A stretch of DNA of 60,782 nt from Bacteroidales bacterium (GCA_035389045.1 DAOORA010000002.1:78957-139738); one strand, 5' to 3'. Positions 1 through 60,782 are shown, counted from the first letter of the stretch. The notes: generated from the sequence alone by a model not told the origin. Made by a program: numbers and translations.

Positions 1-2
1 TC

Positions 3-1385
3 AAAGCCAGGAACCAGGCAGCCGGCCTGGTGAAAATTACTATAGCCGACGCCTACAAACGGCTTCTACAACCCTCGATGGAGACCGAAATGCGGCAACT
101 TGCCAAAGAACGTGCCGACAACGAAGCCATCCGCGTATTCGCCATGAACTTAAAACAACTGTTGCTGGCTCCTCCGCTGGGGCATAAAACTATTCTTGCT
201 ATTGATCCCGGCTTCAGAACAGGATGTAAGGTGGTTATTCTGGACAAAAACGGCAGACTGCTTCATAACGAAACCATTTACCCACACCCTCCCCAGAATG
301 AGATGAAACAGGCCATCTCCAAAATTGAAAGCCTGGTTGACGCCTATAAGATCGAAGCCATTGCAATCGGTAATGGCACTGCTGGCCGTGAAACAGAAAA
401 TTTTATCCGGCGTATCCGGTTTAAAAAAGACGTTGTCGCCATAGTTGTCAATGAAAGCGGAGCTTCGGTGTATTCCGCATCTCCGGTAGCCCGCGAAGAG
501 TTTCCCGACTACGATGTAACCGTTAGGGGAAGTGTCTCTATCGGACGGCGTTTGATGGATCCGCTGGCAGAACTTGTAAAGATCGATCCCAAATCAATAG
601 GTGTGGGCCAGTACCAGCACGATGTAAATCAGAATGCGCTGCAAAAAAGCCTTGAAGATGTGGTCGTCAGCTGTGTGAACTCTGTCGGCGTTGATCTCAA
701 TACAGCCAGCAAAGAACTGCTTACCTATGTTTCGGGCGTCGGGCCCGTGCTTGCAAAAAACATTATTGATTACCGCAATACTAACGGATCCTTTGATTCG
801 CGCCATGCATTGAAAAAAGTCCCCCGTTTTGGTGAAAAAGCTTTTGAACAGGCCGCCGGCTTTTTGCGTATAGCAGATGCTGTAAACCCGCTGGATGGGA
901 GCGCCGTGCACCCCGAAAGCTACGAAATTGTAAACAAAATGGCAGCATCATTACAATGCACGATACCGGAACTGATGAAAGATGAAAATCTCAGAAAAAA
1001 AATCCATATACAGGATTTCGTGACCGAAAAAGCCGGACTTCCTACGTTGAACGACATCGTGCAGGAGCTTGCCAAACCCGGACGCGATCCCCGGCAGAAA
1101 TTTGATCTCTTTGAATTTGATAAAAATGTCCATGACATCAAAGATCTTATGCCGGGAATGGAATTGCCGGGAATAGTCACCAATATCACGGCATTCGGCG
1201 CCTTTGTGGATATCGGAGTCCATCAGGACGGACTGGTGCATATCAGCCAGATGACCAACCGCTTTATTTCAAACCCGAATGAAGTGGTAAAACTTAATCA
1301 GAAAGTTAAAGTTAAGGTGGTCAGCGTGGATACCGACCGGAAAAGGATACAACTGTCGATGAAAGATGTCAGTCAAAAACCATAA
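3..1385 (+). CDS. tex: Tex-family RNA-binding transcriptional accessory protein (5'-truncated by the window edge)
   Basis: YqgF/RNase H-like motif LAIDPGFRTGCK, VNESGASVYSAS, DPLAELVKIDPKSIGVGQYQHDV, HhH region and C-terminal S1 domain (GIVTNITAFGAFVDIGVHQDGLVHISQ). The frame is open from position 3, so the real start lies upstream of the window. Confidence 0.95.
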   Translation, partial: KARNQAAGLVKITIADAYKRLLQPSMETEMRQLAKERADNEAIRVFAMNLKQLLLAPPLGHKTILAIDPGFRTGCKVVILDKNGRLLHNETIYPHPPQNEMKQAISKIESLVDAYKIEAIAIGNGTAGRETENFIRRIRFKKDVVAIVVNESGASVYSASPVAREEFPDYDVTVRGSVSIGRRLMDPLAELVKIDPKSIGVGQYQHDVNQNALQKSLEDVVVSCVNSVGVDLNTASKELLTYVSGVGPVLAKNIIDYRNTNGSFDSRHALKKVPRFGEKAFEQAAGFLRIADAVNPLDGSAVHPESYEIVNKMAASLQCTIPELMKDENLRKKIHIQDFVTEKAGLPTLNDIVQELAKPGRDPRQKFDLFEFDKNVHDIKDLMPGMELPGIVTNITAFGAFVDIGVHQDGLVHISQMTNRFISNPNEVVKLNQKVKVKVVSVDTDRKRIQLSMKDVSQKP

Positions 1386-1418
1386 CAAAAAAGGCAGCTA
1401 AATGCTGCCTTTTTTGTT
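1384..1418. terminator. Bidirectional intrinsic terminator between convergent tex and giant gene 1
   Basis: Perfect 15-bp inverted repeat AACAAAAAAGGCAGC-taaat-GCTGCCTTTTTTGTT with a T-tract on both strands, between two convergent stop codons. Confidence 0.9.
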
Positions 1419-1432
1419 GCAATTAATGCCAT

Positions 1433-4400
1433 TTATCGGGCAATCACCATGCGTTTGGTTTGTTTTTCTCCTTTGTAGTAAACAGCGTAGAAATAGATAC
1501 CATCAGGAATAACGGAAGCATCAAGTTCAATCTTGTTCTCGCCTTTCACAGCATCCAAATCTTCAGATCTGATTGCTTTGCCCAACAAATCGTACATCTC
1601 AAAACGCACACGGTTACGTTCAGGTATATTAAATACAATATCTGTAATATTAACGGCGGGGTTAGGAACATTCTGGTACAACACAAATCCCGAATAATCA
1701 TAGCTTTCAATACCCGTCATGCCATAAAGGTATTTACAGCTTTGATCATTAGCAGGGTCGCTGTCGCCGGCAAGCATGGTTTTGGCGCACAACTGATAGT
1801 TACCCTGGGGAGAAACATTCTGAGTGGTAAACGTGTACAATACCGAATCCCCTCCATTCAGGGTACCTGTCCATACTCCGGCGCCCACCTGTACACCGTT
1901 TCTGGAAAACACCACCGGTATTGAAGTTTCGGGTTCTGTACCGAAATTCTTTATATATACCGTCACCGGGTATGATTGATTATAAACAGTGGTATCCGAG
2001 GGAGATATCATCGCAGATACGCCTACATCATGAGGCGCCGGGGTGGTATTAAACGATGCACAGGTTGTATCGTTGAAGGTATAGATATCTCCGGTTGCCT
2101 TGGTAAAAGCACACAAGTCATAGGTGATTCCGGGAGAGACATAGGGGGCTGCAAAAGTATAGTTAGTGGTTGCTCCCGGAGCAAGGTTCCCCGTCCAGGT
2201 TTCCGCTGTAACGGCGCCACCGTTAATGACGTATCTGACGGGTACCGTAGTAAGGTTGCCCGTTCCATGGTTCTTAATGGTCACCTGAACGGTCACTGAA
2301 CTTCCGGTCTGCGTGGCAGCATTAGGTTGCAATATGGCTGTCACTCCTGCATCCTGAGGTATAGGTGGTGCCGTGATGGCAAAGTTGTCGATAGCCCATC
2401 CTTCATTAACACCGGAAACGTCCGAGAAAAATTTAAATCTGAACTGAACCGGTGTGGTAGCATTTACAATACTGGGTATGGCAGTGAGCCGGTATCTCGA
2501 ATACACATATCCGTTTGAACTTCCGCTCCAGCAAGGAAATGTTGATGCTGTCGAATTGTACCAGTTCACTCCATTAGGATCAGCAAGGGTTCCCAGGGCG
2601 GTCCATGTTCCGTTATTGATAGCATATTGAACCTGACAGCCGTCATAATTTATCTCAGTATCATACCAATGCCAGAATTCAAGATAAGCGCTATCGACAC
2701 CCGTAAACATGAATAAGGGCGAATACAGGTATTCCACGGCGCTGTTTATATAATCTCCATCAAGATTGGTCACCCAGGCATGTGTCGGACTGTAAGCCGA
2801 ATCTATCAGGGTGGCAGCAGGCACACCCCATTCCCAAAGGTTTGTTGTTCCGGTGCCAAACCACGTCACAAGGCCTTCATAATCATCATTGTAAGGAACA
2901 TGATAAACAGGTACGCCGGTAATATGATTTACCGCAGTGTCGTTAAAGTGATCGCCATCAACGCTAAGTCCGGTATAGGAATACAAATTAAAAGCTCCGG
3001 CAGGGATAGCCACCGGTATACTGAATGTAAGCGTGGTGGTATCCTCGGGATATAAAGTCCCGGTCCATGTTTGGGTGACCGGGGTTCCTGTTAATCCCAA
3101 CCTGTATGAAACCGGAATGCTGTACAAGGTATCGCTGCCAAAGTTCTTGATATTCGATTTAACTACAACTGAACTTCCCGCCGGCGCCTGTAACACAGGT
3201 GTTTTGATTGCCTGAACTCCGGCATCCTGCGGGAAGGGTATAGTAATAGCAAAATCATCAACAGAAGCGCCACTATTAATTCCGGATGCATTGGTAAAAA
3301 ATACAAAACGGAAACGAACCAATGGGACATTATTAAGAATGGTCAGTTTGTACTCACTTTGTTTCCACCCGGAAGAAGTGTTGGTCCATCCCGGTCCGTT
3401 TGAGTTTATGACATCATCGTTGTACCAGTTCACAGCGTTGGTATCATTCAAAATACCGAGCGGCTGCCAGGTTGTACCTCCATTTGTAGTGTATTCAACC
3501 CTTAATCCGTCATAACCGGTTTCAAGATTATAATTCAGCCAGAATTTCATTTTTGCATTGATTACAGTAGAAAAGTCGAAATTCTGAGTATATAGATATG
3601 TAGTAACACTGTTAGTGTAAGCGCTGTTTAAATTAACATCCCATGCGTTGGGAGTGCTGTGTGCGGTATTGGTAGAGCCATAATTGGGAGTGCCGAGTTC
3701 CCAAACCGATCCGTTGCTCACCGGACCTGCTAGCCAGTTTACGTTAGCCCCGTCAAAATCATCATAATAGGGCAGGACGCTTGTAAACAGTCCGTAGAAA
3801 TTCATACACAGCGTATCATTGATATGATTGGCATCAGTCGCCAGGGATACGTATGCACAGATGGTAAATCCGGCAGCAGGCACCACAAAAGTCTGGCTAA
3901 AGGTAACATTAGTTGTAGCCCCGGGTAACAATGAACCTGTCCAGGGCTGAGTTGCCTGAGTAACCCCATCCAGGGTATACACAAGATTCATAGAGGTTAG
4001 GGTGTCTGCCCCAAAGTTTTCCAAAGTAACCTGAACACTTTGGCTGGCTCCTTCTTGTAAAGATGTGCCCGGCTGTAAAATCGCAGTTACAGCGGCATCA
4101 ATCTGAGGTGTTCCTGAAAGTGTCATGCAGGCGCTGTCATTCATGGTATTAGAATCTCCGGCTAAAATAGTCCAGGCACAAAGCGGCTGATCATTAGGAA
4201 TAACGGTAAGGTTCGGCAATACAGCTATGACAGTATCCATAGGCAGAATATCGCCACCGGCCCAGGTAATGGATTGTATGGGTCCGCCACCATAAGAGTA
4301 AGCAATCGATAGATTAGAAGCGTTGGTTATGGTATCCAGGCCATAATTCTTAACGATAACCTCAACAGGAGCCGAAACGCCTTCATCAAGCAACGCTGCC

Positions 4401-7400
4401 GGTTCAATAAATGTTGTTACACCGGCATCGTGAGGTATTTGTGGCAATAATACAACGGAATAATCTTCCGTTTCTCCATAGGTATAAGTCCCGCAAGGGT
4501 TTGCCACATCATTGTAGTCGAGCACAACGCGCAATCTGGTCGGGACATTGGTAACAATACCGGTGGTCGGTACGGTGAACACTCCGCTTACCGTAGTGGC
4601 CGTTGAGGAAGTAGGCGCTGAGAATATTTTTTCCTGAGGAAGGTCAAACATTCCGTTGCGGTTATAATCAAGATAAACATTGGCTAGCGACACACCAAAG
4701 GAGGTGCTCGGGTTGCATTGCGAAACAGAAATGGGGTAAGTCATTCCGGCCTGTAATATTCCGGGGCCAACAGATGTATAATCAGTATAGGTCGCAACGC
4801 AGGTTGGATTGGAATAAACCGGCAGAGGATTTCCGTTATTGATATTACTTACCGTAACATTACTGATATCGCAGTAAGATGTTGATGTGGCTCCCGAAAC
4901 ACAATACACCAGCGGGTTGTTTACTACGGTTTTATGGACCGTATCATTAATCAGGGTGGTATCGCACGACAAACCGGTATATACGGCAAGGTCATAGGTA
5001 GTTATGGCGGACATGTCGGCTGTTGCGGCAAAGGTATACAAGAGGGTGTCGTTTTGCGCTATCGGGCCGGGGATCGTTTCAGTAACAGGGGCGCCGCCGT
5101 TTAAAGAATAGTGAATTGGAATATTAACAGCAGGGCTCGTGCCAAAGTTCTTTAAGCGCACAGAAACCGCTTCGCCGGCGGAAAGCTCAATACCACTGTT
5201 AGGTGTATGTATAGCCTGGACACTCACATCGCAGGACGGTATTCCGGTAACAAATACCGTATCGGCCACCCTGGGACTTGCACAGGCCAACCCGCCGCTA
5301 ATAACCCAGTCATAAAAATAGTAATACAAATCGTTGCGGGGCGTATTTGTTGGTGCTGCGGTCAAGGTACTTGTGTTGATGGACAATACTCCCGGAACGA
5401 CATACGGATACCCGTAGTTGCCTCCCGGAGCTGCGGCTGAAGGCTCAAACAATAAACCGGATATCCCGGTATATCCCGGACGCATCTTCATGTTGGTGCC
5501 CGGCAGGATATCAAAGTCAAGATTGATTAGGTGTGCAACGGGCGTTCCCACAGGACTTCCGGTAACATTTGCAGTGGTGGTGTGCAGTACTGTTCCTGAA
5601 GAGTTAATTACATCAATAGTTACCGTGCCGCTGGCGCCGGTCGCACTCACAGGGTAAACCGTCACCGATTTCAGCGTAAATGCAGATAATGCATCGAAAA
5701 CCAGCCCGTAATTTGTGGTTCCGGCTCCACTAATTGCTGTAGGATAAGGCATGGCCATACCGGTATGCAGTGTGGAGGTCCCCGCCATGGCTTCTGTATA
5801 ATAAACAGTATTTCCGTAAAGTACCGGTGTGGTATAAGTAAGTCCTGTATATATTGCTGTGCCGCCTAAAGGGACATCATACCAAAAAACTGATTCAGCG
5901 GATACGGCATTTATTGTGGCCGAAGTACCGTAAGGAATAGTGATATTGCTCACGACCGGTGCGGGAGGTGTATAGTTTAGTGTCACTGTATCATGGATGG
6001 TGTCGTTGGCATAAAATGTGTCTCCCGCGAGTTCGATATAGGACAGAATGTTGTAGACTGAATCCTGTACGGTATGACTAAGCCCGGTAATAAAAGGAGT
6101 GGCAAATGTATACAGCAGCGTGTCGCCGGGCAAAATAGTGCCGGTAACAGGTTCAGCAACCACTGTACCGCCATTGACAGCATACTTTGCCATAAGGCCG
6201 CCATTAATAGTATTTACCCCGTTATTTCTAATCTTTATGGAAATAGTTTCTGTAACATCGCTGCATGGATCGAGCGGCGCAGGCATGGAAACCACCGAGG
6301 CTTCATTGGTCATTAATTCGACATGGGCAATAACCGGTATGCGCTCGCTGGGACAACCTTCGCCGCTTACTTTCCAGTTATAGAAGAAGTAATAGTATTG
6401 AGGATAACCGGTAAAACTGTTTCCATTGATAGAAATTACATTGGGTATAACGTACGGATAGCTGGCTCCGGTGGTATTGCGGTAAAACCCGCCGCTCACG
6501 CCAAATTTCACACGATATTCTGTGCCAAAAGGCACATTAAAATTTACCGGAACCACTTCTCTATCCCCTGCCTGGGCTGTGGTAACACCACTGAATGTTT
6601 GCAACACAGTGCCGCCGCTGTTCAGCAGTTGGATGGTAAATGCCGCCCCGGGGGCCGTGGATGGAAACACATCTATGCTATGAATAGTAATACCTCCAGG
6701 TTTTAATACATCAAAATACAAATAGTAGGTTGTATTGGAATAACTACTTGATGTCCCTATTGAATAATCATATGGCCCAACATACTGCGGAATGGAGCCG
6801 GCCATGGCTTCCGCATAATACGTGGTATCTGCATATAATGCGGGAGTATTGAATATGTGACCCTGATGAATAGGTACAGCGGATATGCTGTCGGCAAACC
6901 AATTTACACTATCGGGAGAAATTGCCTGAAGTATGGCCGGTTGTCCGTATGCTACCGTGTCGCCAATAACAACAGGTGCTAAAGGAACATGAAGTGAATT
7001 TATTTGTTTGATGACCGTATCATTAATGCTGACCGGATCGTTGAGAAGATTGATCCAGGTTTGTATAGTAAAGACAGAGTCCTGAGTTGTTACAGCCAGA
7101 TTGGCAGGAGTCGAAAAAATATAGTCCAATGTATCGCCAGTTGCAATAGGTGCAGTAACAGGTTCGGTTATCGTTGTGCCGCCGGCTATTTTATAAGAAG
7201 CGTTGAGATTGCCATTGATGGCTGCTCCGCCGGTGTTTTTTATGTGTATGGTAACGGGTTCGGCATTGCTCAGTCCGCAACCAGATTCGGGTGTTTCCAT
7301 CGATAGCACTGCGGCTTCCTGATTGGGAATTAACTTGATGTTAATATCGTCAATATAGGCATAATACATACTGCCAACGGTACCCGACCACCCGAAATAA

Positions 7401-10400
7401 TAGACGCCGCTTGCAGGAGCAACAAACTGTGATACCGATTGTATATGAACCGTATTGACGAAATTTACCAGAGTCGCCAATGTGGTTGTCATGGCGGCAG
7501 GGCTGGCAGCATTGCCGTATTTCAGCGTCAGTGTCTGGGGGTAGGTTGCGCTGTATGATCTATACCAGAAACTAAGAGAATACGTGTCGCCGGCTTCCAG
7601 GTAAAAACATCTCGAAAACAACCAGTCTTCTCCGGTATTGGAAGTGTTATTGTAAAATCTCGCGGAATAGGTGCCTGTATTTGAATAGGTGGAGCTTGAG
7701 TAGGGCAAGTCCCATTTATAACTGGCCTCACCGCCGGTATTGACCACCGACCACTGGCTATAATCTTCAGTGGGTTCAAAACCCATATTGTATTCTGAGG
7801 TGTAGAAATCCCAGCCATTAGACACTGCATAATCAGCAATCGTATCATTGAGCGGGTTCAGATCACCGGTCAACACCACATAGAAGTCAAAGGTATAGTT
7901 GGCGATGGCCGACAAATCGGCGCTTGTTGGGAAGGTATATACTACAGCTGAATCCGGCAGGAGTGAACCGCTGAAAACTCCTAAAACCGGAGTGCCGTTA
8001 TTTAGTTTGTAGTAGATATTTGCATTTGTAATTGTTGTTCCGCCAAAGTTTTTAATCCGAACAGAAACATTCTCGGCATTTCCCAGGCCGCACGAAACAT
8101 GAACCGGAGAAATAACTTCCAAAATGCCTAAGTCTACCGAAAGCGGTGCGAATTCATCAGCACCGATATCGGGCGTGGCAGCATCTCTCGGTTCTCCGTC
8201 AATATCATCTGTAATCCCTGCAATTGGAGTGGCATAGCCATTTAATGAGGAAGTAAAAGTATGAAGATCCGCGGGTGAAATAAAATTCGGATTTACTGAT
8301 ACGGAATTGCTGTCTTTTGATGATGCAATTTGCCATGCGGCAAGGGTAGCCTGGTTAGCGCCCCAGTATCCAAGGTTGGTGCCTGTTGAATATAAGTCAT
8401 TAAATTCAGAAGTATTAACATTGGCTACCGTGGAAACATAAAAAGCCATACCGCTGGCGTTAGTGCCGGTATATGCAAAAATATTGTTTTTATAATTATG
8501 ATAGGGATAGGTGGTGCCTATCATATACATAGCACGGGCTGTTGTATAATCTGTATAAACATTTATACTGTTATAATAAAAATTCTGGAATGTACTGTAT
8601 CCGTTATAAATACCATAAGTTGCGGTGGTTCCGCCAATACTGACAAAGTTATTGGCAGTCAGACCCTCTTGTCCTGAAGCTCCGTCGCAATATGAAATAT
8701 AAATTCCATATCCGCCACTCGTCAATGAAATTATGTTTTTTAATATTTTTAATGCATTATCGCAATAATAGGTATAAATACCATAAAAAGCTGCCGTGGA
8801 ATTGGTTGTTATTATATTGCCGCTAATGACGGGGGCAGCCTGATAACCGAGACGAATAGCATATTGGTACTGATTAAGGAATGTGTTATTAGTAATCGTT
8901 GTTTTGTTTTCAAGCGATGTACTGCTTCCTCCATATAAATATATGCCATAGGATCCGTTGATAATCTCATTGTTATTAATTACCGATAAGGAATCAAGTC
9001 CTGCCCCCGAATAGATAAGGGCTGTGTTTGTCGAACTGGCCGTTGCCGCCGGCGCTGTGACGATATTGCCGTCAAACTGATTATCGATGGCATTGGCAGC
9101 TAATTCAATAACTCTCGTATATGCCGTAGTGGCCGAGCTTTGCAAGGTCATGTTTTTAAACCTGAGATGGTCAGCGCCATCGAGTTTTATCACATAATTG
9201 GTCGTCGTATTGGTAGTATCCTGCAATACCACATCGGTATTAACTCCTGTCAACGATTGGAAAGTAATGGTATTGATGGCTGAAGCCCCCGGAATCTCTG
9301 AAATTACTAAGCGTTCATTATACATTCCTGATTGTACATTAAAAGTTACAGGACCACTTATACCGCATGTTTGCATGGCTGTCAGTGCATCCGAAAATGT
9401 TGTAAAATCACCTGTTGGGCCAATGGCATAAATTCCGTTCAAAATATTGCTGCATGCATAAAATGAGATGCTTGCTGTATCATTTGCAGTATTCTCATCG
9501 GTGCTGTCATTGGGTAATTCTGTCCACGCCCTGACAGTATGATTACCTGTAGTGCTCACATTGACATTACCCATAGTAATGACGCCCGAAACTACATCCT
9601 GCAAAAGCACTCCCGTCCAGTTATAGGAAGGTGTTTGCAATGCACCGTCCACTTCCCAGGCTATCGTTACTTTTTTCAGGGAGTCTGCAGCAAAATTTTT
9701 AAAATTCAAGGTTACCGGATAATTGGTATTGGTCAGCAGGGTTCCTGTGGGCCCGAGTATTTGTGTTACCCCTGCATCAAAAGTATAATTGGTTGCGACC
9801 AGCCCAATTTTTATGTTCGGGCGATACTTATATGAGGACGTTGTTGCGTTCAACACAGTGGACGCAGTGATCGTTGACCCTACATAAGCAATAATTTTGT
9901 CAGCCGTCCCGCTGGAATATTTCCAGTCAAATTTGTCGGTCGTCCAAGGCTGTGTTCCGGAATATCCTGCTCTGGTGGCGATTTCAAGACTACCTCCGGT
10001 ATAAATAAAAGGTGTCTGGAGAGTAAATTCAACCCATCCGCTTACCGGAGGTATTTGTTGGGCAGTTGAAGAATATACAAGGGTATGGGATGTCAGAATA
10101 CTGCCCCATGTGGTGGTGGTGGGCAGCGGGGGAACGTTGGAGGTGTTCGCCATATAAATCGAAAAAGTTATCGGGTTAGAGTTTGAGGCGCCGGCACCGT
10201 TTTTATCAAAGGATAATGTGGTTATCGTAGCTCCGGGTAATATTCCCGCGGCAGCTAATTCTGCTGCGGTATAAATAATGTTTGAAATGGAGTTGGCGGT
10301 GGTAGAGGTACTGCTGAAACGATAAAGAGGGCAATAAAGCGTATTGCCCGGAACTAAATTTTCGCTCCCGATAAGAATCTGGCTGGGCCCTTGTTTTATA

Positions 10401-11308
10401 TAAAACCACAGATCAGGGCCGTTGACGGTATTCTGTAAGGCAGAATTATCCGAAGCAAATACATGGTAATCTATTCTGTTGTTATAGGTATGACTGGGAA
10501 TCGTGCCCTTATAAGTACTGTCGGAAACCCATACCATAGGAATGTACTGATTGGCACCGTTGTTTAGCTGATAAACGATATAAGCTGTATCAATACCGGA
10601 AACATCCGTAATGGTAGCATGAATATCAAAAGGCCCGGTATTGAGCACCGTATCCTGGATGATGGGGGCCTTCATGGTAATTTTCGGAGGTAATAATTCG
10701 GATATACCCCCGACCACTAAAATATCGTCGAGGTACCAGCCATGGCAAACATCATTGCTGACATTGCCGCGTAAGGCAAACCGTATCTGCACATTGCTGC
10801 TGTTCGCTGCCAGAGCAGTGATATCAAACATTTCGTACCTCCACCAGTTTTGCTGGGGCTTGATGGTGTCATTGGCGGCTACCCAGTCAACAGGATATGT
10901 GGCAGCACAGAATCGGTACGACTGGTTTAAGAACTGAGAATTGCCCGGATTGATATATTGCGTGGTGAGTTTTATCCACGGACCTCCATTTACAGATATT
11001 TCTACCTTGGCCGTATCAAATATTTCCACCTTGCAGATATGTGCAAATTTCAACAATACATTGTTCGACCCAACAGTGCTGAACGGCTGTGTGGTCAGAT
11101 ATGAGATGCTGTTGACCGGAGTTTTAAGCGAGTCGCACTGGGTTCCTGAATAGTATAATCGCGTATTGATGGCAAAGGTAGGTGAACCCGTCGCTGTAAC
11201 ACTGTCCGGACCACTTCCGGGATCAAAATTCTCATGAAAATGAATTGTTTGGGCAATAGCTAATGTTGATATTGCAAATAACAACATTACAAGTAGTAGT
11301 TTTTTCAT
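1433..11308 (-). CDS. Giant T9SS-secreted multidomain surface protein, paralog 1 (3291 aa; adhesin-like)
   Basis: Sec signal peptide ending AIA-Q; repeated CARDB/Ig-like units (DAGV...IKNFG...NDT); parallel beta-helix (~8150-9430) ending PDIGADEF; cleaved-adhesin/choice-of-anchor-J-like module (MGFE...DWLFSRCF...YYFGW...IDDINI); two split Ig-like domains (WY/WF...TP.LY..T.YYAEA...C.S.R); GEVED (YGETEDY); two MAM/jelly-roll-like modules; type A CTD (LYQNVPNPA...GIYFY...TKRMVIAR). Confidence 0.9.
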   Translation of the reverse strand: MKKLLLVMLLFAISTLAIAQTIHFHENFDPGSGPDSVTATGSPTFAINTRLYYSGTQCDSLKTPVNSISYLTTQPFSTVGSNNVLLKFAHICKVEIFDTAKVEISVNGGPWIKLTTQYINPGNSQFLNQSYRFCAATYPVDWVAANDTIKPQQNWWRYEMFDITALAANSSNVQIRFALRGNVSNDVCHGWYLDDILVVGGISELLPPKITMKAPIIQDTVLNTGPFDIHATITDVSGIDTAYIVYQLNNGANQYIPMVWVSDSTYKGTIPSHTYNNRIDYHVFASDNSALQNTVNGPDLWFYIKQGPSQILIGSENLVPGNTLYCPLYRFSSTSTTANSISNIIYTAAELAAAGILPGATITTLSFDKNGAGASNSNPITFSIYMANTSNVPPLPTTTTWGSILTSHTLVYSSTAQQIPPVSGWVEFTLQTPFIYTGGSLEIATRAGYSGTQPWTTDKFDWKYSSGTADKIIAYVGSTITASTVLNATTSSYKYRPNIKIGLVATNYTFDAGVTQILGPTGTLLTNTNYPVTLNFKNFAADSLKKVTIAWEVDGALQTPSYNWTGVLLQDVVSGVITMGNVNVSTTGNHTVRAWTELPNDSTDENTANDTASISFYACSNILNGIYAIGPTGDFTTFSDALTAMQTCGISGPVTFNVQSGMYNERLVISEIPGASAINTITFQSLTGVNTDVVLQDTTNTTTNYVIKLDGADHLRFKNMTLQSSATTAYTRVIELAANAIDNQFDGNIVTAPAATASSTNTALIYSGAGLDSLSVINNNEIINGSYGIYLYGGSSTSLENKTTITNNTFLNQYQYAIRLGYQAAPVISGNIITTNSTAAFYGIYTYYCDNALKILKNIISLTSGGYGIYISYCDGASGQEGLTANNFVSIGGTTATYGIYNGYSTFQNFYYNSINVYTDYTTARAMYMIGTTYPYHNYKNNIFAYTGTNASGMAFYVSTVANVNTSEFNDLYSTGTNLGYWGANQATLAAWQIASSKDSNSVSVNPNFISPADLHTFTSSLNGYATPIAGITDDIDGEPRDAATPDIGADEFAPLSVDLGILEVISPVHVSCGLGNAENVSVRIKNFGGTTITNANIYYKLNNGTPVLGVFSGSLLPDSAVVYTFPTSADLSAIANYTFDFYVVLTGDLNPLNDTIADYAVSNGWDFYTSEYNMGFEPTEDYSQWSVVNTGGEASYKWDLPYSSSTYSNTGTYSARFYNNTSNTGEDWLFSRCFYLEAGDTYSLSFWYRSYSATYPQTLTLKYGNAASPAAMTTTLATLVNFVNTVHIQSVSQFVAPASGVYYFGWSGTVGSMYYAYIDDINIKLIPNQEAAVLSMETPESGCGLSNAEPVTIHIKNTGGAAINGNLNASYKIAGGTTITEPVTAPIATGDTLDYIFSTPANLAVTTQDSVFTIQTWINLLNDPVSINDTVIKQINSLHVPLAPVVIGDTVAYGQPAILQAISPDSVNWFADSISAVPIHQGHIFNTPALYADTTYYAEAMAGSIPQYVGPYDYSIGTSSSYSNTTYYLYFDVLKPGGITIHSIDVFPSTAPGAAFTIQLLNSGGTVLQTFSGVTTAQAGDREVVPVNFNVPFGTEYRVKFGVSGGFYRNTTGASYPYVIPNVISINGNSFTGYPQYYYFFYNWKVSGEGCPSERIPVIAHVELMTNEASVVSMPAPLDPCSDVTETISIKIRNNGVNTINGGLMAKYAVNGGTVVAEPVTGTILPGDTLLYTFATPFITGLSHTVQDSVYNILSYIELAGDTFYANDTIHDTVTLNYTPPAPVVSNITIPYGTSATINAVSAESVFWYDVPLGGTAIYTGLTYTTPVLYGNTVYYTEAMAGTSTLHTGMAMPYPTAISGAGTTNYGLVFDALSAFTLKSVTVYPVSATGASGTVTIDVINSSGTVLHTTTANVTGSPVGTPVAHLINLDFDILPGTNMKMRPGYTGISGLLFEPSAAAPGGNYGYPYVVPGVLSINTSTLTAAPTNTPRNDLYYYFYDWVISGGLACASPRVADTVFVTGIPSCDVSVQAIHTPNSGIELSAGEAVSVRLKNFGTSPAVNIPIHYSLNGGAPVTETIPGPIAQNDTLLYTFAATADMSAITTYDLAVYTGLSCDTTLINDTVHKTVVNNPLVYCVSGATSTSYCDISNVTVSNINNGNPLPVYSNPTCVATYTDYTSVGPGILQAGMTYPISVSQCNPSTSFGVSLANVYLDYNRNGMFDLPQEKIFSAPTSSTATTVSGVFTVPTTGIVTNVPTRLRVVLDYNDVANPCGTYTYGETEDYSVVLLPQIPHDAGVTTFIEPAALLDEGVSAPVEVIVKNYGLDTITNASNLSIAYSYGGGPIQSITWAGGDILPMDTVIAVLPNLTVIPNDQPLCAWTILAGDSNTMNDSACMTLSGTPQIDAAVTAILQPGTSLQEGASQSVQVTLENFGADTLTSMNLVYTLDGVTQATQPWTGSLLPGATTNVTFSQTFVVPAAGFTICAYVSLATDANHINDTLCMNFYGLFTSVLPYYDDFDGANVNWLAGPVSNGSVWELGTPNYGSTNTAHSTPNAWDVNLNSAYTNSVTTYLYTQNFDFSTVINAKMKFWLNYNLETGYDGLRVEYTTNGGTTWQPLGILNDTNAVNWYNDDVINSNGPGWTNTSSGWKQSEYKLTILNNVPLVRFRFVFFTNASGINSGASVDDFAITIPFPQDAGVQAIKTPVLQAPAGSSVVVKSNIKNFGSDTLYSIPVSYRLGLTGTPVTQTWTGTLYPEDTTTLTFSIPVAIPAGAFNLYSYTGLSVDGDHFNDTAVNHITGVPVYHVPYNDDYEGLVTWFGTGTTNLWEWGVPAATLIDSAYSPTHAWVTNLDGDYINSAVEYLYSPLFMFTGVDSAYLEFWHWYDTEINYDGCQVQYAINNGTWTALGTLADPNGVNWYNSTASTFPCWSGSSNGYVYSRYRLTAIPSIVNATTPVQFRFKFFSDVSGVNEGWAIDNFAITAPPIPQDAGVTAILQPNAATQTGSSVTVQVTIKNHGTGNLTTVPVRYVINGGAVTAETWTGNLAPGATTNYTFAAPYVSPGITYDLCAFTKATGDIYTFNDTTCASFNTTPAPHDVGVSAMISPSDTTVYNQSYPVTVYIKNFGTEPETSIPVVFSRNGVQVGAGVWTGTLNGGDSVLYTFTTQNVSPQGNYQLCAKTMLAGDSDPANDQSCKYLYGMTGIESYDYSGFVLYQNVPNPAVNITDIVFNIPERNRVRFEMYDLLGKAIRSEDLDAVKGENKIELDASVIPDGIYFYAVYYKGEKQTKRMVIAR

Positions 11309-11661
11309 AGGTAATGATTTTTATATAATTAAATATTTATTTAACAATAAACCCCGCTAATAAAACCATGATTTTTTCCAGGGGAAATGTCACGTTTTTT
11401 TTAACTTGGTAATCAAAACATTCATATTTAAGTATGGCATATTATTACTTAGAATTTGTTTTAAATTAGAGCCTTCGTTTTTCGACAAGGACGTTCAACA
11501 TCGACACCAATCCTGAAGTGTTCCTGACCAGCTGTATATGTCATTAAAGTCCAGAAATTTACATATCTTACTTCAGGAATTTTGGAGACAGCAAATCTAT
11601 ATTCCTTTATCATAATATCATGATGAAATAACATATATTCAATTCAAAACAGTTCCTAAAG

Positions 11662-11669
11662 CAAATATA
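11662..11669 (-). promoter_or_regulatory. Candidate Bacteroidota sigma-A -7 box (TATATTTG) for giant gene 1
   Basis: Matches TAnnTTTG about 350 nt upstream of the ATG. A second match (TAGATTTG) lies at 11592-11599. Confidence 0.45.
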
Positions 11670-11676
11670 TGAAATT

Positions 11677-11715
11677 TTTTGAGAAAAGAAAATTAATTTT
11701 GAGAAAATGAAAATC
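11677..11715. promoter_or_regulatory. Direct repeat TTTTGAGAAAA(T)GAAAAT x2, candidate regulator-binding site
   Basis: Copies start at 11677 and 11697 (20-bp period), immediately upstream of the candidate -7 box on the minus strand. Confidence 0.35.
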
Positions 11716-11773
11716 AACGGGAGCTTATTCATAATACTTCTAACACAACATGCACCGGATTAATCAGTTGATA

Positions 11774-11813
11774 TAAACAACGAAGGCAGCCTGTGTGCTG
11801 CCTTCGTTGTTTA
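11774..11813 (-). terminator. Intrinsic terminator downstream of giant gene 2
   Basis: Perfect 17-bp inverted repeat TAAACAACGAAGGCAGC-ctgtgt-GCTGCCTTCGTTGTTTA, 14 nt past the stop codon, with the same AAGGCAGC/GCTGCCTT core as the terminator at 1384-1418. Confidence 0.85.
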
Positions 11814-11827
11814 ACAATCAATACCGC

Positions 11828-14800
11828 TTATCTGGCAATCACCATACGTTTTGTCTGCTTTTCTCCCTGGTAGGAAACAGAGTAGAAATAGATACCATCG
11901 GGCAGCATTGCCGCATTCAGATTTATACGGTTCTCGCCTTTTACGACATCCATATCTTCGGCTCTGATCGCCTTACCCAACACATCGTACATCTCAAAAC
12001 GCGCCCGGTCACTTTCAGGCACATAAAATACAATATCCGTTAGATTGCCTGCAGGATTCGGAACATTCTGATACAGGACAAAACCCGAATAATCATAAGA
12101 TTCAATACCTACCTGACCGTATGGATATATACATACCTGGTCGTTCAGCGAATTAGCATCGCCGGTAAGGGTAGTCTTGGCACATAAGCTGTAATTACCG
12201 ATCGGTGACACATTAAGTGTCGTAAAGGCGTAATCAACAGAGTCGCCGCCATTCAGTGTGCCCGTCCATACGCCGGCTCCAACCTGAACAGAATTGCGCA
12301 GGTACACCAGCGGGATGGAAGTTTCAACACCTAAACCATAATTTTTGATACGCACTTTCACCGTGTCGGCCTGCCCGAATATTGTTGTCGCTCCCGGAGC
12401 CAGTATTGCAGAAATACCAACATCGTGAGGTGCGGGTGTGGTTCCGAACGAGGCACAAATCGTATCGTTAAACGTGTAAATATCGCCTGTCGCTTTGGTA
12501 AAAGCGCAAAGGTTATAGGTGGTTGCAGGAGATGCATAAGTACTGCTGAATGTATAGTTTACCGTATTACCCGGTGTCAGCGAACCCGTCCATGTTTCAG
12601 AAGTAACGGCGCCATTATTTACCACATACCGCACAGGGAATGAAGTAAGGTTGGCCGTTCCAAAGTTTTTAATAGTCACCTGCACGGTCACAGGGCTTCC
12701 GGTCTGGGTGGCAGCATTAGGCTGTAATATGGCTATCACCCCCGCATCCTGTGGTATCGGTGGAGCCGTGATGGCAAAATTGTCAATAGCCCATCCTTCA
12801 TTGACACCCGAAACGTCTGAGAAGAATTTAAATCTGAACTGAACCGGCGTTGTAGCATTTACAATATTAGGTATGGCCGTAAGCCGGTATTTTGAATATA
12901 CATATCCGTTTGAACTTCCAGCCCAGCAAGGGAATCCTGATGCTGTGGAATTATACCAGTTCACACCATTAGGATCAGCAAGGGTTCCCAGGGTGGTCCA
13001 TGTTCCGTTATTGATAGAATATTCAACCTGACCGCCGTCATAATTTGTCTCTGTATCATACCAATGCCAGAATTCAAGATAAGCGCTGTCGACACCCGTA
13101 AACATGAATAAGGGCGAATACAGGTATTCTATGGCGCTGTTGATATAATCTCCGTCAAGATTGGTCACCCAGGCATGTGTCGGGCTGTAAGCCGAATCTA
13201 TCAGAGTGGCTGCAGGCACACCCCATTCCCAGAGGTTGGATGTACCGGCGCCAAACCATGTCACAAGGCCTTCATAATCGTCGCTGTAAGGAACATTATA
13301 AAAAGGTACGCCGGTAATATGATTTACCGCCGTATCGTTGACATGATCGCCATCGGCGCTCAGCCCGGTATAGGCATACAAATCAAAAGCGCCGGCAGGG
13401 ATGGTCATCGGTGCGGTGAATGTAAGGGTGGTGGTATCCTCGGGGTTTAAAGTTCCGGTCCATGTTTGGGTGACCGGGGTTCCTGTTAATCCTAACCTGT
13501 ATGAAACCGGTATGCTGTGTAAAGTATCAGTGCCAAAGTTTTTGATCCTTGCCTTAACCACTGCGGAACTTCCCGCCGGGGCCTGTACTGCAGGCGTCTT
13601 GATCAGCTGAACTCCCGCATCCTGCGGATAAGGCAATGTGATGGCGAAATCATCAACCGAAACACCATCATAATTTACCGAACCATCGGATGTAAATACA
13701 AAACGGAACCTGACCATCGGTACGTTATTCAATATACCCAGCTTATACTCACAATACTTCCATCCTGAAGAAGTACCGGTCCAACCGGGTTGATTGCCGG
13801 AGGAAACTATCGTTTCATCATTGTACCAATTCAAGCCCTGAGGGTCGTTATAAATACCGAGAACATTCCAGGTAACGCCATTGTCCGTAGTATAATCTAT
13901 ACGTGTTCCATCATAACCACTTTCTACATTGTAATTGATCCAGAATTTCATACGGGCATTGACGGCAGATGAAAAATCAAAATACTGCGTATAAAGCATG
14001 GTATTGGCGCTGACGAAATAATTGGTGTCTAAGTTGACATCCCATGCATTAGGGGCAGAATGAACGCTATTCGTGGTACCGTAGCCCGGTTGTCCGAGTT
14101 CCCATTTGGTAATGCTTGTGCTTGTAGCATTTGTTTGAGACCAATATACCACAGGCCCGTCAAAGTTATCGTAATAAGGCAGCGTGCTCGAAATCACTCC
14201 GAAAGGAGTAATACACAGGGTGTCATTTCCATGATTGGGGTCCGTTGTCAGAGAAGTATAGGCACAAAGATCAAATCCAAGGCTGGGAACCGTGAAGGTT
14301 TGGGTAAAAGTCACCGTATCGGTACCATTCGGCAACAAGGAGCCTGTCCAGGGCTGGGTTGCCTGTACCACACCGTTAACTGAATATGCAAGGTTGAGGG
14401 AAGTCAGGGTGTCTGCACCAAAATTCCTGAAGATGACGCTGACAGTTTCAACCGTATTGGAAACAAGCTGATTGGCAGGTTGCAAGAATGCTATGACACC
14501 GGCATCATATAAGGGCGTCCCATGAAAATTCTTACAAACCGTATCATTAAAAGCATAAATATCTCCGGGAAGCTGAGTCCTGGCACAAATCGTATTTGCA
14601 TTAGCCGTGACGGTAATATCCGGTAAAACAACCGTATCTGTTGCAAGCGGTAAAATATCGCCACCATTCCATATCAACGACTGTACGGCGCCTCCGTTAT
14701 GGGAATAAGCAACCATCATGTTTGAAGTGTTGTGAATGGTATCGGAACCGAAATTTTTAATGATAACACGTACCGGTACGGATTCTCCTTCCGTTTCGGT

Positions 14801-17800
14801 GGCTAACGGTTCAATGACAGTTATGGCGCCGGCATCATGAGGTATCTGGGGTGATATCATCACGGTGTAATCTTCTGTTTCACCATATAAATAATTTCCG
14901 CAGGGTTCCACATTAGAGGCAACCGTAGTCTGTTCCGCTACAACCCTCATTCTTAGAGGCAATCCTATCACTGCTGTTACAGGAATAGTAATATTTCCGG
15001 TAACCGTGGGGGCTGTTGCCGTGGCCAGAGCTCCAAATACTAATTCGGCGGTAGGATCAAGCACACCATCCCTGTTGTAGTCTATAAAGGTTTTCACATA
15101 CGTACTTGAAAATGTAGTATGAGAAATAATGCTAACCGAGATCGGGTAAGTATTGGCTGAATTCAGCTGAACCGCAGGCAGCGATGCGGTGAAGTCAGAA
15201 TAGCCATTGATGGCTGAAGCATTGTTTGTAACCGGCACAGCAATGCCATTGTTAATATTACTGAGGGTAACATTACCAATATCGCCATAACTGGTCGGTG
15301 ATGTGGAAGTAGAGGTGCAGTAAGCCAGCGGCTGGCATATCACGGTCTTTTGAGCAGTATCATTAACATGCGTTGCATCGCAGGCCATATCGGTATACAC
15401 TTCGATAACATGTGTGCCTATTACAGAAAGGTCGGCAGTTACGGCAAAAGTAAACACAGCGGTATCGTTTGAAGCCACAGGCCCCTGAACGGTATCATTA
15501 ACCGGAGTTCCACCATTGACAGTATAATGTATAGGAACTTTAACGGCCGGTGCCGATCCATAGTTTCTGATTTTCACTGTGACCGGTTCAGTTGTCGATA
15601 ACTCTATACCCGTATTGGGTTCATAAATATCAAGAACGCTGACATCACAGGCCGGAACACCCGATACAAAAACAGTGTCTGCCACACGGGTACTGGTACA
15701 GCCGCTTCCACCAGAGCCAACCACCCAGTCGTAGAAATAATAATAGTATTGCGGATAGCCCGTGAAACTGTTTCCTGTAATAGAAATAACACCCGGCAAG
15801 GTATACGGATATGCAGCTCCATCCGTATTTCTGTATAAGGAAACTCCGGGGCTCGCACTGTTAAAGCCCATCCGGTAATTTGTTCCTGCCGGCAAATCAT
15901 AATCTACAGGAATATATGTTTTAACATTCGGGGTTGTAACCGGATAAGTTATGGTGGTCAGCACGGTGCCCGAGCTGTTGGCAATATATAAAACCACATC
16001 GCCGGAAGCGCCGGGATAGACATAAACCCCTTTAATATTAACGATCGATGACAAAACATCAAAAATCAGATAATATGAATAATCAACGGCGCCACCACCT
16101 CCGATGGTATTATCAAAAGGCCCGACATGCTGATCCAGTGATCCTGACACCGCCTCAGCATAATATACGGTTGTATTATAAAGCACAGGCGTAGTGAAAT
16201 AGGCGGAATTGGATATGGCAGTACCGCCTGTAGGAACATCAAACCAGCTTACTGAATCACTGGAAACCGCATGTATGGTTCCGGTAGTGGCATAAGGTAT
16301 GGTGATGTTTGCCACGGCAGGAGCCGGAGGAGTATAAAGCATATCGAACAAGCTGTGCAGGGTATCGTTGGCCGGATAAGGATCACCGGCGAGTTCGATA
16401 TAGGTAACCAGATTAAAGGTCGTATCAAGATTGGCCTGAGATAATCCGGTGGTCAGCGGTGAGGTGAATGTGTAGGGTACGGTATCTCCCGGATAAATAG
16501 TACCGGGTATGATCTCCGACACTACGGGGCTACCATTCACCGTATAGTTGACAGTGAGGTTACCGGTCAGGGTATCCATACCGTTATTGGAAACCAGCAC
16601 GGAAATATTGGCTACACCGTCATTGCATCCTGCAACAGGTGAAGTAACCGATACAATGGAAGCTTCTTTGGGATACAGTGAGAGGAAAGCCGTATCCGGA
16701 ACACGGGCGCTGGGACAGCCTGATTTATCATACAGCACCGTTCCGTTAAAACCTCTCGGGACATTAATATCTCCGAATAAGCTGCAAAGTCCCACACCGG
16801 AGGTTAATTTCAGATCCGTATTCGTATAAGTGGTGACGGATGTTAAACTCGAGTAGGTAGCATTAAAATAAAGGTATACACCGGTAACCTGCCCGGATAG
16901 AACAAGAAAATCATCAACATCCACGTAGGTCATTGCACCCGTAGCAGTGCTGGATGCATTATAGGTGCCCAAAAGGGTCCAGGCGGCCGGTGTGATTTCC
17001 GAGCCGCTGTAACTTCCCTGCTTGGTATAAACCCCTACCGTAAAAGCTCCGGCAACATTAGGCCTGACATTAAAACCGGTAACTGAAAGATTCGAACCAA
17101 GGGGTTCCAGATCAAACATATTTCCGCCCGCACAGGTGGTAGATCCATTGAAAACTGTATTCAAAGAATCACTTCCGGACATCGTGGAAACTTCTGCATA
17201 ATAGACGCCCATGTTGAAAAGAGGCGGTGTAACAAAAGTATGACCCGTTCCGACCACAACTCCCCCTACCGGAACATCATACCAATATACTGAATCGGGT
17301 GAAATTGCCTGAAGTGTCGCCGATGTGCCGAAAGAAACCGTATCATTTATGGTTACCGGTGGATTGGGTACATGCATGGAATTGATCATCGCTGATAAGG
17401 TATCATTCGTCTGGAACGGATCACCGGCCAAACTAATCCAGGTAGTCAAGGGGAATATCGAATCACTGGCCAGTACCTGAAGATCGACTGTCTGGCTGAA
17501 AGAAAAATCAATGGTATCACCAGGAACAATGGTATCCGTAATCAGCTCTGATATCACAGAACCTCCATTAAATACATAGTAACCTGAAAAATTGCCCTGT
17601 ATGGTATCGGAGCCGGTATTTTTAATCTGCAGGGTAACGGGTTCCGCATTCGACAACCCACACCCCGTTTGAGGTGACACTATGGATAATAATGCCGCTT
17701 CCTGTTCGGGCACATAGGAAATATTTATATCATCAATATAAATATTGTAAGCATTTGCAATGCTGTAGGCGTGCCAGCCGAAATAATATGAACCTGTAGC

Positions 17801-20800
17801 CGGAACAATAAACTGCGCGCTGGCTTTCTGGTAAGTTGTAACAGCAAATGAAGGTAAAGATACCAGCATAGTGGTCATTGCCGCCGGTGTAGCCGAAGTC
17901 CCCAGCTTTAATTCCATACTTTCGATATCGGTAGTATTCTGAGATCTGTACCAGAATTCTATTTTGTAAGTGGATCCTGCCATTAAGGGGAAGCAACGTG
18001 AAAACAGCCAGTCGTCAGCGGTATTGGATGAATTATAATTGTACCTGGCGCTGTTTGAGCCTGTACGGCTGTACGTAGTACTTGAGTATGGATAAGTCCA
18101 TGTTGTATTGTCGCCATTGACATCCAGTTTAGACCACAAGGAAACATCTTCGCTCGCCTCAAAACCCATGGTATAATTATTTAGAGATAAATCGAAACCC
18201 GTGTTTACAAGGTAATTATTTACCGTATCATTGGCCGGCAAGGTATCACCGGGAACCTTAATATAAGCGTCAAAGGTATAATCGCCATAAACAGACATGT
18301 CTACCGTTTGTGCAAAAGTATACGAATAGGCTGAATCCGGCTGGATGGTATAGTAGAGTGTTTCATGTACCGGGGTGCCGTTGTTCATAACATAATATAA
18401 ATCCGTAGTGTCTATCGGCATAGCCCCGGTATTTTTAAACCGGACGGTCACCGGTTCCGCATTGGTGAGTGAACAACCCGTAACAGGCGCTATTATCGAA
18501 ACACAGGCTCCGTCATGATCCGGAACAATTGAAATGTTAATATCATCAATAAAATGATAATAAATCGAGGGAGGACTGCTTGCCTGCCATCCGAAATAAT
18601 ATACACCAGTAACCGAAGGCGCCACCTGGCATACCACCTGCTGATAGGTGGTATTTGTAAATCCTGATAATGTCAGCAGGGTGTTGGTCATTCCGGCAGG
18701 TGTTGCTGAATTGCCAAACTTTAATGCTGCGGTTTGCGGGTAGGACGCACTTTCAGCACGGTACCAGAAACTGATCTGATATCTCTTCCCGGCCTCTAAG
18801 GTAAAGCAACGGCTAAACATCCAGTCAGTCAATGTATTACTCGAAGAATTATAAAAACGGGCGCTGTTGGAACCGGTATGAGCATAACCTACATAAGGTA
18901 TTTGATAAGTATAAGTTCCTCCATTTTCGCTGAAAACGCTCCAGGCTGAATAATTCTCCGATGCTTCAAACCCCATTGTATACGGGCCGCTGTTAAAATC
19001 ATAGCCATTTTCAATAACCCGTGTAGCGGTATCGTCCAATGGAATCAGGTCTCCGATGGCATGGATATATACTTTCAGTGTGTGTGCTCCGGTGGCAGAC
19101 AGATCCAATTGTTGTGCAAAAGTATAGGTATATGTGGAATCCGGTAGTATTGTGTCGTATACTGTTTCATGCACGGGGGTGCCATTATCCAGGATGTAAT
19201 AAACCTCAGTAGTGTCGATAGCCCCGAGGCCTGTGTTCTTAATTTTTATCATGAGGGTTTCATTGGCCGTTAATCCGCAGGAACTTAAGGGTTGGGTAAC
19301 GGCAGTGATGCCCAGGTTACGCGCAGGAATATCAAACTCATAAGCTCCAATATCAGGTTGAGTAGCATTGCGCGGGTTACCCTCTATATCGCCGGTAATG
19401 CCGGTTATGGGTGTGGCATGGGCATTGATGGCCGATGACAAGGTATGGAGATCGGTCGGGGAGAAAAAAGAAGGTTGGGCTGAAACAGAATTGGTGTCCT
19501 TTGCACTGGCAGTTTTCCAGGCAGCAAGGTTGGCGCGTAACGCACTCCAGTACCCTAAATTCGTACCGGTTGAAAACAGGTCATTGTAATCCGAGGCGCT
19601 GACCATGGCCGGTGTGCCAACATAAAACGACACACCGCTCGTATTTGCTCCTGTATAGGCAAAAATATTATTTTTAAATCTATGATTCAGGTAGGTAGTG
19701 CCTCCATATAAGTACATGGCTCTCGCAGTCGAATAATTAGTATAGACATTTACACTGTTGTAATATATATTCTGGTAAGAACTATAATTGTCATAGATAC
19801 CATATGTGGTAGTGGAGCCGCCAATGCTAATGGCATTATTGGCAATCAAACCGGGCTTCCCCGCCACACCGTCGCAATAATATACCTGTATGCCATATCC
19901 GCCGTTAGCCATGACAATTTTATTTTTCAGGATTTGCATATTATTATCGCAATAATAAGTATAAATTCCGTTGAAAGGTGTATAGCCTGAATTGGTAGTA
20001 ATAGTGTTCCCGCTAATAACAGGGGCATTATGATAACCTAAATAGATACCGCTGAGATACTGGTTTGTGAACGTGTTATTGGTAATACTGGTTTTGTTTT
20101 CAAGTGCTGTGGAGCTTCCGCCATAAAAATATATGCCGTAGGAGCCACCTGTAAATGTGTTATTGTTGAAAACAGATAATGAGTCTATTGATGTTGTGCC
20201 CGATGCTGAGTTTACCAATGCGATATTAACGGAATTAAGGGCGGTATCCTTACCTATAATTCTGTTTCCATCAAACTGATTATTGATGGCATTTCCGTTT
20301 ATTGCAAGGACACAGGCATATGCTTTACCGGTACTCCTCAGCGTCATGTTTTTAAACCTGAAATGGTCCGCTCCGTCGAGTTTAACTACATAATTACCTG
20401 AAGACGTTGTGGCATACCTTAAGGTAACATCAGTGTTCACGCCTGTCGATGACTGGAATGTGATGGTGTTTGTATCAGAAGCGCCGGCAATTTCCGGGAA
20501 ATTAAGCTGCTCCGTATAGGTACCCGGTTGAACATTAAAAATAACCGGTCCGCTGACATGGCAATTCTGCATAGTGATCAGCGCTGTACTGAAGTTTGGG
20601 AAATCAGCGCCCGATGGCCCGATCGTGTATGGTCCGCTGAGGGAAGAGGCACAGGCATAAAAGGAGAGGGAAACAGTATCATTACTTTGATTCTGATCCA
20701 CACTGTCATTGGGTAGTTCTGTCCATGCCCTGATGGTATGTAAACCCGTAGTTGAGACATTAATATTACCCATATTCAGTGTTGTTGAAACAACATCCTG

Positions 20801-22462
20801 CATCAGCACGCCGGTCCAGTCATATGGGGTTTGCAGAACGCCGTCCAGTTTCCATGCTATAGTAACTTTTTTCAAAGTATCAACAGCGTAGTTTTTAAAG
20901 TTCAGTGTTACAGGGTAATTTACTCCCGTATTGAGCAAACCCGTCGGGGTAAGTATTTGATATACCCCGGCATCCTGTGAAAAATTTGCAACAGGAAATG
21001 TAAATTTGATGTTGGGCCTGATTTTAGAATTTCCATCATACAGCGGAGGTGTTTCGCTATCGGCATAACCATATACGACAAGCACATCAGAACCGGAACT
21101 GTAATCCGTTCTGTACACATTATACTGATCGCCGGAAGCACAGTAATTACCATTATCTCCCCATAATACCTCGACAATCAGATTGTCGGTGCCATTATAT
21201 GAAAAATCATTAATATCAAAGGTGTGCCAGCCCGTAGTGGCCATCTGATAGTAATCTGCACTTGAAAACACTGTGGTGGCCGAGGTCATATCTTCATAAG
21301 CCGTACCTAATGTGGTCAATGACGTTGGCTTTATTTTTATCGTGAAATTCAGCAAATGCCGGTCGAGAGGTTCTGCGGTTATGTAACTTAAATTGAACGC
21401 CAGATGAGTTATAGCTCCCGATTTATTGATCTCGGAAGCCTTGTACAGCATCTGAGATCTGTTATTTTCATAATAATTGTCAAAAGGGTAATAATTGTTC
21501 GTAGTGACTGTTCCTGTGCCAATAACAACTTCAGGCGGCCCCTGTTTGATAAAGAACCAGTAGTCGCTGCTGACAACAGAATTATGATTGGGAGCATTAT
21601 CAAAAGCAAATACCTTGTAATCTATCCTGTTTTGATAAGAATAACTTGGGATAGTGCCGGTATAAGTACTGTCCGAAACCCATAACATGGGAATGTACTG
21701 GTTTGCTCCTCCGTTTAATTTATATTCAATATAAGCCGTATCGATACCCGAAGCATCCTTAATGTATGCGCTTACATTAAAAGGCCCTGTGGTGTATATG
21801 GTATCCTGAAAAACAGGAGGTTTCATAGTTAGTTTGGGAGGAAAAAGTTCAGAAACTGCGCCAATGACATTAATATCATCAATATACCAGCCATGATTTC
21901 CCTGGCTGCCGTCGCCGTTGTCTATAAGTGTAAAACGAACCCTGACGTTGCTGGCATTTCCGGCAATGGCAGAAATATCAAACATTTCGTTTTTCCACCA
22001 GCTCTGCTGGGGTTTTTCCGTAGGGGTACCCGGCAGCCAAACCAAAGGATAAGTACCTGCCGAGAAATGATACGTCTGTGCAACAAATTGCGATCCGGGC
22101 TGGTTGATATACTGCGTGGTAAGTTTTATCCACGGGCCGCCGTTGACCGAAACCTCCACCTTTGCCGTATCCTGCAATTGTACTTTACAGATATGGGAAA
22201 AATTCAGATAAACAACCGGATAGCCAACGGTACTGAAGGATTGCGTGGTCAGATAGGAAGTGTCCCCAACAGCAGCATAGCTGGAGTCGCATTGTGTTCC
22301 CGAATGAAACAAACGGGCGTTGATCGCAAACAATGGATTCCCGCTTGCGGTCACACTGTCTGCGTTACTTGCCGGTTCAAAGTTTTCGTGAAAAACAACA
22401 GTCTGCGCATTAGTCATAGTCGCCGTAATTAGCAACATCAATAAAAATAAAAACTTTTTCAT
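11828..22462 (-). CDS. Giant T9SS-secreted multidomain surface protein, paralog 2 (3544 aa; adhesin-like)
   Basis: Same domain order as paralog 1, plus one extra CARDB + cleaved-adhesin-like unit. Signal peptide ending TNA-Q; GEVED (YGETEDY); CTD LYQNVPNPA...TKRMVIAR. Confidence 0.9.
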   Translation of the reverse strand: MKKFLFLLMLLITATMTNAQTVVFHENFEPASNADSVTASGNPLFAINARLFHSGTQCDSSYAAVGDTSYLTTQSFSTVGYPVVYLNFSHICKVQLQDTAKVEVSVNGGPWIKLTTQYINQPGSQFVAQTYHFSAGTYPLVWLPGTPTEKPQQSWWKNEMFDISAIAGNASNVRVRFTLIDNGDGSQGNHGWYIDDINVIGAVSELFPPKLTMKPPVFQDTIYTTGPFNVSAYIKDASGIDTAYIEYKLNGGANQYIPMLWVSDSTYTGTIPSYSYQNRIDYKVFAFDNAPNHNSVVSSDYWFFIKQGPPEVVIGTGTVTTNNYYPFDNYYENNRSQMLYKASEINKSGAITHLAFNLSYITAEPLDRHLLNFTIKIKPTSLTTLGTAYEDMTSATTVFSSADYYQMATTGWHTFDINDFSYNGTDNLIVEVLWGDNGNYCASGDQYNVYRTDYSSGSDVLVVYGYADSETPPLYDGNSKIRPNIKFTFPVANFSQDAGVYQILTPTGLLNTGVNYPVTLNFKNYAVDTLKKVTIAWKLDGVLQTPYDWTGVLMQDVVSTTLNMGNINVSTTGLHTIRAWTELPNDSVDQNQSNDTVSLSFYACASSLSGPYTIGPSGADFPNFSTALITMQNCHVSGPVIFNVQPGTYTEQLNFPEIAGASDTNTITFQSSTGVNTDVTLRYATTSSGNYVVKLDGADHFRFKNMTLRSTGKAYACVLAINGNAINNQFDGNRIIGKDTALNSVNIALVNSASGTTSIDSLSVFNNNTFTGGSYGIYFYGGSSTALENKTSITNNTFTNQYLSGIYLGYHNAPVISGNTITTNSGYTPFNGIYTYYCDNNMQILKNKIVMANGGYGIQVYYCDGVAGKPGLIANNAISIGGSTTTYGIYDNYSSYQNIYYNSVNVYTNYSTARAMYLYGGTTYLNHRFKNNIFAYTGANTSGVSFYVGTPAMVSASDYNDLFSTGTNLGYWSALRANLAAWKTASAKDTNSVSAQPSFFSPTDLHTLSSAINAHATPITGITGDIEGNPRNATQPDIGAYEFDIPARNLGITAVTQPLSSCGLTANETLMIKIKNTGLGAIDTTEVYYILDNGTPVHETVYDTILPDSTYTYTFAQQLDLSATGAHTLKVYIHAIGDLIPLDDTATRVIENGYDFNSGPYTMGFEASENYSAWSVFSENGGTYTYQIPYVGYAHTGSNSARFYNSSSNTLTDWMFSRCFTLEAGKRYQISFWYRAESASYPQTAALKFGNSATPAGMTNTLLTLSGFTNTTYQQVVCQVAPSVTGVYYFGWQASSPPSIYYHFIDDINISIVPDHDGACVSIIAPVTGCSLTNAEPVTVRFKNTGAMPIDTTDLYYVMNNGTPVHETLYYTIQPDSAYSYTFAQTVDMSVYGDYTFDAYIKVPGDTLPANDTVNNYLVNTGFDLSLNNYTMGFEASEDVSLWSKLDVNGDNTTWTYPYSSTTYSRTGSNSARYNYNSSNTADDWLFSRCFPLMAGSTYKIEFWYRSQNTTDIESMELKLGTSATPAAMTTMLVSLPSFAVTTYQKASAQFIVPATGSYYFGWHAYSIANAYNIYIDDINISYVPEQEAALLSIVSPQTGCGLSNAEPVTLQIKNTGSDTIQGNFSGYYVFNGGSVISELITDTIVPGDTIDFSFSQTVDLQVLASDSIFPLTTWISLAGDPFQTNDTLSAMINSMHVPNPPVTINDTVSFGTSATLQAISPDSVYWYDVPVGGVVVGTGHTFVTPPLFNMGVYYAEVSTMSGSDSLNTVFNGSTTCAGGNMFDLEPLGSNLSVTGFNVRPNVAGAFTVGVYTKQGSYSGSEITPAAWTLLGTYNASSTATGAMTYVDVDDFLVLSGQVTGVYLYFNATYSSLTSVTTYTNTDLKLTSGVGLCSLFGDINVPRGFNGTVLYDKSGCPSARVPDTAFLSLYPKEASIVSVTSPVAGCNDGVANISVLVSNNGMDTLTGNLTVNYTVNGSPVVSEIIPGTIYPGDTVPYTFTSPLTTGLSQANLDTTFNLVTYIELAGDPYPANDTLHSLFDMLYTPPAPAVANITIPYATTGTIHAVSSDSVSWFDVPTGGTAISNSAYFTTPVLYNTTVYYAEAVSGSLDQHVGPFDNTIGGGGAVDYSYYLIFDVLSSIVNIKGVYVYPGASGDVVLYIANSSGTVLTTITYPVTTPNVKTYIPVDYDLPAGTNYRMGFNSASPGVSLYRNTDGAAYPYTLPGVISITGNSFTGYPQYYYYFYDWVVGSGGSGCTSTRVADTVFVSGVPACDVSVLDIYEPNTGIELSTTEPVTVKIRNYGSAPAVKVPIHYTVNGGTPVNDTVQGPVASNDTAVFTFAVTADLSVIGTHVIEVYTDMACDATHVNDTAQKTVICQPLAYCTSTSTSPTSYGDIGNVTLSNINNGIAVPVTNNASAINGYSDFTASLPAVQLNSANTYPISVSIISHTTFSSTYVKTFIDYNRDGVLDPTAELVFGALATATAPTVTGNITIPVTAVIGLPLRMRVVAEQTTVASNVEPCGNYLYGETEDYTVMISPQIPHDAGAITVIEPLATETEGESVPVRVIIKNFGSDTIHNTSNMMVAYSHNGGAVQSLIWNGGDILPLATDTVVLPDITVTANANTICARTQLPGDIYAFNDTVCKNFHGTPLYDAGVIAFLQPANQLVSNTVETVSVIFRNFGADTLTSLNLAYSVNGVVQATQPWTGSLLPNGTDTVTFTQTFTVPSLGFDLCAYTSLTTDPNHGNDTLCITPFGVISSTLPYYDNFDGPVVYWSQTNATSTSITKWELGQPGYGTTNSVHSAPNAWDVNLDTNYFVSANTMLYTQYFDFSSAVNARMKFWINYNVESGYDGTRIDYTTDNGVTWNVLGIYNDPQGLNWYNDETIVSSGNQPGWTGTSSGWKYCEYKLGILNNVPMVRFRFVFTSDGSVNYDGVSVDDFAITLPYPQDAGVQLIKTPAVQAPAGSSAVVKARIKNFGTDTLHSIPVSYRLGLTGTPVTQTWTGTLNPEDTTTLTFTAPMTIPAGAFDLYAYTGLSADGDHVNDTAVNHITGVPFYNVPYSDDYEGLVTWFGAGTSNLWEWGVPAATLIDSAYSPTHAWVTNLDGDYINSAIEYLYSPLFMFTGVDSAYLEFWHWYDTETNYDGGQVEYSINNGTWTTLGTLADPNGVNWYNSTASGFPCWAGSSNGYVYSKYRLTAIPNIVNATTPVQFRFKFFSDVSGVNEGWAIDNFAITAPPIPQDAGVIAILQPNAATQTGSPVTVQVTIKNFGTANLTSFPVRYVVNNGAVTSETWTGSLTPGNTVNYTFSSTYASPATTYNLCAFTKATGDIYTFNDTICASFGTTPAPHDVGISAILAPGATTIFGQADTVKVRIKNYGLGVETSIPLVYLRNSVQVGAGVWTGTLNGGDSVDYAFTTLNVSPIGNYSLCAKTTLTGDANSLNDQVCIYPYGQVGIESYDYSGFVLYQNVPNPAGNLTDIVFYVPESDRARFEMYDVLGKAIRAEDMDVVKGENRINLNAAMLPDGIYFYSVSYQGEKQTKRMVIAR

Positions 22463-22501
22463 AACCTATTTTTTTAATTATTATTTCTGTTAATAGTCAC
22501 A

Positions 22502-22509
22502 CAAAAATA
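22502..22509 (-). promoter_or_regulatory. Candidate -7 promoter box (TATTTTTG) for giant gene 2
   Basis: TAnnTTTG match about 40 nt upstream of the ATG, followed by an A-rich leader. Confidence 0.5.
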
Positions 22510-22953
22510 CATTATATCATTAATAAAAGCTCGATTCGTTGCAAATAAACAGTTAAAATATGTTAATTCATAAAAACAAAGTATATATGATGGGTTGTAC
22601 AATGCTGTTTTCACGTAATAACATATTACCCACAACGATCTATACCGATACGGTATCTGCAAAACGTCCATTTATTAACAATAAACCGAAATCACTGGCA
22701 GTATAATGTAAAACTAAAATTCCGGACTTCTCCCCTTGCCGGAAGCCTGTTCAATTTATTGTCGTATAGAATACTATTCAAAATACCGTCATAAACCTTT
22801 TTTAGTAAATCAAATAACTAAAACTGATTTAGTACATATTTATCATGCAGCAATTAGCAAGAAATTACAGCACGACAAAACAAGCCATTTATTTCTTATC
22901 CGTTAGCTGCTGATATAGCAACCCGTTCCTCAAATTCAAAAAGTCACGCCACC

Positions 22954-25900
22954 TTACCTTACCACGATCATCCTCCTGGTGAGCTTTTTGTTTGAATATT
23001 CCACCGAATAAAAATACACTCCGGAAGGAACATCGCGGATATCCAAATCCATCCTGTTCTCTCCCCGCACTGCATCAAACTCTTTTCTCATCAGCACTTG
23101 TCCGAAAATATCGGAAAGTTCAAAGCCGGCAGAACCGGTCGTCGGGACATAAAACAATATTAATGTGCGGTCCATAGCCGGATTGGGAATGTTTTGCAAC
23201 AGTTCAAAATGCGTGTAGTCGTAGTCTTCTATTCCTGTTCCTATAGGATAAATACATATCTGATCATTAAGAGGATCAGCATCACCTGTCAATATTGTTT
23301 TTGCACAAATGTTATAGTTTCCGGAAGGAGATATAAAGGTGGTGGCAAAAGTATAATCCGCAGAATCTCCCGCAGCTATGGTTCCGGCGTAAGTTCCGGC
23401 ACCGGTCTGGACAAAATTGCGGAAATATACTACTGAAATCCCCGATTGTGGCGCTGTTCCATAATTTTGGATCCGGACTGACACCGTAACGGGATCTCCG
23501 GGTGTGGTGACCGTTCCCGGCGTAAGGATCTTTGAAATTCCCAGGTCATTAGCCGCTGGTGAGGTGGTAATGGTAGTGCACAGGGTATCGTTGGCCCAAT
23601 ATATATCTCCGTTTCTCCTCGTAAAGGCACAGAACGAATAGGCGGTTCCTGGGGAAGTGTAGGGTGTGGTAAACGTATAATTCACTGTCTGCCCTGGCTG
23701 CAGGGCACCATACCATGTTTCAGCCACGACGGCACCACCGTTGACAAAATAACGCACAGGAACTTTCTGCAAGGTATCCGTTCCATAATTCCGTATTACT
23801 ACCTGTACCGTAACAGAACTTCCCGTCATGACCGGTGAAGCCGGATGGATGATCCCGGAAATACCAGCATCCTTTGGAATTGCCGGAGCTGTTATCGCAA
23901 AATCATCAATGGCCCAACCGTCATAATTACATACAGAGGTATTTGAATTGAACTTATACCGGAAACGGACAGGTACTGTAGCATTAATAATTGCCGGAAC
24001 AGAAGTCAGGCGATACTTCGAATATACATAGCCCGATGAATTCCCTGACCAGCAAGGCAGACCACCCACCAATGCGTTGTACCAGTTCACCCCCTGCGGA
24101 TCTGCCTGAGAGCCCAGGATCACCCATGATGTCCCGTTATTAACGGTATATTCTATAAGTCCGTAATCACTGCCGCTCTGTGTGTGATACCAATGCCAAA
24201 ATTCCAGGTAAGCGCTGTCAACTCCGGTAAAATAGAACCATGGTGAATACAGGTAACTCGTCGCATTATTTATATAATTACCGTCAATATTTGTTTTCCA
24301 GGCATGTGCAGGACTATGGGCTACATTTATTGGTGAAGAGGAAGGCGCTCCGTATTCCCATAGGTTGGGGACACCATAACTCACCCAGTAATTATCTGCC
24401 TCAAGACTATCACTGTATGGAACGAAATATTTGGGGACACCCATGATCCGGGCACGGCAGGTATCGTTAAGGTGGTCACCGTCACCGGTAAGCTGCGTGT
24501 AGGCATAAATCGTGAACTCGCCGGCAGGCACAGTGAACGGTGTTGCAATGGTGACCATGGCCGAATCGTTCGACAACAGTACGCCTGACCAGTTAAATGT
24601 GATTACGGGCCCTGCCGCGTTTATTTTATAGGCTATCGGTACACTTTGTAATATACTGGTACCATAATTACGCAGACGAACTTTTAACTGAACTGATGAA
24701 CCGGCCTGTGCCATAACTTTGGGGTCACTCACGGCCTCCACGCCAACATCTTTAAGAGTAGGTTTATAAATTGCAAAGTTATCTATCGAAAGACCAACGC
24801 CATTGGTAGAAGCATCGGATGAAAACACAAAGCGGAACCTTACGACAGGTATATTATTTAATACTGACAACTTATAATAACATGACCTCCATACTAAGGT
24901 ATTCCCTGACCATCCGGGTTTGCTGCTGGATACCAGGGATGCCGTATTATACCAGTTCGACCCGTTGGGATCGCTGACTATGCCCAGCACATTCCAGGTG
25001 CTTCCCGTATCTGTAGTGTATTCTATTCTGAATCCATCAGCGCCGTTTTGTGAATTCAGATTAAACCAGAACTTCATCCTCATATCCACAGCATTGGAAA
25101 AATCAAAGTTCTGGGTATAGAGCATTGAATTGGCGCTGTTGCCATAGGGTTCACTCAGGTTGATGTCCCATGAACTCCATGGGGAAAAGGCGCTGTTGGT
25201 GGTTCCGTATGAAGGCTGGCCCAACTCCCATACTGATCCTGCTGAAGATACGGCCATCCAGTTCACAATGCCATCATCAAAATTGTCATAGTAAGGCAAC
25301 GCACTGGTAAACACCCCATAAGAGTTCTGATAAAGGGTATCGTTGATGTGGTTTGAATCTGCAGGGAAAGAAGTGTATGCACAGATCGTGAAACCTGCCG
25401 AAGGCACAGCATAGGTCTGTGTGAAAGTAATAGTATCATAGGAATTGGGCAGAAGTGAACCGGTCCAGGGCTGTGTGGCCTGCAAAACTCCGTTCAGCTT
25501 ATAACACAGGTTTATCGAAGTAATAGCGCCTGCGCCAAAGTTTTTCATGACCACCCTGACCGGGGATAAAGATCCGGAAACAGATTGCGAACCGGGTTCC
25601 AGTATTGCTACAATTCCGGCATCATGCAAAGGCGTCCCGGCAAATGTTTTACAATAGGTATCATTAAATGTATTGCTGTCGCCTGCAAGTTGCGTGTATG
25701 CGCACAGCGTGTTCAGATTGGGCATGACGATGAGGTTGGGTAGTGTTGCGGTATCGGATTGAAGCGGAGGAATATCACCTCCGTTCCAGATTGCCGTTTG
25801 CGGCGCCTGCCCGTTATGGGTGAAAGCGACCACCATATTCGAAGTGTTCCGGATCGTATCAGTACCGAAGTTCCTCACAATAACTTTCACCGGTATCACG

Positions 25901-28900
25901 GCTGCTTCACTTTCCACAGCCGATGGCTGAATAATTCCAATAACGCCGGCATCATGGGGGATTTGCGGGGAAATGAACAGAAAATAATCTTCGGTTTCAC
26001 CGTAGGAATAGGTTCCGCAGGGATTAGCGGTTCCCGCCCTGTCCATGACAATCCTCATCCTGGTGTTCATACCGGTCACCACGCCCGTCACAGGTATTGA
26101 TATGGTACCTGATACAGTGGGGCTTGTCGAGGAAATGGTAACTCCCGAAAATGCCATTTCGGCAGGGGTATCAAAAACCCCGTTCCTGTTATAGTCAATG
26201 TAAGCTTTTACGCCGGTAGGATAAAAAGTATTGCCGCTTTCGATCTGTGAAACCGAGAACTGGTAATTCGAGCCTACTGTGACCGGCGTGGCCGGCAAGC
26301 TGGTGTAATCGGTGTAATTATGCGTTACCGTTGTATTGCCAAGTACCGGTAAGGGATTACCATTGTTAAGGGTTCCAAAGGTAACATTTCCGATATTTTC
26401 ATACAGGTAAAGCGAATTGGAAGCACAGTATGGTATCGGGCTGCAGACAACGTCTTTATGTAAAGTATCATTAATATGAGTCAAATCACAGGACAGGGTT
26501 GTGTACACTGAAATGTTATAAGTTCCATACGCCGATAAGTCAGCATGTGTGGCAAACGTAAACAATGCGGTATCATTGGAAGCTACGGGACCCGGGATGA
26601 CCTCTGTTACCACAGCACCACCGTTTATCGAATAATGTACCGGAATATTACTTGCGGGAGCTGTCCCGTAATTTTTAACCTTAACCGTGATAACTTCATC
26701 ATCGGTGAGGTCTATGGCGGAGTTGGGAGCATAAATATTCACTACGCTCATGTCACAGGCAGGAACGCCCGTAACAAATACAGTATCCGGCATCCGTGCG
26801 CTGGCGCATCCCGAGCCGGAACCTTTTACGACTACCGAATCAATATACCATCCGTCGCTGGCAACAGAACCGTCGGTATAAAAAACGAAGGCGATACGCA
26901 TTGAATCCGCACCCGCCGTGTTGATAGTGCCGGCATGTGACTGATAGGGCGCGGTATTTGAATAGGAATAGTAGGTACCGCTGGAACATGAGTGTGCCAT
27001 GGGTTCATAACTTATGGAATACGAGCCTGTATAAGATCCGGTGGTCAGTGTGAGAGGTGTCCATTGGTTATTATTTAGCTTATACATAACATAACCGTGG
27101 TCACAACAGGATTCTGTGGTATATCTGTGCCGGTATTTCAGCGTTACCGTGGAGGCGCCGGACAAATTAATCACTGGGGATTTAAGCACCTGACTGGACG
27201 TGGTTCCCACATCCTGTGCAAAAGCTGCACCGGTACCGCCGTCACTCGCCCAGACCCAGGTGGTTGAAAATCCGCATGATGCGGTTGATGTCCATCCTTC
27301 AAGGCCGGAATTGAATGTCCAGTAGCTGGTGCCTCCGGTGGCATAGGCCTCAGCATAATAGACAGTATTATTATAAATCAGTGGCGTAACATACGTAGAT
27401 GTATTTGCCAAAGGAGTACCGCCCGTGGCAACATCATACCATCGAATGGAATCTGCTGAAACAGCATGTAATGTGGCTTGAGTGGCATAGGGAACTGTAA
27501 CATTGTTCACTACCGGCACAGCGGGGGTATAAAGCAATGTCAGGGATTCCGTTGTGGTGTCATTTTGTAAAAAGGAATCGCCGGCCAGCACAACATATGC
27601 CGTAATATTATATACGGAATCCTGATTCGATTGTGAGAGGCCTGTCATGAAAGGTGCCGTAAAAGTAAAAGTTGTTGTATCTCCCGGTAAAATGGTGTTT
27701 GTCACAGGCTGGGTTTGCGGGCTGCCTCCATTAATGGTGTAAGCTGCTGTCAGATTCCCGTTAATAGTGTTTAATCCGTTGTTTCTGATTTTTATGGAAA
27801 TATTTTCAGACCCTCCAACACAACCATCCACAGGCGACACAATGGAAATAGCCGAAGCATCATAAGGATTCAGCTGAACGAAGGCGGTATCAGGTATTCT
27901 CGGACTGGCACATCCGCCCATTCCTCCGCTGACGGTAACTTCATCAATAAACCAGCCGGTGGAGGCAACTGAACCATCCGAAGTGAATACAAAAGCAAGC
28001 TGTATCGTTGACGCCCCCCCATTAGAAATATTACCGGAACTTGTGATATAGGCCGACTGTGTTCCCGCATAACAGCTTTTTGTATTGGAAACACAAGAAT
28101 TCAGCGGATCATAATCAATGTTCTGAGAATTGGTATACGTATTTATGCCGGGGACAAATGTTGTCCATGCCCCGTTGTCGAGCCGGTAGGCCATATAACC
28201 CTCGTCACAACAACTTTCCGTACCATAACGGTGCCGGAATGAAATCGAAATATTTGCCGCCCCGGAGATCATGACTGACGGAGAAGTGACCAGTTGATAT
28301 GCATTGACGCCGGGATCGCTGGCAAATAAAGCGCCTGCTCCTGCATCACTGGCCCACGACCAGTTGTAGGCGGATGAACACGGGTTTTGAACGGTCCATC
28401 CCTGCAAGGTATTATCAAAAGTCCACGTGGTCGTTCCGCCCGCCGATAAAGCCTGTGCATAATAAACCGTATTGACATACAAAGCCGGGGTTGTATAATA
28501 AGCCCCGGTGCAAAGATATGTACCTCCTGAAGGGACATCATACCAATAGATCATATCCCCGGAAATGGCGTGCATGGTCGCAGTACCGCCAAAAACCGTC
28601 GTATCGTTTATTGTTACCGGGCTGGCAGGCACATGCGAAGAAGCAATGTCCTTGGTAAGTGTATCGTTATAGTGGAATGGGTCGTTGACCAAAGATATCC
28701 ATACCTTGAGCGGAAAAACAGAATCCTGCGAAACGACATGGGCATCAGCTGTCTGAGAAAATGAAAATGCCAGCGTATCATTCGGGGCTATTGTTCCTGT
28801 CACGGCCTGCGACACCACCGGGCCGTTTTTAAAAGTATAATAGGCAGTTAAATTACCATTGATAGTCGCAGCGCCTGTATTTTGGATAAGAATATCAACG

Positions 28901-31900
28901 GATTCGCTACTGGTAAGCCCGCAGGCAGAAACCGGATTGACAATCGATACTAGTGCAGCCTCTTGCGGTGGTAAAAGAGAAATATTTATATCATCAATAA
29001 ATGCATAATAGGAACTTGGCGCACTGTGTCCCCACCATCCGAAATAATAGGATCCTGAAGATACCGGAATGAAAAACACTGTGGCCTTCTGATAGGTGGT
29101 ATTATTCAGGTTATTCAATGTGGTGAGGCTTGAGGTCATTGCTGCCGGAGTGGCCGACATTCCTGCTTTAAGGTCAATGATTTGGGGATAACTGGCATTG
29201 GAAACCTTGTACCAGAATTCAATTTTATAGGTTGACCCCGCATTAAGCGTGAAACATCTCGTAAACAACCAGTCGTTACCGGTATTGACAACCCCCGTGT
29301 ACAGCCTTGAACTTTTCACTCCGGTATGCGCATTGGCCGCATCAGAATATGCCATGGTCCATCCGGCGTTATCTCCGTTCACATCCATGGTTGACCAGTC
29401 ACTGAAATTTTCAGTAGCTTCAAAACTCATGGTGTACGCGCCAAGATTAAAATCATAGCCGCTGTATACGCTGTAATTGCTTATTGTGTCATTGAGCTGA
29501 AGGGTATCTCCGGTCATATGAACCCATGCCTTGAACGTATAGATTCCGGGTGATGTCAGATTGGCCTGTTGGGTAAATGTATATAAATATACCGAGTCAG
29601 GCTGTATCGTATGCGACATGACTTCATGCACCGCAGGCCCGTTATTTAAACAATAGTAAACATCGGCCGTTGTAAGTGGTGCAGAACCGGCATTTTTCAG
29701 GCGTACCGTGACATTGCTGGGTGAAACAGCGCCACAACTGTTAACCGGGGCGGTAAAATCAAGTATTCCTATATTGGCAGCAGGAACATCAAACTCACTG
29801 GCGCCAATATCCGGTGTCGTTGCATTACGCAGATGGTTGTCAATATCGTCCGTAACCTCATTCAGATGAACAGCTTTTCCGTTTATTGATGAAGAAAAAG
29901 TATGAAGGTCTGTATTGGAAATAAAAGAAGGATCAACAGATACAGAGTTGGAATCTTTTGAACTGGCAGTTCTCCATGCCGCAAGGTCTGTCTTCAACCC
30001 GTTCCAGTAACCGAGATTGGTTCCTGTGGAATAAAGGTCGTTATAATCCATAGCAGTTATCGAAGCAGGATAACCGATATATATGGCCACCCCCCCGGTA
30101 CTGGTACCCATATATGCAAAAATATTGTTTTTTATATAATGATAAAGGCTGGATGTTGTTCCGGAAAGATTAAACGCTCTTGCGGTAGGGGCATCAGAAT
30201 ACACATTAACACTGTTGTAATATATTTTCTGGTAACTGCAGTAGATCGGATAAATTCCATAAGAAGTGTTATTGCCACTGACACTGACCATGTTGTTAGC
30301 GATCAGAGCTTCTTTTCCAAAAGCGCCGTCACAATAATATATATAAATGCCATACCCGGAATTGTACCTGGTAATTTTATTTTTCAATATTTTTAACTGA
30401 TTATCACAGTATGCCGCGTATATCGAATAGGTCAATGTTGCGTAAGAAGAGTTCGAGGTAAAAGTATTTGATATGATTTCCGGGGCATTTTGATAATACA
30501 TATTAAGGCAGGTAGAATATTGATTGATGAAACTATTATTTTTTATAACTGTTTTATTTTCAAGTTGGTTGGCCAGGGAGCCCTGCCCATAAATATACAT
30601 GCCGTATGAGCCGTTTTCAATTATATTGCCGTCGAAGGTCATTACGGAATCCAATACGCTTGAACCACTTGGGGAATATACCACGGACATAACAATGTTT
30701 GCATTGGCGGTATTAACCCCTGAAAGCCTGTTATGATAAAAAGTGTTATATGTAGAGTTATTAGAATAGGTGATCACATTCCCATAGCTTGTCCCCAACG
30801 CTCTGATGGTCATATTTTTAAAAGTAAAAAAATCGGTACCGTTTAAATTAATAACATAGTTGTTTGCAGTGCCGGTGGCAGAATATTGAAGTATAACATC
30901 CGAATAATTTCCGGTAGCTGATTGGAAAGTAACAGTATTAGTGCTATTTACTCCGGTTATTTCGGGAATATTCATCTGCTCATTGTATGTCCCTGAAAGT
31001 ACATTAAAAATCACCGGGCCGCTAACGCCGCAATTCAGCAATGAATTGAGCGCCGAGGTAAAGGTCGGGAAATCTCCGCCGGATCCGATGGTATAAGGAC
31101 CGTTCAACAAACTTGAGCAGGCATAAAAACTTCCACTCAGGGTATCGTTTGCAGGTATTTCATCTGTACTGTCATTGGGTAATTCCGTCCATGCTTTTAT
31201 AGAATGACTGCCGGGTATTACATTAACATTCCCGATGGTAATGACATTCGAAGAAACCTGTTCGGCCAGCAAACCGTTCCAGAGAAAAGATGTCTGGGAC
31301 ACTCCATCGAGTGTCCAGGCAATATGGACTTTTTTTAATGTGTCCTGTGCGAAATTTTTAATCCGCAACTCAACAGGGTTGTTCACACCCGATAAAATAG
31401 TCCCTGTAGGTGCAATAATTTGCGTAACACCTGCATCTTCAGTTATAACCACCGTAGGCATGGTCAGCCGGATATTCGGCCGGTTGGTCTGCACGGTGCC
31501 TGCTGCCAGGGAACAACCAGCGCTTGAATTGGTATATTGTGTCCATGTTTTGCCTGCTGCTGAGGTACAATATACCGGTGAATTACCTGAAGTCGTCGTG
31601 TTGTCATAACAAATATTTACTAATAAATTGCTTGTCCCATTCCAGTTGAAAGGCGTTTGCAGGGGTATGGTCTGCCAGCCGATATTGGTAACTGTATAAG
31701 TTCCCGAATACACGGTGGTCCACCCGGAATTAACAAAGCCGGTCAGCGTATTCAGGCTGGTATGTTGCATTTGAATAGTAAACCCGTTCATGGCAATAGT
31801 CGAAGCGCTGGCCACATTAAAGGCTATACCGGTGATCAATCCGGCTATACCATCAGCCGCAGTTATTTCTGCAGCGGTATATATCATTTGTGTCCGGGCA

Positions 31901-32904
31901 TCCTGGTATAATGTAGCATAAGGCCATGATTGCTGTGCAGTGCCGGTACCTATCTCCACAACAGGTGTGATTTCTTTGATATAAAACCAATATGAAATCC
32001 CTTCGGCCAGATTATGAGAGGGCGCATTATCAATGGCACGTATACTATAATTAATCAAATTGTTATATGTATAACTTGGAATAATACCCCTGTAGGAACT
32101 GTCCGAAATCCATACCATGGGCACGTATTGTTCCGGGCCATTATTAACTCTAAAAACCACATAGGCAGTATCAATTCCGGAATCATCCGTAATATAGGCA
32201 TCAATATTAAAAGGTCCCGTATTGTAAACGGTATCCGTAATGATCGGGGTTTTCATTATGATGGCAGGAGGTACCAGTTCATTGTTGGCTGCAACAACTT
32301 CGATATCATCAATGTACCAGCCATGATTATAATTGGCTCCGTTGCCATTGGCATCGCGGAGAACAAATCTTAATCTGACATTGCTGCTGTTAGCTGCAAT
32401 GGCTGTCAGATCGAAGATCTCATTTTTCCACCACGCCTGGGTTGGCTTAATAAAATTAAGTGCAGGATTCCAGTCAAGCGGATAAGTATTAGAAGTAAAC
32501 TTGTTCCCGATATTCACGAACTGTGAATTGCCCGGATTTATATACTCGGCACCCGTGAGTTTTACCCACGCACCATTGTTTATTGAAATTTCAATCTCTC
32601 CGGCATCAAGCAACTCAATTTTACATATATGTGAAAACTTTAATATAACATGAGAATATCCGGTAGTACTAAATTGATTGGTAGTGAGATAGGCGGTATC
32701 ATTTACAGTAACAATATTAGAATCACAGCGTGCACCCGTATGAAATAATCTGGAATTTAGCGACCAGTTGTTTGCAGCTCCCGAAGCAGTTACGCTGTCG
32801 GCGCCATTACCCGACAATTCAAAATTTTCATGAAACACTTTAACCTGCGCATTTAAAAAACATGCCGGAAAAAGCAAAAAGATAAATAAATATACTTTTT
32901 TCAT
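22954..32904 (-). CDS. Giant T9SS-secreted multidomain surface protein, paralog 3 (3316 aa; adhesin-like)
   Basis: Same scaffold as paralogs 1 and 2 but more diverged. Signal peptide ending LNA-Q; beta-helix; GEVED (YGETEDY); CTD LLQNIPNPA...GVYFY...TRRMIVVR. Both slot domains contain TESCCD. Confidence 0.9.
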   Translation of the reverse strand: MKKVYLFIFLLFPACFLNAQVKVFHENFELSGNGADSVTASGAANNWSLNSRLFHTGARCDSNIVTVNDTAYLTTNQFSTTGYSHVILKFSHICKIELLDAGEIEISINNGAWVKLTGAEYINPGNSQFVNIGNKFTSNTYPLDWNPALNFIKPTQAWWKNEIFDLTAIAANSSNVRLRFVLRDANGNGANYNHGWYIDDIEVVAANNELVPPAIIMKTPIITDTVYNTGPFNIDAYITDDSGIDTAYVVFRVNNGPEQYVPMVWISDSSYRGIIPSYTYNNLINYSIRAIDNAPSHNLAEGISYWFYIKEITPVVEIGTGTAQQSWPYATLYQDARTQMIYTAAEITAADGIAGLITGIAFNVASASTIAMNGFTIQMQHTSLNTLTGFVNSGWTTVYSGTYTVTNIGWQTIPLQTPFNWNGTSNLLVNICYDNTTTSGNSPVYCTSAAGKTWTQYTNSSAGCSLAAGTVQTNRPNIRLTMPTVVITEDAGVTQIIAPTGTILSGVNNPVELRIKNFAQDTLKKVHIAWTLDGVSQTSFLWNGLLAEQVSSNVITIGNVNVIPGSHSIKAWTELPNDSTDEIPANDTLSGSFYACSSLLNGPYTIGSGGDFPTFTSALNSLLNCGVSGPVIFNVLSGTYNEQMNIPEITGVNSTNTVTFQSATGNYSDVILQYSATGTANNYVINLNGTDFFTFKNMTIRALGTSYGNVITYSNNSTYNTFYHNRLSGVNTANANIVMSVVYSPSGSSVLDSVMTFDGNIIENGSYGMYIYGQGSLANQLENKTVIKNNSFINQYSTCLNMYYQNAPEIISNTFTSNSSYATLTYSIYAAYCDNQLKILKNKITRYNSGYGIYIYYCDGAFGKEALIANNMVSVSGNNTSYGIYPIYCSYQKIYYNSVNVYSDAPTARAFNLSGTTSSLYHYIKNNIFAYMGTSTGGVAIYIGYPASITAMDYNDLYSTGTNLGYWNGLKTDLAAWRTASSKDSNSVSVDPSFISNTDLHTFSSSINGKAVHLNEVTDDIDNHLRNATTPDIGASEFDVPAANIGILDFTAPVNSCGAVSPSNVTVRLKNAGSAPLTTADVYYCLNNGPAVHEVMSHTIQPDSVYLYTFTQQANLTSPGIYTFKAWVHMTGDTLQLNDTISNYSVYSGYDFNLGAYTMSFEATENFSDWSTMDVNGDNAGWTMAYSDAANAHTGVKSSRLYTGVVNTGNDWLFTRCFTLNAGSTYKIEFWYKVSNASYPQIIDLKAGMSATPAAMTSSLTTLNNLNNTTYQKATVFFIPVSSGSYYFGWWGHSAPSSYYAFIDDINISLLPPQEAALVSIVNPVSACGLTSSESVDILIQNTGAATINGNLTAYYTFKNGPVVSQAVTGTIAPNDTLAFSFSQTADAHVVSQDSVFPLKVWISLVNDPFHYNDTLTKDIASSHVPASPVTINDTTVFGGTATMHAISGDMIYWYDVPSGGTYLCTGAYYTTPALYVNTVYYAQALSAGGTTTWTFDNTLQGWTVQNPCSSAYNWSWASDAGAGALFASDPGVNAYQLVTSPSVMISGAANISISFRHRYGTESCCDEGYMAYRLDNGAWTTFVPGINTYTNSQNIDYDPLNSCVSNTKSCYAGTQSAYITSSGNISNGGASTIQLAFVFTSDGSVASTGWFIDEVTVSGGMGGCASPRIPDTAFVQLNPYDASAISIVSPVDGCVGGSENISIKIRNNGLNTINGNLTAAYTINGGSPQTQPVTNTILPGDTTTFTFTAPFMTGLSQSNQDSVYNITAYVVLAGDSFLQNDTTTESLTLLYTPAVPVVNNVTVPYATQATLHAVSADSIRWYDVATGGTPLANTSTYVTPLIYNNTVYYAEAYATGGTSYWTFNSGLEGWTSTASCGFSTTWVWASDGGTGAAFAQDVGTTSSQVLKSPVINLSGASTVTLKYRHRYTTESCCDHGYVMYKLNNNQWTPLTLTTGSYTGSYSISYEPMAHSCSSGTYYSYSNTAPYQSHAGTINTAGADSMRIAFVFYTDGSVASDGWYIDSVVVKGSGSGCASARMPDTVFVTGVPACDMSVVNIYAPNSAIDLTDDEVITVKVKNYGTAPASNIPVHYSINGGAVVTEVIPGPVASNDTALFTFATHADLSAYGTYNISVYTTLSCDLTHINDTLHKDVVCSPIPYCASNSLYLYENIGNVTFGTLNNGNPLPVLGNTTVTHNYTDYTSLPATPVTVGSNYQFSVSQIESGNTFYPTGVKAYIDYNRNGVFDTPAEMAFSGVTISSTSPTVSGTISIPVTGVVTGMNTRMRIVMDRAGTANPCGTYSYGETEDYFLFISPQIPHDAGVIGIIQPSAVESEAAVIPVKVIVRNFGTDTIRNTSNMVVAFTHNGQAPQTAIWNGGDIPPLQSDTATLPNLIVMPNLNTLCAYTQLAGDSNTFNDTYCKTFAGTPLHDAGIVAILEPGSQSVSGSLSPVRVVMKNFGAGAITSINLCYKLNGVLQATQPWTGSLLPNSYDTITFTQTYAVPSAGFTICAYTSFPADSNHINDTLYQNSYGVFTSALPYYDNFDDGIVNWMAVSSAGSVWELGQPSYGTTNSAFSPWSSWDINLSEPYGNSANSMLYTQNFDFSNAVDMRMKFWFNLNSQNGADGFRIEYTTDTGSTWNVLGIVSDPNGSNWYNTASLVSSSKPGWSGNTLVWRSCYYKLSVLNNIPVVRFRFVFSSDASTNGVGLSIDNFAIYKPTLKDVGVEAVSDPKVMAQAGSSVQLKVRLRNYGTSILQSVPIAYKINAAGPVITFNWSGVLLSNDSAMVTIATPFTVPAGEFTIYAYTQLTGDGDHLNDTCRARIMGVPKYFVPYSDSLEADNYWVSYGVPNLWEYGAPSSSPINVAHSPAHAWKTNIDGNYINNATSYLYSPWFYFTGVDSAYLEFWHWYHTQSGSDYGLIEYTVNNGTSWVILGSQADPQGVNWYNALVGGLPCWSGNSSGYVYSKYRLTSVPAIINATVPVRFRYKFNSNTSVCNYDGWAIDDFAITAPAIPKDAGISGIIHPASPVMTGSSVTVQVVIRNYGTDTLQKVPVRYFVNGGAVVAETWYGALQPGQTVNYTFTTPYTSPGTAYSFCAFTRRNGDIYWANDTLCTTITTSPAANDLGISKILTPGTVTTPGDPVTVSVRIQNYGTAPQSGISVVYFRNFVQTGAGTYAGTIAAGDSADYTFATTFISPSGNYNICAKTILTGDADPLNDQICIYPIGTGIEDYDYTHFELLQNIPNPAMDRTLILFYVPTTGSAGFELSDIFGQVLMRKEFDAVRGENRMDLDIRDVPSGVYFYSVEYSNKKLTRRMIVVR

Positions 32905-32970
32905 GTTTAAATAAATTAATATTGATTAATAGAACAGAATTATAAAAGGATGTAAGAACTACCTTGACTG

Positions 32971-32978
32971 CAAAAATA
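32971..32978 (-). promoter_or_regulatory. Candidate -7 promoter box (TATTTTTG) for giant gene 3
   Basis: TAnnTTTG match about 66 nt upstream of the ATG, in the divergent intergenic region. Confidence 0.5.
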
Positions 32979-33278
32979 TATAAAATTTAACGTGATAAAA
33001 AATAAACTTACAATATTTTAGCCTAAAATGCAAATAATTGTTTTATTGGAGTTTTTGTTCAGTAATGCTTTACTTTGAAGGAACAATTCTTCGGCGCCCA
33101 GGTTTCATTCAACTAACTCTTTGATAAACAATAATTTAAATTTTGTCTCAACAGTAACTCCTCCGCAGAGTAAATCAGCCTGCTCCTCACAACACTACTG
33201 AAACAAGCCATCACAACGGATATGAATCCGTTTTTATAATTAATCTTTTTATAACGTTACGTAGAGATTATTTTAAAT

Positions 33279-33286
33279 TAATTTTG
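33279..33286 (+). promoter_or_regulatory. Candidate -7 promoter box (TAATTTTG) for rel/spoT
   Basis: TAnnTTTG match 16 nt before the ATG. Confidence 0.55.
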
Positions 33287-33302
33287 TAATAAAAATACGA
33301 GT

Positions 33303-35528
33303 ATGGTAAATGCTGACGAACTGAAAGAAAAAAAAGAAATAATCAACCGCTACCGGAATCTCCTGAGGGCCTGCAAACCCAAGACTTCGCACCAGGATAA
33401 AATGTTGATCCGCAAAGCTTTTAAACTGGCAGTTCAGGCACATAGCGATATGCGTCGTAAATCAGGCGAGCCCTATATTTATCACCCTATCGAAGTTGCC
33501 CGTATTGCTGCAGAAGAAATCGGACTGGGAACCACCTCAGTAATCTGCGCTTTGCTTCACGATGTGGTAGAAGATACCGATTACACACTGGAAGACATAA
33601 GGGGTATTTTTGGCGACAAAGTGGCCAAAATCATAGATGGACTCACAAAAATATCAGGCATTTTTGACACGAAGACTGAATCGTTGCAGGCTGAAAACTT
33701 CCGCAGAATGCTGCTGACACTTTCCGATGATGTCAGGGTAATATTGCTTAAATTGGCCGACAGATTGCATAATATGCGCACACTGGAATCCCTGCCCAAA
33801 GAAAAACAGTTTAAAATCGCCTCCGAAACTTCATTTTTATACGCGCCGCTTGCTCACCGTTTAGGTCTTTTTACCATAAAAACCGAATTGGAAGACCTCG
33901 CATTCAAGCATCTGGAACCTGAAATATACAATACAATCTCATACATGGTCAAAGAATCGGAGCAGGAACGCAAACGATTCATCAGTAAATTCATTTATCC
34001 GATAAAAAAAGACCTCTCAGATAAAGGAATCGACGCATCAATTATTACCCGGACCAAATCTAATTTCTCTATCTGGGAAAAAATGAAAAAAAAGGAAATT
34101 CCTTTTGAAGAAGTTTATGACCTGTTTGCAATACGGATCATCATCAATGTTCAGCCGGAAAATGAAAAAGCGGCATGTTTTAATGTATATTCCGTTGTAA
34201 CGGACCATTACCGGCCCAACAAAGACCGTTTCCGCGACTGGATCTCGATCCCGAAAGCAAATGGCTACGAAGCGCTGCATACAACAGTTATGAGCCATAC
34301 AGGCAAATGGGTCGAAGTACAGATCCGTTCGGTACGCATGGATGAAATTGCCGAAAAAGGCTTTGCCGCCCACTGGAAATATAAGGATGGCACACACGGC
34401 GACACAGGGCTGGAGGATTGGCTGGCCAAAATCCGCGAACTGCTTCAGAGTCCCGAATCCAACGCACTGGATTTCCTTGAAAATTTCAAACTGAACCTGT
34501 TTGCTGATGAAATATATGTTTTTACTCCAAAGGGAGATCTGATCACCATGCCTTTGAAAGCAACAACACTCGATTTTGCCTATAACATTCACTCCCACAT
34601 CGGGAACACCTGCATCGGTGCAAAAGTCAACCACAGGCTTGTTCCCCTGGATTATACCCTGAAAAGCGGAGACCAGATCGAAATAATCACTTCAGACAAA
34701 CAGACCCCGAAAGAAAAATGGTTTGATTATGTTAATACGGCTAAAGCAAAATCCCATATTAAAGCTTTTGTAAAAGAAGAAAAGAAAAAACTGGCTATAG
34801 AAGGAAAAAATATGCTTAAAAAGGGGTTTGATGAACTTAAAATTGAATTCAGTACTGCCAATGTAAATAAGTTAATGCAATATCTTGAATATCCCAACCC
34901 GTCAAACTTATATATTGATGCAGCAAATAAGATAATAGGTATCAAGGAAATAAAGACCTGTTTTCTGGAAACAGACAAAGAAAACTGGTTCCGCTACCTG
35001 AGGTTCCCGTTTACAAAAAGCAAGCATCCTGAAGCAAAAAAGGAAGTTGCTGAACCGGCGCCAGATCAGGATAAAAAAAGCACCCAGCCACTCCTGAGCC
35101 CACAGGTTGAAAACATCCAATATAATATTGCTAATTGCTGCATGCCAATCCCGGGCGATGAGGTGATCGGGCTGATCGAAAAAAACGGGGAGATCACTGT
35201 ACATCAGGCCAAATGCAAAAAAGCCATTGAGTTTATGACCTTGTACGGTAAGAGAATTGTAAAATCAAAATGGCTGAACGACGATTCCCTGCAATTCCTG
35301 GCTGGAATATCCATTAAAGGTTTTGACAAAGTTGGCATGATCCGCGATATTACCGACGTGATATCAAAACAACTGAATATCAATATCCGTTCCCTGACAC
35401 TCGAAACCAACAGTGGAATTTTCGAAGGAGTCCTCACCGTCTACATCCAGGATACAAACCAACTGAAAAATCTCATCGATAACCTGAAAATGGTCAACGG
35501 CGTCGAAAGCATAAACAGAATCAATTAG
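33303..35528 (+). CDS. spoT: Long RelA/SpoT homologue, bifunctional (p)ppGpp synthetase/hydrolase
   Basis: HD hydrolase motifs (RKSGEPYIYHP, LLHDVVEDT, KLADRLHNMRTL), synthetase motifs (DLFAIR, PKANGYEALHT, EVQIRS), TGS domain (DFAYNIHSHIG), CC zinc-finger region and C-terminal ACT domain. Confidence 0.95.
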   Translation: MVNADELKEKKEIINRYRNLLRACKPKTSHQDKMLIRKAFKLAVQAHSDMRRKSGEPYIYHPIEVARIAAEEIGLGTTSVICALLHDVVEDTDYTLEDIRGIFGDKVAKIIDGLTKISGIFDTKTESLQAENFRRMLLTLSDDVRVILLKLADRLHNMRTLESLPKEKQFKIASETSFLYAPLAHRLGLFTIKTELEDLAFKHLEPEIYNTISYMVKESEQERKRFISKFIYPIKKDLSDKGIDASIITRTKSNFSIWEKMKKKEIPFEEVYDLFAIRIIINVQPENEKAACFNVYSVVTDHYRPNKDRFRDWISIPKANGYEALHTTVMSHTGKWVEVQIRSVRMDEIAEKGFAAHWKYKDGTHGDTGLEDWLAKIRELLQSPESNALDFLENFKLNLFADEIYVFTPKGDLITMPLKATTLDFAYNIHSHIGNTCIGAKVNHRLVPLDYTLKSGDQIEIITSDKQTPKEKWFDYVNTAKAKSHIKAFVKEEKKKLAIEGKNMLKKGFDELKIEFSTANVNKLMQYLEYPNPSNLYIDAANKIIGIKEIKTCFLETDKENWFRYLRFPFTKSKHPEAKKEVAEPAPDQDKKSTQPLLSPQVENIQYNIANCCMPIPGDEVIGLIEKNGEITVHQAKCKKAIEFMTLYGKRIVKSKWLNDDSLQFLAGISIKGFDKVGMIRDITDVISKQLNINIRSLTLETNSGIFEGVLTVYIQDTNQLKNLIDNLKMVNGVESINRIN

Positions 35529-35606
35529 ATATGAGGATGAAACCGCTGAAAAAAAATGATTATTTAGAATCAATTTAATTTTGTATTTTTATCCAAAAAT
35601 TTTTCT

Positions 35607-36059
35607 ATGGTTTTGAAAAAACAGGATTTTGAAAATTTTGAAGATGTAAAGCAGATTTTTACTGCATACCTCGAAAAAAACAATCACCGTAAAACCCCTG
35701 AGCGGTACACCATTCTTAAAGAGATCTATGCTTTCGACGGGCATTTTGATGTTGAAACCCTTTATATCAAGATGAAAAATAACAAATACAGGGTGAGCCG
35801 TGCCACACTTTACAACACCATAGATTTGCTGCTGCTTTGCGGATTAGTTGCCAAACACCAGTTCGGTCAAAACTCCGCATATTACGAAAAATCACATAAG
35901 TTCAAACAACATGATCATCTGATCTGCATTGACAACAAAAAAGTAATCGAATTCTGTGATCCGCGTATTTATGAGATACAAAAATCACTCGAACAGACGT
36001 TCAATATAACTATTACGCACCATGCGCTTACTTTTTACGCAAAATGCAATAAATCTTAG
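35607..36059 (+). CDS. fur: Fur-family transcriptional regulator
   Basis: [31 protein letters not shown] and HDHLIC motifs; TAATTTTG box at 35576-35583. Confidence 0.9.
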
Positions 36060-36092
36060 AAAACTAAACCAAACATTTATCTTTGAAACTTT

Positions 36093-37376
36093 ATGAAAGC
36101 TGATGTAATACTGGGACTGCAATGGGGCGATGAGGGAAAAGGCAAAATTGTGGATGCCATGACGCCCAACTATGATATCGTAGCGCGTTTTCAGGGTGGC
36201 CCCAATGCCGGGCATACTATCGAATTCAACAATAATAAAATTGTTCTGCACACTATACCCTCCGGCATCCTTCGCAATACAACGGTTAACATCATCGGAA
36301 ACGGTGTGGTGATCGACCCAGTCATCCTCATGGATGAACTTAAAAAGGTAACTTCTTATAACCCGGATGCTTCAAAAAACCTTAAAATTTCTAAAAGGGC
36401 TCATTTTATTCTTCCCGTTCACCGGGCTCTGGACGCATGCTATGAACAGTCTAAAGGACTTGCAAAAATAGGCAGTACATTAAAAGGAATTGCTCCGGCA
36501 TATTCGGATAAATATAACCGTAACGGCTTACGCGCCGGTGAAATTTTTTTGGATGACTTCAGAAAAAAATATCACGCAATTACAGAAAGACACCTGAAGA
36601 TCCTCAAAAGTTACGATTTTGAGCCGGACCGTTTCAAAATCGACGGGTTACCTTATCATGACTATGAACAGGAATGGTTCCGGGCTATTGACCAGATGAA
36701 GGGCTTAGATAGCATCGATGCCGAAATATTCCTGAATGATGCCCTCACTTCAGGCCAAAGTGTTTTAGCAGAAGGCGCCCAGGGAACACTGCTCGACATC
36801 GACTTCGGAGCATATCCTTATGTGACCTCATCCAATACTATTTGCGCCGGAGTCTGCTCGGGATTAGGCATAGCACCCTCAAAAATCGGCAAAGTTTTCG
36901 GCATCTTTAAAGCATACTGTACCAGGGTTGGTAGCGGGCCTTTTCCTACTGAACTTTTCGATGATACCGGAAAAAAATTGCAAACCATTGGTAACGAATT
37001 CGGAGCCACTACAGGAAGAGAAAGACGCTGCGGCTGGCTTGACCTGCCTGCACTAAGGTATGCCGTGATGATCAACGGAATTACCGACCTGATCATGACA
37101 AAAGCAGATGTCCTCGACACTTTTGAAACGATCAGCATGGCGGTGACCTACAACAACCATACAATAAATTACCTTCCTTTTGATATCAGTCCGGAATCTG
37201 TAACACCAGATTACAAGGATTTTCAAGGATGGAACACGCCCCTCGGAACTATTGAAAACATCAGTAACCTGCCCGAAAAACTGCTCGATTATATTAAATT
37301 CATTGAAAAAAACGTTCATGTTCCGGTATCTTTTTTATCTTTAGGACCTGATAGAAAACAAACATTTCAATTATAA
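36093..37376 (+). CDS. purA: Adenylosuccinate synthetase
   Basis: GLQWGDEGKGK, RFQGGPNAGHT, EGAQGTLLDIDFGAYPYVTSS, EFGATTGRERRCGWLD; TATCTTTG box at 36078-36085. Confidence 0.98.
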   Translation: MKADVILGLQWGDEGKGKIVDAMTPNYDIVARFQGGPNAGHTIEFNNNKIVLHTIPSGILRNTTVNIIGNGVVIDPVILMDELKKVTSYNPDASKNLKISKRAHFILPVHRALDACYEQSKGLAKIGSTLKGIAPAYSDKYNRNGLRAGEIFLDDFRKKYHAITERHLKILKSYDFEPDRFKIDGLPYHDYEQEWFRAIDQMKGLDSIDAEIFLNDALTSGQSVLAEGAQGTLLDIDFGAYPYVTSSNTICAGVCSGLGIAPSKIGKVFGIFKAYCTRVGSGPFPTELFDDTGKKLQTIGNEFGATTGRERRCGWLDLPALRYAVMINGITDLIMTKADVLDTFETISMAVTYNNHTINYLPFDISPESVTPDYKDFQGWNTPLGTIENISNLPEKLLDYIKFIEKNVHVPVSFLSLGPDRKQTFQL

Positions 37377-37389
37377 AAAACCAAAAATA

Positions 37390-38973
37390 ATGAAAACAAG
37401 AAGCGTTTTAGTAAGCTGTTTTTTATTCTTTGCAATGCTGATTGCGGTCAATGCCCAGAAAATCCAGGAATCAAAAGTCCCCCAGGATGTAGTCATCAGC
37501 TTCAGATATAAATACCCGGATGCCACGATAAGCTCCTGGGAAAAAGCCGCCGACAATTATGTGGCTAAGTTCAAAATGAACAATCAGGGCGGCGATGCAG
37601 AGTTTGACAATAAAGGCGTATGGATCGAAACCAGATATGACGTGAAAGAAAAAGAACTGCCCAGCCCTGTATTAAGCTATTACAAAGAAAATTACTACTC
37701 CAGCGAATATACCATGTCGGTCATTCAGATCCATAAAACCAGCCAGGGTAAATCATTTTATTTTATTCAAGTGAAAAGAGAAGGCGTAACCCAACTGGAG
37801 CCTGTTGAACTGCAATTCGATCTGGCAGGAAAACTTATTTATAAAAATGACCCGGGCGAAACAAAAGCTCTGGAAGAAAAAGGGGAAGGAAAGCAAACCG
37901 ACACAAAAAATAAAGATGCCATAAAAGAAACACAGGATAATGATGCAAAATATATGGTTGATGCTACCAAGGTTCCCGCAGCTGCAAAAAGTCATTTTTT
38001 AAGTAAAAACAAAAAAGCGGCTATGCCGGCCTGGTACTTCAAAGATCAGACCTATACCGTAAAATTCAATACAGGAGGAAAAAATGGCCTGTCAACATAT
38101 ACCAAAGAGGGATCCTGGCGCGAAACACGTATAGAATCTTCAGAGGATAAACTCAATCAGCTCACCGTCAATTACCTTAAAGAAGAATATCGCCAATACA
38201 AAATAAAATCGGTTGAAAACGTCACACAACCTAAAGACAAATTTATATATATACGCATGTATGATAAGCGAAGCAAGGCCGTCCCGCCTCCATTGACTGA
38301 AATTTGGTTCACTTCAGCCGGCAAGTTTATCAATGTTGAAAAACCCGAAATCACTGATCCGTATGAACTGGAAGAACAAAAACGCCGCGATGCAAAAGAC
38401 AAAGAATTCATGGAAGATGTCGATAAAAGCGGCGTGATGTATGAAGATGCTGATAATTACAATGATAAAGTCAACAAAAAAGAACTTCCGTCGTCAATAG
38501 TCAACTATGTAAAACAGAACTATAAAGAACATATTATTAGTAGTTCCAGACTGGTCAGTGACGATAAGCTCGGAAATGTTTACCAGGTAGTGGCCAAAAT
38601 TGAAGGCGCCAAATACGGAACCGTACTGTTTTTTGATATTGCCGGTAATCTGGTAAAGAAATATGAAGAATCAGAAAACAGGATGAATACAGATAAGATT
38701 GATGCCGGAAATGAGAATAATGCAAAACAACAAACATCAAAATACGGCACAGCCGACGAAAGGATCAGCGAGAGCGAACTGCCTTCTGAAATAACCAAAT
38801 ACCTGAAAAAGAATTATCCCGGCCACGCGATCAGGGAAACATTTTTCAAAACAGATAATGAGCTTGGGAATTGCTTTCTTCTCATAATGATTAAAGAAGG
38901 AGACAATAAGGTTACCAAATTATTTTTTGATCTGGACGGTAACCTGGCAAAAACGCAGACCGACAATCTTTGA
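37390..38973 (+). CDS. Exported protein with multiple PepSY-like (BLIP-like) repeats
   Basis: Signal peptide ending VNA-Q; about six repeats of (E/K)(L/V)P..(V/I)..Y.K..Y followed by FD..G; Lys/Glu-rich linkers. Confidence 0.75.
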   Translation: MKTRSVLVSCFLFFAMLIAVNAQKIQESKVPQDVVISFRYKYPDATISSWEKAADNYVAKFKMNNQGGDAEFDNKGVWIETRYDVKEKELPSPVLSYYKENYYSSEYTMSVIQIHKTSQGKSFYFIQVKREGVTQLEPVELQFDLAGKLIYKNDPGETKALEEKGEGKQTDTKNKDAIKETQDNDAKYMVDATKVPAAAKSHFLSKNKKAAMPAWYFKDQTYTVKFNTGGKNGLSTYTKEGSWRETRIESSEDKLNQLTVNYLKEEYRQYKIKSVENVTQPKDKFIYIRMYDKRSKAVPPPLTEIWFTSAGKFINVEKPEITDPYELEEQKRRDAKDKEFMEDVDKSGVMYEDADNYNDKVNKKELPSSIVNYVKQNYKEHIISSSRLVSDDKLGNVYQVVAKIEGAKYGTVLFFDIAGNLVKKYEESENRMNTDKIDAGNENNAKQQTSKYGTADERISESELPSEITKYLKKNYPGHAIRETFFKTDNELGNCFLLIMIKEGDNKVTKLFFDLDGNLAKTQTDNL

Positions 38974-39026
38974 CATAAATTCCAACTTTTACGGGTCACG
39001 GCCTGCTTCCCTACGAATTCCCCATT

Positions 39027-40544
39027 ATGAAACGCACCATTACGTTGTTTATGTTTTTGCCGGTTCTATGTACTGTGCAAATGGCTTACGGACAAGGAAT
39101 CAAAAAAATCGACCTGGTCAGCGCCGAAAACATGATTTACGACCAGTTAAAAGGAGATTATACCCTGCTGATCGGTAACGTAATTTTTCAACATGAAGAA
39201 GTACTGCTTTATTGCGACAGCGCTTATTTATATGATGCCACCAACAACCTCGACGCTTTTGGAACCGTGCATATAAAAGCCAGCGACTCACTCAATATTT
39301 ATGGCGATTCGCTGAAATACGACGGTAATACAAAAATTGCCGAAATCCATAAACATGTCAGGCTTATAGATAACCAGATCACACTGACAACCGAACATCT
39401 CACCTATGATCTGAAAGCCAAAACAGGCAAATACTATGATGGAGGAAAAATTGTCGATCCCGAAAATACACTTACCAGCAAAAAGGGATTCTATTATTCT
39501 GATATAAAAGACTTTTTTTTCAACGATTCGGTGGTGCTGATCAACATCAATTACACTATATTATCCGATTCGCTGAAATATAATACTTCCTCTGAGGTAT
39601 CGCATTTCTACGGGCCAACCACAATCACGAGCAAGGAGAACTATATTTACTGCGAAAAAGGATGGTATAACACCCAAAAGGACATAGCCGAATTCACAAT
39701 AAATCCGCTGCTCAGGAACGAAAGTCAAAGTCTGACGGGCGACAGTATTTATTACAACAGGATCAAAGGTCTCGGACTGGCGTATCGCAATGTTGTTATT
39801 ACTGACACCTCAAGAAATTCAGTGGTGAAAGGTGATTTTGTACGTTACGACGAAAAAAACCAATACAGCCTGGCCACGGGTAATGCCCTTTTCATCCAGA
39901 TCGATGAACAGGAAGACTCATTGTTCCTGCACGCCGACACCCTCATCGGGACTTTCGACACGGCAACCCATAAGGCCAGGATACTGTTTGCTTTCCATCA
40001 CGTAAAGTTTTTCAGAGATGATATCCAGGGACGCTGCGATTCGCTTATCTATAACTATATAGATTCAACCATACGGATGTTTTACGATCCTGTTTTGTGG
40101 ACGGAAAACAACCAGCTATCCGCCGACACCATAATCATCCAGATTTGCAACGGGCTTATTGATAAAATGTACCTTCAGAAAGCAGGTTTTGTGATTTCGG
40201 GCGATGATACCACCGATAACAGGTTTAATCAGGTAAAAGGGATCAACATGACCGGTTATTTTTCTGAGGGTGAATTAATAAAAATCCATGTTTCTGGTAA
40301 TTCCGAAACCATTTATTTTATGCGCGACGCAGATGAAAAAAAAATCGGCATAAATAAAGCCATTGCCACTGACCTCGACATCTATATTACAAAAAGCGAA
40401 ATAAGTTCAATTGTATTTCTTAAGAAGCCCGTTGCTACCTTATATCCCGACAAAGACCTCACTGTGAAAGATCTTTACCTGAAAAATTTCAGGTGGCTGG
40501 AAAAATTCCGCCCCAAAATAAAGACAGATATTTTCAATCCGTAA
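39027..40544 (+). CDS. OstA-like (LptA/LptD N-terminal beta-jellyroll) protein
   Basis: Signal peptide; GNVIFQHEEVLLYCDSAY, repeated GDSLKY/SDSLKY/GDSIYY and LFLHADTL motifs typical of Bacteroidota OstA-like proteins. Confidence 0.85.
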   Translation: MKRTITLFMFLPVLCTVQMAYGQGIKKIDLVSAENMIYDQLKGDYTLLIGNVIFQHEEVLLYCDSAYLYDATNNLDAFGTVHIKASDSLNIYGDSLKYDGNTKIAEIHKHVRLIDNQITLTTEHLTYDLKAKTGKYYDGGKIVDPENTLTSKKGFYYSDIKDFFFNDSVVLININYTILSDSLKYNTSSEVSHFYGPTTITSKENYIYCEKGWYNTQKDIAEFTINPLLRNESQSLTGDSIYYNRIKGLGLAYRNVVITDTSRNSVVKGDFVRYDEKNQYSLATGNALFIQIDEQEDSLFLHADTLIGTFDTATHKARILFAFHHVKFFRDDIQGRCDSLIYNYIDSTIRMFYDPVLWTENNQLSADTIIIQICNGLIDKMYLQKAGFVISGDDTTDNRFNQVKGINMTGYFSEGELIKIHVSGNSETIYFMRDADEKKIGINKAIATDLDIYITKSEISSIVFLKKPVATLYPDKDLTVKDLYLKNFRWLEKFRPKIKTDIFNP

Positions 40545-40549
40545 ATCCT

Positions 40550-41248
40550 ATGCATCTTTTTTATGCTCCACATATCGAACCGGAATACCATGTGTTAAGC
40601 AGGGAAGAATCCATGCATTGCAGGGTGTTGCGCATCAGGACGGGTGATTTTATCTATATTACCGACGGTAAGGGAATGATGTGCAAAACAATTGTCACGG
40701 ATAACAGCACGGGGATCTTTCATACAAAAATCGTTGACCAGCAGCACGGTTTCAACAAATTACCGTACCATCTGCACATAGCTATCGCTCCAACCAAGAA
40801 TACCGAACGTTTTGAATGGTTTCTTGAAAAAGCCACCGAGCTGGGCATCGCAGAAATCACCCCTCTGCTCTGCGTACGCTCCGAAAAAATACGTTTGAAA
40901 TATGAACGGCTTCAAAAAGTACTGATCTCGGCAATAAAACAATCATTTACGGCATATTTGCCTAAATTTAACACGGCCATTCCCTTTTCGGATTTTTTAA
41001 AAAATGACTTACCGGGACAGAAATTCATAGCATATTGCGGTGATAATCAGCAACATTTAAACACAGCTTGTACAGCCAAAAATGATGTAACCATTCTTAT
41101 CGGCCCCGAAGGCGATTTTACCGCAGAAGAAATTTCCCTTTCAGAAAAACACGGCTTCCTTCCAATAACTTTGGGCAAAAACCGTTTGAGAACAGAAACT
41201 GCCGGTATTTTTGCCTGCAGCGTGGTCAACACACTTAATATTTATTAA
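40550..41248 (+). CDS. rsmE: 16S rRNA m3U1498 methyltransferase
   Basis: HCRVLR, EWFLEKATELG, ILIGPEGDF and LGKNRLRTETAG (SPOUT fold). Start placed at ATG 40550 (MHLFYAP), just after the upstream stop. Confidence 0.95.
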   Translation: MHLFYAPHIEPEYHVLSREESMHCRVLRIRTGDFIYITDGKGMMCKTIVTDNSTGIFHTKIVDQQHGFNKLPYHLHIAIAPTKNTERFEWFLEKATELGIAEITPLLCVRSEKIRLKYERLQKVLISAIKQSFTAYLPKFNTAIPFSDFLKNDLPGQKFIAYCGDNQQHLNTACTAKNDVTILIGPEGDFTAEEISLSEKHGFLPITLGKNRLRTETAGIFACSVVNTLNIY

Positions 41249-41251
41249 AAT

Positions 41252-41917
41252 ATGAACCGATACAGCCATACCTTATTTTTAATATTTTTAATTTCATTTT
41301 TTTTCATCACCTCCCTGTCAGCCCAGAATGTCCAGATAGCCCTGATGAAATACAAAGGCGGCGGCGACTGGTATGCGAATCCCTCATCGCTGAATAACCT
41401 CATTAAATTCTGCAACCAGAACCTGAATACCAATCTTAACCTGGATTACGCTACTGTAGAGGTGGGAAGCGCCGAACTGTTCAATTATCCGTTTGTACAT
41501 CTGACCGGTCACGGCAATGTGGTTTTTTCCAACCAGGAAGCCAATAATCTTCGTAACTACCTTGTCTCAGGAGGTTTTTTACATGTTTCCGATAATTATG
41601 GCATTGACCTGTTCATCCGCCGCGAAATGAAAAAAGTGTTCCCTGAACTGGATTTTGTCGAACTGCCCTTTAGCCATCCTGTTTACCATCAGAAATACGA
41701 CTTCCCCAATGGTGTTCCAAAAGTCCATGAACATGATAGTAAACCCCCACAGGGTTTTGGCCTGATCTATGAAGGCCGCCTTGTATGTTTCTATGACTAT
41801 GAATGTGACCTGGGGGATGGCTGGGAAGACAAAGATGTTCATAAAGATTCGGATGCCACCCGGCAAAAAGCACTTCAGATGGGTGCAAACCTTATTCAAT
41901 ATGTCTTCATGAAATAG
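41252..41917 (+). CDS. DUF4159-domain exported protein
   Basis: Signal peptide; KYKGGGDWYANP, PFVHLTGHG, GGFLHVSDNYG, DLGDGWED and ALQMGANL motifs. Confidence 0.85.
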   Translation: MNRYSHTLFLIFLISFFFITSLSAQNVQIALMKYKGGGDWYANPSSLNNLIKFCNQNLNTNLNLDYATVEVGSAELFNYPFVHLTGHGNVVFSNQEANNLRNYLVSGGFLHVSDNYGIDLFIRREMKKVFPELDFVELPFSHPVYHQKYDFPNGVPKVHEHDSKPPQGFGLIYEGRLVCFYDYECDLGDGWEDKDVHKDSDATRQKALQMGANLIQYVFMK

Positions 41918-41937
41918 TCCCTGCATGCTATTTCATG
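41908..41937 (+). terminator. Stem-loop over the stop codon of the DUF4159 gene (possible weak terminator)
   Basis: CATGAAATAG-(10 nt)-CTATTTCATG inverted repeat; AT-rich stem without a clean U-tract. Confidence 0.3.
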
Positions 41938-42103
41938 TGACATTTTCTATTTCTGAACATTACTATCCGGTAAGAATAAATTGAATTTCACAGGAAGTAA
42001 ACAGACACTGCATTTTGAAATGTTAAACCCGCTACGTGGTTCATTTTTCTTGGATGTCTTTATTCTGAATTTTTTTATTCCTTTGGGATAAAAAAGCAAA
42101 ATA

Positions 42104-42257
42104 GAGGCTGTCTCAAAAACCCTTTGTGCGACTTTGTGGATTCCTTTGAGTTACGTAGAGTTAAATATAAGAAGTTGAACAACAATTTGATACAAAGCAC
42201 ACACCGCAGATTCGCTAAGGCTAAATAAACACAAATTTCGACTTTTTAGACAGCCTC
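42104..42257. mobile_element. 154-bp non-autonomous MITE with IS1182-like terminal inverted repeats
   Basis: Left end GAGGCTGTCTCAAAA and right end TTTTTAGACAGCCTC match at 14/15 positions; no ORF inside. The family assignment is from recollection of IS1182-type ends. Confidence 0.7.
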
Positions 42258-42315
42258 AACATTTTTTAAAATAAAAGAATTGAATGAGACGCTTAATAAA
42301 TAACCCAAAGCTTAT

Positions 42316-42630
42316 TGCCCGTAGGCATCAATGTCAATAAAAACACCATTATTCATAAGAATATTTCCCGTTAGGGAATTAACCCATATGATATAAAAAC
42401 GTTAATGCCCAATGGGCAACCTTTTATCTTGGGCCGTATTATTCTATTGATATTAAGAAACTGTTTTGATTTTATGTTACATAAGATTTATGATGGGTTT
42501 TTTAGCGAAACGAGGCAGATTTTGCAGACATAGTTTATCCTATGTCGAAAAATCTAACGATTTGCAGCAAAAAAGACGCATAAAGATATGAAAAGATAAA
42601 ATCCAAACAATTTCTAAAGCCCCACGGGCT
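42316..42630. repeat. REP/REPIN-like cluster of short GC hairpins
   Basis: TGCCCGTAGGCA (42316), TTCCCGTTAGGGAA (42365), TGCCCAATGGGCA (42406) and AGCCCCACGGGCT (42618). The outer units carry roughly inverted tails (CAATGTCAATAAAA / TTCTATTGATATT). Similar degenerate hairpins lie at about 42026 and 42078. Confidence 0.55.
42457..42614. mobile_element. 158-bp palindromic MITE flanked by a TAA target-site duplication
   Basis: Ends GAAACTGTTTTGATTTTATGTT and AAGATAAAATCCAAACAATTTC are imperfect inverted repeats (3 mismatches in 22). Central hairpin GACATAG-tttatc-CTATGTC. TAA directly flanks both sides (42454-42456, 42615-42617). Confidence 0.7.
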
Positions 42631-42679
42631 CTTGATGATATTCTTTATGCGCCTAATTCAATAATAGAAATGAAAAAAA

Positions 42680-42703
42680 GTGTGTCCGCCGCGGCAGACA
42701 CAC
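42680..42703. repeat. Short GC-rich palindrome (REP-like or terminator)
   Basis: GTGTGTCCGCC-gc-GGCAGACACAC, preceded by an A-tract that reads as a U-tract on the minus strand. Confidence 0.45.
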
Positions 42704-42762
42704 AACAACTTATTCCGGACTACAGTGTTTCAATATCATTTCTGAAAACCACCAATTATACC

Positions 42763-42796
42763 AAAAAAAAAGAGGTTGACCATAGCCAACCTCTTT
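42763..42796 (-). terminator. Intrinsic terminator of the 373-aa T9SS cargo gene
   Basis: The minus strand reads AAAGAGGTTGGC-tatg-GTCAACCTC followed by a T9 tract, about 20 nt after the stop codon. Confidence 0.85.
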
Positions 42797-42815
42797 CTTA
42801 GTGAATAAGTTAAAA

Positions 42816-43937
42816 CTATTCAACAATCACTTTTTTGGTAAATCTGCCACCATCCGAAATCAAAGAAACAAAATAGTTTCCTGAATGAAGTTCGCAGGTG
42901 TTGATGTTAACTGAATTAAGAACACCGGCAGCTTTTTTGCCTTCGTTAATGGTCATTACTTCTTTACCGGCCATGTCAAAAAGTTTCACGGTAATATTCG
43001 AAGCATACTGCAAGGTATAGTCAATGAAAAAGTTTCCAACAGCCGGATTATTACGGAGGGACATTTTCATACCCTGGAAGTAGCCTTCGTCTGCGATACC
43101 GGCGCCATCATCAATAACAGCAAACATCGAAATATTCCTGTCTAAAGAAGCACCACTGGCAAGACATGATACAAAATAATGTGTATTCCAGTTAACACAA
43201 TACTGGCTGAAATGCATGGATAATCCGTTTCCGGTAGCATCGCACAGCATAAAGGCGGTATCGCCGCAATTGGTACGAATACCTTTCCAGTCAGATAAAG
43301 CACAAAAATCTGCTGATACCGTAGGCATGGTGGTAAAAGGAATATAGTTGAACGTCATGAAGCTGGTGTCAATATCAGCAATATTCATAGTGCCTGAAGC
43401 CAGATATGGTTCTACCGGAGAAGGACCAAAAGTCGGAGGTGTTGTATTGAAATCTGTAATACAACCATGCTGACCTGATACATAAGGCTCCATCGTGGTA
43501 ACACCCATGACAACATTTGAGTTTGCCACGCTGCCCGGGTTCATAATATATTTTCCGCCTGCAACAAATAATACGCCGGCTACCTTTACTGTAGCATTAT
43601 TTATCCAGCACTGTGCCCACATATCAGCTTCCAGTGAATCGGGGCTGCAATATCCGCTGGTACCAAACCAGTAACCAATGGGATTATCATTACCGTCGAT
43701 CATACCAACAATTCCGACGGTTCCCGTAGGTGAACCGAAACATGGTGTAGAGGTTGTTGTCCATCCCATAGTGTCGATAATGGCCTTAAGAACACCTTGT
43801 CCTGGTTTCACAATTTGTGTAGACATTTTTTCAATTGAACCGCGCTGGCGGACATTCGGATTGGTATTATCCAGTGTCTGTGCCATCGTAATTCCTGCAA
43901 TCAGCAGCATTGCAATAAACATGTAAACTTTTTTCAT
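42816..43937 (-). CDS. T9SS type A sorting-domain protein of unknown function (373 aa)
   Basis: Signal peptide ending TMA-Q; Cys-containing unrecognised core; CTD (NNPA...LFDMAGKEV...SGNYFVSL...TKKVIVE); TATTTTTG box at 44002-44009. Confidence 0.8.
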   Translation of the reverse strand: MKKVYMFIAMLLIAGITMAQTLDNTNPNVRQRGSIEKMSTQIVKPGQGVLKAIIDTMGWTTTSTPCFGSPTGTVGIVGMIDGNDNPIGYWFGTSGYCSPDSLEADMWAQCWINNATVKVAGVLFVAGGKYIMNPGSVANSNVVMGVTTMEPYVSGQHGCITDFNTTPPTFGPSPVEPYLASGTMNIADIDTSFMTFNYIPFTTMPTVSADFCALSDWKGIRTNCGDTAFMLCDATGNGLSMHFSQYCVNWNTHYFVSCLASGASLDRNISMFAVIDDGAGIADEGYFQGMKMSLRNNPAVGNFFIDYTLQYASNITVKLFDMAGKEVMTINEGKKAAGVLNSVNINTCELHSGNYFVSLISDGGRFTKKVIVE

Positions 43938-44054
43938 TTTTTAAATTTTTAGGTTAGTAATTATTTTTTAAAATTAATTTTAGTTACAATATATTTTTTA
44001 GCAAAAATACATTTTTTTTTAAATATGCAACAGTTATTCTATTATTTTCTATCG

Positions 44055-46949
44055 CTAATGGACAGAAACCCATATTTTATCTCTGAAAATCAGTTCACCT
44101 CCCGAAAAAAGGGCAAATGGGTTTTTTACTGCGTTGATTACCGGACAATTCGTTCCGGCAGAATCAACAAAATATATGTACGTCGATTCTGCAAAAAGAT
44201 ACAATCTGAAAATACCCGACAACTGCCTGGCATTCAATGGAAATGAATTCATAATATCGGTCTTGCCGCAGACAAAAATATACATGATCATCCGATCGAT
44301 CTTTCTGACTACCCAATCAGCCTTATCGAAAGTTTCAATAACATTTCCGCTTCCGGAATTCTCCTTTTCCAAGACATTTTTAATATATCTGCAGCTCCAC
44401 CCATGTATCTTTTCTAAATCCTGGTCAGAATATACCTGATTTTCAGCATATACCGATGAAGTAACAGGAAGCTGCAGTGCCGTCAGGTGTTTCAGGTTAT
44501 ACATATCCGGCTTAAAAAACTGTCCGGCATCTGTAACAGTTTCATTAGCTGCAGAAACATCATCGGGGTGCACTACAGGAACCCAGTCAATATAAATATT
44601 ATTTATTTCTTCCCTTTTATCTTTCATTTTCAACAACATACTGAGTCTGTTTTTTTCGGCCTCAGTTAATTTATACAAAGAAGAAATATCAGATTTGTTA
44701 ATGTTTTCCGGCGATTCACATATATTGTTTTTGGTATATATCCATTTTTTAGTCCTGATGTAGTCCCAAATATATTCTAAAAAAAAGTCAGAACTACTGT
44801 GAATCAGCATATTGATAAATGCCTGAGATCTTTTTACTGTAATATTTTCAACAAAAAAATCGAAGCCATCGATTTCAACCAATTTGAATCCGGTCTCTTT
44901 TATTCCTGGTAATTTTTTCACGCCCGATTCCTCTAATAACAAACTGTAAGCTCCCAGAAATTTATGATCCAGTTTTTTCAAAAGCGCCGGTTCTGTGAGA
45001 AAAGCTTCGCTATATCCCTCAAAATAACCGGCCAGGTCTGCCGAATAAAAATAGGTTTCCCCTGGTTTCATTATAGAGTGTCCATCAGAAGCATTGGCCG
45101 CCACAGCATAAACCCATGATGTTTTTTTCAGAAGTTCAATGATATTCTTCTTTTCTGAAAGCGTAACAGAACTGCTTGTTTCAAGTATCTTTTCCACATA
45201 TTTCACAAAATCTTTCCCATAAACCACGGCAGAAGATGCCAGTTGGGGAATGATATTATATTCAACATCATCAGCTGGTTGAGGTTCTCTTATGCCAAGA
45301 TCATTAAAAAAATCAAGACACTCTTTGTCGTTCAAAAGATTTTTATGTATAACCGGCAGCAAACTTTTTTTTCCTGAAGGTAAAAAAATGCCTTGCCGGT
45401 TGTCTGCCACAAATGGCGCTTTGAATGAGTTGTCGCTGGCAAGGATAACAGGAGTTGTACGTAAACTGTAATAGTCAGCGCTATGCTGTATATCCCACAA
45501 ATGCTGGTTTCTGTGCAAATATTTATAAAATTCTTTCAGCCATGAGATTTTTTTCTCCTGTAAAATTTCTGTATTAATCAACAGCCGGAACCCAAATCCC
45601 CGGGCATCAACAGTTTTAATATGCAAGGTCTCTGAAAAGTAATCCCTGACCTGTGCCAGATGTTTTTCGTTAATCACAGGATCGACAAAATATTTTTTCT
45701 GAAATAAAGTTTGCAGATCAGCTGAATTCAACAGGTTGGCAATGTTTTCATCGTGGGGGATCAGTACTTCATCGGCCGCTGAAAGTTTGTTATTCATTAC
45801 AGGCACAGCAGGCTCCGTTTTTAGAAAATCCGATAACACATCATAAAAAGCCCGGTACACCATGGAATCAAAGGCCGTGTCTGCCCCGCCGTCTTTGAGT
45901 AATTCCAGCGGAAATATGGACAACAGTTCCAGATCATACCCTTTCATTTGCACCAATGTTTTAAGCGCAGATTTGAACAATCGGGCGGCATCATTCAGGA
46001 TGCGGATGTTTTCGGGCGCTATGCGGATATCAAAAGGAACGTATTCGCGTAAGGGATTGGTGGTAAAGGGCGCATTCAGGATAAAATTCAGGCGGCTATT
46101 CATCCGTGTGGGAAAATAAACAAAAACAGGTGCTTCGTTTACCGGTTCCACCTTTATTTTTGCTGCTTCCCTGGTAAATTTAAAAGCCAGTTCAGGCTGT
46201 TGCTTACCGGATGACGGCTGTTTTGAAAACAGGATATAATTTACCGCTTCTTCATTACAAACTTCGCCAGATAAAGTTTTGCTGAGGCTTATGGTCTGAA
46301 ACTTATTATGTATTTCAGATATGCTGCGTTCCAGTCGCACATAAAGATTATTGAATATATATATGTCAATACGATTTATTTTTTTAAGAAAAAGCAGCGA
46401 AAACTCATTCAAATTTTTTAATCCGTTATTCACGGCATCAAAACATGCTGTTACCTGTTTTTTCTTAAAAGGCAGAATAATCAGGGTGTGAAATCCTTCG
46501 TCGGGCTGTTTTTCAATGGTATCCTCCAGTACTTCATAATCCTGTATGGAATAGTGATAGTTTCCGCAATGAATTTCCGGTGCGTCGGTAACAGAAAACA
46601 CTGATTTGAAACCGATTCCAAATTTGCCTATCTGGTTAACATCGCTGTGTTTATTTTTGGTTGTACTGGCAAAGGTGGTGACCGACATCAGGTCTGCTTC
46701 ATCAAAATCTTTCCCATTGTGGTGCACCTCTACCCTGTCGCTGAATAATTTAAACCGTATCAGATGTTCCTTTTCTGCGGAACCTTTTCGGGCATAGGCA
46801 TCTTCGGTATTTTGAAGAATTTCTTCAATAAATCTCGACGGCTGGGCATACATCGCCGCCAATACCTCGGCATGACGGTTGCCTTTGGCCTTGTTGGCGG
46901 CCACCGCTTCACGGCTTTTAGCTATATGCTGTGCCAGTGTTAACTTCAA
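44055..46949 (-). CDS. Sacsin/NO VEIN-like GHKL ATPase with a degenerate DUF3883 (NOV-C)-like C-terminus
   Basis: GHKL motifs FIEEILQNTEDA, HNGKDF and IGKFGIGFKSVF; sacsin-like FVYFPT...FILNAPF. The C-terminal ~120 aa follow a DUF3883-like pattern. TTG start; TAAATTTG box at 46966-46973. Confidence 0.75.
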   Translation of the reverse strand: MKLTLAQHIAKSREAVAANKAKGNRHAEVLAAMYAQPSRFIEEILQNTEDAYARKGSAEKEHLIRFKLFSDRVEVHHNGKDFDEADLMSVTTFASTTKNKHSDVNQIGKFGIGFKSVFSVTDAPEIHCGNYHYSIQDYEVLEDTIEKQPDEGFHTLIILPFKKKQVTACFDAVNNGLKNLNEFSLLFLKKINRIDIYIFNNLYVRLERSISEIHNKFQTISLSKTLSGEVCNEEAVNYILFSKQPSSGKQQPELAFKFTREAAKIKVEPVNEAPVFVYFPTRMNSRLNFILNAPFTTNPLREYVPFDIRIAPENIRILNDAARLFKSALKTLVQMKGYDLELLSIFPLELLKDGGADTAFDSMVYRAFYDVLSDFLKTEPAVPVMNNKLSAADEVLIPHDENIANLLNSADLQTLFQKKYFVDPVINEKHLAQVRDYFSETLHIKTVDARGFGFRLLINTEILQEKKISWLKEFYKYLHRNQHLWDIQHSADYYSLRTTPVILASDNSFKAPFVADNRQGIFLPSGKKSLLPVIHKNLLNDKECLDFFNDLGIREPQPADDVEYNIIPQLASSAVVYGKDFVKYVEKILETSSSVTLSEKKNIIELLKKTSWVYAVAANASDGHSIMKPGETYFYSADLAGYFEGYSEAFLTEPALLKKLDHKFLGAYSLLLEESGVKKLPGIKETGFKLVEIDGFDFFVENITVKRSQAFINMLIHSSSDFFLEYIWDYIRTKKWIYTKNNICESPENINKSDISSLYKLTEAEKNRLSMLLKMKDKREEINNIYIDWVPVVHPDDVSAANETVTDAGQFFKPDMYNLKHLTALQLPVTSSVYAENQVYSDQDLEKIHGWSCRYIKNVLEKENSGSGNVIETFDKADWVVRKIDRMIMYIFVCGKTDIMNSFPLNARQLSGIFRLYLFAESTYIYFVDSAGTNCPVINAVKNPFALFSGGELIFRDKIWVSVH

Positions 46950-47085
46950 TCCTGATGTTTTTTTGCAAATTTAATCTTTTCGAATGTAATTCAGCAGCCA
47001 TGTGTTCATATTTCCGCTTTAGGCCAAATAATTCCCGGCAAAATCATAATTTGATGCGCTGGAAAAAAAATACGAGCTTTGTCAC

Positions 47086-47181
47086 ATGGCAAAAATAAGT
47101 ACAACAAGCACAAGTATCGAGAAACACATTCTTGAACTTTTAATAGCGGAAGAAGTTTTAGGATGTTTTGAATTGAATTAA
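47086..47181 (+). pseudogene. Possible remnant of an ISL3/ISAon1-type transposase N-terminal small ORF
   Basis: 31-aa ORF MAKISTTSTSIEKHILELLIAEEVLGCFELN resembles, from memory, the L.LL.PE..L.YFEL start of ISAon1-associated ORFs. No further transposase sequence follows. Confidence 0.25.
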
Positions 47182-47303
47182 TTTCAAACTGTTACCGTTG
47201 CTTAATCAAAATCAGGCCAGGACAAATTTTGATTTATGCTTATGATGTTAGTGTAGGTATTTGGGTTAAAAGTGCAAATGAAATTTGGATCTATTATAGT
47301 TTG

Positions 47304-47355
47304 ATTACTTTTTTGCCTGCCCCGCCAAAGGCGTGGGGACACGCAAAAAAGTAAT
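47304..47355. repeat. Nested palindromic repeat (REP-like)
   Basis: Perfect 13-bp arms ATTACTTTTTTGC / GCAAAAAAGTAAT enclose an inner GC hairpin CCCCGCC-aaa-GGCGTGGGG. Confidence 0.6.
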
Positions 47356-47556
47356 ACAGAAAAGTAATATTGTTACAAGAATCTATTCGGATTTTATATA
47401 TCAGCACCTCAAAAAAAGAAATTGCCTAATTCCCGGAAAAGGTTTTCATAGTAAATAACAGGTTTCCCCGGCATTATCAATGTTTGCCACAGGTACAAAT
47501 CCATGACACCGGATTTTTCAGGAAAATGCATTCAAACAAATTTGTACTTTTGCATT

Positions 47557-48606
47557 ATGACAGAAAAAGAACAAACACAAAACCGTACCGAATTATCGGA
47601 TCTTGGTGAATTCGGACTGATCGATCACCTGGCAGCAGATATAAAACTAAAAAACAAAACATCAGTAAAAGGGATCGGTGATGATGCGGCAGTAATAGAA
47701 AACGGAGACCTGTACACCCTCGTTTCCACGGATCTTTTAGTGGAAGGTGTGCATTTCGACCTCACCTACACTCCTTTGAAACATTTAGGATATAAGGCCG
47801 CTGTGGTCAATTTTTCGGACATCTGTGCTATGAATGGCACACCACAACAACTCACCGTCGGCATTGCCCTTTCCAATCGTTTTTCTGTCGAAGCCATCGA
47901 AGAGATTTATTCAGGCATCAAACTGGCCTGTGAAAAATATCATGTTGACCTGGTGGGCGGTGATACCACCTCGAGCAAATCCGGACTGTTTCTGTGCCTG
48001 ACCATTATCGGTATCGTCCCCAAGGACACGGTTGTATATCGGAATACAGCCAATGAAAACGACCTTGTCTGTGTCAGCGGAGACCTTGGAAGTGCATATG
48101 CAGGTTTGCTTTTACTCGAACGAGAAAAAGCAGGATTTATCGCTAATCCCAACATGCAACCCGATCTGGAAGGGTTTGACTATATACTCGAACGGCAGCT
48201 CAAACCTGAAGCAAGAATTGATATTATCAGCCTTTTTAAGGAACATGGCTTATTACCGACATCAATGATCGATATTTCAGACGGCCTGGCTTCCGACATG
48301 CTTCATATCTGTGAATCTTCAGGTAAAGGTTGTACCATTTATGAGGACAAAATCCCCGTGGACATGTCAACCATCCATTTGTGCGACAGCTTAAACATTG
48401 ATCCTACCACAGCAGCGCTGAACGGAGGAGAAGATTATGAACTGCTCTTTACGGTGGCACAGAAAGATTATGAATTACTGAAAAACTTTACCGAAGTAAG
48501 TATTATAGGATATATGACCGAAAAAAATTCAGGTGCCAGCCTGGTCACACGCAGCGGGCAGTTGGTACCCTTAACCGCACAGGGTTGGAATTCCTTCAGA
48601 AAATAA
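47557..48606 (+). CDS. thiL: Thiamine-monophosphate kinase
   Basis: LGEFGLI, GIGDDAAV, STDLLVEGVHF, NFSDICAMNG, GGDTT, MIDISDGLASD and GGEDYELLFT. Start placed at ATG 47557, just after the TACTTTTG box (47545-47552). Confidence 0.96.
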   Translation: MTEKEQTQNRTELSDLGEFGLIDHLAADIKLKNKTSVKGIGDDAAVIENGDLYTLVSTDLLVEGVHFDLTYTPLKHLGYKAAVVNFSDICAMNGTPQQLTVGIALSNRFSVEAIEEIYSGIKLACEKYHVDLVGGDTTSSKSGLFLCLTIIGIVPKDTVVYRNTANENDLVCVSGDLGSAYAGLLLLEREKAGFIANPNMQPDLEGFDYILERQLKPEARIDIISLFKEHGLLPTSMIDISDGLASDMLHICESSGKGCTIYEDKIPVDMSTIHLCDSLNIDPTTAALNGGEDYELLFTVAQKDYELLKNFTEVSIIGYMTEKNSGASLVTRSGQLVPLTAQGWNSFRK

Positions 48607-48639
48607 AAAAAGGAGCGGATTACATTTTGTTTGGTACGA

Positions 48640-49272
48640 CTAATCGTTGTAGTATTTAAAAGACCAGATGGCGGCAATGGTTCCGCAGACCACAAGGCTG
48701 GCCGCACTTCCTATCGCAGCATTTCTCAATTTTTTACGCCTGGCAACGTATTTAAAGCCTTCAACATAATACTCATCGTTGAGTTTTTCGGTTGGAAAGT
48801 ATTTTTTCGCCTTTGGCAATGTCGGCATAGCGGCAACTACGCCCACATAAGCAGCCGGAATAGCTACGCCCCACATACCAATGTTCAATAAGCCCACACC
48901 CGTAAAAGCCCCGATAGCAGAAGCCCAGGGGGCATGGTAACGATAACGGGCAAGGTTTTCACCGGCAACAAAACTCTGCATCTGATCCACCGTGAGCGGT
49001 TCTTCATCCGTAAGAAGCGGAGCATACAGTATTCTGCTGACACTGTCTTTATAAGTTATGGCAAAAACATCGGCGACCTGCAGATCCATGGTTTTTATCC
49101 TGCGCTTTTTTTGAATCTGAAATCTAAGGACGGTTTTGCTTTTATTGAATTCGACTATCTTTCCTTTATAATGTGTGCCGCTGTACATTATGATTGAATC
49201 CTGCGAAAACCCTTCAGTAATTACAAGTAGAAGGCAAAGAACAAAAATTAGTATTTCTTTGGGTAAATTCAT
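48640..49272 (-). CDS. Hypothetical exported/membrane protein (210 aa)
   Basis: Signal peptide ending GFS-Q, then QDSIIMYSG..YKGKIVE (a common Bacteroidota N-terminal pattern) and Gly/Ala-rich hydrophobic helices; TATATTTG box at 49293-49300. Confidence 0.7.
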   Translation of the reverse strand: MNLPKEILIFVLCLLLVITEGFSQDSIIMYSGTHYKGKIVEFNKSKTVLRFQIQKKRRIKTMDLQVADVFAITYKDSVSRILYAPLLTDEEPLTVDQMQSFVAGENLARYRYHAPWASAIGAFTGVGLLNIGMWGVAIPAAYVGVVAAMPTLPKAKKYFPTEKLNDEYYVEGFKYVARRKKLRNAAIGSAASLVVCGTIAAIWSFKYYND

Positions 49273-49385
49273 TACACTGTCAATATTTTGTACAAATATA
49301 AGCGCATTTTGCCAACTGGTTTTTCAAATTTTTGATTTTACAATTAAATGTTTTCCCAAATCATTATTTTTGTAAAAAACTATCC

Positions 49386-49751
49386 ATGAATATTAATTTA
49401 GGAAACGTTAAAAAAATTGTTGTGGTCGGAGACCGGGTACTTATAAAGAAAACCAGGACCAGCGACAGGACTAAAACCGGTTTACTGCTGCCGCCCGGGG
49501 TATCCGAAAAAGAAGATATTCAAAGTGGGTATGTGATCAAGACCGGGCCCGGATACCCTATCCCCTTCAGCCAGGAAGAGGAAGAAAGCTGGAAAGAAAA
49601 GGACGGAAAAATAAAATATATCCCGCTGCAGGCCAAAGAAGGCGACCTGGCAGTCTACCTGCAAAACCAGGCCTACGAAATTGATTTTAATAAAGAAAAA
49701 TACTACATCGTGCCGAATTCAGCCATATTATTGTTATACAGGGACGAATAG
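49386..49751 (+). CDS. Stand-alone GroES/Cpn10-family protein
   Basis: VVGDRVLIK...KTGLLLPP...GYVIKTGPG...EGDLAVY...YYIVPNSAILL. Start placed at ATG 49386, after the TATTTTTG box (49365-49372). No groEL adjacent. Confidence 0.85.
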   Translation: MNINLGNVKKIVVVGDRVLIKKTRTSDRTKTGLLLPPGVSEKEDIQSGYVIKTGPGYPIPFSQEEEESWKEKDGKIKYIPLQAKEGDLAVYLQNQAYEIDFNKEKYYIVPNSAILLLYRDE

Positions 49752-49770
49752 CAGATATTTCCGGCTTTTG

Positions 49771-52700
49771 TTATTTCGCTAACAGTTGTGCTTTCCTGAA
49801 CCTTTTGTTCGATTTTCGTCTTTGCATTTTTGCCCATATTTCGGCCAGTATCAAATACATGGCAGGCACTATCAGCAAGGTAAGTATGGTGGCAAAACTC
49901 AATCCGAAAATGATCGTCCACGACAGGCTCCTCCAGAACATCACATTATCGCCGCCAAAGAAGATGTGTGGGTTTAACTCGGTAAACAGGGAGATAAAAT
50001 CAAAATTCATCCCTATGGCAAGCGGCACCAGCCCCAGCATTGTTGCCGTTGCCGTGAGCAATACAGGCGTGATGCGGGTCTTACCTGCCTGTACAATGGC
50101 TTCCCTGGTTTTCATTCCTTTAGCCCGCAACAAATCCGCAAACTCCACGATCAAAATCCCGTTACGGACTACTATACCTCCCAGAGCCAATATGCCAATG
50201 CCCGTCATGATCACCGAAAACTCCATCCTGAAGATGATGATGCCCAGCAAAACGCCAATGATACTGAAAATCACCTCTGCCAGAATGATCAGTGTTTTGG
50301 AAACCGAATTGAATTGGGTGATCAGAATGAAAAATATCAAACCTAAAGCAATGATGGCACATTGCAGGAGGAAATTTATAGATTCCTTCATAAATTCTGT
50401 TTCCCCGGTCATCTTTATTTCGACGTTTTCATCTTTATGAAACAGCTCTGCTTCGTTTGATATGCGCCGGACAATTTCATTGGCGTTGTATCCCGGCAGC
50501 ACCTCCGAAGATATCGTGATCACCCGCTTGAAGTTTTTACGCTTAATACCTCCATACGAATTGGTATAATCCACTTTAACCAGCGATGACAAAGGTACCT
50601 GACGGGGCCAGAATGTAGACATATCGCGATAGGTGATCTTCTGATCGAGGATCCTGTTGAAGTCTTTTCGCTGTGCTTCAGTAACACGAACCATGATAGG
50701 AAATTCGTCCTCATCTTGTTTAAGTTTGGTAACTTCTTTCCCAAAAATCGCTGTGCGAAGCTCACTGCCGATCTGTCCGGCGGACAGGCCCTCACGATTG
50801 GCTCTCACCCTGTCGATATCAATAAGTATCTCCGGTTTGTTTTCCTCAAAATCCCATTTCAGCTCATCAATACCAGGTATTTGCAGCGAGTCGATATGAT
50901 TTTTGAATTTTTTGGCTGTTTCCACCAGCGAGATGATGTTTTCGCTGCTGATCTCAATATTCACCGGCTTACCCGTTGGAGGGCTGAGCTTGCTTTTCAC
51001 CACGGTGATCTGGGTTCCGGGAATGCCTTTCACCGCATCACGGATCTTTTCCACATAAGGATTTGTTTCTTCGCCATTACGGTGGCTGAACTCCACAAAG
51101 TTGACGGTAACTTTGCCTTTGTTGGGCGATGGAAAACGGTCAAAATCGAAATTCTCTCCGGCAATACCATTGGTAACATTAGCAATCACCGATTCCACTA
51201 TGGGATTATCATTACCTATGGCATCCCCTATCCTTTTTTCAACAATACGCGTCACCGAATCGGTCACCTTCTGGTCGGTTCCGACAGGCAGGGTAATCAT
51301 CACACTGATGGTATTGGGCTCATTATCCGCAAAAAACACAATCCTGGGAGGCCATACATACATCACCAGCAAGGTGAGTATCAATAAAACTACCGTACCG
51401 CCCAAAATGGCGTAGGGCCTTTTCCGGTAAAGAACAGCACGAATAAGTTTTTCATATTTTTCCATGACCCACGGCCAGGTTTTTTCCCTGAAATGCTTTA
51501 CAGAACGTTTTAATGCAAAAAAATACAATAAAACCATAAGATAGGCAAATATGATAAAATTGCCTATTCCCGGCCATTTTAGTAAATAAGCCAGTGTGGC
51601 AAACACAACAGTAATGACCCCGAAAACTATAGCCTTCTTTTTATCCACACGTCTTGCAGGCACATCATATTCGTGTTTCATGAATGACACGGCAAAAACA
51701 GGATTAATTATATATGCCACAAACAGTGATGCCAGCAGGACGATTACCAGGGTGACCGGTAAAAAATACATGAACTCGCCCACTATGCCGGGCCAGAAAA
51801 TCAAAGGGAAAAATGGCGCCAGGGTGGTGAGTGTTCCTGATAAAATAGGCACAAAAACCTCCCCTGCTGCCGACTTGGCTGCACGGGTTATATCGGGTTC
51901 AAAACGATGATGCCGATGGGTGTTTTCAATAACAACAATAGCGTCGTCGACAATAATACCCAGGGCAAAAACCAGCCCGAACATCACGATCATATTCATG
52001 GAGAAATCTATGCCCGGAAAAATCAGACAAGAAACAAATACAGATAAAGGAACAGAAAGCCCCACAAAAAAGGCGTTGGTAACCCCCATGAAAAACATCA
52101 GTAAAAACATGATCAGGATAAATCCGAAAATGATGGTGTTGTTCAGCTCGCCAAGCGTGCTCCGGGTATATTTTGATATATCACCCGTGGTGGTAACACT
52201 GAGATCGGGCGGAAAATCATTTTTTTTCAGATCTTCAATAATGTCATTGATCTTGTCGGAGCCTTCGATAAGGTTTTCGCCTCCCCTTTTTATTACGCTC
52301 AGGGTGACCACATTCTGACCGTTGAGTCGCGAAAAACTTTCCTGTTCCTTATAGCCGTCTTTAATATCGGCAATGTCTTTCAGGTAGATTTTTCCGCCGA
52401 TAGTGGATAAAAGCACAATATTTCCTATATCATCAATATTTTTAAATTCACCGGTGATACGGACATTGCGTTTCATACCGTCCATGCTGATCTCGCCGGC
52501 TGAAATCGTATGATTTTCATACGAAATTGCCTTTTCCACATCATACATGGAAACACCGGCGATCTGCATCTTGTACATATCAATGTTTACCTGGATTTCA
52601 CGATCCAGCGCCCCAACAATATCCACGCGTGTTATTTCCTTCAGTGATTCGATGCGGTCCTGAGCCATTTCGGCATATTTTTTAAGTCTTTCCAGATCAT

Positions 52701-53166
52701 AATTCCCTGAAATCTGTATGTTCATGATGGGCATTTCTGCAAAATCTATCTGTATGACTTCAGGATCTTTATAAAGATCGGTGGGCAACTGCGACTTAGC
52801 CTTATCAATGGCGTCGCGGACTTTCTGCTTGGCTTCGGCCTGATCTACGTTGGTATTGAATTCAATAATTATACTCGAAAAGTCCTGTACGGAAGTGCTG
52901 GAAACATTTTTTACGCTGGACACCGCTTTAAGCTGCTTTTCGATAGGACGGGTTACCAGGTTTTCCATGTCCGACGGCGAAGTGCCCGGGTAAATGGTGT
53001 TGACCATAATCGTGGGAATAACCACATCGGGCAGCTGCTCCTTAGGCAGCGACCGGTAATTAATAACGCCAAGTACCGTGATCAACGCTACCAGTACATA
53101 GATGCTTGATCTGTTATCAATAGCCCAGCTTGTTGCAAAAAACTCCTTGATCTTATTTTTTTTCAT
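49771..53166 (-). CDS. RND efflux transporter permease (AcrB/AcrD/AcrF family)
   Basis: YPGTSPSDMENLVTRPIEK, GIIVDDAIVVIEN proton-relay motif, RNGILIVEF and RITPVLLT; two large periplasmic loops and two hydrophobic TM bundles. Confidence 0.95.
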   Translation of the reverse strand: MKKNKIKEFFATSWAIDNRSSIYVLVALITVLGVINYRSLPKEQLPDVVIPTIMVNTIYPGTSPSDMENLVTRPIEKQLKAVSSVKNVSSTSVQDFSSIIIEFNTNVDQAEAKQKVRDAIDKAKSQLPTDLYKDPEVIQIDFAEMPIMNIQISGNYDLERLKKYAEMAQDRIESLKEITRVDIVGALDREIQVNIDMYKMQIAGVSMYDVEKAISYENHTISAGEISMDGMKRNVRITGEFKNIDDIGNIVLLSTIGGKIYLKDIADIKDGYKEQESFSRLNGQNVVTLSVIKRGGENLIEGSDKINDIIEDLKKNDFPPDLSVTTTGDISKYTRSTLGELNNTIIFGFILIMFLLMFFMGVTNAFFVGLSVPLSVFVSCLIFPGIDFSMNMIVMFGLVFALGIIVDDAIVVIENTHRHHRFEPDITRAAKSAAGEVFVPILSGTLTTLAPFFPLIFWPGIVGEFMYFLPVTLVIVLLASLFVAYIINPVFAVSFMKHEYDVPARRVDKKKAIVFGVITVVFATLAYLLKWPGIGNFIIFAYLMVLLYFFALKRSVKHFREKTWPWVMEKYEKLIRAVLYRKRPYAILGGTVVLLILTLLVMYVWPPRIVFFADNEPNTISVMITLPVGTDQKVTDSVTRIVEKRIGDAIGNDNPIVESVIANVTNGIAGENFDFDRFPSPNKGKVTVNFVEFSHRNGEETNPYVEKIRDAVKGIPGTQITVVKSKLSPPTGKPVNIEISSENIISLVETAKKFKNHIDSLQIPGIDELKWDFEENKPEILIDIDRVRANREGLSAGQIGSELRTAIFGKEVTKLKQDEDEFPIMVRVTEAQRKDFNRILDQKITYRDMSTFWPRQVPLSSLVKVDYTNSYGGIKRKNFKRVITISSEVLPGYNANEIVRRISNEAELFHKDENVEIKMTGETEFMKESINFLLQCAIIALGLIFFILITQFNSVSKTLIILAEVIFSIIGVLLGIIIFRMEFSVIMTGIGILALGGIVVRNGILIVEFADLLRAKGMKTREAIVQAGKTRITPVLLTATATMLGLVPLAIGMNFDFISLFTELNPHIFFGGDNVMFWRSLSWTIIFGLSFATILTLLIVPAMYLILAEIWAKMQRRKSNKRFRKAQLLAK

Positions 53167-53188
53167 TTTTATAGGTGCTACGGATGAA

Positions 53189-54292
53189 TCAGAATGTAAC
53201 TTTTTCGTTACCGTTTAGGTTGTTATATCCGGTTGTGATCAGCTTGTCGCCGGGTTTCAAACCGTTGAGGATCTGAATTTTGCCGTTATAGGTAATTCCG
53301 GTAGTCACTATCCGTTTTTGGGCAACCATCTCATTATTAATTTTTTCCGCAACAAAAACATATCGTTCATTCATGGACTTATGAATTAAATTCGCAGAAA
53401 TAACGATGGCATCCCGTGCCACGTAATCATTAATTTTTATTACGGCTATCATATTGGCGCGGAGTTCGTGATCGTCTATATCCGGGATGGCAGCTTCCAC
53501 AATAAAGGAGCGATTGAGCATATTGATGTATTTACTGGTAAAACTCAGCTTTGATGCTATCTCCTTACTGAAGTCAGGAAAATAGATGAGAACGCTGTCG
53601 CCGTTTTTCACTTTCGCGGAGTGGGCTTCGGCAACTTCCGCCACCACTTTTAACCTGTCGAAGTTCACCACCCTGAAGGTCGGGTAACCCGGCGAAATAG
53701 CCTGACCGACCTTTAAAGATATTTCTTCAACGGTGCCATTGATCGGGGAAGTTATGGTCGACAGGGCAATCTGATCCTTCATGGCCTGGATTTTATTTTC
53801 AAGGCTCTCCTTATTGTTCTTTGCCGTTAAATATTGTACTTCCGATCCAATTTTCTGATCCCAAAGATTTTTTTGCCGGATATACAGGTCGTTGACAAAC
53901 TCAAGCTGGGTTTCCATATCACGCAGGGTGGTATATAATATCTGGGCATCGAGTGTTGCAAGCAGCTGGCCTTTAGTGACCCGCTGACCTTCTTTAACAT
54001 CAATGCTTGAGATCACCCCCACATTCTTGGCGCTCACCGAAACATTATCATCGCCATCAACTTTTCCCTGTACTTCAAGATAATGCCTGAAGGTTTCCGG
54101 TTTTACCTCTGTTACCACCACGGGAACAATCTTTTTACCGGATTCCTGACTTATATCTTTCTCCAGTTCCTGAATCTGCAACGTGATCTTATCCCGTTCC
54201 GCCTTCAGTTTTTCGAGCCGCGACTTTTTATCGCCGCTTTGGCATGATGTAATCAATATCAGCACACTGATCACTAAGACTATTCTTTTCAT
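53189..54292 (-). CDS. RND efflux periplasmic adaptor (MFP), lipoprotein
   Basis: Lipobox LITSC; VKEGQRVTKGQLLA and ITSPINGTV lipoyl halves around a coiled-coil hairpin; GLKPGDKLITTG. ATG at 54292 preferred over TTG at 54307. Confidence 0.92.
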   Translation of the reverse strand: MKRIVLVISVLILITSCQSGDKKSRLEKLKAERDKITLQIQELEKDISQESGKKIVPVVVTEVKPETFRHYLEVQGKVDGDDNVSVSAKNVGVISSIDVKEGQRVTKGQLLATLDAQILYTTLRDMETQLEFVNDLYIRQKNLWDQKIGSEVQYLTAKNNKESLENKIQAMKDQIALSTITSPINGTVEEISLKVGQAISPGYPTFRVVNFDRLKVVAEVAEAHSAKVKNGDSVLIYFPDFSKEIASKLSFTSKYINMLNRSFIVEAAIPDIDDHELRANMIAVIKINDYVARDAIVISANLIHKSMNERYVFVAEKINNEMVAQKRIVTTGITYNGKIQILNGLKPGDKLITTGYNNLNGNEKVTF

Positions 54293-54310
54293 ATCACTTT
54301 TTTTCAATGT

Positions 54311-55717
54311 TTATAATGTGTTTAATGCTTTACTCAGGTTGGCGTATGTATCCAGCAGTTGCATCATGGTGTTGAGGTAAGTACCTTGCTGTGAGAGTAC
54401 CTGAAGGTAAGCCTGATTCAGATCCATCCCCGACGCCAGTCCTTCTTTGAATTTCGAATACGTTTTGTCGTAAATCTTTACGGACAGTTCGTAATTTTTC
54501 TTTTCGGTATAATACTGGTCACTGTATGTCCTGAGTAAGGATTTTGAGTTGTTAATATCGATCTTCAACCCGTCTTCCGCCTGCTTTAAGGTGATCCGGT
54601 GTTTTTCCAGGGCATACTTATCCTGCATAATCTTATAATGCTTTACACCTGAACTCCAGATAGGAATGCTGAGATGTGCACCAATAAGCGTTGTATTGTA
54701 CCATTTACCGTTATTAAAAAAGTTAAATTGTTCACGCAGTGCATTGGACTGAGTATTAAACATCACGGACATTGTCGGATAATAGGCTGACTGATCAATC
54801 TTTACGACCTGACTAAGCAAACTTTCCTGTTTTTTTAATAATTTGAAGTCAAAATGATTGTTTACATCAAACTGTTTATCGGCAATATTTGATGCGATGG
54901 CCTGATCGAGCAGGGTCATCAGGTTGTCTTTCAGCAATATCGGTTCGTCAATATCCATCCCCATCTGTAACTGTAGCAGGTCGGTTACCAAATCGATATT
55001 CCGGTCGGTCATCTCCATTTTATTTTTCAGGTTGGAAACCATGAGCGACAACTGTTCGACATCTGTTTCTTCAATAAAACCGTTGGCCTGAAATTGTTTG
55101 GTCTGTTCAAGTATCACGTTCATTTTGTTATAGGTGGAATCAAGAATGAGGCGGCTCTCCTGGGCTACCAGCACCACATAATAAGCCTGTGCCACAGACG
55201 ACTTGATCTCAATGAGCGATTTATCAACGGATGCCTTGCTCAGATCAACAAGCATGGCTGTAGCTTTAAGCCCCACAAAGAATATTCCGTCGAATACCAG
55301 TTGGGTTGCCGTTACGCCTGCGGACAGGTTATTCGTTGTACCAAACTGTACAGGGAGTTTTTCATCGCTGGCTGGTTTCATCTGATCAGGCTGTATCAGC
55401 CCATGTTGTACCAGGGACCCGTCAACAGCCGATGTAAGGATATCAGGCATCATCTGTGTCGGGAGCTTGTAATAATACTGATAGTTTACATTTGCACTGA
55501 TCTGCGGCAGCGCCAGCGAGATGTAACCTTTCCGCCGGGCAATGGTCGACTGGAGCTCAACGGCGGCGTTGCGCGCCTTATAGCCATGCACAACGGCATA
55601 ATCCATGGCTTCCTGCAGCGTAAAACTTTTAACCTCACCCTGCTGGGCATTCGACTGAAAAACGCAGAAAAATAAAATAAGTAAAACGGATGCTGCATGT
55701 AATATTTTCATTCTCAT
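54311..55717 (-). CDS. TolC-family outer-membrane efflux protein
   Basis: Signal peptide; FTLQEAMDYA, LPQISA, VAQAYY, LSIPIWS and FKEGLAS OEP patterns; operonic with the MFP and RND genes. Confidence 0.92.
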   Translation of the reverse strand: MRMKILHAASVLLILFFCVFQSNAQQGEVKSFTLQEAMDYAVVHGYKARNAAVELQSTIARRKGYISLALPQISANVNYQYYYKLPTQMMPDILTSAVDGSLVQHGLIQPDQMKPASDEKLPVQFGTTNNLSAGVTATQLVFDGIFFVGLKATAMLVDLSKASVDKSLIEIKSSVAQAYYVVLVAQESRLILDSTYNKMNVILEQTKQFQANGFIEETDVEQLSLMVSNLKNKMEMTDRNIDLVTDLLQLQMGMDIDEPILLKDNLMTLLDQAIASNIADKQFDVNNHFDFKLLKKQESLLSQVVKIDQSAYYPTMSVMFNTQSNALREQFNFFNNGKWYNTTLIGAHLSIPIWSSGVKHYKIMQDKYALEKHRITLKQAEDGLKIDINNSKSLLRTYSDQYYTEKKNYELSVKIYDKTYSKFKEGLASGMDLNQAYLQVLSQQGTYLNTMMQLLDTYANLSKALNTL

Positions 55718-55725
55718 TCGTAAGC

Positions 55726-56340
55726 TTATTTAATAGTGTGACTGATCTTTTTTTCAAAATATTCGATACCTTTTTTACTGGCGATCCCATGAAGGTGATA
55801 GGTGAACATATCGCCGAAAAGCTCGTTGGTTGTGTACTCGTAGCTTGAATTTAAATTGGATCCCAAAGAGGCTTCAATTTGATTAATGTAGATCTGAGCA
55901 ATAATATCTGAATTGATATCTGAACGATATAAACCCTCTTTAATTCCTCTTTCCAGATTGGCTTTCGCGCTGGCAAACATATATCCGCGTTTATAATCAA
56001 ATATTGACTTGAATACCGTAGGATAGTACTTCTGAAGATCGTAATGAATGGTCGGACTGAAATTTTTTAAAAATTCCATAGTAATCTGGCTGATCTCAAG
56101 CAAATGGTCTATGGCATTATTGCCATCATCCTTTTCGACTTCAAAAACAGTGCGGATTTTTAACATCTGAAACTCAAGGACCTTACTGACCAGGTCCGTT
56201 TTATCAGTAAAATACTCATATAGTGTTTTTTTGGAAATACCCAGCTCGCGGGCAACATCATCCATGGAAACACTCTTTATACCATATCTCTGGTATAAAT
56301 CCGAAACCTGCTGCAGAATTTTTGTGACTTTATCTTCCAT
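55726..56340 (-). CDS. TetR/AcrR-family transcriptional regulator
   Basis: HTH GIKSVSMDDVARELGISKKTLYEYFTDK; C-terminal GIKEGLYRSDIN; first gene of the efflux operon. Confidence 0.95.
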   Translation of the reverse strand: MEDKVTKILQQVSDLYQRYGIKSVSMDDVARELGISKKTLYEYFTDKTDLVSKVLEFQMLKIRTVFEVEKDDGNNAIDHLLEISQITMEFLKNFSPTIHYDLQKYYPTVFKSIFDYKRGYMFASAKANLERGIKEGLYRSDINSDIIAQIYINQIEASLGSNLNSSYEYTTNELFGDMFTYHLHGIASKKGIEYFEKKISHTIK

Positions 56341-56344
56341 GACG

Positions 56345-56394
56345 CAAAAGTAAACTAAAAAAACACCGGAAACGTTTTTGTTGTAAAAAGTTTT
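56345..56394 (-). promoter_or_regulatory. -7 box (TACTTTTG) and candidate TetR operator
   Basis: TAnnTTTG at 56345-56352, only 4 nt before the ATG; imperfect inverted repeat AAACGTTTTT-gttgt-AAAAAGTTTT at 56370-56394. Confidence 0.45.
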
Positions 56395-56411
56395 AAAGTT
56401 TTTTAGATGTT

Positions 56412-57113
56412 TTATTCTGGCCTGGAAATCAGCTCCATATCAAAAACTTCCGAAATTTTCTGCAGAAGGATTTTTTTTACGTCATCCATATTCACAGCGG
56501 TCCCGATTTCTTTTGATAAAGAGGTAACCGCTTTGTCGGTAAACCCGCACGGATTTATATGATTGAAATAATTCAGGTCGGTATTCACATTAAAAGCAAA
56601 ACCGTGCATACTCACGTAGCGGCTGGTGCGAACCCCTATGGCGCAGATCTTCCTTACGCCCGGCGTTTCAGGATCAAGCCATACGCCGGTGGCGCCGTCA
56701 AGACGTTCTGCCTTTATCCCGTAATATGCAAGAGTCTGTATGATGCTTTCTTCAAGCGAAAAAATATAGGTTTTTACGCCCAGCTTAAATTGTTCAAGAT
56801 CCAATATGGGATAACCTACAATCTGTCCCGGCCCGTGATAGGTGATGTCGCCCCCCCTGTTGGTCCGGTAAAAAACTGCATGTTGCGCCTGAAGCTGAAT
56901 ATAATTAACCAGCAGATTTTTTTCCGAGCCGCTTTTTCCCAGGGTGTAAACATGCGGATGTTCGCAAAAAAGGAGGTAATTATTCACCGTGTTTTTTTCC
57001 GGCAGGAGTTTACCGGTTTTATAATTGATGACCTCAGTGAATAAGCTTTCCTGGTAGTCCCATGCTTCTTTATAATCGATCAGTCCGAGGTCTTTGTAGT
57101 GTACCTTTGTCAT
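56412..57113 (-). CDS. lipB: Lipoyl(octanoyl) transferase
   Basis: LLFCEHPHVYTLGK, RGGDITYHGPGQIVGYPI, RKICAIG, HGFAFNV and INPCG. Start placed at ATG 57113 (MTKVHY), after the TAAATTTG box (57132-57139). Confidence 0.96.
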   Translation of the reverse strand: MTKVHYKDLGLIDYKEAWDYQESLFTEVINYKTGKLLPEKNTVNNYLLFCEHPHVYTLGKSGSEKNLLVNYIQLQAQHAVFYRTNRGGDITYHGPGQIVGYPILDLEQFKLGVKTYIFSLEESIIQTLAYYGIKAERLDGATGVWLDPETPGVRKICAIGVRTSRYVSMHGFAFNVNTDLNYFNHINPCGFTDKAVTSLSKEIGTAVNMDDVKKILLQKISEVFDMELISRPE

Positions 57114-57368
57114 ATTTTTGGAAATTGCCGGCAAATTTAGTAAAAACAAAAAACCACATTCTAATAACCGAAAATGTTTTTCCAGTTTCCGGTTTAGCTG
57201 CTCCAAAAAATAATTTTGCCCCGTACGCACTATTTTGCAACGCGTGCATTTATGCAAAAGTAAATGTCAATCATTTTTCTGTTTTACATTTCCAGTTCTG
57301 GCCGGAGCAACAATTTGCAATCTGAAGCAGCATACAATAATAAAGAAGTAATCGTAATATTTTCTGTG

Positions 57369-58826
57369 TCATTGTTTTACAAGTTTTCCGGTAAATATGC
57401 TGCTATCTGATTTCACCCTTAATAAATAGCAACCGCTCTTAAACGATGCTCCGTTTATGCTGATTTTGTTGGTGTTTCGAATCTCATAAGTGCATAATGC
57501 TTCACCCAGTAAATTAATTACTTGTAGTGTTCCCGTTTTTATGAACGGGAAAGAAACAGTAAACTCATTGCCGGTAACAGGGTTGGGATAAACAGACATG
57601 GCATTTTTTTCATTATCTTTTTCGCCAACTGAAGAAGTATTGCCGCAGGTATCAACATAATTACCCCCAGTCCATTTTATTAAGCCAGGCATTACCACAC
57701 TGTCGATATAAAAAAAATAATTCCCTACATATAAATCATTTCTAAAAGAAGTGATTGCATTAGCAGGAAAAATAAAATTAGAACCCAAACTGCACCAGTC
57801 CGTCCCATTCCATTTTGCAATATACCTTGAAGGTATGCCTCCGGCAAAATCAAAATCACCTATAACCCACAATTCATTGTTAAATACCTGAAAGCGACGT
57901 ACAGGAACATTATTTCCATATTGACCTGAAACTCCGCCACCAACCTCTGACCATGTCCCACCATTCCATTTTTGAATAAAATCACCTGTATTACCGTCTG
58001 CTTTAGAAAAATTACCACCTACATAAAGTTCACCATTATAAACTGCCATTCCATAAATCATAGATTGCAAACCTTTTATACCGCCACCTACTATTTCCCA
58101 TTTTATTCCATCCCAACATACGATATTGATGGGATTATTTAAACTATCCTGTATTATACCGGCAGCATACAATTTTCCGTTATAGGCAGCCATCGTAAAA
58201 ATAGTGCTGCCATTGTAATTATAATTTCCGACATTCGACCAATTATTTCCATCCCATTTTGCTATATTTCTTGCTGATATCGAACCTGCTTTTTCAAACA
58301 TTCCACCTGCGTACAGTTCATCATTAAATACTAAAAAAAACCAAATTTTACCCCAGCTGCCACTATTAAATGTAACACCTTTTTGAAGGGAATCCCATTT
58401 TATTCCATTCCATTTTGCAATACCATTAACTGTAATGCTATCAACAAACAAAAAGCTCCCACCTGCATAAATCTCATTTTTATATTTGGTTAAAGAATAA
58501 ACAGGGCGTGGAAAACAACCGGCGCAAACAGGTGAAAAACAATCCCAATCCACTCCACAACCCAAGGGAGAAAAATTAGTTCCATCCCATTCTGCAATCC
58601 CATAAACAATTGTAGAATCAATTTTAGAAAAATCGCCACCTATATATAATTTATTTTCAACGGTATCAGGATAAAAGCACCAAATATACCTGTTGAAATC
58701 AGATCCCAACGATTGCCAATTTTGTTGGGCTTTTATGTTTGTTATAAATAGAAGTAAAATCGCAATACATAAATAGTATTGTATATGTATTGCGATTGTT
58801 TTTTGATATTTTAATAAAATACCCAT
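57369..58826 (-). CDS. T9SS-secreted beta-propeller protein (LY.GG.F...IAKW(D/N)G..W repeats)
   Basis: Signal peptide ending IKA-Q; six to seven ~50-aa repeats; CTD VYPNPV...SGCYLLRV...GKLVKQ. Confidence 0.85.
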   Translation of the reverse strand: MGILLKYQKTIAIHIQYYLCIAILLLFITNIKAQQNWQSLGSDFNRYIWCFYPDTVENKLYIGGDFSKIDSTIVYGIAEWDGTNFSPLGCGVDWDCFSPVCAGCFPRPVYSLTKYKNEIYAGGSFLFVDSITVNGIAKWNGIKWDSLQKGVTFNSGSWGKIWFFLVFNDELYAGGMFEKAGSISARNIAKWDGNNWSNVGNYNYNGSTIFTMAAYNGKLYAAGIIQDSLNNPINIVCWDGIKWEIVGGGIKGLQSMIYGMAVYNGELYVGGNFSKADGNTGDFIQKWNGGTWSEVGGGVSGQYGNNVPVRRFQVFNNELWVIGDFDFAGGIPSRYIAKWNGTDWCSLGSNFIFPANAITSFRNDLYVGNYFFYIDSVVMPGLIKWTGGNYVDTCGNTSSVGEKDNEKNAMSVYPNPVTGNEFTVSFPFIKTGTLQVINLLGEALCTYEIRNTNKISINGASFKSGCYLLRVKSDSSIFTGKLVKQ

Positions 58827-58833
58827 ATTAAAA

Positions 58834-60780
58834 CTATTGAATTATAATTTTTTTACAAATTACATTGTCATCACTCTTCAATTGTAATAAATATAACCCT
58901 TTTGAAAAAGAACTAAGGTCAATTGTCATGGTTTGATTACCAAAAGAATTTTTGAAGTTTTGTTTAAAAATACAACTACCGGTCACATTGTATATTTCTA
59001 ACAATAAATCGGTGCTGGATTTAGTATTTATTAATAAATTAAAAAGCCCGTCTGTAGGATTGGGATAAACAGATAAATTATCAACAATTTCTGTCTGTTC
59101 ATTTATGCTCACAGGTAACGAACTTAGATCAAAATAAGCAAAAAAACCATCGTCAGTATGATAAGTGCATAAACTGGGTTGATAATAGGCTCCATTATTT
59201 AAATTGGCCAATGGTATTTTTGCTGAAGTACTATTGGTTACTCCTACCATGGTAAGCCTGTTTTGCGAAACGGCCACAGCATTGCCCCAGTCAGAACCTT
59301 CCATTCCACTTCCACCTCCATAGAAAGTGGCCCATAAAGGAACCAGATTTAAATTTAAGTAAATTAAAAAAGCATCTGTTGCGGCAACAGAATCGTAGTT
59401 CGACAAATAATTTTGTGAAAATAATGTAGATGGCGAATTATTAATAACCGGAAAGGTGCTACTCTCGGTATTGCCTGTAACAAATACCCTGTTAGAGGCA
59501 TCAACCACAATGTTAGAACTGGCATCTCCCGCACTACCGCCGTAAAGGCCCGTTACCATTTGAACACATGAACTGCTAAATTTACTGATAATTACATCTC
59601 CTAAATCTGTATAAACAAAAGGTGCAAAAGGTCCATGATAGATGTCCATACCCGTAGGTGCATTATAGAAAGGAAAATTTGTTTCACTTCTTGAAAATCC
59701 TGTAACATAAATGTTCCCAGAATTATCTGTTGTTATTCCATCTCCTTCTTCATTTTCATCACCTCCAAAATAGGTCGACCAAATTAACGAATCAGAAGTA
59801 TTAAATTTTGCAATAAAAGCATCCATATCACCCCGAAGTGTCGGTTGCCAATATGCTCCGCCACCAAAATTAACTTTTGGGTAAGCTGTTGAATTCGTAA
59901 CACCTGTAATTAGTAAATTGCCATTCGGATCACATGCTACACTTTTAATATTTTCGGTACCGTTAGTTCCGCCAAATCCTGTAGCCCATACTAATGAATC
60001 ATGAGTGTTGAATTTTGCAATATATCCTACTCCGTATGTTCTATTATAAGCTCCTGCAAGCGAAACTATAGGCGTATTACCCTGCCTTGATCCAACAATA
60101 TATAAATTACCTGCATTATCAGTAGCCATATCCCATAAATCTTCGAGAAAAGTATCTGTCGTTCCGCCTAAATAAGTTGCCCAAATTGGATGTCCATCTT
60201 CTTTACTCAATCTTGCAATAAACATATCTTGTTTGTATGAGCCAGTGCCAGATAATGTAGAGTCAACATATGCTCCATTGCCAGGATTAGCTATGGGTAA
60301 ATTAACACTTTGGGTATGGCCACCAATAAAAATATTGCCAGCATTATCAACAGCTATGCTTCTGGCGTAATCTGTGCCTTGTGATCCTACATCCGTTGGC
60401 AACCCTCCGCCATAGAGTGTTGTCCAAATTGGTAATAAATCGGGTTGTAATGCTATAACTAAAGCATCAGAAGCATTGTTAGTTGAAGAAATGATTCCTG
60501 ATATTGTCGGAAAACTTGGTCCATAAGTATATCCGGTGACATAAACTTTTCCTGCTGCATCAGTTGCTACATCAGTAAAATAATCTCGTCCGGCGCCACC
60601 ATAATAAGTAGAGTGTAGAAGGTTTCTGTCAGATTGTAGTATTGTATTTCCATTCCCCTCATCCACCTGTATCACCAGTGCATTTGTACTATCGTAAGTT
60701 CCAATATTAAACTTATATGTACTATCAGCTCCATTGGTCTGCCAGTTGGCTGTCCATCCTGTAATACTATCTATAACGTT
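58834..60780 (-). CDS. T9SS-secreted SBBP (seven-bladed beta-propeller) repeat protein, 5'-truncated by the window edge
   Basis: Repeats of W.TY.GG...D....(I/V)A.D..GN(I/V)Y(V/I)TG.T.S..FP...DAFIAKF; CTD VYPNPT...KGLYLLQL...KKIIIQ. The frame stays open to the window end (FNIGTYDSTNALVI precedes the propeller). Confidence 0.88.
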   Translation of the reverse strand, partial: NVIDSITGWTANWQTNGADSTYKFNIGTYDSTNALVIQVDEGNGNTILQSDRNLLHSTYYGGAGRDYFTDVATDAAGKVYVTGYTYGPSFPTISGIISSTNNASDALVIALQPDLLPIWTTLYGGGLPTDVGSQGTDYARSIAVDNAGNIFIGGHTQSVNLPIANPGNGAYVDSTLSGTGSYKQDMFIARLSKEDGHPIWATYLGGTTDTFLEDLWDMATDNAGNLYIVGSRQGNTPIVSLAGAYNRTYGVGYIAKFNTHDSLVWATGFGGTNGTENIKSVACDPNGNLLITGVTNSTAYPKVNFGGGAYWQPTLRGDMDAFIAKFNTSDSLIWSTYFGGDENEEGDGITTDNSGNIYVTGFSRSETNFPFYNAPTGMDIYHGPFAPFVYTDLGDVIISKFSSSCVQMVTGLYGGSAGDASSNIVVDASNRVFVTGNTESSTFPVINNSPSTLFSQNYLSNYDSVAATDAFLIYLNLNLVPLWATFYGGGSGMEGSDWGNAVAVSQNRLTMVGVTNSTSAKIPLANLNNGAYYQPSLCTYHTDDGFFAYFDLSSLPVSINEQTEIVDNLSVYPNPTDGLFNLLINTKSSTDLLLEIYNVTGSCIFKQNFKNSFGNQTMTIDLSSFSKGLYLLQLKSDDNVICKKIIIQ

Positions 60781-60782
60781 GT

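Follow-up and report, generated by a model that had tools for sequence, protein, structure and literature searches.

Split Ig_7 domains holding guest domains in three tandem giant T9SS cargo proteins of a sludge Bacteroidales bacterium

Three tandem genes of a Bacteroidales bacterium from sludge specify giant T9SS cargo proteins, each with two Ig_7 domains that are split by an insert. Quite probably the split domains are pedestals for exchangeable guest heads, with no dedicated diversifying machinery involved. The genes lie in a 60,782 nt stretch of DNA, here called the window. Scanning the three translated ORFs with the regular expression W[YF]...TP.[LI]...[TV]YY[AT][EQ][AV], and from there to the next [GA]C.S.R, yielded exactly six slots, with inserts of 149, 167, 156, 149, 178 and 178 aa (Table 1), and within the giants the [GA]C.S.R motif occurs only at these six sites. 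The initial annotation of this DNA had proposed two slots in each giant, and the scan places them within a few bases of where it had them.

Ig_7 (PF19081) scores above its cut-off of 27.3 bits in all three giants (56.2–58.6 bits, two stretches in each), the N-parts giving 36–59 bits and single slots 36.5 and 38.9 bits. The best stretches end at position 66–69 of the 84 in the Pfam profile, as expected where a domain is broken off ahead of its last strand. That strand (profile positions ~70–84, GC.S.R..V.V) is present, though not contiguous, being displaced by 149–178 aa. In ordinary, CHU_C associated Ig_7 domains, in contrast, the last two strands are joined by a short loop, as the initial annotation had supposed; it is ~6–10 aa at the same place in intact repeats of this genome, and 4–6 aa in eight orthologous slots that are empty. 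The flanks of slot 1 are alike in the three giants (HVP..P..I.DT...) though they hold inserts of types A, B and C, and the flanks of slot 2 are also alike (YTP..P.V.N.T.PY). For gene 3 slot 2, the matches with P0004 (76% identity) and P0005 (40%) cover 98–100% of the slot, and the third full-coverage match is P0021, a gene 1-like protein with type A.

Table 1. Genes, slots and slot parts in the window
Feature	Position	Strand	Details
Gene 1 (P0001, 3291 aa)	1433..11308	(-)	giant T9SS cargo protein; slots A,A
Gene 1 slot 1	6296..6991	(-)	regex; row of alignment A2
Gene 1 slot 1, Ig_7 N-part	6806-6991		aa 1440-1501
Gene 1 slot 1, type A insert	6359-6805		149 aa
Gene 1 slot 1, last Ig_7 strand	6296-6358	(-)	GCPSERIPV...
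Gene 1 slot 2	5225..5974	(-)	regex; Pfam Ig_7 at 1781-1842, profile 1-66/84
Gene 1 slot 2, Ig_7 N-part	5789-5974		aa 1779-1840
Gene 1 slot 2, type A insert	5288-5788		167 aa
Gene 1 slot 2, last strand	5225-5287	(-)	ACASPRVADTVFV
Gene 2 (P0002, 3544 aa)	11828..22462	(-)	giant T9SS cargo protein; slots B,A
Gene 2 slot 1	16658..17374	(-)	regex; AF2 model mb4171c44f0cd
Gene 2 slot 1, Ig_7 N-part	17189-17374		aa 1697-1758
Gene 2 slot 1, type B insert	16721-17188		156 aa
Gene 2 slot 1, last strand	16658-16720	(-)	GCPSARVPDTAFLSL
Gene 2 slot 2	15641..16336	(-)	regex; AF2 model m52a6ea63b45e
Gene 2 slot 2, Ig_7 N-part	16151-16336		aa 2043-2104
Gene 2 slot 2, type A insert	15704-16150		149 aa
Gene 2 slot 2, last strand	15641-15703	(-)	GCTSTRVADTVFV
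Gene 3 (P0003, 3316 aa)	22954..32904	(-)	giant T9SS cargo protein; slots C,C
Gene 3 slot 1	27853..28635	(-)	regex; insert InhA-like_MAM below cut-off
Gene 3 slot 1, Ig_7 N-part	28450-28635		aa 1424-1485
Gene 3 slot 1, type C insert	27916-28449		178 aa
Gene 3 slot 1, last strand	27853-27915	(-)	GCASPRIPDTAFV
Gene 3 slot 2	26749..27531	(-)	regex
Gene 3 slot 2, Ig_7 N-part	27346-27531		aa 1792-1853
Gene 3 slot 2, type C insert	26812-27345		178 aa
Gene 3 slot 2, last strand	26749-26811	(-)	GCASARMPDTVFV

The two gene 2 slots were modelled with AF2 (pLDDT 90.9 for slot 1 and 92.5 for slot 2). The Ig part of slot 1 (model 1..234) aligns by VIA over 81 residues with 2063..2146 of Aureispira GhpA (9flp_A), a contiguous 84-residue Ig-like domain, at Z 12.4 and rmsd 1.4, and that of slot 2 (model 1..227) does so over 81 residues of the same range at Z 12.7 and rmsd 1.3. 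This is the nearest solved fold to the split Ig_7 (rmsd 1.3–1.4 Å, 21–27% identity). The inserts align separately, that of slot 1 (model 67..218) to the PHR domain 3no8 at Z 10.9 and that of slot 2 (model 67..209) to PHR domains at Z 11.9, 11.3 and 11.2 (VIA). As the initial annotation had envisaged, the aligned ranges on these predicted models of two slots support the deduction that the Ig-like host, though interrupted, is still a single domain made by both flanks, and that the insert emerges from the hairpin preceding the last strand. The type C slots, whose flanks are homologous, would be nested likewise.

BLASTP of the six inserts reproduces their earlier grouping. Type A is in both gene 1 slots and gene 2 slot 2 (34–46% identity, with 46% between gene 1 slot 1 and gene 2 slot 2), type B in gene 2 slot 1, and type C in both gene 3 slots (46%); across types, no match among the six is better than E 0.2. 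The further supposition that these are three unrelated families does not survive. The three types appear to have two folds, a PHR-like beta-sandwich for A and B and, by sequence evidence only, a MAM-like fold for C. The A and B inserts have the same ranked structural neighbours (VIA, two models), and they align with PHR domains (3no8, 3gbw, 3hwj) at Z 9.1–11.9 over 129–137 residues and rmsd 2.9–3.9 (VIA-align), the best Foldseek match for B being 3no8_A (E 1.9e-4). The neighbours also include the lectin-like domain of Cwp84 (Z 9.5 and 11.0, VIA) and phage baseplate and tail-tip proteins. Sequence identity with PHR is 10–16%, and the profile-profile signal between A and B is weak (hhalign probability 37%, P 3.5e-4). 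No Pfam family matches the insert at E 0.1 or better in any of 24 A-slot and 28 B-slot members, and none of the inserts in the window matches the PHR profile (PF08005) with an E of 10 or less; an Atlas feature score of 0.80 between insert and PHR cluster is a lead only. Set beside the PHR domains of BTBD2 and MYCBP2/PAM-Highwire-RPM-1, the A and B inserts are predicted to share the beta-sandwich fold, but they lack sequence membership and are bacterial, extracellular and nested. On a tentative reading, just short of probable, these two guests, the commonest in smaller proteins, would represent a branch of the PHR-fold superfamily that is bacterial and not yet described.

The type C inserts of gene 3 slots 1 and 2 reach 21.8 and 19.8 bits with InhA-like MAM (PF20773; E 1.4e-4 and 5.9e-4), below its cut-off of 26.9. 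A profile built on the C inserts picks up, in its second round, MAM-like domains that lie in line in these same proteins (E 8e-59 to 1e-8), while among PDB sequences it has no match. Type B is not only a nested guest but is also met free-standing, or in tandem, with no Ig flanks (81 domains in 66 of 184 proteins), and a further kind, D, is nested in other giants and is an in-line domain in genes 2 and 3 (tblastn, 34% and 53%). The free-standing B, in-line D and kinship of C to in-line MAM-like domains suggest that the guests are autonomous domains.

Across the family, slot content is varied. The 51 homologous giants in which both slots were typed show 26 different pairings of slot content, made up of nine insert kinds and empty loops. 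Guests confirmed by Pfam right after a truncated Ig_7 are LTD, DUF7402, Laminin_G_3, ALK_LTK_GRD and GEVED, with closing strands found for the last three; ALK_LTK_GRD, GEVED and CUB-like guests occur in other Ig_7 loops. On a scaffold tree of 53 rows (191 columns, quick search, support under 80% at 17 of 50 inner branches) the slot labels change 21 and 23 times. However, at least 28 changes were needed in 200 of 200 shuffles of the labels; the labels are clustered, so that vertical inheritance accounts for most of the content. The notion of the Ig loop as a reusable socket, put forward in the initial annotation, holds across the family, and these comparisons support exchange of guest content independently of scaffold.

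Individual replacements can be seen among relatives. Between L006 and L020, which come from two genomes of the window's genus, a cassette of ~560 nts is replaced (LTD versus C), beside which nt identity is 94.6% on one side and 89.3% on the other. At the protein level, conservation extends as far as ...TTVYYAETR and is restored from C.S.R.PDTVFVTGVPACDV on. Three proteins that are orthologs or paralogs (P0286, P0277 and P0285) are 81–86% identical outside the slots and ~20% identical inside slots of different kind, the boundaries being YYVEA.. and ..GGC. Such clean cassette replacements span scaffolds that are 81–95% identical. Within the window, a tract of ~900 nts is 84–95% nt identical between genes 1 and 2 against a background of 60–66%, which argues that recombination does act at this locus. 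From the breakpoints it is reasonable to infer exchange via recombination in the conserved flanks, the swapping that the initial annotation had proposed. What does not extend to this strain is ongoing swapping. The three paralogs are old (~64–73% nt identity), nt similarity of their slot flanks is no higher than elsewhere, and slot content, which differs between L006 and L020, is unchanged in close relatives of gene 1 (P0021, P0276) and gene 3 (P0004, P0275, P0280), so no recent or ongoing swap is seen in this lineage.

Might the cell itself swap cassettes, by dedicated recombination from a donor store as in pilin-type antigenic variation, shufflons or DGRs? The three tandem paralogs do differ in slot content, replacement boundaries are precise, and the gene conversion tract between genes 1 and 2 means that exchange between tandem copies happens. 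Nevertheless a programmed system is highly improbable. Pfam assigned none of the window's 19 other ORFs to a recombinase, invertase or reverse transcriptase family, and the neighbours of the giants are housekeeping genes. Nor are there silent cassettes in the genome: tblastn with 12 insert representatives gave copies only inside ORFs of at least 650 aa, with kinds B and C absent elsewhere in the 4.46-Mb assembly and type A-like copies each in a long intact ORF. The age of the paralogs also counts against it, as does a sequencing run with near-identical sequence, which gave one contig, identical over 14 kb (though this is possibly the source run, and rare variants would be invisible). The initial annotation's undescribed diversification system thus falls away as a mechanism, there being no machinery nearby and the display principle being already published (PMC12077191), and evolutionary cassette exchange is the preferred reading. 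Within evolutionary exchange, the swapped entity could instead be an ancient, indivisible composite of Ig_7 and guest (or a CARDB-Ig unit), the loop then being no socket. Composites of Ig_7 with A and with B are indeed old and widespread as units: 52 matches in 49 proteins from the A-slot search and 43 matches from the B-slot search span nearly the whole slot, and Ig_7 with A is also present in eight other proteins of this genome. In P0277 slot 1 the divergent tract reaches upstream by ~300 aa and takes in the Ig N-part, and at high scaffold identity the flanks of same-kind pairs are 5–9 points more alike (the pairs are not independent), so some exchanged tracts include flank. However, Ig-flank identity follows scaffold identity, not insert kind, in every bin, the likeness of slot 1 and of slot 2 flanks across the three giants crosses insert types, the L006/L020 replacement and slot 2 of the trio have their boundaries at the loop, and the same orthologous Ig also occurs empty. 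Shuffling of whole units is accordingly quite unlikely as the general explanation.

A different doubt concerns what the guests do. Under the preferred reading of pedestals with exchangeable heads, they are most likely ligand-binding heads of an adhesin, probably glycan- or surface-binding, by analogy. They could instead brace or oligomerise the fibre, act as shield or decoy for phage or protease, or be catalytic; the PHR-like, D and E domains are without known ligand, and the functional part of the giants could be their parallel beta-helix region (NCBIfam para_beta_helix and choice_anchor_Q matches in gene 2, Pfam Beta_helix in relatives). This is unlikely. LamG, MAM-like, LTD and DUF7402 families are generally associated with binding, and many guest kinds come from families of this sort. 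The structural neighbours of A and B, with a lectin-like domain and the phage proteins among them, point the same way, though a shared fold of itself shows no function. The binding function, like the selective reason for exchange, we infer; a high turnover of guests while the stalk stays constant is in keeping with specificity determinants, and guests on the split domains of RTX adhesins have been shown, in the available text of PMC12077191, to bind glycans and cells.

Export is indicated by the giants' C-terminal end. The T9SS type A CTD (TIGR04183/PF18962) is above cut-off in all three, TIGR04183 giving 34–38 bits against 23 (38.2 in gene 1, whose Pfam families are CARDB, Ig_7, GEVED, InhA-like_MAM and Por_Secre_tail). 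The N-terminal signal peptide was assessed by eye on the translations. The type IX secretion system would carry the giants to the cell surface, where they are presumably displayed. The chain would build the Ig domain minus its last strand, exit at the hairpin after the YYAEA strand, form the guest as a complete beta-sandwich domain of 150–180 aa with its two ends side by side, and then return with GC.S.R.P.T.F.V to finish the Ig domain, the pedestal that would keep the guest off the stalk. In the course of evolution one guest cassette would be exchanged for another, the breakpoints lying at the loop. The most plausible route is homologous recombination in the conserved scaffold flanking the guest, with paralogs or strains as the partners; family members would therefore carry different head combinations.

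As far as the available text of PMC12077191 goes (it cites Graham et al. 2024, Proteins 92:933), the principle of split-domain display is already published for RTX adhesins. There an Ig-like stalk domain is split by a complete guest with adjacent N and C termini, the guests project off the fibre axis, and CBM, beta-roll and vWFA guests share the design, which is that of the giants also. The giants differ in their T9SS type A CTD, in their host family (Pfam Ig_7) and phylum (Bacteroidota), and in having no RTX family by Pfam or NCBIfam. Their split precedes the last strand; for the AhLap RTX-like construct, that text describes a chain that leaves after the first. Orthologous loops that are empty or hold nine kinds, with cassette replacement among close relatives, are a feature of the giants not seen for RTX adhesins in the same text. 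The Ig_7/T9SS version with its combinatorial occupancy was not found in the published literature.

Phage tail fibres and receptor-binding proteins, and polymorphic adhesins or toxins, combine a conserved scaffold with exchangeable specificity modules, and have breakpoints at domain boundaries. In the giants, by comparison, the module is inside a host hairpin and not at the end of a chain, which requires both junctions to be in frame and fold-compatible. It is possible, if at present a tentative proposal just short of probable, that the hairpin before the last Ig_7 strand is a general plug-in socket, and an evolutionarily active one, in the T9SS surface proteins of Bacteroidota, holding one of at least nine guest kinds or none, with in-frame cassettes being exchanged among congeneric strains and tandem paralogs on short time scales. 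If so, populations would gain, on a stalk that stays constant, a combinatorial repertoire of adhesin heads, an internal-loop counterpart of the swapping of tail-fibre tips.

The three giant genes g1, g2 and g3 (table), which lie in tandem, are co-oriented and are paralogs of one collinear architecture, 50–70% identical over most of their length. CARDB, GEVED, InhA-like MAM and Ig_7 (PF19081) domains are present in each product (Pfam/NCBIfam), and a T9SS type A sorting domain is at the C-terminus in 3/3 (TIGR04183, 34–38 bits, cut-off 23). The feature considered here is the slot, an Ig_7 domain split before its last strand by an inserted domain, the guest. There are two slots in each giant, with contents A,A in g1, B,A in g2 and C,C in g3. 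Activated sludge and anaerobic digester are the labels of the public run records that contain this DNA.

Coordinates of the giant genes and other features (window positions; contig:positions for the window's own genome, G000)
Feature	Location	Strand	Basis or remark
g1 giant ORF, 3291 aa	1433-11308	-	ORF/translation
g2 giant ORF, 3544 aa	11828-22462	-	ORF/translation
g3 giant ORF, 3316 aa	22954-32904	-	ORF/translation
High-identity tract, g1 copy	2276-3176		~900 nt; g1 aa ~2716-3014
High-identity tract, g2 copy	~12680-13580		
Extra g2 segment, ~250 aa	~18440-19280		aa ~1060-1340
In-line D domain, g2	21002-21535		
In-line D domain, g3	31465-31962		
964-aa protein	44055-46949	-	sole Pfam match, Sacsin-type domain (PF25794, 54.5 bits)
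T9SS type A cargo protein	42816-43937	-	
T9SS type A cargo protein	57369-58826	-	
T9SS type A cargo protein	58834-60675	-	
Ig_7 split by A	C13:79394-82357		
Ig_7 split by A	C13:82361-86362		
Ig_7 split by A	C15:28000-32967		
Ig_7 split by A	C15:49489-54315		
Ig_7 split by A	C3:80087-82636		
Ig_7 split by A	C38:26289-30029		
Ig_7 split by A	C14:9712-13218		
Ig_7 split by A	C1:77629-82038		

A regular-expression search of g1–g3 finds exactly six N-side motifs of the form W[YF]...TP.[LI]...[TV]YY[AT][EQ][AV], each followed after 149–178 aa by [GA]C.S.R, a motif confined to these six places within the three proteins. The six slots of the initial annotation were thereby placed correctly to within a few bases, and BLASTP among the inserts gives the same three classes that it had drawn, with no cross-class match. 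The Ig_7 Pfam matches in the slots end at profile position 66–69 of 84; uninterrupted Ig_7 repeats at other sites of the genome reach position 79–84, and their last two strands are joined by a short loop. Generic regular-expression and HMM scans for split Ig_7 domains were too strict or too noisy, and these domains were located downstream of truncated Pfam matches and by anchor-based slot extraction.

Alignments of 28 B-type and 24 A-type slots were built, and AF2 models of g2 slot 1 (B) and g2 slot 2 (A) have pLDDT values of 90.9 and 92.5. For both models the best VIA-align match in the full library is the same Ig-like domain, 84 contiguous residues (9flp_A 2063-2146) of GhpA, the grappling-hook protein of Aureispira. 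It covers 81 model residues, which span 1..234 in the B model (Z 12.4, rmsd 1.4 Å) and 1..227 in the A model (Z 12.7, rmsd 1.3 Å). Dozens more Ig or FN3 domains align across the same split range in both models, and insert residues ~67–218 (B) or 67–209 (A) align apart from the Ig part. From these aligned ranges, the chain in the models leaves the Ig domain ahead of the final strand and comes back to complete it, so that in both predicted structures the flanks do fold into one Ig domain, as had been asked. The type C slots have flanks homologous to those of the two that were modelled.

How the slots are filled in relatives was followed from an anchor, the inter-slot segment at g2 aa 1915-2104, with which both slots were extracted from 54 giant homologs, 51 of them typed at both slots. 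(P0005 was left out of trees and counts, its anchor lying one repeat unit too far upstream; this shift causes one artefactual slot change in the analysis of C-insert lineages between slots.) On BLAST clustering the inserts fall into nine kinds: C, D, LTD, A, B, E, F (= DUF7402), Laminin_G_3 and a second MAM-like kind (MAM2). LTD is PF00932, above cut-off, D and E have no Pfam family, and Pfam places the named kinds straight after Ig_7 matches truncated at profile position ~65–67. Eight slots are empty, with a loop of 4–6 aa in place of a guest (e.g. YYAQA[VTPG]GCTS), and in one of these Pfam reads Ig_7 through positions 1–82 of 84. With nine guest kinds or none at the same two loops, in 26 distinct (slot 1, slot 2) combinations among 51 giants, the proposal that the Ig loop is a reused socket is borne out. 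Such giants are present in 11 of 17 genomes of the window's genus, and C, B, D, LTD, A, E and MAM2 all occur in their slots, in many different orders. In some giants at least three [CARDB + split Ig_7] units follow one another (L005/L022 in G014, L006 in G016, L020 in G002 and L010/L023 in G015, with contents such as C,B,D, B,C,LTD and B,C,C), so socket number varies and not content alone. Four such giants stand in tandem on contig C7 of G002.

Neither the split nor its guests are restricted to the giants. Eight further G000 proteins (850–1656 aa; table) have one Ig_7 each, split by a type A guest, usually just ahead of PKD-like and T9SS tail/CTD sequence as judged by eye from the translations. 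A search with the A slot among longer proteins gave 88 proteins, and across the proteins collected 52 matches in 49 proteins span nearly the whole slot; many of these are presumably peptidases or repeat proteins, to go by their precomputed Pfam accessions. The exhaustive B-slot search gave 1720 proteins (E ≤ 0.001), with 43 matches (among proteins collected after the search) that run unbroken through nearly all of the slot at ~32–50% identity. B also occurs without Ig flanks, single or in tandem, and ahead of rather than inside Ig_7; it is therefore an autonomous domain. The free-standing or tandem B arrays (P0113, P0126, P0146, P0177, P0068, P0076, P0132 and P0180, some with proline-rich linkers) have the motifs GGN.MFD... 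and ...R.[FW]NG.[IV].Y. In g2 and g3, kind D stands in line as an ordinary domain close to the N-terminus; in other giants it is nested in Ig_7 loops. ALK_LTK_GRD and GEVED, both Pfam-confirmed, are in Ig_7 hairpins of fetched proteins in which the closing strands are seen; what we take from its motifs to be a CUB-like guest is similarly placed, again with the closing strand seen. The ALK/LTK glycine-rich domain (PF12810, above cut-off) is nested at 843-1063 of P0056 and 1427-1649 of P0094, which are bacterial T9SS/CHU_C-type giants, and P0182 nests GEVED likewise.

The three insert types of g1–g3 had been held to be unrelated, and for A and B this did not survive structural comparison. In VIA-align the A and B inserts share their structural neighbours, which are ranked alike: the PHR domains of BTBD2 and MYCBP2 (3no8, 3hwj, 3gbw; Z 9.1–11.9 over ~130–137 residues), the lectin-like domain of Cwp84 (Z 9.5 and 11.0), and phage and virus surface proteins. 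Foldseek matches the B model to 3no8_A (E 1.9e-4); for the A model it has no PDB match at E 0.001 or better, and the wide VIA-align search was the informative one. Insert-only hhalign of A against B gives a weak signal (probability 37%, P 3.5e-4). Given the shared neighbours and this profile signal, A and B are best read, on the models, as belonging to a single PHR-like beta-sandwich superfamily, in which they form two distant branches. A slot-level hhalign value of 99.7% for A against B was rejected as a sign of insert kinship, being driven by the shared Ig flanks. Against Pfam, the 24 A and 28 B slot sequences show nothing besides Ig_7 at E 0.1 or better, and no Pfam family was found for free-standing B-only proteins, the B domains of P0113, P0126, P0146 and P0180 having been scanned; the nearest ESM Atlas clusters of the inserts are unnamed. 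A and B are thus two abundant domain families without a model in the Pfam copy searched. The C inserts have weak InhA-like MAM matches, below cut-off, and in its second round a C-insert profile reaches in-line MAM-like domains of the same giants. Against PDB sequences, phmmer gave 0 matches for type C and a profile search one, at E 0.12, with nothing relevant. The three guest types would accordingly be of two folds, PHR-like for A and B and, from sequence evidence, MAM-like for C.

That guests are exchanged was approached from a quick IQ-TREE scaffold tree of the anchor (53 rows, 191 columns). It needs at least 21 changes at slot 1 and at least 23 at slot 2, where the minimum in 200 shuffles was 28; slot content is therefore largely inherited, though the number of slot-change events is still very large. 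Three proteins that are 81–86% identical over ~3000 columns have the slot contents (C,E), (LTD,E) and (C,LTD), and their identity drops to ~20% exactly between YYVEA.. and ..GGC. The loci L006 and L020, of two genomes of the window's genus, have 94.6% (2072 nt) and 89.3% (918 nt) nucleotide identity on either side of ~560 nt without similarity, which encode LTD at one of the two loci and C at the second; the protein sequence is kept through ...TTVYYAETR and then again from C.S.R.PDTVFVTGVPACDV. L010 and L011 show a like replacement, LTD vs B. Ig-flank identity tracks scaffold identity in every bin, whether guest kinds are the same or different (the pairs being non-independent), and C inserts of the slot 1 lineage are found in slot 2 of other proteins. 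Together these observations support exchange of the guest alone, with junctions at the loop. In at least one case, slot 1 of P0277, the exchanged tract takes in upstream sequence too. The mechanism would be recombination in the flanks.

Recombination between the tandem copies g1 and g2 does occur, to judge from a tract of ~900 nt with 84–95% nucleotide identity against a background of 60–66% (83–97% identical at the protein level). The tract covers a MAM-like/CARDB part of the stalk and has the look of a recent gene conversion from one tandem copy to another. The larger size of g2 is due to an extra segment absent from g1 and g3, by eye in translation what looks like a duplicated CARDB + MAM-like unit. 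The N-terminal variable region (g1 aa ~296–530) is 25–43% identical among the paralogs; the in-line D copies of g2 and g3 have the motif YPF..Y..SR.Q.IY.A.E...RPNI.F, the D query has no tblastn match in g1, and the variable region of g1 may carry another domain.

Exchange over the history of the family is to be distinguished from a programmed system; the initial annotation had suspected an undescribed diversification system. No recombinase or reverse transcriptase was found by Pfam among the 19 other window ORFs, which are housekeeping or unrelated (Tex, RelA/SpoT, Fur, PurA, an LptD-like protein, an RND efflux system and others). Across the 4.46-Mb assembly, insert-like sequences are without exception parts of ORFs of at least 650 aa, and kinds B and C are confined to g2 and g3. 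DNA identity among the three paralogs is ~64–73%, their flanks being no more conserved than elsewhere. Slot occupancy was compared across relatives, as had been proposed: content differs on the 81–86% identical scaffolds, and the close relatives recovered for g1 (P0021, P0276) are both A,A and those for g3 (P0004, P0275, P0280) all C,C. No close relative of g2 with (B,A) content was found among the recovered proteins. Two of eight public runs contain half or more of the sampled words. Contigs, and contigs only, were compared from four runs: X1, possibly the source run, has a contig identical over 14 kb and X2 short identical contigs, and the joints seen are short cross-matches, most of them with a single further contig that is probably a paralog. 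With no recombinase or reverse transcriptase among the window ORFs, long intact ORFs, old paralogs and content kept in the relatives recovered for g1 and g3, neither a programmed system nor recent swapping is indicated for this strain. Among the other window ORFs, the 964-aa protein has a Sacsin-type domain, which is unusual in bacteria, and one of the three additional T9SS cargo proteins has SBBP beta-propeller repeats.

Budding of domains from split domains has a precedent. According to PMC12077191, a CBM, a beta-roll and a vWFA domain do so in the T1SS RTX adhesin AhLap, its CBM construct binds fucosylated glycans and cells, and Graham et al. 2024 is cited there for the general split-domain rule. 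On that account ligand-binding domains project at RTX split domains, and the design of the Ig_7 giants is the same; by analogy their guests may be adhesion heads. The giants, however, are T9SS proteins of Bacteroidota, whereas RTX adhesins are T1SS proteins of another phylum, and Ig_7 is split before its last strand where the RTX-type split, as described there, is after the first. What the Ig_7 family adds to that design is a record of slots both empty and filled, and of cassettes being replaced. A literature search found no paper naming PF19081; the split-domain papers found are on RTX adhesins, none mentioning Bacteroidota, and a search on domain insertion, type IX secretion and Ig-like domains found nothing relevant. 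The split-domain principle is already published; the Ig_7/T9SS socket, the breadth of guests, the direct replacements and the two unmodelled PHR-like families are worthwhile additions.

The split-domain rule for locating adhesin heads is thereby widened from T1SS RTX adhesins to T9SS proteins, and families A and B are defined, two abundant domains for which the Pfam copy searched has no model. The family is a natural experiment in domain insertion, in which one host loop accepts at least nine folds and an empty state; replacements are datable between congeneric genomes and are informative on multidomain protein evolution and on the engineering of display scaffolds. If the guests are binding heads, slot content points to the stretch of each 3,300-residue protein that should be expressed and assayed for ligands, and the unannotated giants of sludge and digester Bacteroidales would become experimentally tractable.
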